DNA from: Mizuhopecten yessoensis
Taxonomy: Eukaryota
Direction of reading: 5' to 3'
DNA length: 64,000 bases
NCBI RefSeq assembly: GCF_002113885.1
Contig: NW_018406583.1
Span: 873,478 to 937,477, forward strand
Shown here: positions 1-64,000 of the stretch, piece by piece
How the letters are laid out: every line of letters begins with the position of its first letter
How positions within the stretch are numbered: the first letter of the stretch is position 1
Notes under the pieces: model-generated
Told to the model about the DNA's origin: nothing
Databases searched by the model: none
What the model saw: the letters and a program-made list of their open reading frames with translations, nothing else
Made by a program: the position numbers and the translations under genes

Positions 1-839
1 ACAGGAAGCGTAACCATGGTAATATCGATGGGTACCTGATGCTATTGTTCTGAGTAAACATTGTACCAGTCGGAATACCTCGAGCCGATTCATACACCCG
101 GGACACCTCGGCCAATGTTCCAAGGAATGGTCTATAACCACGAACTTAGATAATCTAATTCCGTCCTGTAACTGACTTAGCTCATCTATAGATTCGGCAC
201 TGCATTATATACAGTTCCAGACACCGATCGAGATAATATGTTATGTGCTTAGTTTTCGAGCAAGTCAGAAATTGTTTTTGCATACACTCTCGCTCGATCT
301 ATTAACATGATACAACTGATCATGACTTTGCAGATATTGTCTGAATTTCATACTTTCAACATATATAATAGTTCACTCATCTAGAGCCTCACATTTCTAG
401 TGCAAAAGGATGGCGTTAGTTTATAATAGTTTTACCACTAATGCAAAAAATAAACATGTATCTTAGAATAATATTTCTTAATCTTATCTCGTCGGTAGAC
501 TTTCAAGCAGTTTTTGACGTCCTGGTTTAATATAAAAACTAGCAAAAGCTATACGTATACATTTTCACGTTTTCCCAAGCATCAGATATCGATATATCTT
601 TACTGAATGATTTATTTTGTAGTGGGAAAGGTCAGAATATGTATGTTTATATTCTAACATCCAGTGAAACAGCTGTGGTAGTGGTTAAGTTCAAAAAAGC
701 TGCTGTTGCTGTTAGCATTTTTTTCTGGATTTGTGTAGTTAAAATATCTCAAACTCCTGCATAAATTGTGCCCTTGTGACTACAGACTCAATATCCTAAG
801 AGTAAATAAGTTCATTTCACCTGACATTTAATGTAATAA

Positions 840-1060
840 TTATAATAATATACAGCATTTGACATAGCGCCCTATCTAGGTAACATAAGCCACTGTAAAG
901 CGCTTTACAGTACACATATACATAATTAATACAATTAGCATATACATTAATCAATACAATTTTTGAGGAATTCGCAGGAGCTACCTTATCAGGCGCTTAT
1001 AACTACTAGTCCTATGCCACCTGGCTAATATCTCTCTATGTGTGTATGCCTGCGTGTATG
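840..1060 (-). mobile_element. 3' fragment of the SINE family seen at 23390-23835
   Basis: Reverse complement matches gagatattagccaggtggcataggactagtag...ctcctgcgaattcct...tgtactgtaaagcgcttt...ctagatagggcgctat. Confidence 0.8.
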
Positions 1061-1135
1061 CTGCAGATGAAGTGCTATTCTCGCGACAAAAATAAGCTGA
1101 AAATGTCAAAATTTAGGCACATCAGTTGAAGCAAT

Positions 1136-1440
1136 TAGGGATCCTTGTCCCACAATCGGGAACCGTCGGCACTTTCCGTAAACGAGAAAATATTCTTGTT
1201 TACGAAAAGTACCGATGGTTCCCGATTGCCCTGTCCTAATGCACTGGTTTTTTTTATCCATGTACAATGACCTCCCCTTAACTTTTGTTCGATATAACTG
1301 TACTACAGGTCAGAACTCTTCCGGTGACCAGGTAGCACAGTCAGTTAGATTGAAAATTTAACAATCTTAAATCCATGATCCGATTACCGGTCAATCCCCG
1401 CTGAATTTACTGTTTTTGATTATGTTTTGTTATTTCATCT
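1136..1440 (+). mobile_element. Dispersed repeat with degenerate tRNA-like segment; related copy at ~30400-30612 (-)
   Basis: gatccttgtccc...tgaccaggtagcacagtcagttaga resembles the reverse complement of tctaaccattgagccacctggtca...gggacaaggatc. Confidence 0.5.
1153..1228. repeat. 76-bp hairpin (mini-MITE-like)
   Basis: 36-bp arms caatcgggaaccgtcggcactttccgtaaacgagaa / ttcttgtttacgaaaagtaccgatggttcccgattg, 4 mismatches, 4-nt loop. Confidence 0.85.
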
Positions 1441-1652
1441 TTATCATTTCTACATGAATGGTCAGCAAGGTATGTTTTTATTTTCAGAATGATTTATCAA
1501 TGCTTTAAAAAATAAAAATGAAATTGAGAAAAAAAGGTTCAAATACATGTACGGTCGGCCAGGTGACACTTTCAAGACCATGATAAGGACAATTTATTGT
1601 TAAATTCAGGAGTGAATATGTTTAAATATTATACCATATATAGAGGATATTT

Positions 1653-1760
1653 AATGGTGTCTTCAGTAATACCAAATATATTTCACGAGTGTGGCTAATA
1701 TTTTAATATTTTTCACGAGTGCCCAGCACTTGAATATTTGGTATTACTGAAGACACCATT
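1653..1760. repeat. Inverted repeat at the end of a non-autonomous element
   Basis: aatggtgtcttcagtaataccaaatat ... atatttggtattactgaagacaccatt. Confidence 0.75.
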
Positions 1761-1890
1761 TACTTTTCTATTTATTGCATTTTTAAAGCATAAAACATGA
1801 AAAATGTAATGCCGTAATAATTAGCGCCATTTCTAATGACGTCACGCTTGACAACAAGGCTGCGCGCCATTTTGAATGTTCTGCTATGTT

Positions 1891-4800
1891 CAGGCTTCGG
1901 TATCACAAACGTACTTAAGCTGAGATTTGAGTCCGAACTCAAGAACTCAAGCTCAGCGTCCGTATTTCGTTATCACAAACTTAAAACTCAGCTCAACGCC
2001 TCAAGCTGAGCTCAAAAAGCTGAGACTGCCCAAGAGCAGACTTAAGTTCGAACTCAAGCTCCGGAACGAAACTGTTTGCTATAAAATGGCAGGCTTGTAA
2101 TGACAAGAAAATGCTTTTACAATATTGATTTGTCACAATCATCCAAAGTGTTGGAGACACACACAATCTTTACTAGACAATTATGCAGGTAAACCATAAA
2201 TATTGTCAATTTATTTGCCATTTGTTGAAAATACAGTCGTTTTAATAAGCCGTGAAATGAGTCTGAGATGAATGGGGTCCGAATACGATAGCCCTGGGCC
2301 CGAGTGCGATTTGAAATATAAATAATCTATGCGTTATAGTTTCCAACCAAAGGACTTTACATGAAAACCGAGCATGTGATATTTTAAATGATGTATTTTC
2401 ATGTTATTTTACTTTTTGTAAGACGATATATCGTGGCTTGTTTGTGTCCAAGTCGGACCGACTTTGGGCAGGTGACAGTACCCAAATCGGATCACCAAAC
2501 GATCATTTTATTAAATCATTGAAAAATCTGAGGAGGAATTATATTCATTTATGGTTGTATCAAAAAAAGAATATCGATGGGTGTTCTCACAAACGAAATT
2601 AGCACCCTGGGCTCACTTGAGATATTTATAGAACGCTCTGAAGTCACCAATCAGCGTCTCCGGTTTTTGAGAATGTCGGGACGCAAATCGGATCACGGCT
2701 TGAATTTTGCAGTATCGTACGCTTCAAATGAATATTTTTTTGTCAGCATATTAACATTTTATGATAACCTTTAGAATTTATATGACAAAAAGTATTTCTA
2801 TAGTGTGAATTGCTAGCTATAGTCCAAAACAGAGTGCATAGTCGTCGCACGCGCCATTTTTTAAAAACGTAATCAAAACATTGACATTTGAGTTTGAATT
2901 ACGTTTTCTTGCGCTATTTGAACTTAAAAAACTAATTATCTGTAGTCATAAAATGGTGCATGGCTATCTATTCTAAGACTACATCATTGTTATAACTGAT
3001 TTGTTGACACATTTATTTTTTTATGAGTAGTTTTGCAAAAAGTAATCCGATTTGGGTACCGATCCGATTTGGGTACTGCCACCTTGTGCTCCGAGATGAT
3101 GTTACAATATAGACAATATTTCGGTAAAATAACAACATTTGAATGTGTTGACATGCAATTCTGGGTACAATCAGTAATTTGTTTCCATAATTTACACATA
3201 ACAGTATATATTTCATTATGAAAAATAACAAAAACGATGCAAATACCTCGTAATGTAATTTCTCAAGAACGTCGTCTGATCGTTAGAAGCGCCTACTGAC
3301 CATGATCAGTAATACTAAATACATTGCGGGACTTAATTAAATGCACCAGACAGCGACTTATCATCCATGAACGCATTTAAGGTTTTAAACCAAGTAGTTT
3401 AAATATATGCTATTTTATACCAAAGTATATACAGAACCAGTTGAACAAACAAAAATAATTTCCTTGTGAAACATGATTTCAATGATTGATAAAAGTGGGG
3501 CAAAGGAATGACTAGATTGGAGTATTATGCCACAGGGACCTTAAAATGTGTTACTGCTATATTTAGACCTAACGTAAGGTGTTCAGAGTAAATAGTTTAG
3601 GTCCAAATATAGCGGTTACAAATTATCAGGTCCCTGTGTATCTCACCACATGGTAGTTCTGCGGTGTATTTGCAATCTTTAAATGTGTATGTAGATATAT
3701 CCAACAGATTTAGATAACAAAATATATACATATGATATAATTCTATGAACGGTCGTTGTTTTACATGTACATACGATTGCATGGCTTTTAAAATCCATTA
3801 AATGTCTGGGGTTATTTTTTCTCGTTATATTTTCATAATTTGCAGTTTCGCAGTTTTCAAGATACAACAGCTGTATCTCAGGAATTACATATTTTACCAT
3901 AAACTTTTAGTAAGATAAAGAACAAAATGACGTTATGCAAAAAGTATAGTTTCCTCTGCATAATAATTAGCACATCTTGAAAATCGCTCAACGAAAAAAA
4001 TTAACCGCATTGTGAAAGAAATATCCAGATAACTCTTTTTCATGTTTCAAATATTTCTCTCGATAAGTAACATTATAAATGAGATCAGGAAAACTCACTG
4101 ATATATGAAGAAATGCAGGAAATTAAGAGGGAAAAAGATAACTGTGAACTTTAATTTGGCACGGGACTGTACATATAGGTACATGTAGATAACATGATGT
4201 ATATAAATAGATCATTTTAACAAAAAAATATTTAGATTTTAAAAAAAAATGTTTGAAAAAAAGATGGAGGTGGATTGTGGAAATTTCCATAATACAAAAT
4301 TTTCTGCATTTACTACATTTCACATTATAAGGAATCACTTCTCACTACCTATGCCAATTGCAATAATGATTAAATGACGATCAATGACAACGTAAAGTAA
4401 CCAGAAGAAATGAATATCGTTCATGTGGAATTTTTAAACCCGTATTTAATAAATGTTTGCAACAATGTAAGTCTATTATTTGTAAAATGTGATGGATTAA
4501 GGAAATCAAGGACAATATCTATTAGGCTTCACATTAAAAAGTGCGTTTTTAGACATATTATATCGAACACTTTCACCTCAAAATATAACATATATATACA
4601 TGTGTATTGTATAATCGAAGGAATATATACACGTCTTGATTAGCTACATGTATTAGGCAATGTCACTTAAAAGTACCAACAATAAAGTTAGGTTTTACTA
4701 TGAATAGTCTTTGAGTCACGACTATGTACAATACATCTCCCAGTCTCGATTGGTAGACCTGTGGTTATTGGGTGTTCAAATTTTACAAAAAAAAATGTCA

Positions 4801-5480
4801 CTTAATTTCTTGTCCTAAGTTTAAAAAAAGAGAATCATAACACTCGCCCGTTTTGTGTCGCACCTGTAGTATATTCTTGATCACGTCGTGGTACCAAGTA
4901 TTGAGTACAAAGTAAACGCAATGTCCGCGACGTAGCCATTTCCTCTAGATCTTTGTCGTTAACGGAATCTTTTTGACCACACAGGTTACAAATTAATCTT
5001 TATTTTCATCATAGGAGCTTTCTAACACCTTTGCCTTTGCTTACCTCGAAAACTGACGGACACGGGAATCGATCGCATGAACACGTTTATAGCATGTTCT
5101 GATTTATTTTGAGTGAAGTAAATGCCTGTTGTTAAAAACAGTATTATTGTACTTAAAAACTGTTACGAAGATTATACCTCTTCTTCGTTTAATGATATTA
5201 AATTATTTCAAAATTCTTTCATCGTAAACATGTGATTTGACACACAACAAGTGCGACATCGCGCGAAAAACTGCACAGTCTTGATACGAGAAATGTGCTC
5301 ATTTAGGTGTGAAGAGTTCAGCGAAAGTTTACGTCGGCAAGCTCAGCTGAGCTTGAGTTTAACCAGCCGAGCTTAAGTTTTACCAGCTTTGTGATACCCA
5401 TTTGGCGGTAAATCTCAGCTGAGTTCAAACTTAAGATTTGAGCTTGAGATTGGAGAAAATGTTTGTGATACCGAAGCCTG
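1891..5480. mobile_element. 3.6-kb non-autonomous DNA transposon with 20-bp perfect TIRs (possibly PIF/Harbinger-like)
   Basis: caggcttcggtatcacaaac at 1891-1910 and gtttgtgataccgaagcctg at 5461-5480; subterminal ctcaagct/agcttgag repeats at both ends. No transposase ORF and no clean TSD. Confidence 0.8.
2470..3083. repeat. Internal inverted repeats, probably a nested element
   Basis: ggtgacagtacccaaatcggatc (~2471-2493) versus gatccgatttgggtactgccacc (3061-3083). Confidence 0.55.
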
Positions 5481-6119
5481 GTATGATTGCTTATACAAAT
5501 GTTATTAATTGTTTATTCATGTAAATACTTCAGTGTGTGTACCAAACATTTACCATAACAACCACTTTTTCTACCGTCGCTTTATTTTAATCTGAACAAA
5601 ATAATCATTGCCTTTGAATGCAGCGAATAGAAGATATCCGTTATGATTGATAAATACAAAAAAGTGTTATTTTCACACTGAAAATATCACTTTTGATATT
5701 TTTGTCACAGTGTGAAAGATATCAGTTTTATCAAGTTGAAGCTATAGTCATTCTGGGAGCAAAAGTCGCATAGTTAGTTTTTTTCAATAGTGGCACAGGG
5801 ATCCTTAATTTTCTTGAATGACGCTATCAATGTGGATTTTTTTTTCAGGTATTCAAAATTCAGATATGATGACCCGGATGTATTTCCACGTGGTTGTGAC
5901 GTCTTATCCCCTTCAAGTCATCCAGGATGTTGGGACTTAAAGTGAACAGGATTATTATCGGTTTTTCTTGAGAATATGGAATATTTGTATCCTATTTGAG
6001 TGTGAAGCTTACGAAAATCTCACCCACTACAACAACTGAAATGTGACGGTCACATCGTTTAGTCTTAATGGAGAGTTTTTCAATAGCGTACGAAGCATTA
6101 CGATGAGAATGACGTAACG

Positions 6120-7367
6120 ATGCATGGTAAACTTATCCGGGCGCTATTGAGCGCCATGCTGGTCGGATCATCCGGGTTCCTTATAGGGCTCATGTACACA
6201 ATGGAACAACAAAGGGCAGTTACTCCAGATCCTTTCAAGATTATGACCACCGCTTCTGTGTCGCGACACATGTCAAATATGACGTCAAATAGCTCGTCAT
6301 ATTCAGAATCATCAGTCAATTCATCGCTGCCTACACCCAATACTACAGTGGAAGCTTATGAGACATTTCTAAAATACGACCCAAAAAACTTTTCTTATCC
6401 GGCCGATTTCAATTTGAAACAAGCTGTACATGATCTTATTGATAAGAATAATTCAATTCCGGAAGTACACAAGAGGATTCACTTACATAACTTCGAGTAT
6501 CTACATTCACCTGAACCATGCACATTTCCCAGGGACGAAAAGAGAAACAGAAATATGTTAATATTGGTAAAATCGTTTGCAGGTAATTTTAATTTACGAA
6601 AAACACAAAGAGCATTATTAAAGAAAACTAAATTGCTTGGTCGCACTAAACAAGTTTTTATACTAGGATATAACGCCACCTATCAGGATTTCGTTGACAC
6701 GGAGAGCCGTAAGTTTAAAGATATCATACAGGAGGACTTCGTTGATACTTACCTCAACAATACCTTAAAAACAGTCATGGCTTACAACTGGGTCGACACT
6801 TTCTGCAGGGATGCGTCCATCTTGTTTTTTGTGGATGACGACTACTATGTGCATTACGATAAAATCTTTAAGCATATACGAGCTGTGTTTCAACAAAAAA
6901 GTACGGGTATATTCGCAGGAACGTTAGCCAGTAGAGCGGTTCCATACCGCCGTCACGAGACCGTCTGGTCCTTGACGTTTGACCAATACCCGTACGACTA
7001 TTTCCCGCCCTATATAGGGGGCGGGGCGTACATTGTGTCTCATGACGTTGCACACAAATTTGCTGTTTCCTTCCCATATGTGCAATTTCTTGGAATAGAC
7101 GACGCTTACCTTGGTATCGTGGCCAAAAAGCTTGACATACCACCATCATACAATCCAAACTTTGACACGGCAAAACGGACAGCTTTAGCGCGGGAATGTT
7201 CTCACAGCGCTCAAGAATTGGCCAATCATCAATGTCCTATCGCTAAACGTAAGAGTGAATTTATACATTACAGGCGTCCACGTAAACCCGTTAGTTGGCT
7301 TGACATCTTACCTGTGGTTATTTTTCTTAATTTGTTATTTATGATTGGTGTATGGTGTTCAAACTAA
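6120..7367 (+). CDS. GT31 beta-1,3-glycosyltransferase, brainiac/BRE-5-like, single domain (gene G1, 415 aa)
   Basis: Motifs ILVKS, IIQEDFVDTYLNNTLKTVMAYNW, FFVDDDYY (DxD), YPYDYFPPYIGGGAY, GIDDAYLG and ECSH. N-terminal hydrophobic segment, Ser/Thr-rich stem, hydrophobic C-terminus. Splice acceptor ttttttttcag ends at 5848. Confidence 0.93.
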   Translation: MHGKLIRALLSAMLVGSSGFLIGLMYTMEQQRAVTPDPFKIMTTASVSRHMSNMTSNSSSYSESSVNSSLPTPNTTVEAYETFLKYDPKNFSYPADFNLKQAVHDLIDKNNSIPEVHKRIHLHNFEYLHSPEPCTFPRDEKRNRNMLILVKSFAGNFNLRKTQRALLKKTKLLGRTKQVFILGYNATYQDFVDTESRKFKDIIQEDFVDTYLNNTLKTVMAYNWVDTFCRDASILFFVDDDYYVHYDKIFKHIRAVFQQKSTGIFAGTLASRAVPYRRHETVWSLTFDQYPYDYFPPYIGGGAYIVSHDVAHKFAVSFPYVQFLGIDDAYLGIVAKKLDIPPSYNPNFDTAKRTALARECSHSAQELANHQCPIAKRKSEFIHYRRPRKPVSWLDILPVVIFLNLLFMIGVWCSN

Positions 7368-7637
7368 TCACGTGACTGTGTTCATTTTTTACAATACATA
7401 GTTGTAATATTAGTGCATGTTTTATAGAACACTGTTTTTAGTGGATCTGAACAACAGTAATCAGGAAAGTTGCTGTTCCGGAAATTCTCTAGTACGGAAG
7501 CTCGCTATCATGGAATCTCGCTATTCCGGATACTAATGTTGAAGAAATGTTGTTTTTCGTCTATCGCGGGAGATTTTATTTTTCACTATTTTTTTCTGAT
7601 TTTATTTTTTTGATTTTCAGAAATTCGCTTCTTTCAA

Positions 7638-8333
7638 TTATATACGCCCGTCAAATTTGACGGTAGTATTATGGTATGGGGTTGTCCGTCCGTCCGGCGT
7701 AAACTTTTGTTTGTCCGGCAATCTCTTCCTACATTTTTCGACCGATCTCTTTGAAACTTTGAAACTTGGTATACATTATAATCATGATATGAAGTTGTGT
7801 CTCCCTTAAAAGAATTTTGATTTCATAATTTTTCCAAAAGTTATTGCACTTTGTTCATTTCAGTATTTGATTTTTTGTCCGGAGATCTCCTCTTACATTT
7901 TTGTACGGATTTCTTTGAAACTTAGTAGGCTAAATAATCATTATATGTTGGTGTGTTTCCTTGAAAAGAATTTTGATTCAACCATTGTTGCAAAAGTTAT
8001 TGCCCTTTGTTTATTTCAGTATTTGATTTTTGTTCGGCAATCTCCTCCTACAGTTTTTTAACGGATCTCTTTGAAACTTGGTATACATTATAATCATGAT
8101 ATGAAGTTGTTTCTCCCTTAAACAAATTTTGATTCGACGATTTTTGCAAAAGTTACTGCCCTTTGTTTATTTCAGTAGATGAGTTTTTGTCCAGAGATTT
8201 TCTCCTACATTTTGTATAGCCTGTCAGCTAACCACTCTTAGAATGATGCAGATCTTGTTTCAATGAAAGAAAGTATATAACACTATATGGCATTCGACGG
8301 GCGTATATTGTTCCGCTCGGCGGTACTCTTGTT
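7638..8333 (+). mobile_element. Helentron-associated interspersed element (HINE / DINE-1-like) with internal ~160-bp tandem repeats
   Basis: 5' subTIR tatacgcccgtc, short IR, (gtcc)n microsatellite, about 3 core repeats, 3' subTIR gacgggcgtata, stem-loop ccgctcggcgg, then ctcttgtt. Confidence 0.88.
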
Positions 8334-9843
8334 GTTTTTGGAAACTCGCTATTACGGAAAGTCGCTACTCAAACACCTCGCTATCACAGACGAAAATGTT
8401 CAGAATATCTTGTTCTCAGTTTAATATTGAAAATGTAGTACTTCATTTTTCCGAAAAACAGTTAGATTAATTCATCTGCTACTTGTAGTTAAATGCAAAT
8501 TAACCTTAAGTCGCATGATGTACTAATTTCAGGCTATCAAATACTTTCATTTATGTGTTTTTTTCTAACGTCAGTTATTTTTTTATTTGGATCATGAAAA
8601 AATTAAGATTTCTGTCCATGTTTGAATGTTGTTTGATATAATATTTGCATGGCAAAACATATATACTTGTTCATATTTACAACATATGTAAGTATTGATT
8701 ACTTCCTAAATCTCAGACTGATATTCAAGAAATATAATTATTAATTTAAATTTGATATTTATACTTTAGTCAAACACTGTTTTTTTTTATCCAAGGTTTT
8801 TGATGTCGGCCTTACGAAAGTTTCATAAATCTTTTACATTTCTAAATCTATAAATACGAGGTAAAGCGACAAATTCCAATATTTTAAAGATTTTCGTGTT
8901 TAGTTGCTCAGCACTTAATGAAGGTTAAGCTACGTAAGCTTTGAACAGCTGGGTCAAACAACTCCTCTTTTCTGCCATCGAGTTTACGACTTTGGAATTC
9001 GTTAGACAATACAATAAGAACATTACCATCTTTAAATACTTTTAAATCTTCTATATTTAGTGGTACAAATTCGTCTCCGCCATCTTATTTTAATTTTGGC
9101 GAACGTAAATTAAATATATTACATACGAAACTCAGGAATCAGTGCAGCTCTTTGAAAAATGATTTGTTCCGTGTTAAGATTGTTTATAATCCATCATGCG
9201 ATTGTCGACATTCTTGTGAGGATATTGTCCATTTCTTCTTAGAATGAAAGCTTTTTAATACAGCACGAATTACGCTATTTCAAAACATAAGCTCGTTGAA
9301 TATATATCCAGTTAATTTATCTTTATCTTTATTTGGCAATGTAAATCTGTCCGTAGATACCAATACAGAAGTATTCAGACACGTATAATTTTTCATCAAA
9401 TCCAGCGACAGGTTTTAAGTAAAATATAATAATTGTATGATATAGTATTTAAATGTTATCATGTAAATATCAATATGCAATGTATTAGAGGAAAAGATGT
9501 TGATAAGTTAATATAACTTGTGCCTAATCCTTTGCTCAAATTGGGGCAAAAAATATTTATGTTTAAATAAAAATAATCAACATCTGGGTCCAGAATATAT
9601 AAGTTTCTATACACCACTAATCACCCGGAAAAATAGATTCCGGAATATCTATAATCTGCTCAATCTCTACCTAGAGTGGTCGTTCCTCACACTCATTACA
9701 GCAGCTAAAAAGTGGTCTGCATAATAATAAGCCTCTGATCATGTATCATAGTCATGTGTCGTCAAGCCGTACAATATAAGCGGCATACGACAAGGTGGAT
9801 AGCATCGACCTCGAGCTCATCAGTGTACAGAAAAAGTGAGTGT

Positions 9844-9947
9844 AAAGAACAACAACTCTTGGTACAGATAAAGAACGACAACTATGGGTACAGATAAAGA
9901 ACGACAACTCTGGGTACAGATAAAGAACGACAACTCTTGGTACAGAT
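9844..9947. repeat. 27-bp tandem repeat, about 4 copies
   Basis: aaagaacgacaactcttggtacagata repeated. Confidence 0.85.
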
Positions 9948-10520
9948 TGTGGTCTGCTGTTACTACCTCCTATAATAATTTATCTTCAACATCTACATTC
10001 ATTGATCAAAAATGTATTACTGATAACTTACTATTTATAATATTTTCAATCGATACCTTTATGAATTGTTTACAATACTTCTCGTAAAATGTTGGAAATA
10101 GCTATTCATTTACATTCTAGTTCATGTGTGATAATTTCGATATATGAGTGTATGTATTTAAACTATTATGTGATTTTTCCTTAACATTTCATTTTACATG
10201 AGTAATAATATAAAACCAAGTTCTATCAGTGTTCAATATTTATTGTTTGTCCATCTCCATTTTCACAGATTATTTTTGGTTATTAACTCACAATGGAAAA
10301 CAATCCACAGACACGCATGTATTAAAGAAAGTTAGGTATCAGTACACTATATTTCAGTTAAACACGTTTTTCAAACCTGGAATGACGTAAGGTTTAATAT
10401 CAAACTACGAGTCAGCAAAGTTTAGCATGAAACTGTGAGTCAGATGAGGTTTTGAATTGAACTACGGGTAAGCTGAAGTTTGATACGGTAGTACAGTACA
10501 GCCACTCACTTACATCTCGG

Positions 10521-10592
10521 TAGTCTCGTTCAACCAGACGCTTGATCACTTGAAATATGCAAAGATAAAAAGAGTCTGGTTGAACGAGACTA
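10521..10592. mobile_element. 72-bp MITE with 19-bp TIR and 9-bp TSD (acatctcgg)
   Basis: acatctcgg|tagtctcgttcaaccagac...gtctggttgaacgagacta|acatctcgg. Confidence 0.9.
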
Positions 10593-10927
10593 ACATCTCG
10601 GTCGACGGCTAAAACGTTCTCCGCATTATCATATATTTACATTTGGTGTGGCAAAGCCCTTCTATATTACTACTAAAGTACTGATAATAGCAGCTTCATC
10701 TTATGAGACTATAACTGAAGTTGGTCTTTGCACCTCCGAGCGATTAACAGTGTCACTACCGAACTTATCGGTATCTTCTGCTTTGATCCCGAAAACCAGT
10801 TGCCTGTCTCATGTGTCTGTGAGATCAACAAACAAATTTACGCCTGGATTTTTCACCAATTCAACCTTTTCCGGTTGCACGATCAACATCAACATGCCGG
10901 ACTGCAAATATAACTCTGACCTGATTA

Positions 10928-11025
10928 TAGTCTCGTTCAACCAGACTCTTGTTGCCTGCGCAAGCTACGCCGAATAGAGAGTCTCTTGAATTACAGGCGA
11001 TCAAACGTCTGGTTAAACGAGACTA
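10928..11025. mobile_element. 98-bp MITE of the same family, opposite orientation, 9-bp TSD (acctgatta)
   Basis: acctgatta|tagtctcgttcaaccagac...gtctggttaaacgagacta|acctgatta. Confidence 0.9.
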
Positions 11026-11350
11026 ACCTGATTACTGCGGGCTTCCGTTGAGTGCGTGCGCCGGATATAGGTTTTAAAAAAATCGGAAAATGTTTTACGA
11101 CACTTGATTAGTTACTTACAAAATGTTATTTGTTACTATTTTATGAATTAAGAATAAGATATGTATATATATTAAAAACAAATGAATTATTAACGAAAGT
11201 TGCGGAGCCTTTTCAATTTTGTATGGTAAATAGCGCGTGACGTCAGCTGTTATCTTTGTGCCGTTCTAGATAACGGTAATAAGCGGGAAATTTGAAAGTT
11301 GGAAAAAACAAATTATTTTTTTGCGAATTCTCATTACGGAAATATAAATA

Positions 11351-11481
11351 TAAGCAATAAACTGCATAGATGTGGCAGACCAACTGGTATCATTAAATTT
11401 AGCGAGCACCATTCAGTTTGTCTGTGACACATGTGGCAGTTATACGAGTTGGTCTGCCACATCTATGCAGTTTATTGCTTA
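11351..11481. mobile_element. 131-bp hairpin/MITE
   Basis: taagcaataaactgcatagatgtggcagaccaact ... agttggtctgccacatctatgcagtttattgctta. Confidence 0.85.
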
Positions 11482-11970
11482 ACTAAAGGACGGTCTGACA
11501 TTCTAGCTTCAAAATAAACCCACGCGTTCATGAATGAGTAATAGATTTGAAGTCTTGTGTATGTTTTAAAATAAGAAATGTTATTCTCTCATGATGAATA
11601 AAAAAAAATAGTTAATTATTAGAGATGATTTTTATTTCCGTTGATCTTGAATATATGATTCTATTAGCAGAGTTGAATAAAATAAGAATTCATCAGGTTT
11701 CAGGTTCCGTATGCCGAAACAAAAATGTGTATTTTCATGGAAGATAACGTACATTCAGTGAATATCTATGTGTTCGTATTTTTATAACAATCATCTCACA
11801 ATATTGCAAAATACATGTAAGTTGTGTTCAAAATTATATCGGAAATCAAAAGGATTTTTTTTTTATCCACATATGGAGGCCACATAACAATTTCCTAATC
11901 TCTCTCTTTTGGGTAAAGGTCGACAAACACGGCAAAGTGTGAATTTAACGGCGAGAAAGCTATAATTCGA

Positions 11971-12960
11971 GAATACGACGGAGAGGACGCTACGACATCA
12001 GAATACGACGGAGAGGACGCTACGACGTCAGAATACGACGGCGAGGACGCTACGACGTCAGAATATGACGGAGAGGACGCTACGACGGAGAGGACGATAC
12101 GACGTCAGAATACGACGGAGAGGACGCTACGACGTCAGAAAACGACGGAAAGGACGCTACGACGTCAGAACACGACGGAGATGACGCTACGACGTCAGAG
12201 TACGACGGCAAGGACGCTACGACGTCAGAATACGATGGAGAGGACGCTACGACGTCAGAATACGATGGAGAGGACGCTATGATGTCAGAATACGACGGAG
12301 AGGACGCTATGACGTCAGAATACGACGGAGAGGACGCTTCGACGTCAGAATACGACGGAGAGGACGGTATGACGTCAGAACACGACGGAGGGGACGCTAT
12401 GACGTCAGAATACGACGGCAAGGACGCTACGACGCCAGAATACGACGGCGAGGACGCTACGACGTCAGAATACGACGGAGAGGACGCTATGACGTCAGAA
12501 TAGGACGGCAAGAACGCTACGACGTCAGCATACGACGTCAAGGACGCTACGACGTCAGAATACGACGGATATGACGCTACGACGTCAGAATACGACGGAG
12601 AGGACGATACGACGTCAGAACTCGACGGAGAGGACGCTACGACGTCAGAATACGACGACAAGAACCCTACGACGTCAGAATACGACGGAGGGGACGCTAT
12701 GACGTCAGAATACGACGGCAAGGACGCTACGACGTCAGAATACGACGGAGAGGACGCTACGACGTCAGAATACGACGGAGAGGACGGTATGACGTCAGAA
12801 CACGACGGAGAGGACGCTATGACGTCAGAATACGACGGAGAGGACGCTACGACGTCAGAATACGACGGCAAGGACGCTACGACGTCAGAATACGACGGAG
12901 AGGGACCGCCAACGCGAGATTACGACGACGAGGTAGCGAAGACGCCAGAATACGACCGCG
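11971..12960. repeat. 30-bp CpG-rich minisatellite (~33 units), probably internal to a non-autonomous transposon (~11910-13101)
   Basis: Unit gaatacgacggagaggacgctacgacgtca; degenerate inverted units (gcgtattctcgc, gccgtcgtatt) follow at 13000-13035. Confidence 0.95.
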
Positions 12961-14525
12961 TGGAAGCGAGATTTATCTTAAATATGTGCCTTAAGTCGGC
13001 GTATTCTCGCGTTAATTTTGCCGTCGTATTGTCACGTTATCGATCTCAGGTCGAAGAAGCGAGATTATGAAGTTTGCCATTCGCCCCTACCAGCTACCAC
13101 GATTAGATATTATAATGGGTCTCTCTCGTTGTTTATCGATCCAATATATGATTCATAATTAATAATTTTGTGATTGTTTTTATAGGTACACAAAGAAAAG
13201 CCATACTAATCCCTACCATGTGTCATGGTAAGCTAAGCATTACGGTTCGAAGGAATAAAATAAGCTTGTATAGATAATTGATCGCACGGACTAATTAACA
13301 CACATTATAGAACGCAACGGGACGTAACTCTAACAAAAACAAGATACACAATACCGACACCATCATTGTAGTTCGACTCGGATTGTCTTATAGTAATATC
13401 CTATTGACTAACCTGGACAATTACTTGTAGAAGTCGTACTCTTAAAATAAGACATTGATATCAACTGAGAATATGAATGACATTTATAGAAATTATTCCT
13501 CGGTTACGCTACCTATATCCTTCAATAGATTGGAGTATTGTCGACCGTTTTGGTATCAATTACAAGTATCACAACTAGATACATTGCAAAAGTTGTGTGT
13601 TGACACTACGTGTCTTTATAAACTTAAATAATAACGATTTGCACTTAAATGCCAAAAATATGTATTTATAAATATAAACTTTATTTATTTTACAACAATT
13701 AGGAAACAAGTTATTTCAACTTATATTAATCACAACGGCACTTGCAAGGCAAGTGCGCCATCCACTGCGCCACCCGACCATCCAAATATGTATACATTTT
13801 ACTGAATTGCAAATCTATATAAATACTTAAGTATAGCGCTGGTATTTTATACTAATACTACACTGTACGTAAGTCCAAAAAAAATGAACATTTAGTGCAG
13901 AAATATGTGTGTTCTTAAGTGCAATTCAGTCGCTGAAGCTTAAACGATTTTCATCTTACTTAAAGTCAGAGAAGTATATGCTGTGTAAGTCTCTATTAAA
14001 ACGTTTTCAAATCACAACGAAAAACGTATTTTGCCATATATGTATTTCGGTCCTTTTTTCACATAAGTACAAAAGTTTGTTGCCTTTATGTTCGTTGTTA
14101 CCATTATGTGGTGCTTTTTGAACTTAAATACAAAATACTTTGTACTTTTATGAGTGCTAAAATCTTGCGCTAAAGTAGGTTAAGTATATATGTTGAACTA
14201 AAACGGCCGCTCCATAGTGGAGAAAACTACGGCCACAACTTTAATCAATGACTACGGATCCATGTTGAGATCAGGCGCTTTCATCTGCATGTATGACACA
14301 TAATGGTCCGCTGGAAGCCCTTGAAAAACATTTCATTTCCATGGCGTGATAATACTGATGATCAGGGTCACATTGATCGATATTTTTCATATAGATAGTT
14401 TCCATTAGCTCTTGCCTAAAAGGGTGACAAGAGTTACTCCCCTTTGGTCGTAACTGTACCAATACATTTTTAGAGACAGAATACACAAAATCTCTGGAAG
14501 TATCGAGGTATTTCTCAAAAATACA

Positions 14526-15102
14526 TTTTTTGCCGGTTTGCACGCAATCAGGGAATCGAGATTGGCGATTCCCGTCCGTCTGTCCATCAGTCTGCACTAA
14601 GTTTAAGAAGAATGGTTAAGCTCAGTTTCCAAGTTATTAATTATCCCACATCAACTAAAATTGCATGGCTTATGCTTCTAAGGATGCTAATCACATGCGA
14701 AGCTTCGGATGCTGGTTCTGACCCACATTTTCCGCTTGACTGAGCAGGTTAAGGGTTAAGAAGATTGGTTAAGGTCCGGTTCATCTGCACTATGGTTAAG
14801 AAGATTGGTTTAGGTCACTTACGAAGTAACTTCTTGTTGTACATCAACTAAACTTACATGTTTTACGTATCTAAGGATGCTTACCAATGCGATGCTTTGG
14901 ATGCTGGTTCTAACCTACATTTTCCATTTCAGTGACCAGGTTAAGACAATTTTTAAGGTCAGTTACTAAGTAACCACTTGTTGTATATCAACTTAACTTG
15001 CATGGTTTATGTATTTTAAAGGATGCTTATCACATGTGATGCTTGGGATGCTGGTTCTGACTTAATCAATGATCCCGTTGCTTTTCAATATCCCCCATCT
15101 TG
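14526..15102 (+). mobile_element. HINE-type element with three internal repeats
   Basis: Hairpin gggaatcg...cgattccc, (gtcc/gtct)n, then three copies of catcaactaaa...aaggatgct...ggatgctggttct. Confidence 0.7.
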
Positions 15103-15589
15103 AAGATGTACTGCAGCAATCCTGCCAAAACTAAATTTGCGATAATGACATGTTAAGTTAAGCATGTTTTGGGGAAAAAACTAGACCCAGATAATTATAA
15201 TCTTTTTCTTTTATATCATATGTATGACTTCAAAAGGAAAAAATAAATCATCTATTGTTATCAGGTGTACTTTGTTGTATTCTTTCAAATTATCAATCAA
15301 TTGAAGTTGATGTATTCGTTACATTATTGGTATTATAGTGGAACGATAATTATAAAAATACGAAATAAGTATATCCACTTTGAAAGCCATCATACGGCCA
15401 TTTCGCCCATAATAGACTTACCGGTGTTTCTGAAGGTGAAAAGAATGAAAAATACATGTCTCACATGTGCTGAAAATGTAGAAATACCTGCAACCTATAA
15501 TACCTTTATTACTTTTAGACTATAGAAGAGCTAACACGATAGAGGTATATAAAATCATGACAGGGATATTTCACCTTTCAGTAGTACCA

Positions 15590-15870
15590 TCACCATGAGG
15601 GGACATAAACTGAATTTATATAAACAAAGAACGCGCATTAACATCAGGAAACATTTCTTCCTCCAGCGAACGATGGACACATGGAACAGTCTGTAATCAG
15701 AGGTTGTAACGTCACAAACTGTCCGAGAATTTGAATCCAGACTTAATCACTTTCGGAAGAGACGCCATATTGTTTAGGGGACTGACTCCAGGGCTCCCCA
15801 ACCCTGGCAGTTCCTATCAATTTATTTATATATATTTGTATATACTTATCAGTATTATATATATATATAA
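15590..15870 (+). mobile_element. CR1-like LINE 3' end fragment
   Basis: Translates to TMRGHKLNLYKQRTRINIRKHFFLQRTMDTWNSL*SEVVTSQTVREFESRL, typical of a CR1 ORF2 C-terminus. Confidence 0.75.
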
Positions 15871-16469
15871 TATTTGGCTGGGGGAAATAAAATATTTGAA
15901 AAAAAGAAAAAAGAAAAATATTGGAAGAACCAGCCACTTCTCTATAACAACAGGGAACCTATTGAGGCCACGAATATTTAAGTTAACAAGAAACTAACAC
16001 TCATTTAATATATAAAGGAACATATTATATCTACATTAAATATGAACCATTTACCTGAAATATAATACAATGTACAGATAATTGATAGTGTATGAACTTA
16101 CAAATACCGAGCTGTGACATTATCAGCAATGGACTTGTAAAGATTATCATAAATCATGTTATTACCAATAATATCAACCAACCTTTATTTATAAAACAGA
16201 GCTGACAGCAGAGGAAATGTAAACATTCCTATGGTCAGAATAAAATCTGTGTCTATTACGTCCACAGATAAAACAGACATTTCACATTTTAACAATTATT
16301 TCATGTCAACAGTGTGAGAATAATTTTCTAACCATGAAATAACTGTTATAGCATACACTTGTACGTTCTGGAAGCAATGTGTGAGATTTGTTGGAGCATT
16401 AGAACTCTTTTGTGTTCTGAACAAGGGGGAGATAAGCTAGTAGGAAAATTCAGCTGAGAAATTCTTCAT

Positions 16470-16578
16470 AAATGTTTATTGTATTAATTGCACATCTGTG
16501 TACTGTAAAGCGCTTTAGAGTGGCTTACATTAGCTAGATAGGGCGCTATATCAAATGTTGTATATTTATTTATTTATA
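16470..16578 (+). mobile_element. SINE 3' tail fragment
   Basis: gtactgtaaagcgctttagagtggctta...ctagatagggcgctatatcaaatg, shared with 23760-23825. Confidence 0.75.
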
Positions 16579-17696
16579 AAACTTTGGGGCTGGTAGCCAG
16601 TCTACTGACTATAGCTCGAACGCTACATTAACGTAACGACCTGGAAGCACTGCTTTTGGGGTTCATTCGGAGTGTTTCAATTTTTTGCTATTGTTATTAA
16701 TTCTTTGACATATATAGCTTCTTCAATTGTCCGGATATTTTAATACACGTGACATACCCCTTACCCCATACAACTCGCTGTCTTCATATGCAAAACAGCT
16801 ACGTAGCAAAAGATCTCTTTAACACACAATGTCCAAAGCCTTATCAACACGCCGAGTTTTAAAAAAAAATTAAAATCATTTTTTCTTGCATATGGTTTTG
16901 AGTTTAGTTCTCATTATTGTTAAATTCAGTTGATAAGACATGTATGTAATATTCCTATACAGGGGTTTTAATTTAAATCTAGATTAACACTGTTATGGAG
17001 GGGCAACTTTGTCTTCATTTTACAGATTAAGCTGCAAATACTTTTAACAATCTTCCTACAATTCTAGATGTTATCACAAGTATCTCTCATTGTACGGCCT
17101 TATGAGTTAATTAATCTTCAATATTATAATGTTCTAAGTCGTAAATGAGCCATGAGGTATTGTTAAAAACAGTCACATTAAAGCAATAGGCGATTAAAAC
17201 TCATGTTAAATGTCTCATTATTTTTATTCTTAAATTAAGTAATTAAAAATGTGTATTAGATAATGAAATTATTAAGTATATGTTCAAATAAACGCAGACC
17301 ATTCTGTGGTGTTCAAACGGAGAATACTTGCAAGGCATGCTAGTCTACGTTCAACGGTATGTATAAAATATCACGTTTTGTTTCAATTGGTGTATTGGCG
17401 TGGGTCAAAGTTAGTGCAAGGCATGGACAGTGCTGAATGAAGTAGAAAACTTGTTATATCGCTGGTGTTAAGTCATGGCATTCATGTTTTATATATAACT
17501 TATTCGTTCACACGTATACTAGTACATACACAGGTGTTAATACTGTGTATATAGATAGACAAAATCTGTGTTGAATAATATATGGCTTCGATAAACATTC
17601 ATCTTAAGTACAGCTTTATGCAAATTAAAGTCACCAAATACTTACGGTCAGCGTATATTTTTACATTAATGAACACCCATATATGGTTACATGTAT

Positions 17697-17955
17697 AAAT
17701 AGTCCCCAACCAAAACCTGGAGTGAGTTGGGATGGGGGATGGGGGATGGGGTTTGGGACTTAAGGTTTGCCCCCCTCCCCGTCCCCCCTCCCCGTCCGTC
17801 GGTCCTTCCGTCCGTGCGTCTTGTGCATATCTGTAAGAATCTGTCACTTACCATTTCCGAATTTTGTAAGGACCTCTGGGTATTTCTGAGTGTCGCGCAT
17901 GGAAACCAAACATCGTACCGCTTTATGTATCAAAGAGTTATGGTCCTTCGTTAAT
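17697..17955 (+). mobile_element. Degenerate HINE-like element
   Basis: atagtcccc...gggact subTIR/IR, (cgtc)n, and agagttatggtccttcgtt (similar motif at ~60193-60211). Confidence 0.5.
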
Positions 17956-19237
17956 TTAAGATATCAAAGTGTGTTCAGAGATTGCGGACTATTGGTTGCT
18001 AGCAATATTTTACCTTATTTGAATTGTAACATGTCTGTTATTTTGTTCGCACCGTTTTGAATTGGCTTTGATCTAGTAAAACACTATTAATATCAGTGAA
18101 ACAAACTATTGTATATCCCTACAACAAGTGCAATAAATGTATATAGTGACGTTAAGAACAGCAAGACGGTGACTTCACAAATGCACGACAATTGACAAAT
18201 ATGGTGCCGTTTTCCTTTGTTTTCCCCGGTCTAAAATATTCACAAAATATGTACAGGTAATTGAACATGCTTTAGCTTAATATATAGGATGAAAACGTTA
18301 AGAAACTCTTTCCATTTTTCCTAAAGCTTGGTTCATTAAATCATGTGTAATAGGAAAGAGTTTGTCGTTCTCATACAATTGGTTGTATATCTCTGTTTTT
18401 AAAACATATTTTGAAAAATATATTTATATAATTTTTTAACTGGTGCCGTTGACAGAAAACTAATATTTTCACGCAAATAAGCAAAACTCCTAAATTCTGC
18501 CATATATATATGTATGAATAAAATATATATTGTATTCAATGGGAAAACAATTAACGTTTCTATTTATTACATTATTAAACTACTAACAGCATCAAACAGT
18601 TAAAGATTTGATTGCATAATATTTTCCGCCATATTCTAATGACTTCACGTTGACAGCAAGACTGAAAATGATTGCAAACGGGTTATTGAAATCCTACCAT
18701 TTTCTGCTTATTTCTGGTAAGATTTGATTACAAGATGTCACTAACTGGGTACTTAGATACATTATTTCTTGCATGTAGCAAAGATGTGCGTTAACAACCG
18801 CTTTTTTCTATGATCGGGTCGTCTACATCTAACCAGAAATCCCTGAATTTGGGTGCAGCGAATGGGAAAAACCCTTTTGATTGGTCAATACCTAAAGTTA
18901 TATTTTCAAACTGTTTGATAATTATAGTTTTTGATATATTTAACAATGTTAAAGTTAGATAAAGTTGTAGACCTCAATATGCCACGGACAAAAATGTAAC
19001 AAATTACTCTCTTCTTTGTTCCTACAGATGTAGATCCCTCAGCACCACCTCTCGACGATGGCAACGACCAAAACGACCTGACGTTCGAGCTGTTGATCTA
19101 TACGAATTCAACGCCTCAGCCATGAAGGTTCTAGAGAAAGTTTTAAACAGATATCTACTAGACAGTTTCTTTACATACCCTTCTCAATGATTCAATAGGG
19201 AAATATGGACTAAGGACAATACTTAATAGTTGACAAA

Positions 19238-21409
19238 ATGCAAATGCAAGGAAAGTGTGTCCCAAAACGTAAGGGCATACTCCGTGTATTAGCGGGGCTA
19301 GTAGCGTTTACAGCGCTATCCGTGTTTGTTGAGTTGTCTGTTGCAGACTGGCGATATGACATCGTGGCAAACACAAACCCAGAACCTCCGCAAGACGTTC
19401 TTGTCATCGACATCCCACCAACTGCCATCCCGGTGAAGAAGGAGAAGATCGTATACCAGTCGTACGAGAAAGATTTCGCCTACCCATCTTTTGTAAACTT
19501 GTCCGCATTAGTTGCCGAGGCAACCCGAAAGAACATGACTTTTATACAGAACCCCCCGATAAACTACCATCCTTATAGGTATAACAACGTGCCAGCCAAC
19601 TGCCGACTACCGATGGATGGAGGTTCTACAAAACGCATCCTCATCATTGTCAAGTCGTTTGTGGGAAACGTTGAGATGCGTGTTGCAATAAGATCGCTTT
19701 GGGAGAAGATTAAAGACCCTTACATGGCTCTCGTGTTCATGCTGGGGGAATATCCGAAGGAAAATAATGGCCGACGCTGGCCCATAGACAGGGAGAATAG
19801 GATCTACAAGGATCTTATACAGGAAAACTTCGATGATTCCTACTTTAACAATACATTGAAGACCATCATGGGGTTTAACTGGGCAGTGAACAAATGTCCA
19901 CAGGCGGACCTGCTTCTCTTTCACGATGATGACTATCACGTGAAATATACGAATCTGTCCATTCATCTTCGAAAAGTATTAGCAGTCAACAAAACAAACA
20001 TCTACAGCGGAAGTTTGGCGGTAAAAGCAAGACCTTACAGAAATCGAGGAGAGCGTTGGTTTGTAACCATTCATCAGTACCCGTTCGATGTTTTCCCGCC
20101 TTATGTAGGCGGTGGAGCGTACGTTGTGTCAGCAGACGTGGCAAGGAAATTTCAAATGGCGTTCCCACATGTACGGTACCTGAGTTTTGACGACGTGTAT
20201 TTAGGAATTGTGGCTAGGAAGTTAGATATCATACCTACAAGCGATATGCTTCTCGATACTCTCTACCCGGATGCTCTCGCGCAGGAGTGTTCCCATAAAG
20301 CGAACGAATTATTCAGAGGTCAGTGTCCTCTAGCGATCAAAAAGCGGCAAATAGCAAACACGCCGGAAATTGTTGAGGAGAGTGAAACGAATAACACCGA
20401 TAACAGTAGCGCTATGCCATATCTGTCGTTTGAAAATAGTTTTTCTTTCCCGTTAGAGGCTAATATAAGATCGGCAATTAATGGGAAGATAATTCATAAT
20501 CATAGAATAAATCTCAGAAATATAAATGCTCATCCCTATCTGTATATAAGTGAACCGGCAGAGTGTAAGTTTGCCAAACACAGTCAAAATATCATTGTAT
20601 TTGTGAAGTCTTATGTTAAAAATGTAGAACAAAGGGCTGCAATACGTAGGATGTGGAACGAAAGTCTTCAGACGCATTCCACATCTCTAAAGTTGGTTTT
20701 CCTCCTCGGACAGGGAATCTATCCAGAAGACAAACCTCCTGTGGAAGCGGAGGTCGAGACTCACAAAGACATTTTACAGGAGGATTTCACAGAACACTAC
20801 AGAAACAATACCTACAAAGTTGTTATGGCACTGAATTGGGTAATGGCGAATAAAGCATGTTTTAGGACGCGTTTGCTGCTGTTTCTAGACGACGATTACT
20901 ATGTACATCAGAAAGAATTGCTGACATATTTGCACGGGTTATCCAACCATAATACACTATTTCTCGGAAAAGTCATGAAAAAGCAGGTTCCATGCAGACT
21001 TGAACGCGACAAGAGAAATCTTGTCTACAAGCAATATCCATTCGATATGTTTCCTGACTATATAAAAGGTGGTGTGTTTTTATTGTCATTCGAAGTTGCC
21101 CGTAAGTTTCAGCTCTCTTTTCCATACGTGAAGTATCTTCCCCTGGACGATGTGTACCTTGGAATCGTGGCCTGGAAGTTGCACATAGACCCCAAACATG
21201 ACCTAGTTTTTGACACATCGTCGCGTTCTGCTTTAACTTACGAATGTTCACATGTTGCCGCGCGGCTTATAAAAGGAAAATGTCCTCTGCGCGGAGAAGT
21301 TATAAAGAGTACTGTTCCTAAGATAACCAGACGAAGAGAAGGATTTTTTTCCCGTTTGATGAAATTACCTCAAATTTTTCAGTCCTTGTTTGGTAAGTTT
21401 ACGAAATAA
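19238..21409 (+). CDS. Tandem two-domain GT31 glycosyltransferase, both domains with intact motifs (G2, 723 aa)
   Basis: Type II TM anchor (ILRVLAGLVAFTALSVFV). Domain 1 has LFHDDDYH, PPYVGGGAY, FDDVYLG, ECSH. Domain 2 has LFLDDDYY, PDYIKGG, LDDVYLG, ECSH. Acceptor ttcctacag ends at 19027; AATAAA overlaps the stop. Confidence 0.93.
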   Translation: MQMQGKCVPKRKGILRVLAGLVAFTALSVFVELSVADWRYDIVANTNPEPPQDVLVIDIPPTAIPVKKEKIVYQSYEKDFAYPSFVNLSALVAEATRKNMTFIQNPPINYHPYRYNNVPANCRLPMDGGSTKRILIIVKSFVGNVEMRVAIRSLWEKIKDPYMALVFMLGEYPKENNGRRWPIDRENRIYKDLIQENFDDSYFNNTLKTIMGFNWAVNKCPQADLLLFHDDDYHVKYTNLSIHLRKVLAVNKTNIYSGSLAVKARPYRNRGERWFVTIHQYPFDVFPPYVGGGAYVVSADVARKFQMAFPHVRYLSFDDVYLGIVARKLDIIPTSDMLLDTLYPDALAQECSHKANELFRGQCPLAIKKRQIANTPEIVEESETNNTDNSSAMPYLSFENSFSFPLEANIRSAINGKIIHNHRINLRNINAHPYLYISEPAECKFAKHSQNIIVFVKSYVKNVEQRAAIRRMWNESLQTHSTSLKLVFLLGQGIYPEDKPPVEAEVETHKDILQEDFTEHYRNNTYKVVMALNWVMANKACFRTRLLLFLDDDYYVHQKELLTYLHGLSNHNTLFLGKVMKKQVPCRLERDKRNLVYKQYPFDMFPDYIKGGVFLLSFEVARKFQLSFPYVKYLPLDDVYLGIVAWKLHIDPKHDLVFDTSSRSALTYECSHVAARLIKGKCPLRGEVIKSTVPKITRRREGFFSRLMKLPQIFQSLFGKFTK

Positions 21410-23389
21410 ATATAATTTAACATTCATACTGGTTGATTTTATTTACCATAGATAACGCAACGCATGAATCTGTATGTATAGCATGTGTAATTTCACCAGT
21501 TTGACGTCACAAGAAAACTATGATGAACGATTAGAAAGAGAGGTAGTTAAAGTGTTATCAGTTGTAGTAAATATTTACCATTGTATGGAATTACCATTAT
21601 GTAACCATACCACATTCAGATGACATTAATATAACCTATGAATGTCATGAGCCGATTGTTGACGTCATCATAATTATGACGTTATAATTGGATACCACTG
21701 ACCACCTGGACAGATAGCCATTCTGTAAAAAAAAAAACATTTAAGAATATTTTATTGTACTGATCCTATGTACAAAAGGTACAAAGGAATTGGACAACAG
21801 GCATAGCCTATATAAGCCCTTTCCTTACAAAATATAACAGCATATACGCATCATACAGACGGTTCTTAAAATATGTTTCTTTTGTATTAATTTGTTTTGC
21901 ATTTTGATTTTGATTGGACAATACATATTTCAATTATCGCAATTGTTGTAGGAGAGATTATTTGACAATACTACTTGAGAAGCTAATAAAAACATCTGGT
22001 GTCTCTAATGTAATTCTGAACCGTCTCCACAATATTTCTATTCATTCAACAAGCATATTAGATAAATCCATTACTTGAATATTCAAATCTGAATGATAGT
22101 TAATGCAAAATGAATTTTCAATGAGATAAACAATTTCGAAAAATAGTAAATATATATTGCAAGTATTGAACTGCTTTTAGTTGGCATTCACAGGCAATAT
22201 GAATGCCAAATGGGCAAAGAAAAATCCAACATGAAGCAGTGGCACGCTTAATTAAATTTGCTTTTGTTCAGTTGGCATTCATATTGCCTTTGTTTACATG
22301 TACTCACTTTGATTTGCTTATATATGTATATAATATATATATCTTGTTTATATAAATGAAAATCAATATTTTGTTTTAGCAAGGTAAATTTATATCAATA
22401 TTTCTTTTAGCGTTTATATCAGATTTATATTATAATGATATAAACCAATTTATTGTAATTTCAATGAGTTTACTAAGTCCTTTTCTACCTTCATATTTTC
22501 ATTAAAGATGGACGAGCTCGGTCGATTGTACACACAACCCCTGTAGGCGATGGTAACACTTGCTGTACATCACAGTAACCTCCTGTTAATACTTATCAAT
22601 TACATGTTAATCTCTTGGATATAATAGAATGTTTACCCTACAGTGGTGGTCATAAGATGTGTTCTGTTATAAGCTCTATCAACCAAACTATGCGACCGAG
22701 CGGTGCACAGAAAGCGCCTGAGTATAGCTAGTATGATGATTGCTGTTTGTCTACCTCGATACATTGATGTAGGCCAAATATCAATGAATCGATAAATTTT
22801 CCAAAGCGCCTTAGCCATATCGCTTCAGGTTTAGAACACGCGTATCAATGCGACGTGAATCGGCTTTGTTATTAAGATTCACACCTTTGATAATGAACAT
22901 GTTTTTTAAAATCTTCCACTGTTTTGTTAAAGAGTTCAATTCTGGTCTTTGTTGGGCAATCAACACCAAGGTTGATATATGATCTTGTTGACGCTACAGA
23001 CAGCAATGTAAATGGTTAACACACATATACCAACTGAATACTGTCACAAAATGGAGCGAGTTTATGTGTAGTAAAAGAGACATGGTTTGAGGTTTAAAAT
23101 CTTTCACGATAAAGACGTGGATGTGCTTGGATCAAGTGAAATCAAGAAGGTTGGGTAAGTATCAGTATTAATATAAATGTATTGATAATTTATTGATTTT
23201 ACCATAAACTATTAATGCTGTAGTAGAAACAAGTAAGACGCAATGTGGTGGTATCTAATATAAATAAATATAATAATAATACATAACAGAAAAAAGCTTG
23301 GCATGGTATTCAATTACGAAAAGATGACATATATTTTCTATGTCAAATCACTCTATTATCAGTTATTATACAAATCAAAATAATATATA

Positions 23390-23835
23390 TCCTGGACGGA
23401 TTTGTCGAGTGATTAACACTCCGGCCTTCCACACAGGCGGCCGGGGTCCGATCCCCGAATTCGTCGCATGGATATTCAGAGAAACTGTTTTTCACCTGTC
23501 CACACAACTCCATTGACCCATGTGGAGTATGCATTGGTCTAGGGTTGATGTTGCGGTATCTGTGCTGTGGCATTCAAGTGAGGTGGCACTATAAATGATG
23601 CCATCGGAAAGACGGTCCTACCACAAGCATACACACACAGGGAGATATTAGCCAGGTGGCATAGGACTAGTAGCTAGCGCCTGCTAACACAGCTCCTGCG
23701 AATTCCTTAATATTGTATTGAATAATATATATGCTTATTGTATTAATTGTATATCTATGTACTGTAAAGCGCTTTAGAGTGGCCTATGTTACAGTAGCTA
23801 GATAGGTCGCTATATCAAATGTTTATTATTAATTT
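23390..23835 (+). mobile_element. Near full-length tRNA-derived SINE
   Basis: tRNA-like head (tgtcgagtgattaacac...ggggtccgatcccc, A/B-box-like), central body, LINE-like tail tgtaaagcgcttt...gctatatcaaat followed by (tta)n. Three more tail fragments occur in the window. Confidence 0.8.
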
Positions 23836-24489
23836 TATTATGATATATATATATATATATATACTGTATATATCTGTTTATGTATTCAAACCGTATACTT
23901 ATTCATAAAAGGACATGTAATATACAAAAATAGTTGACAAGTGAGAGGAGTTAGACGATCTTGTTCATGGATGAAGGATAATGTATACTACTATTTCAGT
24001 ACTTCTTAACAGTGCATATAACAACATTTCAATGATGTATCATACTAATTGTATTTCAGGGTAAATATATATACTTAAGTATAAAATCAGTATTGCTCCC
24101 GGAATATGATACATAAACATTAAGTTGTCAGCTGGTCGAAGCTGCCTTTTAAAAATGAAATGCCTCAATCACTTTGTTTGCCGTGCACATACCAACCTTA
24201 TCTGTGATATAAAATCATAAGTGTTTGTACAATGTGTATACTGTTGTGTACTTCTCTTTTGTAAGCTGTAGTTTTATTATATATCACAGTTTGTTGACTG
24301 ACTCTCAACGATAATGAAATTGTATCGAATGTTCTCCTAGGGGAGATATCATTTAAATGCGTCACCGGTAATTGTGACGTCATCAAAATTGAATGACGAA
24401 TTCAATACTCCACATGTGTTTTGTTTACAAACAGACTACTGTCGGTGGAGTTGTGACTGAAATAACAGGATTGGAGTAAAACAATCATC

Positions 24490-24910
24490 CCCTTCCTTGA
24501 GAGTGTAACAGAGAAATCTCTAACCCTCGGGGTGATTTTTGTTGCTTACCTTCGGCAGAGCCTTGGGTTAGACAACCAAATACATCACCCCTCGGGTTCG
24601 AGATTTCTCCGTCACACCCTCAAGGTAGAAGGAGATTCTATTAGTCGTTTCCTTGTGGAGATAGCCTCTAGCAGAATAGCACGTGTAAAATTGATACGAC
24701 AAACGTGATTTTATTTCCAACATACCAGACTTTTCTCAGTTAAGTTGTACACGTGATGGAAAAATATAGGAATCCCCTACCTTGCAGGTATAACAAAAAA
24801 GGGAATTTCAACCCTCGGGGTAAATATTTGGTTGCCTTACCCTCAACAGAACCTCGGATAAGAGAACTAAGTGATAGAGGTTTACATCCTCAATGTAGGG
24901 ATTTTTTTTA
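24490..24910. mobile_element. Palindromic non-autonomous element; related copy at ~52020-52430
   Basis: aaccctcgggg...tcggcagagcct...ccctcgggtt hairpin core in both copies. Confidence 0.65.
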
Positions 24911-25578
24911 TTTATCTCTATATTTTTTAAGTAATGATGAACATAAATAAATAAATATACAACATTTGATATATATAACAATGTTATTTCAGTTTTTCTA
25001 TATAAATCACAATAAAATGTATATAATTCATTACTGTGGATATAAGAATAATTGCTTCATTCAGTATTGAAGTATATCTAATAACATAATTCAGTATTGA
25101 TATATTCTACAATATCATCTTAGTATCGACGTATATACATGTATATATTTTTTTCGTATAATATGATATCAGTATTGAAGTAAACATATTTTTTACAATA
25201 TGATTTCAGTATAAATGAGCAACTTACATATTTTTCTGTTACGGTGATTATTACAAGATATTATTTTAAGTTTGACGGCTATCTTTCCATCAGATTTCAG
25301 ATTTGATGTGGATATTTTGATGTTATGTTTTTCAATTATTTGAAAGTAGTAAATAGGTAATAATTATCACATGTCAATTTTTGCGTTTATAGGTTGATGC
25401 AAAACAAGACTTGTCAGTTTGTGGATGACGTCAATCCCGAAACCCCGCGACAAACATGGGCTACAAAGGTGTTTTTGCAGCTGATTCTACCGACGATATT
25501 ATGCATATTTGAATTTTAAATCGATTACACTAACATATTGCAAATACAAACGTGTAGCTAACACACATTTGCTAGAAC

Positions 25579-26721
25579 ATGACTTCGCGAAAATCCAAGA
25601 AGCAGATAATTGTCACGACGGTAATTCTATTCATAGTTGGTAACATAAGTCTGGTGTTTGAGATTAGTTCTGTTGAAGAATCGTATGGTCGTAGAAAGCT
25701 TATCATAAGTGGCAATATGTATCAAAACGTTTCTATCTTTCAACATTATCCTCTTGATGTAGATCTAGCAAATGTTGTCAATGAGGCAATATTACATAAC
25801 ACAAACATTCCGTATAAACCCATTAACCCGTATTCCTATAAATGTATACACACTCCTGTTCCGTGTGATTTTAAACGAGCCGAGAATGAAAGCAATTCAA
25901 TCCTTATCGTTGTGAAATCACATGTACTTAACACCAACCAACGACTTGCTATTCGACATGTGTGGAAGAATGCACGTGACAAACGCGTTCGGCTGGTATT
26001 CCTGCTTGGAACTTACAGTTTAGAAGGCGAACAATGGCGGATTGAAAAAGAAGTTAAACTGTATCACGATATCGTTCAGGGAAACTTCGTCGACAGTTTT
26101 GATCACATCACATACAAAATAGTTATGGCATTTAACTGGATCGATAGACATTGCACCCAAGCTGACTTTTTGCTATTCGTTGATGATGATTTCTACGTGT
26201 ATCCGACAGCAATGTTGACATTTCTAAGACAACTACCAAATCAACAGGATACATTTATTGGAAAAGTAATACAGAAACAATTTGTTAAACATAATTAAGA
26301 TATTCAAAAAACGCCTAAATTTAGGCATTATACATTTAAGGAAATACCGACGTATGTGCATGGTGGATCATTCGTGATGTCACAAGACACGGCGCACAAG
26401 TTTCATATAGCTTTTCCCTATGTTAAATACTTTGAAATTGATGATATCTATCTTGGAATTGTGGCACAAAAACTCGGCATCCATCCGCGGCATGACTCGC
26501 GTTTCGACACCAGTAGCCCCCTGGCACTAGCCTTTGAGTGTTCTCACTTTGCCCCGAGACTGTTGAAAGGGGAGTGTCCCCTATCTGGATGGCGCAGGAC
26601 TCTCCCTCCTGTAACAGTAACACAGGTGACAAAGAAGCCCGATACCTTCTGGGTACGCCTCAGGATGTTACCCCAAATAATGAAATCTGCAGCAAAACAG
26701 ACGTTTCATTCATTTGTATAG
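25579..26721 (+). pseudogene. GT31 gene with a single in-frame TAA at 26296-26298 (G3); pseudogene, null allele or base error
   Basis: ORFs 25579..26298 and 26356..26721 are in the same frame (offset 777 nt). Reading through gives GKVIQKQFVKHN*DIQKTPKFRHYTFKEIPTYVHGG, the same length as the matching segment of G2 domain 2. FVDDDFY, IDDIYLG and ECSH are retained. Acceptor ends at 25392. Confidence 0.85.
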
Positions 26722-29700
26722 GATATAACAATGTTCTTTTAGAACCATAAGTACTCATAAGTATTTGCAATAAATACATATTTGATAAGTTTACGTTTTA
26801 CTGTTGACATGTACTTCTAGTTACATTATCTGATATCTTTTTTTCCAATCAAAGTTCTTTTATATCAAATCATGTAGTCTAATGTGAGAAGGCGTGATTA
26901 AGTTGAGATATCTTATCATTCGCACTGTTCTTGCACTGTAGTTACATGTATTTCAGTCGTACATAAAACAGCACATATAAATGTAGATATTGTTACATGC
27001 AATTACAGCAGTGACATTTGCTAAAGTACTATTTCAAAAATGTACAAATCCTTGCCCAAGTTTCAAAACGTTTCTTAACTTAAAGAAATGCCTTAATTTA
27101 AATCTTAAGAAAAGGAAATTTTCCTTGAAGTTTGTAATTTCCCCATGTAAAGTGTAAGGTTCGAAAGACTTTACTTGGGTAAGGTAACGTTAAGGAAAAT
27201 GGAATATTATATAATTGCTATGACATAACATTGTGAATTGAAAACATAGCTAACGTTTCTTTCTTGCAATATTTCAAGATTTAGATTATTACAATTTCTA
27301 ATTATGAAATAAAAATCAAGGTCATTCTCAAAAATGCATATCTATCTCTTATTGTATCAATAGCAGGAGGCAACAAATCTGAATAGAAACAACATGTGTT
27401 AGAGGGAAACCTCGTCCGTTTTCCACTCAGAAAAAAGCTTACTCCGCTAATATAAACCTTCTATGTAGTGTTTAAAACAGCGTAAATGCCTAAAGAGTAG
27501 GTTAATTTGCGGTTTAAGGTTAGCTAATCCGTCGACAATCACTTTCATTATGACTTCCAATAGAATAAATAAATTTAATTCAAACTTATAAATGTCGATA
27601 AATAAATCCTCAAAACGATATATGTTTTGTTAAAGACCTCAGTGGTTATGATCACTTACGCTCTCTGCACTCCTGGAATATGTCATAGCAAAAAGTTAGG
27701 CTCAGTGTGCGCCACCTTCTGATAAATCAAGAAGACTAGCTTGATCCATTGATGTATATCAAAAGAATCTCGCGGTCGCAAAACGGTAAAGTTGACTAGC
27801 TTTGAAGTCGGGGCCGCTCCTCAGTAATCTTCAAATGAAAGATATCAGCCTAGTGACTGGTCAGGGTACTTTTATCTGAGAGTAATAAAAAAAGTAGTCG
27901 CGCGCCTTCAATTTTGTTATGACATATCCCAGGGTTGCAAAAATCGAACGTGAGTGTAACCCCTGGAGTATCGAGGATGGCCCTGAGGATATATCAGGTG
28001 TAATTGTGCAACTTGTACAAACCTCTAGTTCAATACCTCCTCTTAAAAAGGGCAGGATATAAATCAGTAACGATAAGTGAATACAATATGTATGTATTAC
28101 CGTGCGAGTTTGAAACTAAATTCTTGCAGTGTTGACATTTTAAACTTATCACCTGTCGCAATATAACCCTTCCCATATCATATCATGTATCAACAGGAGA
28201 CCCCAGATGTCCCGAAGGCAATAGGGCTAATATAGATCGATGGCTAATATAGATCGAGGGCTAATGCGGGTTAGGATGTGGAAGTGGTCCTATGATAACA
28301 TTGCTATCATATACTGATCGTTATATATATTTGTCTACAATATCAAAAGGTTAAGCAAAAACAAAACTCGAGTGTAACGGAGGCATGTTTTCTAAAATGA
28401 GTTGATGACAAAGAACTATCGATTAAAGGGAGGTAATTCTCGAGCAAGTTTTAAACGATTTCAAAATATTCATTGAATAAGGTTACGCTGGCTCTAAATG
28501 ACCGGAGTTGATGATGGGCTGTGAAATAAAAGCACACACTTCTCACATTTGGCGTTCGGTACGTAAACCTTAATCAAATTACGTGTAGGTTCCTTTGTCG
28601 CATATTTGGCAATATAAGAGTTAGTTTTATGGACTTGTCATGTCAAGACATTTTTTGTGTAAGTTGGGCACTGGCTCTTAAGGTCATAGGAGTGTGTTGA
28701 TAAACGGAAATAGGAAGTACATCTCTAGTTGAAAATCCAATGTAGGGAGACAGTATCACAATTTCCGCATATTCTAATGAGTCAAGAGCTGTGATGAATA
28801 TTGCATGTTTATTAATGACAGAACAGTGTGTTCTCTCAATATTAAAGTATTTCAAGGCAATCCAGGCATTAATTCAGATCTTTTTTTTATCAATGAGTCA
28901 CATGTGTCCATTTTTCTATACTTCAGGAAACCTGCTACCTAGCTATTACAACTGTGTAGTTTTTCAAGAAAGATAACTCTTACATGCAATTACTATGTGT
29001 ATATGGTTTTATTATAAAATGTAATTTTAAAATTAATTTTACACAATTTCAGCATTTATTAAATTAATAAATATTAATGCAATACTAATTTCTGTCAGTA
29101 TCATTTTTATTGACATTATTTTGCAAAAAAATGTGTCTTTCATTTTTGTTTCAAAATTCACTCCTAATTACATAAATTTCCATTTAAAATCATTAAAATT
29201 CTGACAACCTATATTTTTTTGTGGCAGAAAATTTTCTTTACTTCAAAGCAATATAACTACAAAATTTGAAAAAAATCTACTGAGAAATGGTGACACAATC
29301 ATATTACCTTGGACAAATGTAAACGTTATTGATAAAACAAAATTATTAACAATTTATACTATTGATTTATTTGTACGTTTTCAACTTATAAATTGTTATT
29401 TGCAAATATGAAATCAATTCGAGTTTGGATAATGTATTTGCCTTCATTTGCCAATATGCTATTGCCATGTTGACAAAAATACATTTCCGGGTATTTTTAC
29501 CATGTACGCTGTCAAAGAACACACTGCACATGATTTAAATAAGAAAGTTAAACACACAAAAAAATGTTTCAGAATGCACCAAAGACATAATGAAAGAATC
29601 TTACAACAAAGATGTATGGGTGTTCGTTTACGGAATGACTTGTATTTTAGTAATAGCCATACTTTTATAAACGCTAAATAACGTACGTGAATACACTGTG

Positions 29701-31489
29701 GTTGTAATTACGTATAATTCCATTTAAATTCTTTTTTATCATTTTATTGAAAGGGTTCTCAAAATATGACTCTCAAAAGAAAACATGTTGACCCAACAGC
29801 ACTTCAACAATCTTGGACACTAAAGCGGATGAATAAAGGGGTCTCACCGTGTTATTTAAATCAGATGACTAAGCGTCTCATTGACAAATGTAAAAATGGC
29901 GGCTAACGTTACCGTGCCTGCATTGGAAAGGATTGTAGCTTTTTTTATACTGGTTACCATGAATGAATAACATAATTCTTGTTAGTGTTCAATAATTACT
30001 AGAAATATTAAATAAGGAAGAAGTTAGAATGAAAAATTAGAATGATAACATTTGTAACAGAATTTACGCAACGGATTAATAATATATCTCTCAATATTGA
30101 AACGTGTATTCTTCGTAAATATTTATGGGGTAAATAAAGCAATCATGTCCTCTGTTAAGTTGCAAATTCATTTCAACAAGATTTCTTTTGATAATTAATA
30201 ATGTTTGATAAAATTCTAAATATAGCCTTTTATAACTCTGCCGAATCTCTGTCAAGGATCCCCATACCACTGCCCAAACTGTAGATATACACTAGAAATT
30301 GTTTTCCGGTATGACTATAGCTTAGATAAATCATTGTTGAAAAGAAAACAAAACCTTGAAGGACTGTTCTGAAAAGAAATAAGGAATGTGAAATATGCAA
30401 GATATAATCAACAAGAGTGTTCTGCCGGCATTGAGTGGGAATCGAGTCCTGGACTTCAGATAGTTATACTAACGCTCTAACCATTGAGCCACCTGGTCAA
30501 CTAAGTTTACCTTACCGATAGTGTAACAGTAACGTCCGTAACTGAATTAAGCAGAGGTTACTGTATAACTGTATATTCAAAACACCACAGTTCTTAGGGA
30601 CAAGGATCTTTAATAAAAAAAAATATCTTTATTTGGAAGCACGTGTACAATGCAGACGCTAGCCGTGACGTCATTGTTCGACCAATCCGGTCTTTCTGCA
30701 CCAAGACCTCGAAACGAGATGGTCACGGGTCAAAGAGTCGATTTACCCGGCTAGTCGAGATTGACACTTGAATTGTTTTGTTAATCAATACGCCCTACCT
30801 TAAACATGTGTTGGCTTGTAAGTATATCAACTGTACCCTGATTGAGATATCCCGTTACTTGATCAGGGACTTATAACATTCATGACAGTTTCGAGTTCAA
30901 AAACCTTCTATTGTTATACCTTTGATTAAATGAATAAACATCCGATTTCCTCCCAAGTATTGCAACACGTTAAGGCTGTTATTCAAATATTCTCTAGTAT
31001 GACAGGGTGTACTTTAATGTGTGACAGCTCTGGCAACGACTGGTCCTTGAAGCATTTAACAGGTGTTTTTCAGGTAATAATATACATTGTTTTGTCACTA
31101 TCTATTTATAGAAGATATGATAGTTCTTTGGTATATAAACTCTCAGTTTGTTGTCATATTGTCTGCCGACGTTGATGATATATTCCTCATCTCGTATATC
31201 AAGTAATCATTAACATGTGACAAGATGGTTGATTCTCTCAGTGGACTATCAGTCCCCTAACTTGGCCGTAACCGTGTAGCTGGAATTTATTTTGGCACGA
31301 TGTTACATGAAATACAATATTGAAAATAGATTACCTGTTGTCGCCAAAAGTTGTAAATTTGTTTTGTCATAAAGGGTTTTATAAGTATCTTTCCCCTTTT
31401 GATCAATATACACATACTTCTAAACATTTTCTTGGTCAGTATGGATAATGAAAAGTTATTTTTACACAACCATATAGTTGTTATATATG

Positions 31490-31790
31490 TACCGAAATGA
31501 CTCGATTCAGCTACGCTTTGTTTAATCCTTGGTATTAAGGTATAAAACAAAGCGTAGCTGAGCCGAGTCATTTCGGGACATTTATAACAACTTTTGTACA
31601 TACGCTTACAGCGTAGCCGAGTCGACATCGGTTTTGTGGACAACTCGTACACATTTTACATCTTTGTGTGCATACGCTTCACTGGCCATTTGTCTGATGA
31701 AGGTGACAGTGTACATATCGTACAAGTCATCGAAACGTCACATTGGAAAAATTGTATTGGTTGTGTAAAAAGAACTTTTTATAATAATAC
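31490..31790 (+). mobile_element. Dispersed repeat (Penelope pLTR-like) with hairpin; related copies at ~62150-62435 and ~63140-63445
   Basis: Hairpin ccgaaatgactcgattcagctacgctttg...caaagcgtagctgagccgagtcatttcgg; a ~150-bp block is shared in reverse orientation with the 62-63 kb copies. Confidence 0.75.
31686..31746 (+). ncRNA. Minimal type I hammerhead ribozyme motif (Penelope-like)
   Basis: TGT-CTGATGA-a-GGTGAC[loop]GTCATC-GAAA-CG-TC^-ACA; helix I (TGT/ACA) and helix II can pair. Confidence 0.6.
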
Positions 31791-32251
31791 ACATACATAC
31801 GTTCGGAATATGTTAGCCATTTCTTTTGGTCATTGGTATCACACTGAGTCTAACAAATATGAAATAGACATGCCGTACTTTATTTGGCTTTTGGCATTGA
31901 CATCCTCAGTTTTGAAATAGGCTGTTTCTTACTTAATATATCGAGTGATTATCTCGTTATAATCAATTAAACTGTTGTATTTAAAAGTACAAGATTTGCT
32001 CATGATTACGGATTTATTTGTTTATATTCATAAAAGTATTACCTGTTATACTTTTATACTAGCATAGGAATAATAGCAACTTTCATGTTTATGCTTGCGT
32101 ATGAATTTTCTATGACAATCTGTAATATTTTGGTTTTCATTTTTCTGCAGAAACGGTTATCAGAAGAAATGACATGAAATCGAAATCAACGCCCACGATA
32201 GTGTATGTCCATGCCTTTTCACGCATAGAAGTATAACTAACCATTGCTACT

Positions 32252-34396
32252 ATGGCGAAATGGACGGTTACTCGACCTCGCTGTCCCTTGTTTCATCCTA
32301 TCTTTGCCGTAAGCCTGATCAGTGTTCTTGGCCTGCTGTTACAGATGCTGAATCTTGCCCTGAAAACTACAAGTAGGCCATCCATTTGGGACAGTGAAGG
32401 AAACATTCACTCATTCCTAATTCCAACGGACGAATTAAACTCATCTGACATTGAATACCTGTCGTATCAAAAGGCTTACGCGTATCCCCCTGAAGAAGGC
32501 AATCTGTCTCAGATGATTAGGGATTACATTTCACATGACAAACCAATACCCCTTAAAGTTATCAATCCTCATCCATTCTCATACATACATCGTCCGTTGC
32601 CATGCAGTTTCGATAATGGTGCTTCTGGCAAGATGATTGTGCTTATAAAGTCCTTTGCTTTAAACTTTGGATTTCGAAAGGCTCAAAGAACACTCTGGAA
32701 GAGCGTGAACCAGACATCAATGTGCTACGTGTTCATGCTAGGTTATAACGGTAATCCGGGTGTTCAGAGGAGGATAAATGAGGAAGCCAATCGCTATAGG
32801 GACGTTATGCAAGAAGATTTCATCGATGCTTACTTCAACAACACTTACAAAACAATCATGGCGTATAACTGGGTAGTACGATATTGTCCCGACGCTAATA
32901 TTTTGCTGTTTCAGGACGACGATTACCACGTTAAATGGAATGAAGTTGCAATCTATATGCGGAAACAATTCCAGGATAAGAGTGAGAATGTGTATTGTGG
33001 TAGTCTGGCCCTTAATGCCCCTCCATATAGAAAGGAGAATACTAAGTGGTTTCTTACTTTCCAGGATTATCCTTTTGACCTGTTTCCGCCGTACATAGGA
33101 GGGGGTGCATATGTTGTGTCTTTTGATGTCGCTCAACGATTTCAACGTGCATTCTCTTATGTCAGGTATTTAGGTATAGATGATGTCTATCTCGGCATTG
33201 TGGCCCAGAAACTGTCCATTCGGTCAGAAAACGAGACTCTCTTAGACACAGTGAACAGAGATTCACTAGCTAAAGAATGTTCGCATGTCGTTGATAACAT
33301 CATTAATGACAAATGTGATTTAGCTGACAGGAAGCGGGAAATATTTGAGCTTGGGTTGCAGACGACAACACTTCCAACTAAAGCCATAGTACTTGTAAAT
33401 GGTCAACCAGTTGAGGTGGATGATACTATATATTTATCATACGACGAAGAATTTGCATATCCTTTGAAAGTAAGACTTGATGAAGCAGTGAAGGGTGTGG
33501 TACTATACAACAACAAAATTCGTTTTTCTCCTATCAATGTTCATAATTTTTCGACAATAAATCAGCCATTGCCATGTTCATATCCGTCGCAAACGGGGAG
33601 ACATCAAAACTTGCTCATCCTTGTAAAAGTAGATTCAAGCAATTACAAAATACGCAATGAGATCAGATCTTTGTGGAAATCTCTTAATGATCCTGCGATC
33701 AGAGTGATATTCCTGCTAGGACATTCCTCGAAAATTCAAACTCGAGTCGACAAGGAAAGTGCTCACCACAAAGACATTCTACAGGAAAAGTTCAAAGAGC
33801 ACCATATGCACTCTACCCGCAAAATTGTAATGGGATTTAACTGGGTAGAGACCAAATGTTCTAAGGCCGACCTGGTGTTAGTGTTAGAGAGTATATACCA
33901 CGTTAACTCGACACAGATGATAGATCATCTGCAAAGATTATCAAAGAAGAAAGACGTTTTCATAGGTAAACTTTGGAAAAATGTTAGTCCTCACAGAGAA
34001 AAAGATAATAAATGGAAACTGAGTTATGACCATTATCCATTTGACAAATTCCCTCCCTATTTGTCAGGTGGAGCTTTCGTGACATCTTTTAACATTGTAC
34101 GTAAGTTTAAAATTGCTTTTCCATATGTTAAGTACTTCGGAATTGACGATGTTTACTTGGGTATAATTGCAAAGAAGCTTCGCATAATACCGACACACGA
34201 CTCCTACTTTGAACCTCTTAGCACAATAGCTCTTGTTAAGAGGTGCCCTCGAGAGTTTTATAGGATCGTTAATGGACGATGTGTGGAGCAGAATTCTCTT
34301 CCGTCGTCAGGTTCTAATAAACATTATATGTGCAACATTTTTCTTTACTTTTACCTTTCTGCGTACTCTTTTATTCAAATTTTATATTTCTGCTGA
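32252..34396 (+). CDS. Tandem two-domain GT31 glycosyltransferase; domain 2 lacks DxD; hydrophobic C-tail (G4, 714 aa)
   Basis: TM anchor. Domain 1 has LFQDDDYH, PPYIGGGAY, GIDDVYLG, ECSH. Domain 2 has LVLESIYH in place of DDD but keeps PPYLSGGAF and GIDDVYLG. Acceptor ttttctgcag ends at 32150. Confidence 0.92.
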   Translation: MAKWTVTRPRCPLFHPIFAVSLISVLGLLLQMLNLALKTTSRPSIWDSEGNIHSFLIPTDELNSSDIEYLSYQKAYAYPPEEGNLSQMIRDYISHDKPIPLKVINPHPFSYIHRPLPCSFDNGASGKMIVLIKSFALNFGFRKAQRTLWKSVNQTSMCYVFMLGYNGNPGVQRRINEEANRYRDVMQEDFIDAYFNNTYKTIMAYNWVVRYCPDANILLFQDDDYHVKWNEVAIYMRKQFQDKSENVYCGSLALNAPPYRKENTKWFLTFQDYPFDLFPPYIGGGAYVVSFDVAQRFQRAFSYVRYLGIDDVYLGIVAQKLSIRSENETLLDTVNRDSLAKECSHVVDNIINDKCDLADRKREIFELGLQTTTLPTKAIVLVNGQPVEVDDTIYLSYDEEFAYPLKVRLDEAVKGVVLYNNKIRFSPINVHNFSTINQPLPCSYPSQTGRHQNLLILVKVDSSNYKIRNEIRSLWKSLNDPAIRVIFLLGHSSKIQTRVDKESAHHKDILQEKFKEHHMHSTRKIVMGFNWVETKCSKADLVLVLESIYHVNSTQMIDHLQRLSKKKDVFIGKLWKNVSPHREKDNKWKLSYDHYPFDKFPPYLSGGAFVTSFNIVRKFKIAFPYVKYFGIDDVYLGIIAKKLRIIPTHDSYFEPLSTIALVKRCPREFYRIVNGRCVEQNSLPSSGSNKHYMCNIFLYFYLSAYSFIQILYFC

Positions 34397-36102
34397 TGAA
34401 ATAAGTCTTATTATTATAATGACAATTGATTCTCAATTTTGCTAATTTTATATTATAGCTAGCCATTTGGCATTTTGAAACATGTTGAATTGGAGAAAAA
34501 TAATCTTTATCCAATATTAAGCGATGGTACTTTGTACAAGAATATAATGTCTAGCCCTCAGCAGAGCCTGAGACTGGAAATTTCAGAATGTCGAGATTTT
34601 GCATGTTTACGCGATAGAAGATTGCTTTTCAGATAGTTAACTTTATACTATCAAACTGCATAAAAGTTATTAATGTTATAATATTCTTTTCTTGGCTTTT
34701 ACCATATTGATATGCATACAACATTTATTTACATACAAGATGTGTATTATTTGTGTATGTATTGTCAAAATAACAGTATCATTTTCCTTATTTGAACCTG
34801 TTGCCAATCTGTATCACAAAAGATTTCATTTAATACATGCTTAACATCCATCCAAGTTCTAAGAATGAATTATATATAATATTTGCAATATTTCATTAAA
34901 AAAAATCGATGCAATGTTCATTGTGTTATGTAAAACAATGTATTCTATTATCTTGTTCATTTTATCAAATACATTAAAATACATTGTATGTTATTTAACG
35001 GTTAAGGTATCATCATCAATAAACATTTGAATACAAACTGACCTTTTTATGAATTATGTTTCGTAAAAGAAAAGAAAAAACCTAATGAACATTTTAGCAA
35101 ACAGCGTTTTGGCCCTCGCATTGACATTATGCTTAATACATTAAGATACATTTTCGAACAAGATATCGATATATTCGGCCATACAAGTGAACTATTACAG
35201 GAACTTTACCATTTTTGTTTGTTTATTTCATTGTGTAGTAGCTACAACAGCGAAAATTTCATTTCACCAAAACAGTTGGAGGTATTAAAATCCACGATTG
35301 CTAACGAGGCTATAAGCCATTTTGAATGGCTACTCAACCCAACTGTATTTCATTTGTTTTTAACTTTAGCTTACTGAAATACGATAAATTGTGTATTTAT
35401 ATAAACATCTTGGTGTATGCATCAACCATGCACCAATGCAATTGATACAAAATGCTATTCTGCTCGGTAACAGTGTAAATATCTTTTGTCCCCCTGGCTT
35501 AAATGTAATAAAGGATGAGTGTCTACAAGGCCATTTTTGGGCCCAGGCATATTCGAATTTTGCCCTTCTAAATTGTCCTACTGTATTGCATGCACAAAAA
35601 CTTTGACCGAAGGTGAGATTTTGTGGGTACAAAAAAGAGGTAAGTAAATCACAAATAAAGTTTGCTGTTTTCAAAATGAGCTTAAAAACTGAAAAAATTC
35701 CATTTCTGTTTTTGAAAACATGTGTTAACTAAACATATATATAAAAGAATTTAAAATGACAGAAATTCAATCGTCACTTTAAAATCGTTTATAAAAAACA
35801 AAGGATTAAGTCAGGATGCTTTTAGGTAGTTTTCAAATGAAAAGTGTTTTGTTTTCTCAATCATTTCCTTTCTTATATATATTTTGAGTTGAAATTTTTA
35901 CAGTGTTCATTACGTTCAAATATATCAAAATCTACTGGCACATCGTTGAACACAAGCCTTCGATAATTATGGTACTGTCTATAAATTGCATTTTAAATCA
36001 ATTTAGATATTATTGAATGAAAAACCTTTACGATAATTTTGAAACCATGAATAAATAAAACTAAAAACACAAAAAAGATAAGTTGAAATATTTAAGCTTC
36101 AT

Positions 36103-37251
36103 TTAATGTTTACCAGATGTAAATATTTGTTGAAAAAACAGTAGTGATTTCTGAATCAACATCATCATATTTGTAAATACATCTGTCAAATTCTTTATTG
36201 TATATTCAAACCCTTTAGCTACACGTCCAGTGGAAACATATGCGACAGTTTGACATCGTGCCGCCAATAACTCTGAGGGAGTATGGGAGCATTCCTTTGT
36301 AATGCTTAAATGGTCTCTTCTCGACAGTTCTGTAGAGTGCCTTGGAGATATTGACAATATCTGAGCGACTATCCCTAGGTAAACGTCATCTACACCAATA
36401 TATCTGACGTAAGGAAACGCCATTTTGATTTTTTTGCTGACGTCATAAGAAATGACATAAGCCCCTCCCGCTAGGTATGGTGGATACGATCTAAAGGGGT
36501 ACACTTTAGGATCGACAAACCACGAAGATCCTACATTCCTATACGGTTGTGCCCGCCTTACAAGGTTTCCAATGAATAAATCTGTGTGATTCTTTCCGGA
36601 CTGGTATAGAAATTGAACCAGTTTATCCCATCTTACAAAATAGTCATCATCTAGAAATACCAACAATCGTGCCTCAGAGCAATACTGAGTGGCCCAGTTA
36701 AATCCCATAATAGTTTTGAAGGTATTGTTAGAGTAGGCATCAACAAAGTTTTCCTGTATCAGATCCCCGTATGTTTCATTTTCCTGAGTAATCCTGTCTT
36801 TATAATTGTCTCCAAGTCCTAACATAAATACGAGTTTAACACTTGATCGTGTAGCTTTTCTTGCCATTTTTCTTATAACAACTCTTTGGTCGATGCTTCC
36901 CACAAACGATTTCACTAACACCAGTGTATAAGGCTGTCTTGAATGTGTAAAATTGCAAGGTGATGGGGAGTAATAATATATGTAGGGGTGAGGGTTCACT
37001 TGTTGTCGAGGAAGTGGGATATTATTATTTAAATGTTTTTCTACAACCTCCCTGATGTCAAAGGTCAGGGGATAGGTATATTCCTTCGCGTTAAATCTAC
37101 TATGGTCGTTTTTTCTAGGATGAATATTGTTTTTATTGACGTTTTTGATATTGATATATAATAAATACACAAGAAATATTCCTAATAAAATACAATATAA
37201 CCGTTTTCTCTTGGGTACCGATGGAAACATTATGACTTTTCCCATATACAT
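36103..37251 (-). CDS. GT31 glycosyltransferase, single domain (G5, 382 aa)
   Basis: KRKR followed by TM (LYCILLGIFLVYLLYI); LVLVKS, LIQENFVDAYSNNTFKT, VFLDDDYF, PPYLAGGAY, GVDDVYLG, ECSH. Confidence 0.93.
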   Translation of the reverse strand: MYMGKVIMFPSVPKRKRLYCILLGIFLVYLLYINIKNVNKNNIHPRKNDHSRFNAKEYTYPLTFDIREVVEKHLNNNIPLPRQQVNPHPYIYYYSPSPCNFTHSRQPYTLVLVKSFVGSIDQRVVIRKMARKATRSSVKLVFMLGLGDNYKDRITQENETYGDLIQENFVDAYSNNTFKTIMGFNWATQYCSEARLLVFLDDDYFVRWDKLVQFLYQSGKNHTDLFIGNLVRRAQPYRNVGSSWFVDPKVYPFRSYPPYLAGGAYVISYDVSKKIKMAFPYVRYIGVDDVYLGIVAQILSISPRHSTELSRRDHLSITKECSHTPSELLAARCQTVAYVSTGRVAKGFEYTIKNLTDVFTNMMMLIQKSLLFFQQIFTSGKH

Positions 37252-39340
37252 TACTCAGTTATCCCATCAATGTTATATATGTGTCCTTAAAATATTGTTA
37301 AACAAACAAATAAACAAAAACGAACAATTATTTATGTTCGGAAATGCAGCTGATCAAATGACATGTGTGATTTACATGTACAAAGGGTATATGCAGCAAA
37401 ACCTTAGAATCATGTCGTCTGTATACGGTAAAACATTGGTACGACGCATGTTGCTTATATATACAGATAAACCTCAATAGTATGTCATTTGATTTTATAA
37501 AGTAAACTTTGATATCATTCCCCTCGTTTTATTTGCCTTCGTATTTATCACCATTATAGTTTTATTTTTCCTTTTCCTAGGTTTTTTTTCTACTTTCCTG
37601 TATACGTTTCCCTCCATATATCGTCAAATGATCCTTATATATAATACCAAACCTTTTAATGTAACTGAGAAGAACGTCTGATTTATACAGAGTCCTGCAG
37701 TCCATTTGGGTCTCTGAATAAATAATTCATAAGATATCCGGGTTGGGAACCCATTTTTCTAACTTTGATGATTTTCTATGCGAAAAATGTTGAGTCCGAG
37801 TCGTTGATAAGTGTGCCGTTGGTTAGTGAGTATGTCGTCAAACTCCCTTTATAATGCCAAATCTTGTAATGTTGCTTAGAAGAACGTCTGGTTTATACAG
37901 AGTCCAGGTTTATATAGGATACAATTTAGATGAAGTTTCTTGTAAACGTTCAAATCTTCAGAAATCATCTTTGTCGCCGACACATCAGCCACTCAGTCAA
38001 ATTAAAAAACAGGAATATATAGTTTCCTTGTGTAGATCTGTCACCTTTCTCGAGTTGTTATTCCATGTTGTCGGCAAGTAAATCCAACCGTTAAAGAAAT
38101 CTGTCCTACAATACAAATAATACATATAATTTATTTGAATAACTATTTCATGGTAAATAACTAGCTTTATATTGAAGCACGAAATTATTTTTCATATTTC
38201 TATTTCCCCAAACTAGCTACTATAAACTTGTTGGCGGAAAGATTATGTGTTTGTTAATGTTCCAATAGCGATATGAAAGTTATTCAATACGATATAGTGA
38301 TAACTTCATATTAACGAAACCTTGAACCACAAACCATAGCGTCAACACACAAGGACAAATATATGATGACACATATTTTCCCTACATGCAAATGTACCCA
38401 TTGGTTGGATCATAGTCTCGCGGAGATTGGTGATATGTGATATTAAATCGGTGTCACTATTTTTTGAAACATCAGGTCAATATTCACTTTATGATGTCAT
38501 TTTAATTATAACGTCACACTGTTCTTAGCCAAATTTAGTACTTTCCTCTGTACAATTTTCACACGTGCCGTTTTTTTTAATGATGAAATGTTACTGAGTA
38601 TCTTTAATAATAATTAAAGACTTTTATTTTGGTGAATTTACCTCAATAAAATTCCATAATTGACCACTATGCCACAGCGTCCAAATGCAAGGATAGAATT
38701 AAAATATTCCAAAGCGCCCAGACTAGAGGATAAAACATCCAATTGACTCAACACACAAGGACAACCTGGGTCCAAATACAAGGATAAAATATACTTGTTG
38801 TATTCTAAAAGCAATGTCCACTATTTTTAAACAAGTATACGACTACATTTTTGCAAATACCATAACCGAATGATCTGGATGCTAAGAACACTATTTCTAT
38901 TTCAATATATATAGAGTCCGCACTCCCCAGCATTATTAGAATACATTTTGAAACATAACTCTCTGAAATATGACGAATATGACAGTCTAGTGCTTTTTTT
39001 TAAGAAAGGTAACTCTATTTGTATATATATATATATATATTATGATTACCTTTGTTGGTCTTAGCCTTTGTTTCCAAAACTGCATGTTGATGTTCATTTT
39101 GCCCTTGTATGTTGGATCATTAAGTATACATAATGCACTTGTCTTGCATAACCTGGAATCTGAAACTGTAAATTGTTTTTTAAGATCGCCCGACTACTGT
39201 GAACGGCCGTTAGGTGTACGTATAGGTTACGTTTGGGTTAAAACACCACCTGCATTGTAAAATATCTATTGTTGTCTGTCACGTGGCGTCACTATTGTGT
39301 CTAAGTGTAACGTCAATTGTTGATCATTATCACGACCTAC

Positions 39341-39415
39341 GACACAGATATAAGGACATTTTATCACAAGTCTACCTTGACACAGATATAAGGACATTTT
39401 ATCACAAGTCTACCT
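39341..39415. repeat. ~38-bp direct tandem duplication
   Basis: gacacagatataaggacattttatcacaagtctacct occurs twice. Confidence 0.85.
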
Positions 39416-40687
39416 AAGACACTACATTTTTTCATTATTGTTTTGTGTATTCGATGATGTATTGACATAAGTTAATCTTATCATACACTTGTTCCAAAAG
39501 ATATTTTCCGAAAATTCCGTATTTATCATAGCGTTAAGTTAACAGTGCTTGAAAACTTTAGTCTTGTTAGTTGTAACGGTTTATTGTTTGGTATGGTTTT
39601 GTTACAAAAAAAGTATGAAGGTATTTTATCATTTAATTCTTGTCATTGAAGAAGAAACTATACTAAGTTCGAATATTATGTGAAACAAAAATAATGATCA
39701 CAACGATATATAAAATATCATAACTTGATTTTAGAATTAACTTTATACCTAGGAGGTTCCTCACTTTGATTGAAAAGCTGTTATCTCGATGAATCAAAAC
39801 AACTATGATATCCAAATCTGTATTGTGTTATTTTTGGAGATATTGTATTTTGAATTATTGATCGTTTATAGCTAACAGATCTGATAGAGCTTCAATTTAA
39901 AAAGGAGCTTTTTTATAATGTTCAAGATGGAACGGTTCATGTCAATGAGCAATGTCAAACAGTTGCCTTTTGCATGAACATGATTACTTAATGTTGCCGT
40001 AAACAATGCAAACAACAACATATAGGTGCACATATCATAATAGAAAATAACGACGATATTGGTAATAAAGGAATTCATGGTTCAGTAGTTTTCATATTGG
40101 GTCGATACTGGTTGACTTAAAAAAAATAAAAATCTAGAAATACTTTAATATCAAATGCTTATATGAAGTTATATCTAAACGGTATTTTGGATAATACAAA
40201 TGCTTTCCTTTTATCTGGTTTTCCATGATTTTATTTCTACATGACGCTGAACGATTCGTACATAGCATAGATAAGAGGGTGACATGATCAAAGTTGACAT
40301 ACTTATGCTAATTTTCAAGAAAGTTGTAGTCATATTAATATTCATTAATATTGTAACAAAATCAATTGCTGAATGACATATATCCAGGATAGACAGATAA
40401 CCTGCTTGTCCACCAGAGTTACATCCCTTGCGTAGCATGTAGCCACAGTACTTACATTCAATAAAGACACGAACGAGATACAAATTAGTGTATGTTTTAT
40501 TTTTACCTGTTTATTAAATAACTACAGCAATTTTTAAACAATGCTACTTTTTATAAATCTGGTATTATTCTTAATTACAATAAGAACTTGAGCCCTATCC
40601 CTTTGACTATTCAGTATCAATACAATATGTTTGAATGGTAAAACAAAACTTAATTACAATGATAAGACAAAATACGTATCTACACAG

Positions 40688-42649
40688 TTATGGGTTATCT
40701 CTAAAGAACGAGGTCTGGTTCCTCCTATCAAAATGTGGATCATGGCTCGGTATTACCATTAGTTTACTCGCTACTATTCCAAGATACAGATCAACATTAG
40801 GGCAGTATTTGACAAATGGAAATACAACATGGAAAGACCTGACGATGTTAAATGACATGACGTAATTTGAACCAATCACAGACGGCGGAACGTGATCAAA
40901 AGGATAATCTCCCTCGCTCACATACAAAGGTGAGCCTTGTCGTCTATCGGGATTCCTTTCATCAACAACGTGACCAAGAAATACACCATTATTATTGTTT
41001 TTAGTTTTAATGAGTTTCTTCATAAATGCAGTTATCATGTCGATATCTACATTGATATTTCCATCAAGAAATATAACGAAATCAGTGCTTTTGCAATATT
41101 GCACAATCCATGCGAAGGATGATACTGTTTTAATGGTATCAAAGAATTTGTCTTTCACTGCAGAGACCTGTATTATGTCACCATAATTCTTACTTTCAGC
41201 ATTTACGTCTTTCTGATGGATATCCTCTGATCCTAGTACGAATACTTGTCTGACGGTTCCTATATCCGTATATTTCCACATCTCCCGAATGGCTGACCGC
41301 TGCTCTGTGTCGGTAGGATCAGACCAGATGACTACAAGAATATGGGCCGCGTCGTGCCCTTTCGTCGTAAACTTACATTGAGTCGCATTGTGTACAAGAG
41401 GTAGTAACTTTCTGTTGGTTGGTGTTTGAGGTATCTCTTCGCAATGAAGAATTTTTCGCTTCACAAGTCGTCTTAAATTAATATTTAGAGGATACGAGAG
41501 TAACTGTCTAGAAATGTTTTTACCTGCTAATGCAAATAATGATAATGGATTTGCAGGATCAAGATAAGGATCATAAGTCTGTTGTACTGACAAAATCCTT
41601 GCAACATTGCCTAGGTAACCATTTATATCATTGTCACTATTTTTAATATAGGGGAAAATAATTTGAAACTTTTTTGATACATCACGTGACACAAGGTTAA
41701 CGTTGGAGAAGGCAGCCTTTGTCACAGCAGTGTTACCAATGAACCCCGATTTATTAGGTGGTAATGATGGTACAAGATCACCACGAAATAAAGGTGATGG
41801 TTTAAGAGTCACTAAGTCTCTTATGTACTCGAATAATATGTCTGATCTTACTTGAAGCGTCTCGTTAACGCTGAGGATAACGTCGGCTTTAGAACAATGT
41901 TTAACGGCCCAGTTGTATCCCATTATCAACTTTAGAGTACTGTTCTTGTAGGAGTCATGGAAATCCTCCTGTAGAATATCTCTATGCCTGTCACTCTCTT
42001 CCTCAATCACATATTGGTCGTCCTCTAGAAACCCCAGCAGGAACACTAGACGTGTATTTGGATCCTTCAGTTCTCCCCAAGTCCGTCTAATTATCTTTCT
42101 ATAATAATAATTTCCGGGCCGCGAGTACATCAGAATTACGATTTTAGAACGGTTTCCGTGGAAATTGCAGTCACTTGGCAAGGAAATCGGTTTATACGGA
42201 TGTGGGTTCGTTGGTGGGAAGGGTGAACCGCCGATTCGGATATTTTCTAGGACAGTAGTTATGTTCAAATCTGTCAAAGATTTCCTTTTTTCCTCTTGTG
42301 CAGTTGTCGTAACGTTCGTAATAGCTTGGAGCTGACTGTGAACCGAAATGGCAAGCGAAGTATCTGACGCTTCTTTTCTACTTGTGTTGCCAAAGCTGTT
42401 AACATTAGTAGAACAAAGACTTTCTGACTGTCCTCCGAATAAATGGCAATCCACTACAGGGCGTCTATCTTTCCTGTTATCGGGAATCTGCTCCAGTAAA
42501 GAAAAGTTCATCTTGTAGATGCATTCAAGGGTTGCAAACACCATCAGGATACCGATCATTTTCACAATAACGCTTCTCCTGGTGAAAAGAAACAGTACTT
42601 GTAACAGTTTGTTTCTGATCGCTTGATAGTGCAACAGGACCAAACCCAT
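40688..42649 (-). CDS. Tandem two-domain GT31-like protein with both catalytic sites degenerate (G6, 653 aa)
   Basis: GT31 scaffold motifs (RRTWG, VFLLG, DILQEDFHDSYKNSTLKLIMGYNW, DIIQ, YPFDHVPP, YLG) occur twice. The DxD positions read SVNET and FLDGN. Acceptor on - at 42670-42671; candidate donor gtaaga at 43121-43126. Confidence 0.88.
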   Translation of the reverse strand: MGLVLLHYQAIRNKLLQVLFLFTRRSVIVKMIGILMVFATLECIYKMNFSLLEQIPDNRKDRRPVVDCHLFGGQSESLCSTNVNSFGNTSRKEASDTSLAISVHSQLQAITNVTTTAQEEKRKSLTDLNITTVLENIRIGGSPFPPTNPHPYKPISLPSDCNFHGNRSKIVILMYSRPGNYYYRKIIRRTWGELKDPNTRLVFLLGFLEDDQYVIEEESDRHRDILQEDFHDSYKNSTLKLIMGYNWAVKHCSKADVILSVNETLQVRSDILFEYIRDLVTLKPSPLFRGDLVPSLPPNKSGFIGNTAVTKAAFSNVNLVSRDVSKKFQIIFPYIKNSDNDINGYLGNVARILSVQQTYDPYLDPANPLSLFALAGKNISRQLLSYPLNINLRRLVKRKILHCEEIPQTPTNRKLLPLVHNATQCKFTTKGHDAAHILVVIWSDPTDTEQRSAIREMWKYTDIGTVRQVFVLGSEDIHQKDVNAESKNYGDIIQVSAVKDKFFDTIKTVSSFAWIVQYCKSTDFVIFLDGNINVDIDMITAFMKKLIKTKNNNNGVFLGHVVDERNPDRRQGSPLYVSEGDYPFDHVPPSVIGSNYVMSFNIVRSFHVVFPFVKYCPNVDLYLGIVASKLMVIPSHDPHFDRRNQTSFFRDNP

Positions 42650-44437
42650 GATGGAAGGTTAATACACTTCTGAAATGAGAAATAGACAGACGACCAATTA
42701 AATAATGCTGCTGATTTCTATTATAAATTCCTCGTTTAGTCTTTTTTCCAAGATGAAGGGCGGAAGTCTACTCTTTCCTTATAAAATATTTTCGATGAAA
42801 ATGAAATAGTTCGTTTTCATTTTCGTAGTTTCAGTTTAAAAGATATATCATTGGTAATTCCAAATATGGTACATTTTATGAACAAACCAGATCAAATGAG
42901 TAACACATAGTCGCCATAGTCAACACACGTTTCAAATTGTGCTAAATATAGCAATATGTATATATATCATAATGACTCAATACTGTAATAAATCAACCGA
43001 AACCACCTGTATTATATCTATGCTAATTTGATGTTAACAGAGATAGCAATTAATGTATACCTATATACATATACTACCGACACCCTACTTAGTATATTTC
43101 TTATAATAACACATATTGCTTCTTACCTTTCATACTGGGTCTGGCGAATGAAAATTTCTTACAAGACATAAAATATTTCTTCCACATTTTAAACAAAATA
43201 TCTATGAAAATCACATATTCTATACAAAAGCATTCAGCGAGTATTGTTAGTCATTGTTCTGTATTTATTTTAATGTAATTAACACTAAACAAAAACCTTT
43301 GTTATACATACAAACATTTAAAATGGCGTTTTCAAAGACACAATTATTTAAGACTTATCGTATAAACTATCGCACTTCAAATATTTAGTTAAGTCGGTCA
43401 ATCAGCTCTTTATTATCAACAATCTATTTGTAAACAAACCCTTTACAGTATTGTCTTTTACGAGTCAGTAAACATTGTAAAATTACTAAGGAACGATAAC
43501 CAGGTGTCAAATGTCGAATTAAACAGTTTGTTTTGAGGAGTGTCGATACCCTGGGATAGATTTAAATATTTGATTGGAGGATATGACATTTAACAAAACC
43601 TTAAGGTACTAAAGAACCAAGTCGAATTTGTATTTGGCAGCCTATATCTAAGCGTAGATCAAGTGTTCACTGGCAGCGGTCCCTAAAATATTGAATTTAT
43701 ACGGACAAATGAAACTGTCGTTAAGGCGACTTTTGGAATTTTGTATTTCTAGGTTTGAAGCAAAGAAAAATATACGCTAGTAGAGGAATGTAGTTTAACT
43801 TTTTATACAAAAAATAAGGGGCTTGTAGCCCGTCTTCAAAGGTGCATGAATATATTTTTGTACAACATGTAGTCAATCAAAGTCAATTAAAGTCATTTAA
43901 AGTCTTGTAATTGTCAAAATTATTTGGACATTGGATGTAAACTCACATGCAGATGTATTTGTAGATTTGACCTGGATTAACATGCCGATTGTCGTCAATG
44001 AAGCAGAAGACGCTTACCCTTCCGAATCACCTGGTCTTATACTTCTTCTTCTGTTTCATTGGTCTCCATGTTAATCTTTCCTTTGATGACACTTACTGTT
44101 CTTTTTCGTTTTCTTTTTAATATGATGCAGTTATATCAAATTGTTATTAATGTGTATTGAACAAACAGTTAATTATTGTCATACAGACTTCGACATTGTC
44201 GTTCATATTAATGGCTTATTAATTTATTTTACAATTTTGTAAGGACAAATTAACTTATTTGCGATGTGTTAATGTAATTTTAACAATAGCAAGGCCCAAC
44301 TTTATGTGTTAATAATAAAACTGTCTTTTTCATACACATCTACCTCCGCACAACTATACGTGTTCAAAATAAATAAATTGTAAACAGATTTACCCAATGG
44401 CACTTTTCAAAGATGAACGCAACACACAAACACATAG

Positions 44438-44468
<31 letters not shown>

Positions 44469-44471
44469 CAC
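44438..44471. repeat. (CA)n microsatellite
   Basis: Run of ca dinucleotides downstream of G7. Confidence 0.9.
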
Positions 44472-44760
44472 GTGACTGCACCTTTAAAATTTTGATAATA
44501 GATTCAGTATGCCATAAACAAGTTATTCTGCATCATACAGCTGTTTCGTAAAAATTCAGCATTAATTCCCAATCACGTTTAAATGTTCGTGATTCATTTT
44601 GCAAAAAAAGATGGGTGGTGGGGATGATGAGGTAGTGATGGCAGCGTTTAATTTCATATTGATTTAATACCAGGTGATCATAGAAAATATCCAAATGAAT
44701 CATTTCCGGAAAGTTAATAACAAAACAGAAAGCCAAGTACGATTCGGTTGACTATTTATT

Positions 44761-47031
44761 TCATGTTACATCAACAACAGGTAATTTTGATTTGATTTTA
44801 ACTTTCCTTATTACTGTGATTTTTTTGGGTGTAGTTTTAGTTTTGAGTAGATCCTTTGATGAAATGCATTCTTTTGTAATTATCTTCGCAACAGACGAAT
44901 CCGGGCACTCGGCCACAGCCTCGAGTTTTGGCGGATCGACAAATATACTGTCTTCCTTGGGTTTTACTTGTAATTTTCGCGCTACAAAACCTAAGTATAC
45001 GTCACTTCGTCCAAAATATTTCACAAATGGAAATGCAACTTGAAATTTCCAGGCTACGTCTGATGATATAACATAAAACTTTTCATTAAGAAATGGCGGG
45101 AACTTTTCCAATGGATACGTTTTCCGTGACAGGAATAACCGTGAATCTAAATCGCGTGTTGGATATGCGTTTTTAACTAACTTTCCTCTAAATATGTCTG
45201 ATGATTGCTTGCTTGGCAAAACGGTCCTTAAGTATTTTAAAGTTCTGTTGATATCAATATCATATCCTTCCTTCAATACAACGATGAAATCTGCTTGAGC
45301 ACAGAACTTAGCCGCCCAATTGAACCCCATTATTGTTTTTCGGGTACTGTTCATATAATCGTCCCGGAAGTCCTCCTGAATGACGTCACGATACTTCCGG
45401 CTTTCCTCGTCAACTAATGATTGTTTCGAGCGTCCCATCCCTAACAGAAAAACTTTCTTGAAGTTATAGTCTCGATGAATGCCCCACAATTTTCTCAGAT
45501 ACAATCGCTCTTCTACGTTGGACGCTTGCGACTTGACTAAAAGAAGAACGTTTTTTACGTGTTTGTCTGCATGAAGGAAAGAACATCTGTTTGGGCGATG
45601 GACGTAGTTGTAGGGATGCGGGTTGATTGGTGGAATGCTAGAGTCTTTGTGACGTAGAAGTTTATCGTTCACTAGTTGCGTCATGTTAACCATCAATGGA
45701 TAGTTGAATGTTGAGTTATCTGTAAGGAATTTACCATCAGGTAACGGAATGGTTGGTTTCAGAAGAAGTCGGCGTTTCCTATCCGCTATTTGACAATTCC
45801 CTGACACAAGCTCTGCTGGGTCGTGCGAACATTCTTTTGCCAATGAAATGTTAGAGAGAGTTGAAAAATGAGCGTCGTATTTTGGGGTTATAGCAAGTTT
45901 TTTAGCTACAATTCCTAGATATACATCATCTATTCCTAAATATTTTACGTATGGAAATGCAACTTTAAATTTCCTTGCCACATCTTTGGAAAGCAAATAT
46001 GCCCCGCCTCCAATATATGGTGGAAAGTGATCGTATGGATATTCATGGAAACTTGTTTTCCATTTTGAATTTTCGTTCCGTTCTGGCTTTGCAGCTATAG
46101 CAGTTGATCCGAGATAAACGCCTGTTTTATTCATCTTTTCGATTCCTCTGATGTATTTAATCAAAGCGTGAGGCTGAACGTGATAATCGTCATCTAGAAA
46201 CAACAACATGTCGGCCTCCCAACAGTTCTTCATTGCCCAGTTGTATGACATAACCGTTTTCAAAGTGTTATTCATGTAGGCGTCTAAGAAATTCTCTTGG
46301 ACAATATCATTATACTGGCGGACCTCCTCGTCCACCAAGGCCTGATAGGACCCGTTGTAACCTAGCATGAACACGCGCCGTACGTAGGGGTCACGCAAAT
46401 CCCTCCACATCGCCCTTACCGCCGCCCTTAGCTCCATATTTGACACGGCAGATTTAATAAGCACCAATACCGTTTTCGTGCTGTTGTTATGGTGCGGGAA
46501 ATGACACTTGGGAGGAGGCTGGATAAAACTGTATGGGTGAGGATTGATCTGGCGATAAGGTATGCGCTGTTTGAACACTATCAGGTTGTTTACAAGACGT
46601 TCTAAGTCTATTTCCAACGGATAAGAATAACTGTCGTTGTATGATAAATATTTACGAGATGTTTCGTTAAATTCTTCTTCATCCTCTGGTCCCACAAAGA
46701 CGGAAGGTAGTTGTATTTCCATATCATCAAATCGTTCATCGTAAAAGCTGTTATCCAAGGCACCGTCTGCTTCTATATCTATCACCGTATCGGTAACGTT
46801 ATTTTCAGTTTCAACTACTTCTAAAGGTTTCCGAAATTCCTGTTTGATAGCTGTTTTTCCAGTCACTATTATGATATCGGTTTTTTGAATCATGTAAGAA
46901 AAATTAAGTAAAAGTCCAAGAAATCCAAACAACAACACAGCAAAGAAGAAGCAAAAAATGCTCTTAATATTTAGTTGTTGTATCAAAAATACATGCGTTA
47001 TCTTTAACTTGTTGCTGACAAACTTGAACAT
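44761..47031 (-). CDS. Tandem two-domain GT31 glycosyltransferase; domain 2 degenerate (G7, 756 aa)
   Basis: TM anchor and acidic stem. Domain 1 has LFLDDDYH, PPYIGGGAY, GIDDVYLG, ECSH. Domain 2 has VVLKEGY, PPFLNEKFY, GRSDVYLG. Basic C-tail. Acceptor on - at 47220-47221. Confidence 0.92.
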   Translation of the reverse strand: MFKFVSNKLKITHVFLIQQLNIKSIFCFFFAVLLFGFLGLLLNFSYMIQKTDIIIVTGKTAIKQEFRKPLEVVETENNVTDTVIDIEADGALDNSFYDERFDDMEIQLPSVFVGPEDEEEFNETSRKYLSYNDSYSYPLEIDLERLVNNLIVFKQRIPYRQINPHPYSFIQPPPKCHFPHHNNSTKTVLVLIKSAVSNMELRAAVRAMWRDLRDPYVRRVFMLGYNGSYQALVDEEVRQYNDIVQENFLDAYMNNTLKTVMSYNWAMKNCWEADMLLFLDDDYHVQPHALIKYIRGIEKMNKTGVYLGSTAIAAKPERNENSKWKTSFHEYPYDHFPPYIGGGAYLLSKDVARKFKVAFPYVKYLGIDDVYLGIVAKKLAITPKYDAHFSTLSNISLAKECSHDPAELVSGNCQIADRKRRLLLKPTIPLPDGKFLTDNSTFNYPLMVNMTQLVNDKLLRHKDSSIPPINPHPYNYVHRPNRCSFLHADKHVKNVLLLVKSQASNVEERLYLRKLWGIHRDYNFKKVFLLGMGRSKQSLVDEESRKYRDVIQEDFRDDYMNSTRKTIMGFNWAAKFCAQADFIVVLKEGYDIDINRTLKYLRTVLPSKQSSDIFRGKLVKNAYPTRDLDSRLFLSRKTYPLEKFPPFLNEKFYVISSDVAWKFQVAFPFVKYFGRSDVYLGFVARKLQVKPKEDSIFVDPPKLEAVAECPDSSVAKIITKECISSKDLLKTKTTPKKITVIRKVKIKSKLPVVDVT

Positions 47032-47496
47032 TTTGCTTCCACTTTAGGTTTTTCCGTCGATACTACTTTGAACACTTATGGTAGAATATTCCATCCAAAT
47101 AGTCTTTCTGTTCAACATTTTAAAACGTGTTTATGCCGGTATGCATATTCTAATTGTGATAACAACACCGTCATTGAGAAATTCCGGACGTGCATCTACC
47201 ATCAAGCATTTGGCTACATCTGAAAAACACAATATCATATTTTTGTTAATATATTGATATTCTTACTATTGTATTGGGTATTTGGACCGAGGTCTAATTA
47301 ATGTATTGCAATACAGTAAACTGTATCGCGATAATTGTATCATAATGTATCTGTTTTTCAGACGATGTTAAATAGTTGTACCTCGCAGTAATTTTAAAGT
47401 AAAATGACATATGTGCGGCTTTGTCCAGAGAATAAGATTGATGAAGACTTTGGAAAAGTTTTACGGACGCCATCACGAGATCGTTAGAAAATTATG

Positions 47497-48620
47497 ATTA
47501 ACAGTATGACAACATATCATTATACTGGGTTGTGTATTGTCTATATTACTGTTGTATATTGATAAACATTTCGACAACATATCGCTATACTGGGTTGTAT
47601 ATGCCCTATAATACTGTTGTATATTGATAAACAGTATGTCAACATATCACTATACTGGGTTGTGTATTGTCTATAGCACTGTTGTATATTGATAAACAGT
47701 TTGACAACATATCACTATACTGGGTTGTGTATTCCCTATAATACTGTTGTATATTGATAAACAGTATGTCAACATATCACTATACTGGGTTGTGTATTGT
47801 CTATAGCACTGTTGTATATTGATAAACAGTTTGACAACATATGGCTATACTGGGTTGTGTATTCCCTATAATACTGTTGTATGTTGATAAACAGTTTGAC
47901 AACATATCACTATACTTGATTGTGTATTCCCTATAATACTGTTGTATATTGATAAACAGTATGTCAACATATCACTATACTGGGTTGTGTATTGTCTATA
48001 TTAATGTTGCATATTGATAAACATTTCGACAACATATCGCTATACTGGGTTGTGTATTCCCTATAATACTGTTGTATATTGATAAACAGTATGTCAACAT
48101 ATCACTATACTGGGTTGTGTATTGTCTATAGCACTGTTGTATATTGATAAACAGTTTGACAACATATCACTATACTGTATTGTGTATTCCCTATACTACT
48201 GTTGTATATTGATGAACAGTTTGACAACATATCCCTATACTGGGTTGTGTCTTCCCTATAATACTGTTCTATATTGATAAACAGTATGACAGCATATCAC
48301 TATAATGGATTGTGTATTCCCTATAATTCTGTTGTATATTGATGAACAGTTTGACAACATTTCACTATACTGAATTGTGTATTTCCTATAGTTCTGTTGT
48401 ATATTGATGAACAGTTTGACAACATATCACTATACTAGATTGTGTATTTCCTATAGTACTGTTGTATATTGATAAACAGTATGTCAGCATATCACTATAC
48501 TGGATTGTGTATTCCCTATAATACTGTTGTATATTGATAAACATTTCGACAACATATCACTATACTGGGCTGTGTATTCCATAAAGCACTGTTGTATATT
48601 GATAAACATTATGATAACAT
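47497..48620. repeat. 65-bp minisatellite, ~17 units, in the presumed 5'-UTR intron of G7
   Basis: Unit aacatatcactatactgggttgtgtattccctataatactgttgtatattgataaacagtttgac; units start at 47511, 47576, 47641 and so on. Confidence 0.95.
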
Positions 48621-50819
48621 GTCGGTTTTATATGTATATATATATATACATCTCGTAAACGTTTCAGAGATTACCATAAGAATATGATGGAAATATCAAT
48701 AGGTTTTTTTTGTATCAGGGTCATTTGTAAAATAAAGCAACGCTAAATCAGTTCCATATGCTTGACCATTTTACCGTATCTCAAAAGGCGGAATCAAATC
48801 TATATATATATATATATATATTATAGATGAACGCCGCTGCAGACAATAGTGTTTCAAGATGCTAATATCTTGTACACGGACACTTATATTAAATAATATA
48901 ATACATATAACATGCAATATAATATATAGTAAAATACAAAAAAAATATCAACACAATATGTTATACAATACAAATTCCATAAACATTGCCGTTTTGCCGC
49001 AATGTTGACGGATTTTTTGCATTTTTTGTTTACATGTTCAGAAAAAAAAAATGTTTAATAACGTTTTCTTAAATGTAAATCCTCATCTTACAAACCAAGG
49101 ACTTTGATCCAATAAACATGGCCATACCCTTCTGTACACAGTTGTACAGCGCCGAGTACTGAATCCCTGTATCGTGTTCCTTCCTCAAACAAACAGTTTA
49201 AGAAATCAGACCCGCGTCAATTCAGCTCAACAACAAATCGCTTTGAAACAAACACGAAACACAAATATTAACACATCAAAACTAATTGAAAATACTGATC
49301 AGCTGAGAGCATTTACAGTCCTTAAAAAATATTACCACGTGTGTTTAACTTTATAATCTCCTAACATGTTTTACTTACCGGTTTTTATGCTTCGTGACGA
49401 TGTCCCCTAATTCATTAACGTATAGTTGACAAGCGGTCTGGGCATGTATCTACAAAGTATTCTAATGTACATACATTCCCTGGGTTGTTCCGTCCGCTCA
49501 CAGATCCTTGTTCAGATTAGTAGGAAGATAAGTGATTAAGATACGTTATATTTATATTTACATCAAAACAATTTAAATTTATCTCCCAACTGATCTCAAC
49601 AAGACACTGTAATCCGCTGATGATCCACGACCCAGGGTATTGTTACTATAGCCCGATCGTTGGCCGATATTGTATATATATATATATCTGAGTCCCGTTA
49701 CACAGTATCAATACATGTACAATGGTAGTCCGCCATTACACGAAATAAACTATATTTGTAAATCATTCATGCGCGTCATAACTTTGTTTTTCTAATTAGA
49801 TGTTTAAATGTTTTTATTAGGCAAAGATGGTGCATTAAGAGAATTCTTGGCGTCTTCCATCTAAGCATAGACCTAAATTTACTTTAGGTCTCTGATCTAA
49901 GTAATGTGTCAGGATTTTATTTTCTCTAAAAATCGTTTATTTTCAGTAACATTTTGATATTTCAAAAAGAAATCAGAATAATCTCGATTGTACTTATAGG
50001 CTTATTGTGTGATGTTTCTATGCTAACTCTTACTGTAGTTCTACTTTACTCCGAATCATTTGACGGTGGTGTTATGATCAAGGATGTACTTCTCTGTGGT
50101 TTAAATCATGTTCAAATCTCGTTTTTATCTAATGTAACATGTTTTTTTTTATAGAATGTAACAAATTATGATCGATTTCAGTCAAACATACATCTGAAAA
50201 GTGTGACAAAAACTCTGTATATACCCATTGATTGTTTCTTTTACAAGCTTTTTTAAACCGAAAAAAATGACCAAACGGTATGTTTTTTGAACTCTAAGAA
50301 ATGCTGGAAGTTCATATCCTAACTTAGATTTATCACTATTCGTGTCATTCTATGGCACTTTTAATAAAAGCTAACTGTTGTTGTGCAAGTTTTGAATATT
50401 CAATATCAAATATAAACTTTCTTTATTTTTCAACAATGGGAACTGTGGTATTCTATTACTTATTACTTTAACCGAAGCTCTTTTGATTTTGAACTAGCAA
50501 CAGGTGAAAATTAACACCGTACAACTGAATAATATTGCAAACACAGAAGCACTCTGACCCCAATTTTTTGGCTGTTTTTGGAAAAGAAAGACTTGTTTAT
50601 CCATTGAATGTTAAAAAAAGATTTAATTGCGGAACTTTTATATTCATCCTTACATCTGCAGAAAAAAAGAAATAATGAGTTTTCTACGTAAAAATGATTG
50701 GTAATAAATATGTTGGTAACCAAAATTGCCCTTGTGATATAAAAGTATAAGTTTAAGAAATTATTTTTAGAAAGTTTATTATGTGGATTTTATTACATAG
50801 ATCTATTACACGTGTTTAG

Positions 50820-50940
50820 GACCTCATATTTCCCGCGCGATGGAAGTCTAAAAAGAATGAAAATATCCGAGAGGTCCGAAAGAAGACTTCCTTTCGATGT
50901 TCACTTCCGGTAACATTTCCGATGATGCAGACAGGTTTGT
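50820..50940 (+). promoter_or_regulatory. Candidate promoter / non-coding first exon of the IQ gene
   Basis: Locally CpG-rich; ttcccgcgcg (E2F-like) and cacttccggt (ETS-like) motifs; possible donor acag|gtttgt at 50935. Confidence 0.4.
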
Positions 50941-51817
50941 TGACATATCGAATATCGATAATTTAACACAACACAAATGTGCGAAACGTTGATACACACA
51001 TCAATCAATCTATTGTTCGTTCCTCCATCGAGAGCACACGTGGTCTTTAGGAAAGTTGTGCATTGTCTCGCGTGTAAGGTGAAAATCTAGCCATCTGTCG
51101 GTCGGACTGGCCCACGGCGATCACTGTAACAATTTCACCTGTAAGACCATTGGAATTTTAATGATGCATAATAAATTCCTCTTCAGTCGCTCTTGTGTAT
51201 GGACTCCTTCAGTGTTTACTGAACTACTTGGATCCGTATAAATTTACTGTTCTGTACTGTATTCATTATTTTGTTTTGGCTCTAACTCGATGTGATGGAA
51301 TTTTTGACTAAGCTATACACTCAACTCTTTAGTAAATTCCGATGTATTTTGCCAAAATGGCCAGTTTTATTTATATTGCTTATCAAATACAGTCCATACA
51401 GAAAATGAGATGCTTGGTAACACTTTGTCTCAGTTTCTTTTGGCCCCCAACACCATACGTTTAGCAAGAGACATATTATACGTCTCCGGTTTAGCCATTT
51501 TGATGGATACAGAATGATATAGTTTAGGAGTCAGACTCAATCTGATGTTATCATGTATGGTGACCAAATTTAGAGGAAATTGGGTCCAGACAGGGATAAT
51601 TTTCTTTCATGTTTGAAATGTGCTTTGAATGACGATAATAATACACTTTTGTTACAATGATGAAAAAGTTGATAAATGTACACAACTGTAAACATGATTT
51701 AAAAATACGTTTATTAGACATTTATTGAATATTTTAATTATTACTTTACAGGTGAACCTACATGTAGATGTCTGTTGGTGTAGATGTTTTGATTGGAAGA
51801 TTAAGGTGAACGTCACC

Positions 51818-51958
51818 ATGGAAACAGCAGGAGAGGATTTAGAGTCGGCTAGGGCTGGTTACCCTAAGCTACAGACAGAGAGTGATGTTCAACTCCACCA
51901 GCCAGATCTGGAACAGTTGAAACATGACAGATTTGAACGCAACAGACATGTCATGGAG
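51818..51958 (+). CDS. IQ-motif protein, first coding exon (METAGEDLESARAGYPKLQTESDVQLHQPDLEQLKHDRFERNRHVME)
   Basis: Acceptor tactttacag ends at 51751; Kozak-like caccATGg at 51818; ends GAG|gcaagt (GC donor), phase 0. Confidence 0.72.
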
Positions 51959-52019
51959 GCAAGTTAAAAGAAATTTTTAAGCAACCTGCATTAATTATTT
52001 TAATTTGCAAATGTTCATT

Positions 52020-52430
52020 TCATGGTAGAAGTATTATTTCTCTTACCCTGGACAGGTGTATTCATAATTTTACCGGTGTGTGATATTATCCTTATCTAAC
52101 CTAGGGTTGAGACGGGGGGATTCCCCTATTCATAACACTGGTATGAAATCATGTCAACAATACAATGACGTCACCTCAACAATCCATCAGCGTCACGTCA
52201 ACCCTGAATTTAGCCTGTAACGCTAACATTAAATTATGTATGTGATACACAATTGGTGAACAGGGTGAGAGAAAAAGTATCATTCTCCCCTTTGAGGGTT
52301 AGATAGGGGAATCTCAACCCTCGGGGAAAGATTCTTAAGTTGCGAAACACTCGGCAAAGCCTCATGTTTGGCAACTTAAGAATCTTCCCCCTCGGGTTGA
52401 GTTTCCCCTATCTCAGAAGGATTCTATTAC
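52020..52430. mobile_element. Palindromic non-autonomous element in an IQ-gene intron
   Basis: gataggggaatctcaaccctcggggaaagattcttaagttg...caacttaagaatcttccccctcgggttgagtttcccctatc. Confidence 0.7.
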
Positions 52431-52839
52431 TCTCTTTCATAATGAAGGCAACCTTTCAAGTTTCAAGGGAACATTGAACTTTTCGCATATCTTTCAGGAT
52501 GAGAATAAAGTGCTGTCAAAATATAACCTCTGTGATATACAATGTATAAGGACACATTTAAAAAAATCTTATTTTCCCGCTGAACCTGACCTACCCTAGA
52601 TTTAAGTGCCTACCCTAGAATTGCTCTACCTAAGCATAGTAACATAGAAAAAATGCCTTCCAACCTACCCAATTTTTTCTGAGGATCTTAGCAAATTTTG
52701 GCCATAGTAGATATTTGAGGTGGCAGGTGCTCATGGAAAATTGTTGATGCTAAAAAAAGGAAATACATACATGTATTTCATGTACTGATTTAAATACCAT
52801 ACAAATCAATTACAATTTACATTTTGATTTACATTGCAG

Positions 52840-52878
52840 ACACTTGACAAGAGGGCTGCCAAAGCAGCATTTCCACAG
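52840..52878 (+). CDS. IQ-motif protein, 39-nt coding exon (TLDKRAAKAAFPQ)
   Basis: ttttgatttacattgcag| ... CAG|gtaggc; phase 0/0, open frame. Confidence 0.65.
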
Positions 52879-52929
52879 GTAGGCCAACTTAACATGGTAG
52901 GGTGTAAACTTCAGTGTCAAATCAATGAA

Positions 52930-53362
52930 CAGGGTTCATGCAGGCCTTGAAAATTAGAGCTGAAACACAAAGGGTTAGCCATGAAAACCCCTAAAATTGC
53001 CCTAAAAGCCCTAGAAATAACTTAAAAGGATCAGAATGAGCCTTAAATTTGACCAAATGATCATTAAACTTTGATTGTATATTAATTTTGGTGGTTTTGT
53101 GGTGTTAATTGCATAAAAGTGAATTAAGAAAATGCAAGAAATAAAATATTTGTTATGAATGAATTTCTTTATTTTCGAATTACGAACCAATGTTAGATTT
53201 CAGGGTTGTTAGAATTGATATGGTTTTAGACACATTCAGGTTTCACATCCAGATCTCTCTATTAGGAGAATCTTCAAATAGCAAGAGATGTTAGGCCTTA
53301 ATTTACTGAAAAAGGCCTTAAAAAGTCTTGAATTTTATAATAAGATTCCTTTATGAACCCTG
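52930..53362. mobile_element. MITE with CAGGGTTCAT TIRs
   Basis: cagggttcat at 52930 and atgaaccctg ending at 53362; internal gccttgaaa/gccctaaaa repeats. Confidence 0.65.
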
Positions 53363-53938
53363 ATGAGGTACAAAATTCCATCCTCTATACAAAAAAATCT
53401 CAAAATGTGGTAAATGTTGCAAGCTGTTGAGGTCTAAAAAAGGAAACAGTGTGCTTTTGGTTTCCCTAGCTAACCTTATTTTAATGATTAACAAATACTA
53501 TGTTTACCTATTTGACAAAAGGGTAAAGTGCAGTATTGTAAGCTATTTTATCTGAAAAAAATAGTCAAATTGAAAAAAGTTGTAGAGATGTGGGGAATTG
53601 CCGATTTATGGAGTGGAAAATGAATATGACAGAACTCTCTTGATATTAGGGAGAGGAGGCTGGTACTACCTTGCCAATGTACGTGAATGTTCTAGGCCAA
53701 ATAGTTCATAACTCAAGACCATTTTTAATCATTTGTACTTGTAACATGTTCTGTATTCGGTTCTCTATTATGTTTGTAACAGCTTCATACAATTAAAAAG
53801 GAGATAACATTTGTGAAGATTACTGGTAATTTCTTTAACATTAAAAAACGAAAAGGATGGACAGTAAATAATTTCTTAATGAAACAGGTACCGTAGTTTG
53901 ATGATATTTGTTTCTGAATGTACATAATCTTCCACCAG

Positions 53939-54049
53939 GTGTCACCACTAGACAAGTACGAGCAAGCTGCGCTGTGTATACAGAGGAATTACCGTGGCTA
54001 CATCGGCAGGAAACTCTATACAGACTTTCTCTACGACAAGTATGCCAAG
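53939..54049 (+). CDS. IQ-motif protein, exon carrying the IQ calmodulin-binding motif (VSPLDKYEQAALCIQRNYRGYIGRKLYTDFLYDKYAK)
   Basis: cttccaccag| ... AAG|gtagag; 111 nt, phase 0/0. AALCIQRNYRGYIGRK matches IQxxxRGxxxR. Confidence 0.85.
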
Positions 54050-54084
54050 GTAGAGTACATATAATAATGATAATTTGAGGTTCT

Positions 54085-54411
54085 TATATACCGCTTTATC
54101 ACAACCTTTTTCGTAGGTCGTCTCAAAGCGGTTTGACAAATTATTATCCAAGGTTATGGGGCCTTTGCAACCAGCAAATATTGTTCTCAACTCCCTGGGG
54201 AGCATACAGCCAGTGTTGCCATTTCGGCGCTCACAGCTTGCATTCAACAATTCTAGCACTGCTCAACCACATACTCATTTACAGCTGAGTAGACTGGAAT
54301 AAGCAGAGTAAAGTATCTAGCTCAAAGATACAACACAGTGCTGTGACGTGACTCAAACCCGCAACCCTTCAGTCAAGAGCCCGGCGTCCTACCACTAGAC
54401 TAACTTGCCTC
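54085..54411 (-). mobile_element. tRNA-derived SINE (second family) just downstream of the IQ exon
   Basis: Reverse strand begins gaggcaagttagtctagtggtaggacgccgggctcttgactgaagggttgcgggtttgagtc (tRNA-like), then gtgttgtatctttgagctagatacttt (conserved SINE core-like) and a LINE-like tail aaaccgctttgag...gcggtatataa. Confidence 0.8.
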
Positions 54412-55214
54412 TGTATATATCAAATCAAATCTTATTTCATGGCTTTGTTTAAAAAGTCAACAGTTTTCGCTGCACATAGGTATGATATCTTCCTCTCGTG
54501 TTATATTCCTCTCCTATGCCCTTGGACATGATCATGACAGCAAAATCAATCTGGGTTACAAATTTGACAAAAAGTGTACAATTTCATATTTAGAGCACTG
54601 TAGCTTGCTGGCTGATTTTGAAATATTCTACTAGCTTGTTCTAAATTTGGTAATAAAAAATTCAAACTTGTACAAGCCTTAACATAATTATTATGTACTG
54701 TCCCTTGGCATCAGGCAAGTGTAATTGTGCACCTTGGAGCTAAAAGTCAGGAAATCATAAACATATCTGCCTATGGCATTAATTTCATTGCTGAAAACGG
54801 CAGGTTTATTTTCACTTAACTTTTAAGAATCATGTTTCACATGTATTCATCACTTTAACCTGTCTGACAGCAATTTAAGTAAAAAAAAAAAAGCATCATT
54901 TTAATTTTATTGTATTATGCTAGGGAAACCACTTATGTGATTCTTGTCAAACATTCTCTAAATCTTATTTCACAAAGGGAGATAAACTGTCTGTACTTAT
55001 AAATGACGCGAAGTGATTTCCCAGTGTTGGTTGAGATAGTCCCAATAAAAGCTGGATTTCTGCTAGGTATACATTCTATTCCTCGGGGCAAGAATATCAT
55101 TTGGCCAAATGTGATCTATATCTTAGCTAAATATATTTCTGACTGTCCTTGGTCTGAGAAATCAGCAAGACTTTACATGACTTTTCGTATTTACAGTTAA
55201 TAAAAATCGGAACA

Positions 55215-55305
55215 TTAACCCTTTCACCTCTAGGTAACTTGAGTAGACTCTACCATACATTCATCTGGATGAGTCCATTATGGTCTACAGTGGTAAAAGG
55301 GTTGA
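55215..55305. mobile_element. ~90-bp piggyBac-like mini-element (TTAA-CCCT ends)
   Basis: ttaaccctttcacc...ggtaaaagggttga. Confidence 0.7.
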
Positions 55306-55666
55306 TACAAAAATTTCTTTAACAGTTAAATGTTGAGTGTTAACCATCTCACTGGTGACCAGTATGCTGGGGGTCAAGGTTCAAATGTGACCAATGCTTG
55401 CCTATAATATAGAGACCATATAAAATTGGGTCTAAGTAATGTAAATGTTCAGTAATCAACAGGGGGAAAATCCAACTCTCCTAATAAAGGGAAAGGCGGT
55501 ATTGTTCTAGGTTGATCCGTAAAACAGATTCTGTAGAGTTCCTTACTAATAAAACATATGGACGCATGGAGGAATTAGGTGTTGATATTCCTTCATCCGT
55601 TCATAACTATGTTCAACCCGTTTTCATGCGTAAGAAACTTTATGATATAATCTAGAAATGTCAAAG

Positions 55667-55757
55667 TTAACCCTTTCACCACTGTAGACCAAAATGGACT
55701 CATCCAGATCAATGCATGGTAGAGTCTACTAAAGTTACAAAGGGGTGAAAGGGTTAA
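55667..55757. mobile_element. Second copy of the piggyBac-like mini-element, inverted
   Basis: ttaaccctttcacc...ggtgaaagggttaa; the interior is the reverse complement of 55215-55305. Confidence 0.75.
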
Positions 55758-56140
55758 ATGATTTCTCATTCCATTGACCCTTTTTGACAGAAAGAATATC
55801 ACAGAATTTCATAATTAAAGCTGTTCTTGGCAGTGAAGTGAATTAATTCAACTTTAGCAAAACCAAGATATGAGTAACAAATTCTGATGATTTCAAAAGG
55901 AAATATGAATGGTGGTGGGTTTGATAGTTCTTTAGTTCCTCTGTATAATAATTGAAAATTTTCTAATTTCAGTTTAATTTCCTAGTTTTGGGTAAGGATA
56001 GCAAAAATTAAGAGCTACGAAAATATGTGACTGTGCTGTTTGTTTTAAGTATTTAATGAATTTTGATGAATTGTTACTGTGCACTTTCAAAGGTAACCTA
56101 ATAAGTGTATATGTTAAACAAGAGACATTTGCATTTTCAG

Positions 56141-56205
56141 GAAGAGCAGGCGCGCTTGGAAAAGATGCTAGCCCAGTATGAAGAGGGGGAACTGTTAGTA
56201 GAAAA
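56141..56205 (+). CDS. IQ-motif protein, next exon (EEQARLEKMLAQYEEGELLVE, phase-2 end); no further exon identified in the window
   Basis: tttgcattttcag| ... AA|gtaagt; coiled-coil-like translation in phase with the previous exon. Confidence 0.75.
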
Positions 56206-56251
56206 GTAAGTGGCTTCAAATCTAATGTGTGTAATCAGTTTCTTGGTGAAA

Positions 56252-59200
56252 TTGTGATGGTTTTCCATCTACAGTAGTAGAGGGTGTGATGGTCCTCCAT
56301 CTACAGTACTAGAGGTTGTGATGGTCTCCCATCTACAGTAGTAGAGGTTGTGATGGTCCCCCATCCACAATAGTAGAGGTTGTGATGGTCATCCATCGAC
56401 AGTAGTAGAGGTTGTGATGGTCCCCCATCTACAGTAGTAGAGGTTGTGATGGTCATCCATCCACAGTACTAGAGGTTGTGATGGTCATCCATCTACAGCA
56501 CTAGAGGTTGTGATGGTCCCCCATCTACAGTACTAGAGGTTGTGATGGTCCCCCTTCTACAGTAGTAGAGGTTGTGATGGTCCTCCATCTACAATAGTAG
56601 GGGTTGTGATGGTCATCCATCGACAGTACTAGAGGTTGTGATGGTCATCCATCTACAGTAGAAGAGGTTGTGATGGTCCTCCATCTACAGTAGTAGAGGT
56701 TGTGATGGTCATCCATATACAGTACTAGAGGTTGTGATGGTCCTCCATCTACAGGACTAGAGGTTTTGATGGTCCTCCATCTACAGTACTGGAGGTTGTG
56801 ATGGTCATCCATCTACAGTAATAGTAGAGGTTGTGATGGTCATCCATCGACAGTACCAGAGGTTGTGATGGTCATCCATCTACAGTATTAGAGGTTGTGA
56901 TGGTCATCCATCTACAGTACAAGTGAAGAGGGGGAACTGTTAGTAGAAAAGTAAGTGGCTTGAAATCTAATGTGTGTAATCAGTTTCTTGGTGAAATTGT
57001 GATGGTTTTCCATCTACAGTACTAGAGGTTGTGATGGTCATCCCTATACAGTACTAGAGGTTGTGATGGTCCTCCATCTAATGTACTAGAGGTTGTGATG
57101 GTCATCTATCTACAGTACTAGAGGTTGTGAGGATCATCCATCTACAGTACTAGAGGTTGTGATGGTACTCCATCTACAGTACTAGAGGTTTTGATGGTCC
57201 TCCATCTACAGTACTGGAGGTTGTGATGGTCATCCATCTACAGTATTAGAGGTTGTGATGGTCATCCATCTACAGTATTAGAGGTTGTGATGGTCCTCCA
57301 TCTACAGCACTAGAGGTTGTGATGGTCCCCCATCTACAGTAGTAGAGGTTGTGATGGTCCCCCATCCACAATAGTAGAGGTTGTGATGGTCATCCATCGA
57401 CAGTAGTAGAGGTTGTGATGGTCCCCCATCTACAGTAGTAGAGGTTGTGATGGTCCCCCATCTACAATAGTAGAGGTTGTGATGGTCATCCATCGACAGT
57501 ACTAGAGGTTGTGATGGTCATCCATCTACAGTACTAGAGGTTGTGATGGTCCTCCATCTACAGTACTAGAGGTTGTGATGGTCATCCCTATACAGTACTA
57601 GAGGTTGTGATGGTCCTCCATCTACAGTATTAGAGGTTGTGATGGTCATCCATCTACAGCACTAGAGGTTGTGATGGTCATCCATCTACAGTAGTAGAGG
57701 TTGTGATGGTCCCCCATCTACAGTAGTAGAGGTTGTGATGGTCATCCATCTACAGTACTAGAGGTTGTGATGGTCCCCCATCTACAGTAGTAGAGGTTGT
57801 GATGGTCATCCATCTACAGTACTAGAGGTTGTGATGGTCCTCCATCTACAGTACTAGAGGTTGTGATGGTCATCCATCTACAGTACTAGAGGTTGTGATG
57901 GTCCTCCATCTACAGTACTAGAGGTTGTGATGGTCATCCATCTACAGTACTAGAGGTTGTGATGGTCCTCCATCTACAGTACTAGAGGTTGTGATGGTCA
58001 TCCATCTACAGTACTAGAGGTTGTGATGGTCCTCCATCTACAGTACTAGAGGTTGTGATGGTCATCCATCTACAGTACTAGAGGTTGTGATGGTCCTCCA
58101 TCTACAGTACTAGAGGTTGTGATGGTCATCCATCTACAGTACTAGAGGTTGTGATGGTCCTCCATCTACAGTACTAGAGGTTGTGATGGTCATCCATCTA
58201 CAGTACTAGAGGTTGTGATGGTCCTCCATCTACAGTACTAGAGGTTGTGATGGTCATCCATCTACAGTACTAGAGGTTGTGATGGTCCTCCATCTACAGT
58301 ACTAGAGGTTGTGATGGTCATCCATCTACAGTACTAGAGGTTGTGATGGTCCTCCATCTACAGTACTAGAGGTTGTGATGGTCATCCATCTACAGTACTA
58401 GAGGTTGTGATGGTCCTCCATCTACAGTACTAGAGGTTGTGATGGTCATCCATCTACAGTACTAGAGGTTGTGATGGTCCTCCATCTACAGTACTAGAGG
58501 TTGTGATGGTCATCCATCTACAGTACTAGAGGTTGTGATGGTCCTCCATCTACAGTACTAGAGGTTGTGATGGTCATCCATCTACAGTACTAGAGGTTGT
58601 GATGGTCCTCCATCTACAGTACTAGAGGTTGTGATGGTCATCCATCTACAGTACTAGAGGTTGTGATGGTCCTCCATCTACAGTACTAGAGGTTGTGATG
58701 GTCATCCATCTACAGTACTAGAGGTTGTGATGGTCCTCCATCTACAGTACTAGAGGTTGTGATGGTCATCCATCTACAGTACTAGAGGTTGTGATGGTCC
58801 TCCATCTACAGTACTAGAGGTTGTGATGGTCATCCATCTACAGTACTAGAGGTTGTGATGGTCCTCCATCTACAGTACTAGAGGTTGTGATGGTCATCCA
58901 TCTACAGTACTAGAGGTTGTGATGGTCCTCCATCTACAGTACTAGAGGTTGTGATGGTCATCCATCTACAGTACTAGAGGTTGTGATGGTCCTCCATCTA
59001 CAGTACTAGAGGTTGTGATGGTCATCCATCTACAGTACTAGAGGTTGTGATGGTCCTCCATCTACAGTACTAGAGGTTGTGATGGTCATCCATCTACAGT
59101 ACTAGAGGTTGTGATGGTCCTCCATCTACAGTACTAGAGGTTGTGATGGTCATCCATCTACAGTACTAGAGGTTGTGATGGTCCTCCATCTACAGTACTA

Positions 59201-59503
59201 GAGGTTGTGATGGTCATCCATCTACAGTAGTAGAGGTTGTGATGGTCCTCCATCTACAGTACTAGAGGTTGTGATGGTCATCCATCTACAGTACTAGAGG
59301 TTGTGATGGTCATCCATCTACAGTAGTAGAGGTTGTGATAGTCCCCCATCTACAGTAGTAGAGGTTGTGATAGTCATCCATCTACAGGACTAGAGGTTGT
59401 GATGGTCCTCCATCTACAGTACTAGAGGTTGTGATGGTCATCCATCTACAGTACTAGAGGTTGTGATGGCCATCCATCTGCAGTAGTAGATGATGTGATG
59501 ATC
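56252..59503. repeat. 32-bp minisatellite, ~100 units, intronic
   Basis: Unit ctacagtactagaggttgtgatggtc(a/c)tccat; interrupted at ~56922-57000 by a copy of upstream unique sequence. Confidence 0.97.
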
Positions 59504-59999
59504 CTCTTTCATTGTGTTGTATGGACTTTTAGGACACTTGCCACAAGGTCAATTCAAGGTCAGTTCAAGGTCCTATTCCTGCTGTGACATGTCCTGTTAC
59601 TTGTGTTATATCACTTTAAAAAAGTCATTTCTTAAAGTAAGTAAAGTAAGAACTAAAGGAGTTGAGGACAACATATATTATGGAATGTTCTCTTTTTTCC
59701 CCCCTGCAAGCGTAATTCACGCTTGTAGCCGCCATCTTACCTTCTGCCACTGATAGTGGCAGATATGACCTCACTCAAGAGATTAAAAGTCCATCATTTT
59801 TCTTGATACAATACAATACATCACTACCCAAAATTCCTACGACTTGTTTCTGGTAGATTCCAAGATGGAAGTTACATACCACAAGGTTTATTACTTTTTC
59901 ACAGATACAATATTACTAATTTTTTAGACGATATTACTCAGGTAAAAAAACTGTAATGACTACGGTTAAATCATCTTTAAAAAGTATCGGGGGTAATAT

Positions 60000-60270
60000 A
60001 CGCATCTTTACTTACCATGGCAGAGGTCTCTAGGTTCACACTCCGTCCATCTGCCTATACATTCCAATTTTTCAAGGACACATCTCATAACCGGTACTCT
60101 GTCACCTGCAGTTGCCAACTTTTGTATGTAAATAGCTGTTAAGATGGGGGAATGTCACGTACAGAAAACTGCTCTTGTACCCAACTTGATACAGAGTTAT
60201 GGCCCTTCGTTCGAGTGAGATACCCAAGTTTGGCTGGAGCTTTGGAGTGCTTGCAATACTTTTCCTCGTT
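60000..60270 (+). mobile_element. Degenerate HINE-like element
   Basis: ccgtccatctg microsatellite remnant, cagagttatggcccttcgtt core motif, terminal stem-loop-like end. Confidence 0.45.
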
Positions 60271-60985
60271 TATAGATACAGTATTAGAATTGGAATGTTA
60301 AGACACCACAGATAATAGATCTATGTGATACAGATTTCTTATAGTGCTACCAAAATGTTTTTATGGTGATTGTCTATGGGTCTACCTGTTAAGTTTAAAC
60401 TCTGTATTTAGATGATAATATCTAAAAAAATAATCTCTTGAACGATTATTTTTATCATGAGCCAGAAATGGTCTGTCAACGCTTGGTACTAAACAGCTGT
60501 GCTCGACACTCATTTGTACATTTATTCTTGACTTGTAGAGAGATTGATATGTGATGCACTGTTGTTTGACATGATTCGTATGAACTGTTAGTTTTGATTG
60601 GACAGTATTGATGGGCAATTGGTTTAAAATCTTAATTGGTAATCAGTTTGTAATCGATTCTAATCTATCATCAGCCCAACACTTTTGGACAGTTGGATCA
60701 CCATGTACAATCTGCAATAGAACCATGGAGATCGTCTGCTGGATAACCACACTTCTCTTTTAGTGAAGTAGAGGTTAAACAAATCAATCAATCAATCAAT
60801 CAGTTATGGTTTGATGGTGATAAGCCTGACCTACCCCACTTAAGCCACGCCCTGTTTCTAAATATAACAATATGACAGTGCTGGTATAAGTATATAGCAT
60901 AATAGGCTGGTTATTTTAATTGAATTAATAAATAATAATAACAATAGTATACAACCTTTGATATAGTGCCCTATCTAGCTAGAAT

Positions 60986-61695
60986 TTGTATCTGTATCTG
61001 TATAGGTACGTTGAAAAACCACTTCTGGCATATAATCAACGGAAGGGGAGAACGCATGGAGGTTTTTAGTCCGAATGGAGACGAGATTTAAAAATCTCCA
61101 TAGATTTTACAAGGACTTGTTTGCCCTGAAGATGGTTCCAGTCTATTATAGTCCTGGGGAAGTAAGAGTTGCTGAGTGTTTCTGTTTTCGCAGCAATACT
61201 TTGAAAACAGCGGCTATTGTTTGTTACACTATTTTCAACGACAATTGTTGAGATGAAGTTGTTAAAATGCCTTGCTGTCACTTTGCGTTTAACCCTCAAT
61301 GGTTTTAGATAGGGCTGAGACGGTATAGCTGGTACCAACCACTCCACCACCTTAAACAGGAAGGTCAGACGTAGCTCCTTTCTGCGTTGTTATAATGTTT
61401 GCAGGTCCAAGTCCCTGAGCATGTTGGTGACGCATCCAGGGATTCTTGTTCTGTGGTCGCGCGAGATAAATCGAGCAGCCTTCCTTTGAATCCTGACCAG
61501 CTTGTCAATATCCGACTGTAGGAATGGGTCCCATATGATGGCTCCATATTCCAGTGTTGATCTGACAAGCGAGATGTAGGCCGATTTCCGTGTTTTGGCT
61601 TGACAGTGGTAGAGGTTCCGCCTAATAAAGCCTAGGGTAGAACTAGCTCTTTTACAGATATTGTCGATGTGGGTTCCCCATCGGAGATCAGACAC
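60986..61695 (-). mobile_element. 5'-truncated CR1/L2-clade LINE (ORF2 C-terminus, disrupted) with (TACAGA)n tail
   Basis: LRWGTHIDNICKRASSTLGFIRRNL...AYISLVRSTLEYGAIIWDP...IQRKAARFI and NSYFPRTIIDWNHL...FKSRL; tail atctgtatctgta at ~60990-61002. Confidence 0.9.
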
Positions 61696-63652
61696 GAATA
61701 AGCCACTCTGAAGCGCTTTAGTAAAATGTAAACATTCTTGAAATTATCTTCATTTGTTCCTACATCTGATCAGTATGTTGTGAAACAATAAAAGAAACAT
61801 TTCACTCACAGGAATATGGGCAATATAATTTACCTTTTTTACCAGAATTCTTTTCAGAAAATAGTCACTGGTGTTGATTCACTCAGCTTGTCATGCATAC
61901 TGGCAGGAAGTTGTAAGCTTCAGAATTTTAATCTAAATCCAAACTTGTCATGTAAAACTGTTAGACATCAGGATGTTATCTTAAACTATCAAAATATTCC
62001 CTCTCATTAACGACCAGATTTAGTATACACCAGTATGGGTGGGGCCAAATGACCACTTTCGAAAGCTTCTTTCTCATTGTAGAGTGGGAAGTCATCACAC
62101 TATGATAACAAAGTCCACATACTCCTTTACTTGTAATGATTTAAAGTGTCTTGTAACACAACCAATGAGAGTTTCTATGTGAAGTTCTGATGACTAGTAC
62201 GGTATGTACACTGTCACCTTCATCAGACAAATGACCAGTGGAGTGTATGCACACAAAGGTGTAAAATATGTACAAGTTGTCCACAAAATCGATGACGATT
62301 CGGCTACCCTGACCAAGTCTTAAGCAAAGTGTACATATATTACGAGTGTACATATGCTTACAGCATATAACCGAATCAACATTGATTTTGTGGACAACTT
62401 GTATTGGTTGTGTAAAAAGAACTTTTCATAATCCATACTCACTTACCTGAAGAAAATGTTTAGAAAGATTTACAGTGTTGTTGTAGAAAAATAACAATAT
62501 TTGAAAAAAAAAATGTTATATGTTATATAATTATATGTTAAACGTATTAGAATTGACTATTGAGTGTCCATATTGGCAATTTGAACATGAAATCGGTTTG
62601 AATGCAAGATCTCCATTATAGAAATGTAAAAAAAAATGTACNCAGATATTGTCGATGTGGGTTCCCCATCGGAGATCAGACAAGAATAAGCCACTCTGAA
62701 GCGCTTTAGTAAAATGTAAACAATTCTTGAAATTATCTTCATTTGTTCCTACATCTGATCAGTATGTTGTGAAACAATAAAAGAAACATTTCACTCACAG
62801 GAATATGGGCAATATAATTTACCTTTTTTACCAGAATTCTTTTCAGAAAATAGTCACTGGTGTTGATTCACTCAGCTTGTCATGCATACTGGCAGGAAGT
62901 TGTAAGCATCAGAGTTTTAATCTAAATCCAAACTTGTCATGTAAAACTGTTTGACAACAGGATGTTATCTTAAACTATTGAAATATTCCCTCTCATTAAC
63001 GACCAGATTTAGTATACACCAGTATGGGTTGGGCCAAATGACCACTTTCGAAAGCTTCTTTCTCATTGTAGAGTGATAAGTCATCACACTATGATAACAA
63101 AGTCCACATACTCCTTTACTTTTAATGATTTAAATTGTCTTTTAACACAATCAATGAGAGTTTCTATGTGACGTTTTGATGACTAGTACGATATGTACAC
63201 TGTCACCTTCATCCGACAAATGACCAGTGAAGTGTATGCACACAAAGGTGTAAAATGTGTACGAGTTGTCCACAAAATCGATGTGGATTCGGCTACGCTG
63301 ACCAAGTCTTAAGCAAAGCGTAGCTGAATCGAGTCATTTTGGTACATATATTACAACGAGTGTACATATGCTTACAGCATAACCGAATCAACATTGATTT
63401 TGTGGACAACTCGTATTGGTTGTGTAAAAAGAACTTTTCATAATCCATACTTACTTACCTGAAGAAAATGTTTAGAAAGATTTACAGTGTTGTTTTAGAA
63501 AAATAACAATATTTAAAAAAAAAAAAGTTATATGTTATATAATTATATGTTAAACGTATTAGAATTGACTATTGAGTGTCCATATTGGCAATTTGAACAT
63601 GAAATCGGTTTGAATGCAAGATCTCCATTATAGAAATGTAAAAAAAATGTAC
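61655..63652. repeat. ~1-kb near-identical tandem duplication (61655-62641 and 62643-63652) separated by one N
   Basis: Both copies start cagatattgtcgatgtgggttcccc and end aaaatgtac; scattered SNPs and a ~22-bp indel. Confidence 0.93.
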
Positions 63653-64000
63653 TAGTTGTAGATATATTCAATAAAATTCAACAACAAAATTCCACACTTA
63701 TGGATGTTGCCATTGTGAGAATGTTATATATAATCATTAACACTTGCCGTTGTCTAGAGCGAAGTCAAAGAGTCTGTAGGGCATATCTCACCTAGTGTTG
63801 CCTACAGTTACCAAACTATGTGTGTGAACACCTATTGGGATGACGGGAGAGTTGTACACTGAAGTCAGGTCTCGTGCCATACTGTATAAAGAGTTATACA
63901 GTATCTGTTTGTTCCTTGTACATGCCCGGTAACTTTGTCTAGAGCATATCTCTAACACTGTCCTATACCAGGGATTTAACAGGGTATTTTTATTTGGTAA

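Follow-up and report, generated by a model that had tools for sequence, protein, structure and literature searches.

A cluster of GT31 glycosyltransferase genes in the scallop Mizuhopecten yessoensis raises the question of what two homologous domains on one chain do when one or both of them are degenerate. The window analyzed is the whole stretch of 64,000 nt, within which the cluster spans 41 kb. Our ORF list and profile search revealed seven ORFs with PF01762 (GT31) matches comprising eleven domains; the scores ranged from 87 to 270 bits (curated cut-off, 23 bits), and G2, G4, G6, and G7 were each matched in two stretches. A tblastn search of the window with all of the domains gave exactly 11 domain footprints and no further GT31 relics beyond them. 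A preliminary description of the locus had given the same counts of paralogues and domains, and the architectures that it listed were also borne out: single-domain genes (G1, G5, and G3, the last with an in-frame TAA) and tandems of two active domains (G2), an active and a dead domain (G4 and G7), or two dead domains (G6). The ORF at 12080-12871 was a translated 30-bp minisatellite and was rejected as a gene.

Four of the genes are located on the plus strand. G1 (6120..7367; 415 aa) has a single GT31 domain (6369-7259) in which DDD at the DxD position and the ECSH motif are retained and the motif-I Trp is replaced by Leu; in addition to its N-terminal signal-anchor, it carries a conserved hydrophobic segment at the C-terminus, where the last residues are WCSN. 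G2 (19238..21409; 723 aa) encodes two intact domains (d1, 19457-20347; d2, 20426-21316), each with DDD, and motifs I-V and ECSH were present in both domains in four species. The single-domain gene G3 (25579..26721; domain, 25726-26601; DDD) is interrupted by one in-frame TAA at 26296-26298, the frame being otherwise intact through 26721, and its orthologues in Argopecten (383 aa), Pecten (387 aa), and Ylistrum (380 aa) are uninterrupted. G4 (32252..34396; 714 aa), which ends in a hydrophobic tail, combines an active d1 (32462-33331; DDD) with a degenerate d2 (33437-34312) that lacks the DxD (ESI) and the ECSH His (RCPR) and retains motifs I, III, IV, and V.

The remaining three genes are on the minus strand. 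G5 (36103..37251; 382 aa; single domain, 36217-37101) retains DDD and ECSH, and its motif-I Trp is replaced by Ala. G6 (40688..42649; 653 aa) consists of two degenerate domains: d1 (41522-42295) has NET at the DxD position, has lost its G-loop region by deletion, and carries an insertion within motif V, and d2 (40694-41521) has DGN at the DxD position, reads NVD at motif V, and is cut short at the C-terminus. G7 (44761..47031; 756 aa) pairs an active d1 (45775-46644; DDD) with a degenerate d2 (44851-45726). In the latter, the DxD has become KEG, NEK replaces the G-loop glycines, motif V (RSD) is without its first Asp, and ECSH (now ECPD) is without its His. According to the GT31 signatures of Petit et al. 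2020 (PMC8022947), motifs I-V are all present in G2d1, G2d2, G3, G4d1, and G7d1; G1 and G5 have everything but the motif-I Trp; and G4d2, G7d2, G6d1, and G6d2 lack the DxD, some of them with further motif losses. The full catalytic kit (the motif-I Trp, the DxD, the G-loop, the Asp pair of motif V, and the C-terminal His) was found in 5-6 of the 11 domains.

A hydropathy scan detected one N-terminal hydrophobic signal-anchor in each of the seven proteins and no second signal-anchor between the tandem domains. Together with the PF01762 matches, this agrees with the earlier assignment to GT31 enzymes with type II topology; the seven proteins are presumably Golgi-lumen residents, and their intact domains would be Mn2+-dependent inverting UDP-sugar transferases. 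Each domain matched approximately 290 residues of the single-domain G5, which indicates that duplication copied the entire lumenal region, as had been proposed. The stem module (YPL…INPHPY…C.F), previously reported in nearly every domain, aligned in nine of ten domains (G3 was omitted from the alignment) and is eroded in both G6 domains. The closest solved relatives by sequence and fold were B3GalT5 and B3GNT2. An AF2 model of G7 showed a GT-A fold in both domains (pLDDT, ~90 for d1 and ~80-85 for d2) and matched B3GNT2 (7jhk) and B3GalT5 (8zwp) with E values of ~1e-20 and target-normalised TM-scores of 0.66-0.77; with a pTM of 0.51 and a low-confidence linker, the model does not place the two domains confidently relative to each other. 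A complex prediction of G7 d1 against d2 scored 0.00, which gives no answer and weighs neither way on binding.

Two-domain ORFs of this type might be artefacts of assembly or annotation in which neighbouring genes were fused, or else decaying pseudogenes. The stop codon in G3 would fit such an origin, as would the NCBI models of G2 and G6, which differ from the plain ORFs. However, uninterrupted two-domain ORFs recur in separate assemblies from three to four species of scallop and on transcript-sized contigs, no second signal-anchor lies between the domains, and pN is far below pS; this explanation is already contradicted by the data, and we give it practically no credence. Each of the two NCBI models removes, as an intron, a segment that the orthologues conserve, and our G2 differs from the NCBI M. 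yessoensis protein P0001 only in the modelled C-terminus, the identity being 100% elsewhere.

Transcript evidence was obtained for two of the tandems. Our read mapping covered G6 and G7, and raw RNA-seq reads spanned both domains of G7 (44850-46649); two of the three raw RNA runs (X20 and X23; tissues unspecified) had no reads on G6 or G7, which says little. An assembled 2122-nt contig, whose source run is presumed to be RNA, was colinear with 40650-42671 and contained the entire G6 ORF. Transcript-sized contigs colinear with both domains were found for G6 and G7, one each, and no splice joints were seen in either gene in the contigs and reads. For at least G6 and G7, the ORF is transcribed without splicing, with the reservation that the run behind the G6 contig is presumed to be RNA. 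The claim that every gene has one coding exon holds at the ORF level and for the joints of G6 and G7, whereas the NCBI models of G2 and G6 depart from it. Cluster orthologues were also found on Logan contigs of 2.1-2.8 kb.

All seven genes have one-to-one orthologues in Argopecten irradians in the same order and orientation; on CM084277.1, G1-G2-G3-G4 are followed by G5-G6-G7 on the opposite strand. Parts of the cluster were found in Pecten, where G2 adjoins G3, and in Ylistrum, where the orthologues of G1, G2, and G3 share one contig; G1 has orthologues in all three genera. The seven-gene cluster is older than the Mizuhopecten/Argopecten split and has been kept gene for gene. Between these two species, pS was 0.64-0.83 (0.64-0.77 for the degenerate domains) and was saturated; since dN/dS ratios are unreliable with saturated synonymous sites, our criterion was only that pN be far lower than pS. 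The pN values of the degenerate domains were 0.167 for G4d2, 0.132 for G7d2, 0.258 for G6d1, and 0.264 for G6d2, compared with 0.175 for the intact G2d2. The degenerate domains are under purifying selection.

The genes had previously been described as Brainiac/BRE-5-type enzymes, with conjectured roles in glycolipid, mucus, shell, or toxin-receptor glycans. The Brainiac of one insect has the stem module, FVDDDFY, and DDIYLGIVA in common with the window domains, and the domain profile aligned to brn from profile position 3, stem module included. In our tree, this insect brn grouped with the bivalve clade, apart from the mussel 'B3GALT1' and from the proteins of echinoderms and hemichordates; the other invertebrate GT31 groups are more distant from the scallop domains than it is. 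The gall-midge brn served here as a stand-in. This subfamily placement is based on that one insect sequence and on scores against solved structures, and the tree left out vertebrate B3GALT/B3GNT, Drosophila brn, and C. elegans bre-5. However, insect brn falls outside the scallop clade, and approximately 30 other loci in the scallop genome match it better (the best being C3256:549863 and C5094), the first window gene ranking approximately 35th. We therefore rejected the window genes as Brainiac orthologues: the membership in a brn-like subfamily stands, but the one-to-one orthology does not. Drosophila Brainiac and C. elegans BRE-5, both glycolipid beta-1,3-GlcNAc transferases with Man-beta-1,4-Glc-ceramide as acceptor, are single-domain proteins and are not orthologous to the scallop genes.

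All eleven domains fell within one scallop-specific clade of the brn-like subfamily (support 95/83) with no scatter among unrelated GT31 subfamilies, and the orthologue group of every domain had support of 100/100. The second domain of G2 was the sister of G3. The deep branches among the domains formed a polytomy in our careful tree, and a 'type B' clade of all second and all dead domains, which appeared in quick trees, was abandoned. Constraining all second domains and G3 as one clade cost 0.14 lnL (p-AU 0.485), which is compatible with the second domains having arisen once. Because of the polytomy, a single-fusion history is allowed and nothing more; one ancestral gene with two domains probably gave rise to the tandems through later duplications in place.

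The distinctive feature of the locus is a conserved tandem of enzyme and pseudoenzyme, which the preliminary description had listed but left uninterpreted. The degenerate domains are degenerate in every orthologue examined. G7d2 has KEG, KDG, and KEG across its orthologues with RSDVYLGF unchanged, G6d2 has DGN in three of three orthologues, and the G6 orthologues of Argopecten and a third scallop have the same degenerate motifs; a fifth tandem gene, located elsewhere in the genome, has a degenerate d1 with NDN in three of three orthologues. The DxD position of G4d2 reads ESI, with EDM in Argopecten and DDS in the third scallop. The DxD and the ECSH His were both kept in 38 domains and both lost in 16, and the DxD alone was lost in none; the joint loss corresponds to five orthologue groups (G4d2, G7d2, G6d1, G6d2, and d1 of the fifth gene). 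The ECSH His may be a metal ligand, a role suggested only by its position and this co-variation; alignments to B3GalT5 and B3GNT2, whether by sequence or by profile, end before it.

These domains might nevertheless still be enzymes, either metal-independent or using another donor, with basic residues substituting for Mn2+, in which case G4 and G7 would be bifunctional like G2. G4d2, G7d2, and G6d2 still have the motif-I Trp and, in motif V, the second Asp that is presumed to act as catalytic base, and motifs I, III, IV, and V are all undamaged in G4d2. G7d2 has conserved basic residues at the former metal-ligand positions, with a Lys at the first DxD Asp and an Arg before motif V in three of three orthologues, and the degenerate domains are constrained as strongly as the intact G2d2. 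However, the joint loss of the DxD and the C-terminal His in five groups is the pattern expected if metal binding was abandoned. The replacements in G4d2 drift between species, so that no substitute catalytic residue is being conserved at that position; G7d2 also lacks the G-loop glycines, and G6d1 lacks part of the acceptor-side loop. GT31 proteins with an altered or missing DxD, namely Cosmc and CHPF (PMC8022947) and the N-terminal domain of B3GLCT (PMC13597200), are regarded as inactive. On this balance, we consider continued catalysis by the degenerate domains quite improbable.

The closest precedent for a non-catalytic partner on the same chain is B3GLCT, in which two GT31-type GT-A domains arose by internal duplication; its vestigial site has an altered DxD and no C-terminal His, and its structure shows the dead N-terminal GT-A domain engaged in acceptor docking (PMC13597200). 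G2, G4, G6, and G7 likewise have two homologous GT-A domains per polypeptide, and in G4d2, G7d2, and d1 of the fifth gene one domain lacks both the DxD and what is putatively the same C-terminal His. The dead domain is retained in both systems, here with a pN of 0.13-0.26 against a pS of 0.64-0.77 and with ORFs intact in at least three species. The systems differ in branch and topology, B3GLCT being a soluble ER protein of the Fringe type (PF02434) and the scallop proteins being brn/B3GALT-like (PF01762) type II membrane proteins, and in order: the dead domain is first in B3GLCT and the fifth gene, second in G4 and G7, and in both places in G6. Unlike B3GLCT, the scallop locus also has a sister gene, G2, in which both sites are kept.

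Cosmc (C1GALT1C1) and CHPF/CHPF2 are GT31 paralogues in which motif I and the DxD are lost or changed and which are obligatory partners of an active paralogue (PMC8022947). By analogy, they may be the best model for G6, but they are separate single-domain genes of other GT31 branches and are neither fused to nor clustered with their partners. A Foldseek search with the whole G7 model paired it weakly with the two-domain enzymes COLGALT1, LARGE1, and CHSY (TM-score, 0.21-0.26), and the resemblance is therefore one of architecture and not of domain arrangement; unlike those of the scallop tandems, their domains belong to different CAZy families or have different origins. LARGE1 and CHSY build a repeating polymer with two live sites, an example of what G2 could do, and among the tandems of the window G2 alone has the full catalytic kit in both domains.

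The cluster is one of many in its genome. At least 142 PF01762 matches were found in M. yessoensis, in many tandem arrays, and a tandem GT31 cluster is consequently not special there. Nor is the two-domain architecture lineage-specific: multi-domain GT31 proteins also occur in echinoderms, hemichordates, mussels, and an oyster, with independent origins, and since the two tandem domains of the oyster are nearly identical, that event is recent. An ordinary tandem expansion could accordingly account for the locus as one of many arrays for general diversification, its second domains being passengers that serve as folding aids or spacers; fusion of neighbouring intronless copies seems easy, because tandem domains arose repeatedly. 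Against this, the seven genes and their states are conserved between species with saturated synonymous sites, the degenerate motifs are themselves conserved (RSDVYLGF, DGN, and NDN), and G6, with no live domain, persists in three species and shows transcription (again on a contig from a run presumed to be RNA). We judge this explanation unlikely, if less so than continued catalysis. The view of the locus as an undescribed system holds in part: its genes are already in NCBI under generic names and B3GLCT is a precedent, but our search of an incomplete library for tandem or two-domain GT31 proteins and for scallop GT31 expansions found no description, and the multi-domain GT31 proteins of marine invertebrates are absent from the GT31 architecture survey and the literature searched.

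Our preferred account, which we hold to be probable, although by no means assured, is that the locus is an old, Pectinidae-conserved cluster of brn-like type II GT31 enzymes, some of which are fused to non-catalytic domains. Its seven intronless genes would encode membrane-anchored brn-like beta-1,3-glycosyltransferases, presumably of the Golgi lumen; four of them specify two complete lumenal modules (stem plus GT-A) per chain. Five domain lineages have given up the DxD and the His together while staying open, folded, and under purifying selection. G2 would have two working sites and act as a bifunctional enzyme. The dead second domain of G4 and G7 would serve the enzyme to which it is fused as a non-catalytic partner and, by analogy with B3GLCT and with Cosmc and CHPF, which act in trans, may either hold the acceptor glycan or lend stability to the active domain. 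G6 is left with no live site and would act on its own as a pseudo-glycosyltransferase.

A broader proposition, which we advance tentatively and regard as rather doubtful, is that tandem GT31 proteins are an unrecognised recurrent design of marine invertebrates, with up to seven domains, in which a live GT-A domain is covalently tied to a dead one that reads or docks the acceptor; the scallop cluster would then keep every stage (live and live, live and dead, dead and live, dead and dead), and G6 would act as an unattached pseudo-glycosyltransferase with a regulatory effect on its neighbours. Pseudoenzyme partners recur in glycosylation, as in Cosmc, CHPF, and the N-terminal domain of B3GLCT, but few systems reveal their origin. 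Here, one family and one locus provide a natural series of two live domains, a live and a dead domain in either order, and two dead domains, each state having been conserved since before the compared scallop lineages separated. Since four or five related proteins can be expressed, the role of a dead GT-A domain is directly testable. Multi-domain GT31 proteins are widespread in marine invertebrates, and in scallops these enzymes may shape lineage-specific glycans.

We found seven GT31 open reading frames, G1 to G7, in the window, at the positions given in the preliminary description: 6120-7367 (G1), 19238-21409 (G2), 25579-26721 (G3), and 32252-34396 (G4) on the forward strand, and 36103-37251 (G5), 40688-42649 (G6), and 44761-47031 (G7) on the reverse strand. 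All seven matched PF01762 (87-270 bits), with two matches each in G2, G4, G6, and G7. Tblastn with every domain as the query returned exactly 11 footprints in the window, the number of domains originally counted, and no GT31 relics beyond them. Each domain could be aligned to the single-domain protein G5 over approximately 290 residues, a length that takes in the catalytic core together with the stem module preceding it; the duplicated segment is therefore the whole lumenal region, as had been proposed. Each of the seven proteins carries one N-terminal hydrophobic signal-anchor, and none was found between the domains of the tandem proteins.

G2 was 100% identical to an NCBI M. yessoensis protein, and the window corresponds to G000:C3256:873478-937477. 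The NCBI model of G2 (P0001) splices away the last approximately 36 residues (21300-21409) and that of G6 (P0040) drops 40 residues between the domains (41500-41620); orthologues conserve both of these pieces, and the 40 residues absent from the G6 model are present in an assembled contig. In a small assembly, probably of RNA, a 2122-nt contig was colinear with the whole G6 ORF, a 2407-nt contig covered G7, no splice joints were seen in either gene, and the spacer between them was nearly empty. The colinear, unspliced G6 contig contradicts the 40-residue intron of the NCBI model. The expression analysis of the window covered G6 and G7. In one raw RNA-seq run, read depth was approximately 3-10 over the two domains of G7; two other raw runs contained no G6 or G7 reads. 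A 35-bp stretch of the G6-G7 spacer (44004-44038) had RNA reads from three runs. The reads extend past both of its ends into unrelated sequence; the stretch is a fragment in common with a transcript encoded elsewhere and does not reflect local expression. The G2, G4, G6, and G7 orthologues of other scallops were located on 2.1-2.8 kb contigs.

The domains were scored for the five motifs that Petit et al. 2020 (PMC8022947) give for GT31. All five were present in both domains of G2 (G2d1 and G2d2), in G3, and in the first domains of G4 and G7 (G4d1 and G7d1). Domains that had lost the DxD are referred to here as dead. The DxD, which reads ESI, was the only motif lost in the second domain of G4 (G4d2); the second domain of G7 (G7d2) is without the DxD (KEG), the G-loop glycines (NEK), and the first Asp of motif V (RSD). 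Both domains of G6 are dead: the DxD is NET in G6d1, where the loop preceding the G-loop is partly missing and motif V contains an insertion, and DGN in G6d2, where motif V is NVD. In the single-domain proteins G1 (6369-7259) and G5 (36217-37101), the DxD was kept and the motif-I Trp was the only loss, one that every orthologue shows: the four G1 orthologues have Leu or Phe at this site, and the two of G5 have Ala. This tryptophan presumably binds the UDP-sugar.

An 'ECSH' motif lies approximately 33 residues downstream of motif V. The DxD and the ECSH His were both kept in 38 of 57 scallop domains and both lost in 16 (five orthologue groups), and in none of the 57 was the DxD lost with the His retained. 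Besides G4 and G7, the joint loss thus affects three other domain lineages. Judging from its position, this His probably corresponds to the C-terminal metal ligand of the GT-A fold, as described for GT31 (PMC13597200); the solved-structure alignments end before it.

Another scaffold carries, on its reverse strand, a fifth GT31 gene with two domains (733 aa; L004:7098-9299, equivalent to G000:C3892 at approximately 427-429 kb). Its order is reversed, with a dead first domain (NDN, ECSD) and a live second domain, and it has orthologues in Pecten and Argopecten; the second domain reads KHCSND in M. yessoensis and KECSHD in the orthologues.

All seven orthologues occur in Argopecten irradians within approximately 34 kb, in unchanged order and orientation; those of G1, G2, and G3 share one contig in Ylistrum, and those of G2 and G3 adjoin in Pecten. 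Between Mizuhopecten and Argopecten, pS was saturated (0.64-0.83) and the pN of the dead domains was low (G4d2, 0.167; G7d2, 0.132; G6d1, 0.258; G6d2, 0.264), that of the intact G2d2 being 0.175. The DxD site of G7d2 reads KEG, KDG, and KEG across orthologues, with RSDVYLGF unchanged, and three species share DGN in G6d2, as three share NDN in the first domain of the fifth tandem gene, the second domain of which is live. The site drifts in G4d2 (ESI, EDM, and DDS), the remaining domain being conserved. Given the conservation of the degenerate motifs and the low pN, the dead domains are not decaying copies. The main rival to a non-catalytic role is that these domains catalyse without metal, in favor of which the presumed catalytic Asp is kept in G4d2, G7d2, and G6d2, and basic residues are conserved at the former metal site of G7d2.

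The only interruption of G3 is one in-frame TAA (26296-26298); the rest of the gene is intact as far as 26721. Three other scallops have uninterrupted orthologues, and the G3 branch in the domain tree is not lengthened; the stop is therefore of recent origin, an allele that is still segregating, or an error.

In a domain tree of all taxa, the eleven domains did not scatter among subfamilies but formed one scallop clade with a few single-domain scallop paralogues, neighbored by oyster and mussel sequences. A careful tree gave this clade a support of 95/83 and placed every domain in a 100/100 orthologue group; the only supported deeper joins were (G4d1,(G2d1 group)) at 98/89 and (G3,(G2d2 group)) at 96/89. 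Forcing the second domains of G2, G4, and G7 together with G3 to be monophyletic cost 0.14 log-likelihood units (p-AU 0.485), a small cost that allows, but does not prove, a history in which a single two-domain ancestor was duplicated locally. The description of the genes as brainiac-like holds in that the stem module and signature motifs are common to an insect Brainiac, which sits near the bivalve clade; however, the genes are not Brainiac orthologues, because approximately 30 other scallop loci match this insect protein better.

The AF2 model of G7 showed two GT-A domains in residues 120-756 (pLDDT approximately 90 for the first and 80-85 for the second) with a low-confidence linker; its pTM was 0.51, and it does not fix the domain arrangement. 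Its best Foldseek matches were B3GNT2, B3GalT5, and B3GalT6, with weaker whole-model matches to the two-domain COLGALT1, CHSY3-CHPF, and LARGE1. The strongly hydrophobic C-terminus of G1 (7260-7367; …KPVSWL.ILP..IFLN..FMI..WCSN) is near-invariant in four scallop species; it would give this type II enzyme another membrane segment besides the signal-anchor, an arrangement that would be unusual for GT31. At the C-terminus of G4 (34285-34396), a tail behind a Ser/Gly-rich stretch, also present in two orthologues, is hydrophobic in all three yet poorly conserved in sequence, as would be expected of a GPI signal.

The ORF at 12080-12871 (263 aa) was rejected as a gene: a minisatellite at 11970-12903 (30-bp unit, approximately 27 copies, alternatively read as a 60-bp unit) explains both this spurious ORF and the GC-rich, AT-skewed patch. 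A 32-bp satellite at 56252-59500 (approximately 101 copies, 91% match) accounts for the rise in GC and GC skew at 56-60 kb. Shorter arrays have units of 65 bp (47495-48620) and 156 bp (7757-8213). Two short reverse-strand ORFs at 61066-61695 (94 and 101 aa) resemble, by eye, the final part of a reverse-transcriptase gene from a retroelement.

That GT31 genes lie in a tandem cluster is nothing out of the ordinary in the M. yessoensis genome, which contains at least 142 PF01762 matches, many in tandem arrays. Among 1.84 billion proteins, a profile search returned 12,255 relatives, the top-scoring of which include multi-domain proteins of hemichordates, echinoderms, mussels, and one centipede, all unnamed or generically named. 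Between two and seven GT31 domains were present in predicted proteins of other marine invertebrates, which came from hemichordates (P0044, P0045, P0047, and P0050), echinoderms (P0181, P0091, P0100, and P0114), a mussel (P0097), and ENA (P0048); as gene models, the hemichordate proteins reach seven GT31 stretches and approximately 2,100 aa, and the echinoderm ones are approximately 640-965 aa. A sea-cucumber protein of 720 aa clusters with twelve equally long Logan sequences, each on a 2.5-3.0 kb contig. The all-taxa tree indicated that the non-scallop tandems arose separately from those of scallops. Three of the four echinoderm proteins (from a starfish and two crinoids) combine a dead first domain with a live second one; the first domain of the sea-cucumber protein is only partly degenerate (DDH). 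The architectures in a GT31 survey do not include Galactosyl_T + Galactosyl_T (PMC8022947), and our literature search found no paper on it.

In summary, the brn-like GT31 transferases of the window form a cluster that is conserved among scallops, and some of them are tandems in which an enzyme and a pseudoenzyme domain are covalently joined. In B3GLCT, the acceptor is docked by a dead GT-A domain (PMC13597200); by analogy with this enzyme and with Cosmc and CHPF (PMC8022947), the dead scallop domains may act as non-catalytic partners and G6 as a free pseudo-glycosyltransferase. G2, with two predicted live sites, may form two linkages in succession.

Follow-up and report, generated by a model that had tools for sequence, protein, structure and literature searches.

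G4 and G7, two genes of the Yesso scallop Mizuhopecten yessoensis, each encode a GT31 protein in which a predicted transferase half is fused to a copy of the same domain without metal ligands, a variant of a known arrangement. The second domain of both proteins is maintained by purifying selection and is not in decay. We consider it probable that it is a selected pseudoenzyme and suggest, more tentatively and by analogy with related proteins, that it has a substrate-recognition role beside domain 1. Both genes lie within the 64,000-nucleotide stretch of DNA that was analysed (the window), and the following features are given in its coordinates.

31007..31070, plus strand: 5' UTR exon of G4, from a spliced RNA contig
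31071-32147, plus strand: 5' UTR intron of G4 (GT..AG), 1077 bases skipped by the RNA contig
32148..34846, plus strand: main exon of G4, with the remaining 5' UTR, the entire CDS and the 3' UTR
32252..34396, plus strand: CDS of G4, a two-domain GT31 protein of 714 aa
32297..32362, plus strand: N-terminal hydrophobic helix of G4, signal anchor (aa 16-37)
32450..33370, plus strand: G4 domain 1, a canonical GT31 domain
32909-32929, plus strand: DxD of G4 domain 1 (DDD, aa 222-224)
33095-33112, plus strand: Gly loop of G4 domain 1 (IGGGAY, aa 282-287)
33173-33205, plus strand: xED of G4 domain 1 (GIDDVYLG, aa 308-315)
33272-33289, plus strand: C-terminal His (C-His) of G4 domain 1 (KECSHV, aa 341-346)
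33425..34336, plus strand: G4 domain 2, with the GT31 fold (predicted) and without the metal ligands
33881-33901, plus strand: DxD site of G4 domain 2 (VLESIYH, aa 544-550; DDD replaced by ESI)
34061-34078, plus strand: Gly loop of G4 domain 2, retained (LSGGAF, aa 604-609)
34139-34171, plus strand: xED of G4 domain 2, retained (GIDDVYLG, aa 630-637)
34238-34255, plus strand: C-His site of G4 domain 2 (KRCPRE, aa 663-668; KECSH replaced by KRCPR, His by Arg)
34319..34393, plus strand: C-terminal hydrophobic helix of G4 (aa 690-714)
44761..47031, minus strand: CDS of G7, an intronless two-domain GT31 protein of 756 aa
46882..46968, minus strand: N-terminal hydrophobic helix of G7 (aa 22-50)
45745..46662, minus strand: G7 domain 1, canonical
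46180-46200, minus strand: DxD of G7 domain 1 (DDD)
45997-46014, minus strand: Gly loop of G7 domain 1 (IGGGAY)
45913-45936, minus strand: xED of G7 domain 1 (GIDDVYLG)
45820-45837, minus strand: C-His of G7 domain 1 (KECSHD)
44809..45732, minus strand: G7 domain 2, degenerate
45259-45279, minus strand: DxD site of G7 domain 2 (VLKEGYD; DDD replaced by KEG)
45073-45090, minus strand: Gly loop site of G7 domain 2 (LNEKFY; GGG replaced by NEK, Gly loop lost)
44989-45012, minus strand: xED site of G7 domain 2 (GRSDVYLG; IDD replaced by RSD, first Asp lost, second retained)
44896-44913, minus strand: C-His site of G7 domain 2 (AECPDS; CSH replaced by CPD)

Both halves of G4 are transcribed in one mRNA. 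A 2763-nt contig of RNA run X1 joins 31007-31070 to 32148-34846 and contains the entire G4 ORF; its comparison with the genome places domains 1 and 2 in a single exon and the CDS without introns. In 5 studies, 14 runs that are probably of RNA contained 86-94% of the sequence words of G4. The bay scallop orthologue of G7 is represented by a polyadenylated mRNA, taken as spliced, the first 20 bases of which have no match to the genomic locus. The public gene model of G7, P0010, starts 46 aa downstream and so lacks the anchor, and the hydrophobic C-terminal tail of G4 is common to its orthologues too.

Both proteins belong to the Galactosyl_T branch of GT31. The corresponding Pfam model (PF01762, score cut-off 23) matched G4 at 248.7 bits and G7 at 230.4 bits, in two stretches per protein, one for each half, whereas the match to the Fringe profile was weak (E about 1e-4; for Galactosyl_T, 1e-68 to 1e-80). 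Domain 2 of G4 matches B3GALT5 by itself (E 4e-24), and the nearest relatives of the G4 and G7 domains are scallop single-domain brn/B3GALT-like genes. G4 and G7 are likely to be type II membrane proteins of the B3GALT/B3GNT/brainiac-like kind, in which tandem duplication of a whole catalytic domain would have produced the two-domain form. The range 32252-47031 also holds G5, with a single intact domain, and G6, in which both halves are degenerate, and the adjoining G3 is a real pseudogene with a TAA stop at 26296-26298. Counting halves with canonical motifs as live and degenerate ones as dead, scallop paralogues include live-live (G2), dead-live and dead-dead (G6) types beside the live-dead G4 and G7.

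The ORF translations bear out the original prediction that domain 1 of both proteins retains DDD, GGG, xDD and CSH, all four of the GT-A active-site motifs, and that in domain 2 the DDD has become ESI (G4) or KEG (G7) and the CSH has become CPR or CPD, respectively. As had also been stated, GIDDVYLG persists in domain 2 of G4 (aa 630-637). The list of losses was incomplete for G7, where the Gly loop has gone as well; and of the features said to be preserved in domain 2, the reading frame and the cysteines are, but two scaffold motifs of G7 differ from those given (DVIQEDF for DILQE.F, and FPFVKY for FPYVKY). The four cysteines of each domain occupy equivalent positions in both.

That the DxD and the C-terminal His of GT31 bind metal, as the prediction assumed, is supported by B3GNT2, in which D247 and H376 (the C-His) are the ligands, D333 of the xED is the base and residues 305-307 form the Gly loop (PMC7948508). 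In HMMER alignments with solved structures, the ESI of G4 domain 2 aligns with the DSD of B3GALT5 and with D245-D246-D247 of B3GNT2. Domain 2 of G4 and G7 has neither of the Mn2+ ligands (the final Asp of the DxD, and the C-terminal His), and because both have been lost, it is expected to be incapable of canonical metal-dependent transfer. Domain 1 is predicted to be a normal Mn2+/UDP-sugar-dependent inverting beta-1,3-transferase. Among the scallop-family domains tabulated, those with a canonical DxD all read DDD and nearly all read CSH; degenerate motifs are limited to a few well-supported clades and are therefore not scatter. Dead domains included, there is no variation at the xED Asp (D633 of G4) or at the Lys that contacts uracil (K524), and almost none at K459.

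In AlphaFold2 models, ten-residue blocks had pLDDT values mostly of 83-99 in both domains of G4 and G7 (about 84-98 in domain 2 of G4, mostly 83-96 in domain 2 of G7), and strands and helices follow the same order in domain 2 as in domain 1. The top structural matches, in a fold library that did not include B3GLCT, were B3GALT5, B3GNT2 and B3GALT6 (TM-score on the target 0.65-0.81). On these models, domain 2 of both proteins is confidently predicted to adopt a GT-A fold. The relative packing of the two domains is not confidently predicted, because both models have a pTM of 0.58 and linkers with pLDDT <50.

For each gene, orthologues from two other scallops were compared, giving three taxa per clade; in the bay scallop, the order and strands of the clustered genes match those of the Yesso scallop. 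The DxD site of domain 2 reads ESI, EDM or DDS in the G4 clade, with CPR in all three species, and KEG, KEG or KDG in the G7 clade, with CPD, RSD and loss of the Gly loop in all three. Synonymous sites are saturated (NG86 dS >1.4 or undefined), with a dN of 0.13-0.32 in domain 2. Maximum likelihood estimates of omega under a codon model, rough because dS is saturated and each clade has just three taxa, were 0.09-0.10 for domain 1 and 0.09-0.12 for domain 2 of G4, and 0.04-0.05 and 0.074-0.075, respectively, for G7. Two bay scallop alleles of G7 differ at 7 synonymous and 3 non-synonymous sites.

These data bear on the possibility that domain 2 is a functionless remnant decaying toward loss. 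Its catalytic residues are lost, its protein sequence has evolved 1.1-1.7 times faster than that of domain 1, and a true pseudogene adjoins. However, omega in domain 2 (0.07-0.12) is well below 1, as the original prediction had anticipated for a selected domain, and the truncation in relatives that would have marked decay was absent from all G4 and G7 orthologues seen, whose ORFs are unbroken despite saturated synonymous sites. The cysteines, the predicted fold and the degenerate motifs themselves (CPR in G4, and CPD together with RSD in G7, each in all three species) are likewise conserved. The low omega and the retained ORFs contradict the decay reading, which we regard as very improbable. 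The dead half is intact, expressed and under strong selection, and thus has a job of its own. Its losses in G4 and G7 may reflect a single ancestral event instead of two.

Loss of the DxD and C-His is insufficient proof of inactivity, because GT14 and bacterial GT6 enzymes are metal-independent and the C-His is replaceable by water or Asp; G4 domain 2 has lost no other active-site element. Domain 2 of G4 and, much less likely, that of G7 could on sequence grounds be a metal-independent transferase, which would make G4 a single chain with two active sites; the KRCPR arginines, at the C-His position and two residues upstream, would take over from Mn2+ in neutralising the UDP diphosphate, as basic side chains do in GT14 and bacterial GT6 after loss of the DxD. 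KRCPR does not vary among the three G4 orthologues, and domain 2 of G4 retains the SGGA Gly loop, the IDD of the xED, the equivalents of K149 and K223, and, in first place in the DxD, an acidic residue (E, E, D) at the position that binds the donor sugar and that is Glu in MGAT1. However, the residues in second and third place vary from species to species (S/D/D and I/M/S), which is unexpected in a working donor site, and D, N or S stands in for L151, the residue that stacks on uracil. Domain 2 also evolves faster than domain 1, that of G7 has neither the Gly loop nor a base (but Asp) at the C-His position, and our unsystematic literature search found no metal-independent member of GT31. We therefore rate catalysis of this kind as improbable; if it does occur, the paralogue series live-live, live-altered, dead-live and dead-dead would capture a switch from metal-dependent to metal-independent transfer. 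Somewhat less remote, though still unlikely, is a role for domain 2 as a ligand-free structural partner, either an intramolecular copy of a homodimer subunit or a Cosmc-like folding aid, on which domain 1 would depend for stability, ER exit or Golgi retention. B3GNT2 and C1GalT1 form homodimers; C1GalT1 needs Cosmc, a GT31 paralogue without the DxD, in order to fold, and Cosmc may act at the dimer interface; CHSY depends on its partner CHPF, whose GT31 and GT7 domains lack the motifs; and the live-live paralogue G2 offers a plausible starting point. Yet Cosmc has lost its xED too, whereas the xED Asp persists in every scallop dead domain; the cluster and the genome also contain many single-domain paralogues, among them G1 and G5, that manage without a fused partner; and the linker is predicted to be flexible, with low-confidence domain packing.

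Our preferred reading is that domain 2, as a folded, disulfide-stabilised and selected GT-A module, is a pseudoenzyme partner within one polypeptide. That it is a functional module without catalytic activity we consider quite likely. Among the roles that the original prediction had proposed (built-in chaperone, dimer mimic or acceptor-binding lectin module) the present data do not discriminate. Its specific role is a more tentative matter: we suggest, by analogy with the inactive domain of B3GLCT, that it recognises substrate, binding or positioning an acceptor glycan or glycoprotein for domain 1. In G4 this may involve the vestigial pocket with its surviving xED Asp, Gly loop and uracil-contacting Lys, although the retained Asp and Lys might instead serve folding. 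The third DxD position of G4 domain 2 is I, M or S across species, which speaks against use of the old donor site but indicates no particular new role.

Tandem GT31 proteins with a degenerate half also occur in other animals. Proteins of ~720 aa from Holothuria and Patiria, unannotated, combine a degenerate domain 1 with a canonical domain 2, so that the dead half is N-terminal, whereas in G4 and G7 it is C-terminal. The echinoderm domains are more closely related to one another than to those of scallops, and these tandems originated independently. The hemichordates Ptychodera and Saccoglossus have unannotated proteins with 4-7 GT31 domains, in which intact and degenerate DxD motifs are mixed; these very long proteins are gene-model predictions.

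Among characterised systems, the replacement of metal by basic side chains after loss of the DxD in GT14 C2GnT and bacterial GT6 has a parallel in the conserved Arg of G4 domain 2, but these are other CAZy families than GT31, and the donor-site positions of the scallop domain are variable. CHPF1 and CHPF2 have GT31-like domains without canonical motifs that do not bind UDP/Mn2+ and are obligatory partners in CHSY-CHPF heterodimers; unlike in G4 and G7, the pairing is between chains of GT31, cystatin-like and GT7 architecture, and the GT domains form a small share of the interface. Cosmc (C1GALT1C1), which had been put forward as the precedent for a non-catalytic GT31 partner and is supported as such by the literature, resembles scallop domain 2 in being a GT31 paralogue that lost the DxD; it is inactive and supports an active GT31 partner. 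However, it is a private chaperone of C1GALT1, a separate gene product in the ER that has lost the xED too, whereas in the scallop proteins dead domain and partner are fused, and the xED Asp of the dead domain is invariant. The nearest precedent is not Cosmc but human B3GLCT, which was missing from the earlier account. In this GT31 beta-1,3-glucosyltransferase, acceptor binding depends on a second GT-A domain that is itself inactive (PMC13597200, JBC 2026) and is retained for that reason. As in G4 and G7 (there from sequence and predicted fold), one chain holds two GT31-type GT-A domains from an internal duplication, one of them without a functional DxD or C-His. The analogy is loose, because the dead domain of B3GLCT is N-terminal and truncated after helix alpha-5 (HV3 and the C-His region are missing); its DxD reads EEE and its xED is not functional (PMC13597200), and it binds substrate away from the vestigial site. 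The scallop dead domain, by contrast, is C-terminal and not truncated, and still has the xED Asp and all four cysteines. The domains of B3GLCT pack into an acceptor cleft, whereas the packing in the scallop models is of low confidence. B3GLCT belongs to the Fringe branch, whereas G4 and G7 are Galactosyl_T proteins with B3GALT5 and B3GNT2 as nearest solved structures; the two-domain architectures of B3GLCT and of the scallop proteins arose independently.

Seven intronless open reading frames of the Pfam Galactosyl_T (GT31) family lie in the window, whose DNA is AT-rich (GC about 0.32-0.40). The order and strands of G2 to G7 are the same in the corresponding cluster of Argopecten irradians.

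GT31 genes of the window
6120-7367: G1, a single domain
19238-21409: G2, two domains, each canonical
25579-26298: G3, shortened by a stop codon
32252-34396: G4, two domains
36103-37251: G5, a single domain
40688-42649, minus strand: G6, two domains, each degenerate
44761-47031, minus strand: G7, two domains

Elsewhere in the window, positions 11970-12903 are occupied by a 30-bp minisatellite of about 27-31 copies (86-95% match), which accounts for the base composition there (GC 0.445, AT skew 0.21) and of which a 263-aa ORF at 12080-12871 (minus strand) is a by-product. From 56001 to 60000, base composition departs from that of the remaining window: GC is raised (0.43-0.44) and GC skew is strongly positive, reaching 0.18. 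The sequence has a single N, at 62642.

The N-terminal half (domain 1) of G4 reads DDD (aa 222-224), IGGGAY, GIDDVYLG and KECSHV at the DxD, glycine loop, xED and late histidine (C-His) motifs, respectively, and that of G7 reads DDD, IGGGAY, GIDDVYLG and KECSHD. At the same motifs, the C-terminal half (domain 2) reads VLESIYH, LSGGAF, GIDDVYLG and KRCPRE in G4, and VLKEGYD, LNEKFY, GRSDVYLG and AECPDS in G7. In HMMER alignments to solved structures, the ESI of G4 domain 2 shares columns with DSD of B3GALT5 and D245-D246-D247 of B3GNT2, and its IDD falls under I331-D332-D333. In the B3GNT2 structure, the metal ligands are D247, which ends the DxD, and H376, which is the C-His; D245 interacts with the donor sugar, D246 with the ribose, and both D215 and K223 with uracil, residues 305-307 form the glycine-rich loop, and D333 is the catalytic base, which also hydrogen-bonds the acceptor galactose (PMC7948508). 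The original prediction, that G4 and G7 encode enzyme-pseudoenzyme tandems, had therefore read the motifs correctly: they are found where it placed them, and the residue roles fit the B3GNT2 structure (PMC7948508). Its description of G7 domain 2 needs minor amendment, in that two scaffold motifs are actually DVIQEDF and FPFVKY, and the glycine loop and the first Asp of xDD are lost as well.

Losses in G4 domain 2 are confined to the two metal ligands; the acidic first DxD residue, the glycine loop, the xED Asp and the equivalents of K149 and K223 are kept. Among the 16 aligned tandem proteins, dead halves included, no variation is seen at the xED Asp or at the Lys that contacts uracil. Four cysteines per domain occupy equivalent positions in both proteins (118/212/343/355 and 442/536/665/677 in G4; 176/270/401/413 and 483/577/709/722 in G7). 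Because the last DxD Asp and the C-His are missing, canonical Mn2+/UDP-sugar binding by domain 2 is ruled out; that of G7, from which the glycine loop is gone as well, is regarded from its motifs as catalytically dead. Both proteins are GT31 members by profile and fold, and domain 2 lacks the metal-ligand features that define an active member.

AlphaFold2 was run with a 103-sequence alignment, in which MAFFT put most single-domain homologs on domain 1, leaving the alignment of domain 2 shallower. Mean pLDDT was 86.3 for G4 and 81.7 for G7, with averages over ten-residue blocks of about 84-98 in domain 2 of G4 and mostly 83-96 in that of G7, and in both models the order of strands and helices in domain 2 matches that in domain 1. 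Low confidence is found in the linkers (G4 371-396, G7 429-439), and pTM is 0.58 in both models. The individual domain folds are thus predicted with confidence and their mutual arrangement, at this pTM, is not; since orientation is left unfixed, the models were set aside as a test of B3GNT2-dimer-like or B3GLCT-like packing. A Foldseek search of the PDB, with a library older than the B3GLCT entry, returned single-domain matches to B3GALT5, B3GNT2 and B3GALT6 and no two-domain match.

Besides the N-terminal anchor, G4 (34319-34393, plus strand) and G1 (7290-7364, plus strand) carry a strongly hydrophobic C-terminal stretch, perhaps a further membrane segment or a signal of the GPI type. AlphaFold2 modelled G4 690-713 as a helix, and the G4 orthologs likewise have hydrophobic tails. 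The public protein model of G7 (P0010, 710 aa) begins at an internal Met and so is missing 46 N-terminal residues with the membrane anchor (46894-47031, minus strand); A. irradians mRNA and protein both agree with the longer ORF.

We examined two orthologs from other scallops for each gene, giving three taxa per clade in total. Those of G4 are P0002 from A. irradians, at 69% identity, and P0003, at 63%, which comes from a contig of a public run; those of G7 are P0011 (66%) and P0012 (77%), the latter matching the A. irradians genomic gene at locus L005 (5144-7417) with 99.6% identity. Reading frames are intact in all of them. Domain 2 of the G4 clade reads ESI, EDM or DDS at the DxD position, with CPR in all three species, and that of the G7 clade reads KEG, KEG or KDG, with CPD, RSD and loss of the glycine loop in 3/3 species. 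Synonymous sites are saturated, with NG86 dS above 1.4 or undefined, and domain 2 dN is just 0.13-0.32. As dS was saturated or undefined in most comparisons, pairwise Nei-Gojobori dN/dS was set aside in favor of maximum likelihood codon models, whose omega, given saturated dS and three taxa per clade, is a rough bound: for G4, 0.09-0.10 in domain 1 against 0.09-0.12 in domain 2, and for G7, 0.04-0.05 against 0.074-0.075. The degenerate half always evolves faster in protein sequence, by just 1.1-1.7 times, a pattern shared by a third clade whose N-terminal half is the degenerate one. Between two A. irradians alleles of G7 there are 7 synonymous and 3 non-synonymous differences. With omega for domain 2 at 0.07-0.12 rather than near 1, and with open frames in place of frequent truncation, the original prediction of a maintained domain 2 holds. 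Neutral decay of domain 2 is contradicted by all of the selection evidence.

A picture of real decay, unlike domain 2 of G4 and G7, is provided by G3 (25579-26724, plus strand), a single-domain GT31 gene with all four motifs present and one in-frame TAA at 26296-26298, beyond which the frame runs on to about 26724. Its syntenic A. irradians counterpart (L001 5852-7003, 383 aa) is whole and 58-65% identical to it; G3 itself is a nonsense pseudogene of recent date or, alternatively, a null allele. Conservation extends even to the dead-dead protein G6 (40688-42649, minus strand), which has NET and DGN and no C-His in both halves: its A. irradians ortholog (L001 20223-21797, minus strand) has DET and DGN in an open frame, with 54-57% domain identity.

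The domain table and trees distinguish four kinds of scallop tandem gene.

Kinds of scallop tandem gene
Both halves canonical: the G2 clade
C-terminal half degenerate: the G4 clade and the G7 clade
N-terminal half altered, with NDN and CSD: P0006, P0007, P0009 and P0013, from Mizuhopecten, Pecten and run contigs, at loci outside the window
Both halves degenerate: G6 and its A. irradians ortholog, with NET or DET in domain 1 and DGN in domain 2

In the opposite-polarity clade (P0006, P0007, P0009 and P0013), domain 2 reads DDD, and two members lack the His in this otherwise canonical domain (CSK, CSN), so the C-His seems more labile than the DxD. Every clade has 100/100 support, and deep nodes lack resolution. 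The domain phylogeny was rejected as a count of independent losses: the maximum likelihood tree takes four changes, but its well-supported branches are compatible with a single change. In the full-length tree, support for the branch that puts G4 and G7 together is just 78/81. Their dead domains have four otherwise rare residues in common, two of which border the metal site (Val for Phe immediately ahead of the DxD, Pro for Ser immediately ahead of the C-His position), and P0003, in the G4 clade, still has DDS. A single ancestral His loss, followed by separate erosion of the DxD in G4 and G7, appears plausible from these residues.

The coding sequences of G4 and G7 each lie within a single exon. 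For G4, a 2763-nt contig of sequencing run X1 links a 5' exon (31007-31070) over a GT..AG intron to 32148-34846, which holds the entire ORF, and 86-94% of the sequence words of the G4 stretch recur in 14 probable RNA assemblies drawn from five studies. No reads fell on the G4 ORF in three raw RNA-seq runs of Yesso scallop, so expression, seen in contigs of other runs, is probably tissue- or stage-restricted. The A. irradians G7 ortholog contig ends in AATAAA and poly(A), and its first 20 bases differ from the genomic locus, a mismatch that identifies it as mRNA. Within the 5' intron of G4, 31388-31781 shows very high depth in all RNA runs, with most reads continuing into unlike sequence and some joints linking opposite strands. 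The pattern resembles that of one copy from an abundant, expressed family of repeats or transposons.

By analogy, domain 2 is probably a functional pseudoenzyme, a non-catalytic module that would recognize or position substrate for domain 1. Substrate recognition is favored because the best-documented analogue is B3GLCT, a human GT31 enzyme whose inactive GT-A domain is required for acceptor binding (PMC13597200); that the role is specifically acceptor binding is a more tentative suggestion, somewhat short of likely. A purely structural pseudo-dimer or built-in chaperone seems rather unlikely: B3GNT2 and C1GalT1 form homodimers and GT31 has pseudoenzyme partners in Cosmc and CHPF, but single-domain paralogs cope without a partner, and Cosmc, unlike the scallop dead domains, lacks the xED too. 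For G4 there is also the improbable case that domain 2 is a metal-independent transferase. GT14 and bacterial GT6 enzymes have basic residues in place of the DxD, and loss of the C-His can be compensated by water or Asp (PMC7185993); the invariant KRCPR of G4 domain 2 counts in favor of this idea as well. However, its second and third DxD positions vary between species and its uracil-stacking position is unconserved, both of which argue against such catalysis.

An exhaustive profile search of 1.84 billion representatives identified multi-domain GT31 proteins in other animals. In proteins of about 720 aa from Holothuria (P0078) and Patiria (P0097), the first domain is degenerate and the second canonical, and a Mytilus protein has two GT31 domains, each intact. 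The echinoderm domains are nearest each other and not the scallop domains, and these tandems are therefore of independent origin. Proteins of 1245-2159 aa from Ptychodera flava and Saccoglossus kowalevskii (P0037, P0038, P0039, P0045 and P0046), as predicted by gene models, carry four to seven GT31 domains with a mixture of intact and degenerate DxD motifs. The hemichordate and echinoderm proteins are unannotated or generically named. Together with these arrays and tandems, the scallop series suggests that new ways of handling substrate have come repeatedly from duplicating a GT31 domain and silencing one copy.

Pseudoenzyme partners are increasingly recognized in glycosylation, exemplified by Cosmc, CHPF, EXT-type pairs and, since 2026, B3GLCT; to our knowledge, those described are almost all vertebrate. 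After Cosmc, CHPF and B3GLCT, the scallop tandems are of moderate interest and will not astonish a specialist. What they offer is a natural series in one lineage, partly in one 41-kb cluster: intact (G2), dead at the C-terminus (G4, G7), altered at the N-terminus (the paralog clade elsewhere) and dead in both halves (G6), with each state kept between scallop species. With this series, and with the recurrence of such tandems in other phyla, there is a good system for experiments, in which compact intronless genes serve as test material for the role of a dead GT-A domain. In annotation, proteins of the G4/G7 type should not be counted as two active transferases. Our literature search found nothing specific on Galactosyl_T-Galactosyl_T tandems or GT31 pseudoenzymes in invertebrates, and a GT31 phylogeny paper gives X/GALT and FRINGE/X architectures only. 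The likeness to B3GLCT is one of outline of working only, and the scallop proteins are not its relatives: in contrast to B3GLCT, their dead domain is C-terminal, full length and xED-positive, and their family belongs to the Galactosyl_T branch, not the Fringe branch.

Follow-up and report, generated by a model that had tools for sequence, protein, structure and literature searches.

A transcribed scallop GT31 protein with two catalytically degenerate domains: a probable double pseudo-glycosyltransferase

The inactive proteins listed for glycosyltransferase family GT31 are Cosmc and CHPF, in which the DxD motif is deleted or modified (PMC8022947). Cosmc (C1GALT1C1) does not itself transfer sugar but serves a GT31 paralogue that is active (PMC8022947). 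The CHPFs are dead two-domain paralogues of the CHSYs, and CHPF1 and CHPF2 are retained because they stabilise their active CHSY partners as heterodimers (PMC13389171). The gene we investigated, G6, belongs to a tandem GT31 gene cluster in the scallop Mizuhopecten yessoensis and lies in a window of 64,000 nucleotides, the whole stretch of DNA that was analysed. It is single copy in the 988-Mb genome and is most closely related to scallop paralogues of the B3GALT-like type. NCBI already holds the identical 653-aa protein for this species under the name "beta-1,3-galactosyltransferase brn". We consider it reasonably probable (about 0.6) that G6 is instead a functional, transcribed type II double pseudo-glycosyltransferase, and we infer that it is most likely a partner of active paralogues.

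The initial annotation had likened G6 to Cosmc, and the likeness holds insofar as both are inactive GT31-derived paralogues, type II membrane proteins without a DxD motif. However, Cosmc is a single-domain protein of the C1GALT branch (Fringe-like, PF02434), is found in vertebrates, resides in the ER and has a defined client peptide, whereas G6 has two domains, matches PF01762 and not PF02434, and would have arisen separately in the B3GALT branch. CHPF1 and CHPF2 are the closer analogues: they too are type II proteins, built from two catalytically silent GT-A domains with a modified DxD, of which the N-terminal resembles GT31, and they are paralogues of the active two-domain enzymes CHSY1 and CHSY3 as G6 is of two-domain enzymes in its cluster. 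The domain composition differs, with GT31-like, cystatin-like linker and GT7-like parts in CHPF but two GT31 domains of the B3GALT type (PF01762) joined by a short linker in G6. The two share no sequence orthology, and G6 is confined to scallops and forms part of a tandem cluster; the likeness is therefore one of functional analogy only. Albeit in the narrow scope of one bivalve family, G6 would add a third case of independent origin to the retained inactive GT31 proteins Cosmc and CHPF.

Gene structure, transcription and predicted fold

In the ORF listing of the window the G6 frame is intact, without an internal stop, and the Pfam family PF01762 (Galactosyl_T) matches it twice (E 3e-46; 158 bits against a cut-off of 23), as expected from the earlier description of an intact ORF made of two GT31 domains. 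At the base composition of the window, the expectation that a frame as long as this is open by chance is about 3e-21. G6 is a real transcribed gene, in which a non-coding 5' exon is followed by a single coding exon (Table 1). Its sequence is present in 19 runs from six studies; the run labels ("RNA?") are guesses, and the RNA nature of the material follows from one spliced overhang of 15-16 letters and from coverage that is limited to the exon. The contig of run X1 spans 40509-42692 and the contigs of run X4 span 40592-42671, and no RNA contig gives coverage at 39700-40500, beside the exon. One X4 contig ends at 42671 and then continues with TTCATACTGGGTCTG (15 letters), which matches the window only at 43129-43143; the joint was placed at 43127|42669, with two bases ambiguous. 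This overhang shows that the acceptor and donor sites proposed earlier, at 42670 and 43126, are real. An upstream ATG at 43133 in exon 1, read by eye, would meet a stop after splicing. Two raw M. yessoensis RNA-seq runs contain no reads on the G6 ORF, which indicates that expression is not ubiquitous.

Table 1. Features of the G6 gene of M. yessoensis, in window coordinates.
Feature	Position	Strand	Remarks
Complete CDS	40688..42649	-	653 aa and stop, one exon; no gaps and no differences in contigs of runs X1 and X4
Exon 2	40509..42669	-	20-nt 5' leader, CDS and ~180 nt of 3' UTR
AATAAA in 3' UTR	40510-40515	-	located in the sequence
5' UTR intron, GT-AG, 457 nt	42670..43126	-	overhang of a contig of run X4
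Non-coding exon 1, 3' end	43127..43143	-	loose end of a contig of run X4
Predicted signal anchor, aa 28-44, IVKMIGILMVFATLECI	42518..42568	-	preceded by conserved 'TRR'; Kyte-Doolittle mean 2.1
Domain 1, aa 140-357	41579..42232	-	paralogue alignment, structural matches
Domain 1, former DxD, N262-E-T	41858..41866	-	orthologue and paralogue alignments
Inter-domain linker, aa 358-432	41354..41578	-	45% of columns invariant; 'YPL.IN.RRLV.RK' conserved
Domain 2, aa 433-653	40691..41353	-	phmmer, VIA-align, paralogue alignment
Domain 2, former DxD, D529-G-N	41057..41065	-	within 'FLDGNI', invariant in three species
D620	40790..40792	-	equivalent of the B3GNT2 catalytic base D333; retained, invariant

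The gene model OWF49093.1 has an internal intron, a 40-aa gap, in the linker between the two domains. We reject it: the linker is coding sequence rather than intron because it is conserved in both orthologues and the RNA contigs run through it.

The predicted G6 product belongs to the secretory pathway as a type II membrane protein: a short tail leads into a signal anchor and a stem that evolves fast, after which come two GT31 domains of the GT-A fold with the conserved linker between them. The segments equivalent to the anchor score 2.0 and 2.6 on the Kyte-Doolittle scale in two orthologues. The AF2 model has a helix at residues 2-52 and confident GT-A cores, with a pTM of 0.55 for the inter-domain contact. 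The structure prediction proposed in the initial annotation thus yields a GT-A fold for both domains, similar to solved GT31 structures. The best matches of domain 2 in both sequence and fold are B3GNT2 (phmmer E 5e-13; in VIA-align with the AF2 model Z 24.7, rmsd 2.8 A over 252 residues) and B3GALT5 (E 1e-20; Z 23.7). For domain 1 (residues 164-383 of the model) the structural matches are DmC1GalT1 (Z 15.0) and Manic Fringe (Z 14.4), and CHSY3-CHPF chains are among the structural matches that span both domains (Z 16.6).

Loss of catalytic residues in both domains

We called the motifs from an alignment with six neighbouring paralogues and mapped the residues onto B3GNT2 and B3GALT5. In B3GNT2 the metal ligands are D247 and the C-terminal His, and the catalytic base is D333; the substitutions K149A, D245A, D332A and D333A lower kcat/Km 3,680- to 15,800-fold (PMC7948508). 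The canonical DDD of the DxD motif has become NET in the first domain and DGN in the second, so that the last, metal-binding Asp is gone from both. In place of GGG, the Gly loop has FSN in domain 1 and, depending on the orthologue, GSN (in M. yessoensis), GLN or ATN in domain 2. The xDD motif of domain 1 ('NDINGYLG') is disrupted by a one-residue insertion, and that of domain 2 reads 'NVDLYLG'. Neither domain has the 'ECSH' module: domain 1 has AGK, with Lys at the position of the C-terminal His, and domain 2 ends with P653, one residue short of that position, as it does in all three orthologues. The equivalent of K149 is Tyr in domain 1 and W442 in domain 2, where N531 and V619 take the places of D247 and D332. 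Domain 1 keeps the conserved N-terminal half of the GT-A fold, and the acceptor-loop segment 'P.R...W....YP.D.FPPY' has been deleted from it.

Much of what had been read from the M. yessoensis sequence at the outset is borne out by these alignments, namely the missing GGG, the deletion of YP.D.FPPY from domain 1 and the missing CSH module in both domains. The two claims about acidic motifs need qualification. Neither domain has a complete DxD, but domain 2 keeps its first Asp, D529, which aligns with D245 of B3GNT2; likewise, the loss of xDD stands for domain 1 and for V619, but the second Asp of domain 2, D620, is kept. In the alignments its counterparts are D333 in B3GNT2 and the Asp within 'ED' of B3GALT5, and it is invariant in the three orthologues. 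Domain 2 therefore retains the catalytic-base Asp, and the statement that xDD is absent overstates the loss. What domain 2 shares with B3GNT2 and B3GALT5 is the order of secondary-structure elements and the equivalents of D245 and D333, whereas K149, D246, D247, D332, the Gly loop and the C-terminal His are lost, and domain 1 lacks the acceptor loop as well. As judged from the alignments and by criteria validated on B3GNT2, both domains are without the metal ligands and without other residues worth more than 3,000-fold in kcat/Km. D529, D620 and the conserved former active-site elements of domain 2 could also be explained by glycan binding, or by catalysis of a residual or unconventional kind.

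An alternative explanation is that G6 is still an enzyme, in which domain 2 transfers sugar non-canonically, either independently of metal or through Asn531 and a water molecule, and perhaps from another donor. The invariance of D529, whose equivalent D245 contacts the donor sugar, and of the putative base D620 would agree with this, as would the 'DGN' motif, which does not drift but is invariant; GT-A enzymes that work without metal do exist, and one of them, C2GnT-L (3otk, 2gam), is among the structural matches. However, two of the three Gly-loop glycines, K149, D246, D247, D332 and the C-terminal His are replaced or absent, and in B3GNT2 the single substitutions K149A, D332A and D245A (D245 being the one still retained here) each cost at least 3,680-fold. 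The uracil ligands of domain 2 differ between orthologues (D, N or G at the equivalent of D215; K, K or Q at that of K223), no compensating conserved basic pair was identified, and the whole acceptor half is missing from domain 1. We therefore regard continued catalysis as quite improbable. Judged by its residues, the protein named beta-1,3-galactosyltransferase "brn" is almost certainly not an enzyme, and transfer of the annotation "beta-1,3-galactosyltransferase" would mislead.

G6 might also be a lectin-like pseudoenzyme in which domain 2 has kept the acceptor cleft of a beta-1,3-glycosyltransferase and binds a glycan without modifying it. Its role could be that of a sensor, of a cargo receptor, or of a competitor by which acceptors are masked from the active paralogues. 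The acceptor-side loop, the xED helix with D620 and the 'FLDGNI' segment are among the best-conserved parts of the protein, while the nucleotide-contacting positions of domain 2 drift; and the extent of the match to B3GNT2 (Z 24.7 over 252 residues) predicts an intact cleft architecture. However, the same segments form core strands and helices, so their conservation may be structural, and three sequences cannot separate pocket from core. We consider this reading unlikely; it is compatible with a partner role rather than exclusive of it.

Orthologues, selection and the stop codon in Argopecten

The orthologue search and dN/dS analysis suggested at the outset recovered syntenic orthologues in Argopecten irradians and in a third scallop-like sample, with the gene order G7-G6-G5-G4 conserved and dN far below dS. 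Beyond these three proteins, word-indexed protein searches, three-species profile searches and an exhaustive representative search gave no orthologue-level match; in the representative search the scores drop from E-170 to E-100, followed by paralogues or fused multi-domain models. All the degenerate features of G6 are common to the orthologues, although the former DxD of domain 1 itself reads NET in M. yessoensis, DET in Argopecten and MDT in the third species. In the domain tree, domains 1 and 2 of G6 form fully supported three-species clades with long stem branches (1.42 and 1.26). The forks between the domain groups are open in this tree, and a phmmer hint of a likeness between G6 domain 1 and the second domains of G7 and G4 was not confirmed.

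Between Mizuhopecten and Argopecten, G6 has a dN of 0.322 and a saturated dS of 2.6, which gives an omega of about 0.12, an order-of-magnitude figure because there are only three orthologues and dS is saturated. The dS estimated by NG86 was saturated or undefined for most pairs, and omega is quoted for this pair only. The dN is about the same as that of the catalytically canonical neighbour G5 (0.355) and ranges from 0.29 to 0.51 across both domains (0.29-0.47 in domain 1); the linker is constrained too. The most conserved segments include 'Y.SE.D.PFD..P' (aa 576-590), 'VD.Y.G.VASKL', which contains D620, and 'FLDGNI'. In a neutral simulation the ORF survived K=0.05 in 2% of trials and never K>=0.2. 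Comparison of the sequences thus indicates that both domains were already degenerate in the common ancestor of the three sampled scallop lineages and that G6 has been under purifying selection since.

These data bear on a further alternative, that G6 is a duplicate in decay, on its way to becoming a unitary pseudogene, and that its frame is open through luck or because the decay is recent. The premature TAA in the A. irradians orthologue, the in-frame TAA of the neighbouring gene G3 and the raw RNA-seq runs without reads would fit such a history. However, the degenerate state is older than three lineages with saturated synonymous sites, in each of which 524-653 codons are open at a dN/dS of about 0.12; according to the neutral simulation the frame would not persist at K>=0.1; and G6 is spliced, was assembled from RNA in several studies and has the dN of canonical G5. 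For M. yessoensis, decay is very improbable and largely refuted.

In the A. irradians assembly the in-frame TAA occupies codon 75, which lies past the anchor but ahead of the domains, and it aligns with a Lys codon. An intron that would remove it was considered and rejected, as the flanking sequence is homologous to coding sequence in the other two species. The domain 2 branch of A. irradians is about four times longer than that of Mizuhopecten, and together with the stop this suggests that G6 may be dispensable in the A. irradians lineage. The initial annotation would have been contradicted by a lack of transcripts or by disabled orthologues; transcripts are seen, and the in-frame stop in the A. 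irradians assembly speaks in part against it.

The partner reading and the neighbouring genes

The loss of the catalytic apparatus in both domains, followed by purifying selection, argues for G6 as a double pseudo-glycosyltransferase. A dedicated non-enzymatic member of the cluster, a regulator, scaffold or lectin, had been proposed from the start. Synteny, dN much smaller than dS, conserved replacement motifs and spliced RNA support a gene that is maintained and expressed, and both domains lack the metal ligands, with the reservation that D620 is kept; the proposed role itself is putative. The GT-A domains of G6 would associate with catalytically competent paralogues, for example its cluster neighbours. 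The part of G6 would be to stabilise, fold, localise or modulate these paralogues, comparable to that of CHPF1/2 towards CHSY1/3 and of Cosmc towards C1GALT1. The conserved former cleft of domain 2 may add the binding of an acceptor glycan. Since G6 adjoins its probable clients, a partnership between enzyme and pseudoenzyme is directly testable by co-expressing the neighbouring genes.

G2, G4 and G7 have the same two-domain layout as G6 (anchor, stem, GT31, linker, GT31). G2 keeps both domains canonical, and G4 and G7 keep a canonical domain 1 (DDD, GGG, DD, CSH), while metal ligands are lost from domain 2 of G7 (KEG or KDG, CPD) and of G4 (ESI, CPR). Among these four genes, only G6 has no canonical domain. 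One could read the cluster as a graded series, with two live domains in G2, one live and one dead in G4 and G7, and two dead in G6; the dead domains would then be an obligate non-catalytic module that holds glycans or dimerises, and G6 a free-standing regulator of the activity or specificity of several paralogous glycosyltransferases simultaneously. We regard this extended version as doubtful. If it were true, the series would represent a lineage-specific, genomically clustered enzyme/pseudoenzyme system for mollusc-specific glycans. Irrespective of that reading, G4 and G7, with one dead domain each, are natural intermediates in which the repurposing of GT-A domains can be studied. The TAA in the neighbouring gene G3 is a single one, and it indicates that nonsense alleles do occur in the GT31 cluster.

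A transcribed and uninterrupted gene

The gene under study, G6, is read from ATG to stop over 653 codons with no interruption, and at the window's own base composition (35% G+C, stop-codon probability 0.07) the chance of an open frame of that length is about 3e-21. The protein has two PF01762 Galactosyl_T matches in Pfam (E 3e-46), which bears out the initial annotation of an intact 653-aa frame with two GT31 domains. An exact look-up found this protein in NCBI for Mizuhopecten yessoensis; the gene itself is already known and annotated as an enzyme. A second model, OWF49093.1 ('Beta-1,3-galactosyltransferase brn'), differs solely by a 40-aa internal gap, an "intron" that we reject because the G6 RNA contigs have no joint there. 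G6 is single copy in the window's assembly (987.6 Mb in 82,659 contigs), where the runner-up match has 33-36% identity.

Features of the window and of the Argopecten locus sequence L001
Feature	Position	Strand	Sequence
GT31 ORF, one domain	6120-7367	+	window
Minisatellite	11970-12903		window
263-aa 'PSYSDVVASS' ORF	12080-12871		window
GT31 ORF, two domains	19238-21409	+	window
G3, single-domain GT31 gene cut by one stop	25579-26298	+	window
G4, two-domain GT31 ORF	32252-34396	+	window
GT31 ORF, one domain	36103-37251	-	window
AATAAA	40510-40515		window
G6 ORF	40688-42649	-	window
G7, two-domain GT31 ORF	44761-47031	-	window
32-nt tandem repeat	56252-59500		window
Argopecten irradians G6 orthologue, TAA region between anchor and GT31 domains	9677-10003		L001, CM084277.1

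When reads were mapped onto window 39700-43700, contigs from two sequencing runs of different studies, X1 (40509-42692, depth 17.6) and X4 (40592-42671, depth 12), matched the window with zero differences and no internal joint, and neither gave coverage at 39700-40500 or 42782-43183. Confinement to the exon with uncovered flanks is the pattern expected of RNA and not of DNA. The X4 contig runs to 42671 and continues with TTCATACTGGGTCTG, unique in the window at 43129-43143; the joint, 43127|42669 with two bases ambiguous, places a GT-AG intron at 42670-43126, in exact agreement with the acceptor and donor proposed earlier from sequence. A lack of transcripts, which had been named as evidence against a dedicated non-enzymatic member of the cluster, is contradicted by these contigs and the spliced junction. 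The G6 stretch is present in 19 runs from six studies; two raw RNA-seq runs gave zero reads on the ORF, which suggests that expression is limited by condition or tissue.

The X1 contig extends 21 nt beyond the acceptor into the intron, followed by 35 letters absent from the window, and low-depth X1 pieces lie at 43214-43461; these signals may stem from an alternative 5' exon or from an unspliced transcript, or the contig may be a chimera. Within the 3' UTR, 44 nt (40593-40636) recur in other contigs of greater abundance, at depth 55-69, and among the reads of run X23; the other copies have unrelated flanks and A>G at 40616, and these 44 nt are probably a short dispersed repeat.

Catalytic residues and predicted fold

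The G6 domains were aligned with all cluster domains, and domain 2 also with B3GALT5 and B3GNT2, with a canonical cluster neighbour aligned to the same two structures as control. Residue roles follow the B3GNT2 structure, in which the metal ligands are D247, which closes the DxD motif, and a C-terminal His, the ribose is bound by D246, D245 points to the donor sugar, D333 acts as catalytic base, and D215 and K223 are uracil ligands; K149A, D245A, D332A and D333A lower kcat/Km 3,680- to 15,800-fold (PMC7948508). The counterparts of K149, D246, D247 and D332 in domain 2 are W442, G530, N531 and V619, the Gly loop is I-G-S (then N595), and the C-terminal His is absent, the chain ending one residue short at P653; D245 and D333 correspond to D529 and D620. 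Domain 1 has Y at the K149 position, N262-E-T in place of DDD and 'AGK' in place of 'CSH'; its Gly loop is gone, the acceptor segment 'P.R...W....YP.D.FPPY' is deleted, and an inserted residue breaks xED ('NDINGY'). The alignments reproduce every motif loss described in the initial annotation but one: domain 2 retains the catalytic-base Asp, along with the first Asp of DxD. We consider it well supported, with a probability of about 0.8, that the G6 protein has been kept, is expressed and is incapable of canonical GT31 chemistry.

An AF2 model from a 23-row alignment (mean pLDDT 76, pTM 0.55) has both domain cores at 80-94 and an identical order of strands and helices in the two domains, and scores low at the stem and at residues 294-313, the site of the domain 1 deletion. 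Foldseek and VIA-align matched domain 2 (380-653) to B3GNT2 (Z 24.7, rmsd 2.8 A, 252 residues) and B3GALT5 (Z 23.7), and domain 1 (164-383) to Drosophila C1GalT1 (Z 15.0), Manic Fringe (Z 14.4) and also generic GT-A enzymes. By these matches, domain 2 is predicted to be a complete GT31 fold, and domain 1 a GT-A core that lacks the acceptor loops of GT31.

Conservation in domain 1 is highest in the nucleotide-binding half ('ELKD.N..LVFLLG', 'MGYNWAV.HC..ADVIL'); the uracil positions retain D/E and K, and the acceptor half is degenerate. In domain 2 the situation is reversed: the residues at the uracil positions vary (D/N/G and K/K/Q), and the best-conserved segments include 'FLDGNI', 'Y.SE.D.PFD..P' and 'VD.Y.G.VASKL'. 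Domain 2 may bind glycan, or G6 may keep residual unconventional catalysis. The linker motif 'YPL.IN.RRLV.RK' is conserved as strongly as the domains. Golgi glycosyltransferases have type II topology, which would fit the 17-residue hydrophobic segment found behind a conserved 'RR' in all three orthologues.

Orthologues and constraint

Two word-indexed searches and an exhaustive HMMER search of 1.84 billion representatives yielded three orthologue-level proteins: Mizuhopecten G6 itself, XP_069104466.1 of Argopecten irradians (56% identity) and a 608-aa ORF on a Logan contig of SRR27895284 (47% identity). The next matches are paralogues, at E-100 and worse, and as far as seen G6 appears restricted to scallops. 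Gene order G7-G6-G5-G4 is preserved at the Argopecten locus. The three orthologues have in common the deletion in domain 1, a triplet other than DxD in that domain (NET, DET or MDT), an invariant 'FLDGNI' in domain 2, 'VD[IL]Y[LI]G', and a C-terminal end 'SF[FL]R..P' identical in extent, which indicates that the degenerate state is ancestral. Ranking directly under the orthologues are three proteins of 1,900-2,160 aa with 8-9 Galactosyl_T stretches each (P0008, P0009, P0015); these are either true multi-GT31 proteins of great length or models in which the genes of tandem clusters were fused.

Synonymous sites are saturated among the orthologues (dS 2.6 or undefined), and omega of about 0.12 is the single computable value. 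G6 dN is 0.32-0.49 overall (domain 1 0.29-0.47, domain 2 0.32-0.51, linker 0.31-0.37, stem 0.75-0.99); canonical G5, at 0.355, equals it, so G6 is not unusually fast for the cluster, and G7 has 0.146. In substitution-only simulation the frame survived in 2% of trials at K=0.05 and never at K>=0.2. Simple decay is largely excluded for Mizuhopecten. The two G6 domains each come out of the domain tree as a three-species clade (100/100) on a long stem (1.42 and 1.26 changes per site) with much shorter tips, a pattern that points to rapid change following duplication and then constraint; among the domain groups the tree gives no branching order.

Disabled orthologues had also been named as counter-evidence, and here the result is divided. 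A lone TAA at codon 75 ('NCRLP*KPPELERLC') splits the Argopecten orthologue where the third species has Lys; the ORF upstream, in the same frame, encodes the tail and signal anchor, and the RefSeq model holds the downstream 524 aa only, without the anchor. The stop reflects a nonsense allele that is recent or polymorphic, or else a mistake in the assembly, and since the 524 downstream codons are still open, any loss would be very young. On the domain tree, the domain 2 tip of Argopecten is about 4x the Mizuhopecten tip, against 1.6-2.5x for neighbouring genes, which would allow for some relaxed constraint in Argopecten.

Known counterparts and the surrounding cluster

Inactive GT31 proteins, with DxD deleted or modified, are Cosmc and CHPF (PMC8022947), and CHPF1/2 are dead two-domain paralogues that stabilise active two-domain CHSYs as heterodimers (PMC13389171). 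These are the nearest precedents for G6, whose substitute role may, by analogy, be CHPF- or Cosmc-like. CHPF logic would fit better because G6 has the architecture of its active neighbours G2, G4 and G7, as CHPF has that of CHSY. A GT31 survey lists the architectures X/GALT and FRINGE/X only (PMC8022947), and our literature search turned up nothing on tandem GT31 genes of scallops or on GT31-GT31 pseudoenzymes; G6 is a new, independently evolved GT31 pseudoenzyme of an already known class.

Besides G6, the window holds six GT31 ORFs. Domain 2 of G7 has lost its metal ligands (KEG for DDD, NEK for GGG, CPD for CSH), the triplet being KDG in Argopecten and KEG in the third species; that of G4 has lost them too (ESI for DDD, CPR for CSH), and the G4 orthologue P0006 retains DDS. 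Judged by these motifs, G7 and G4 are intermediates within the cluster, with metal ligands gone from the second domain. G3 (25579-26790) has canonical DDD, DD and CSH and a single in-frame TAA at 26296-26298, past which the frame stays open for about 130 further codons; this nonsense codon either arose very recently by mutation, is polymorphic or is an error.

Elsewhere in the window, the minisatellite (about 31 copies of a 30-nt unit) accounts for the 263-aa ORF, which is therefore probably not a gene, and for a local peak in G+C and AT-skew. The 32-nt tandem repeat (101 copies, 91% match) is the source of the raised G+C and GC skew across 56-60 kb.
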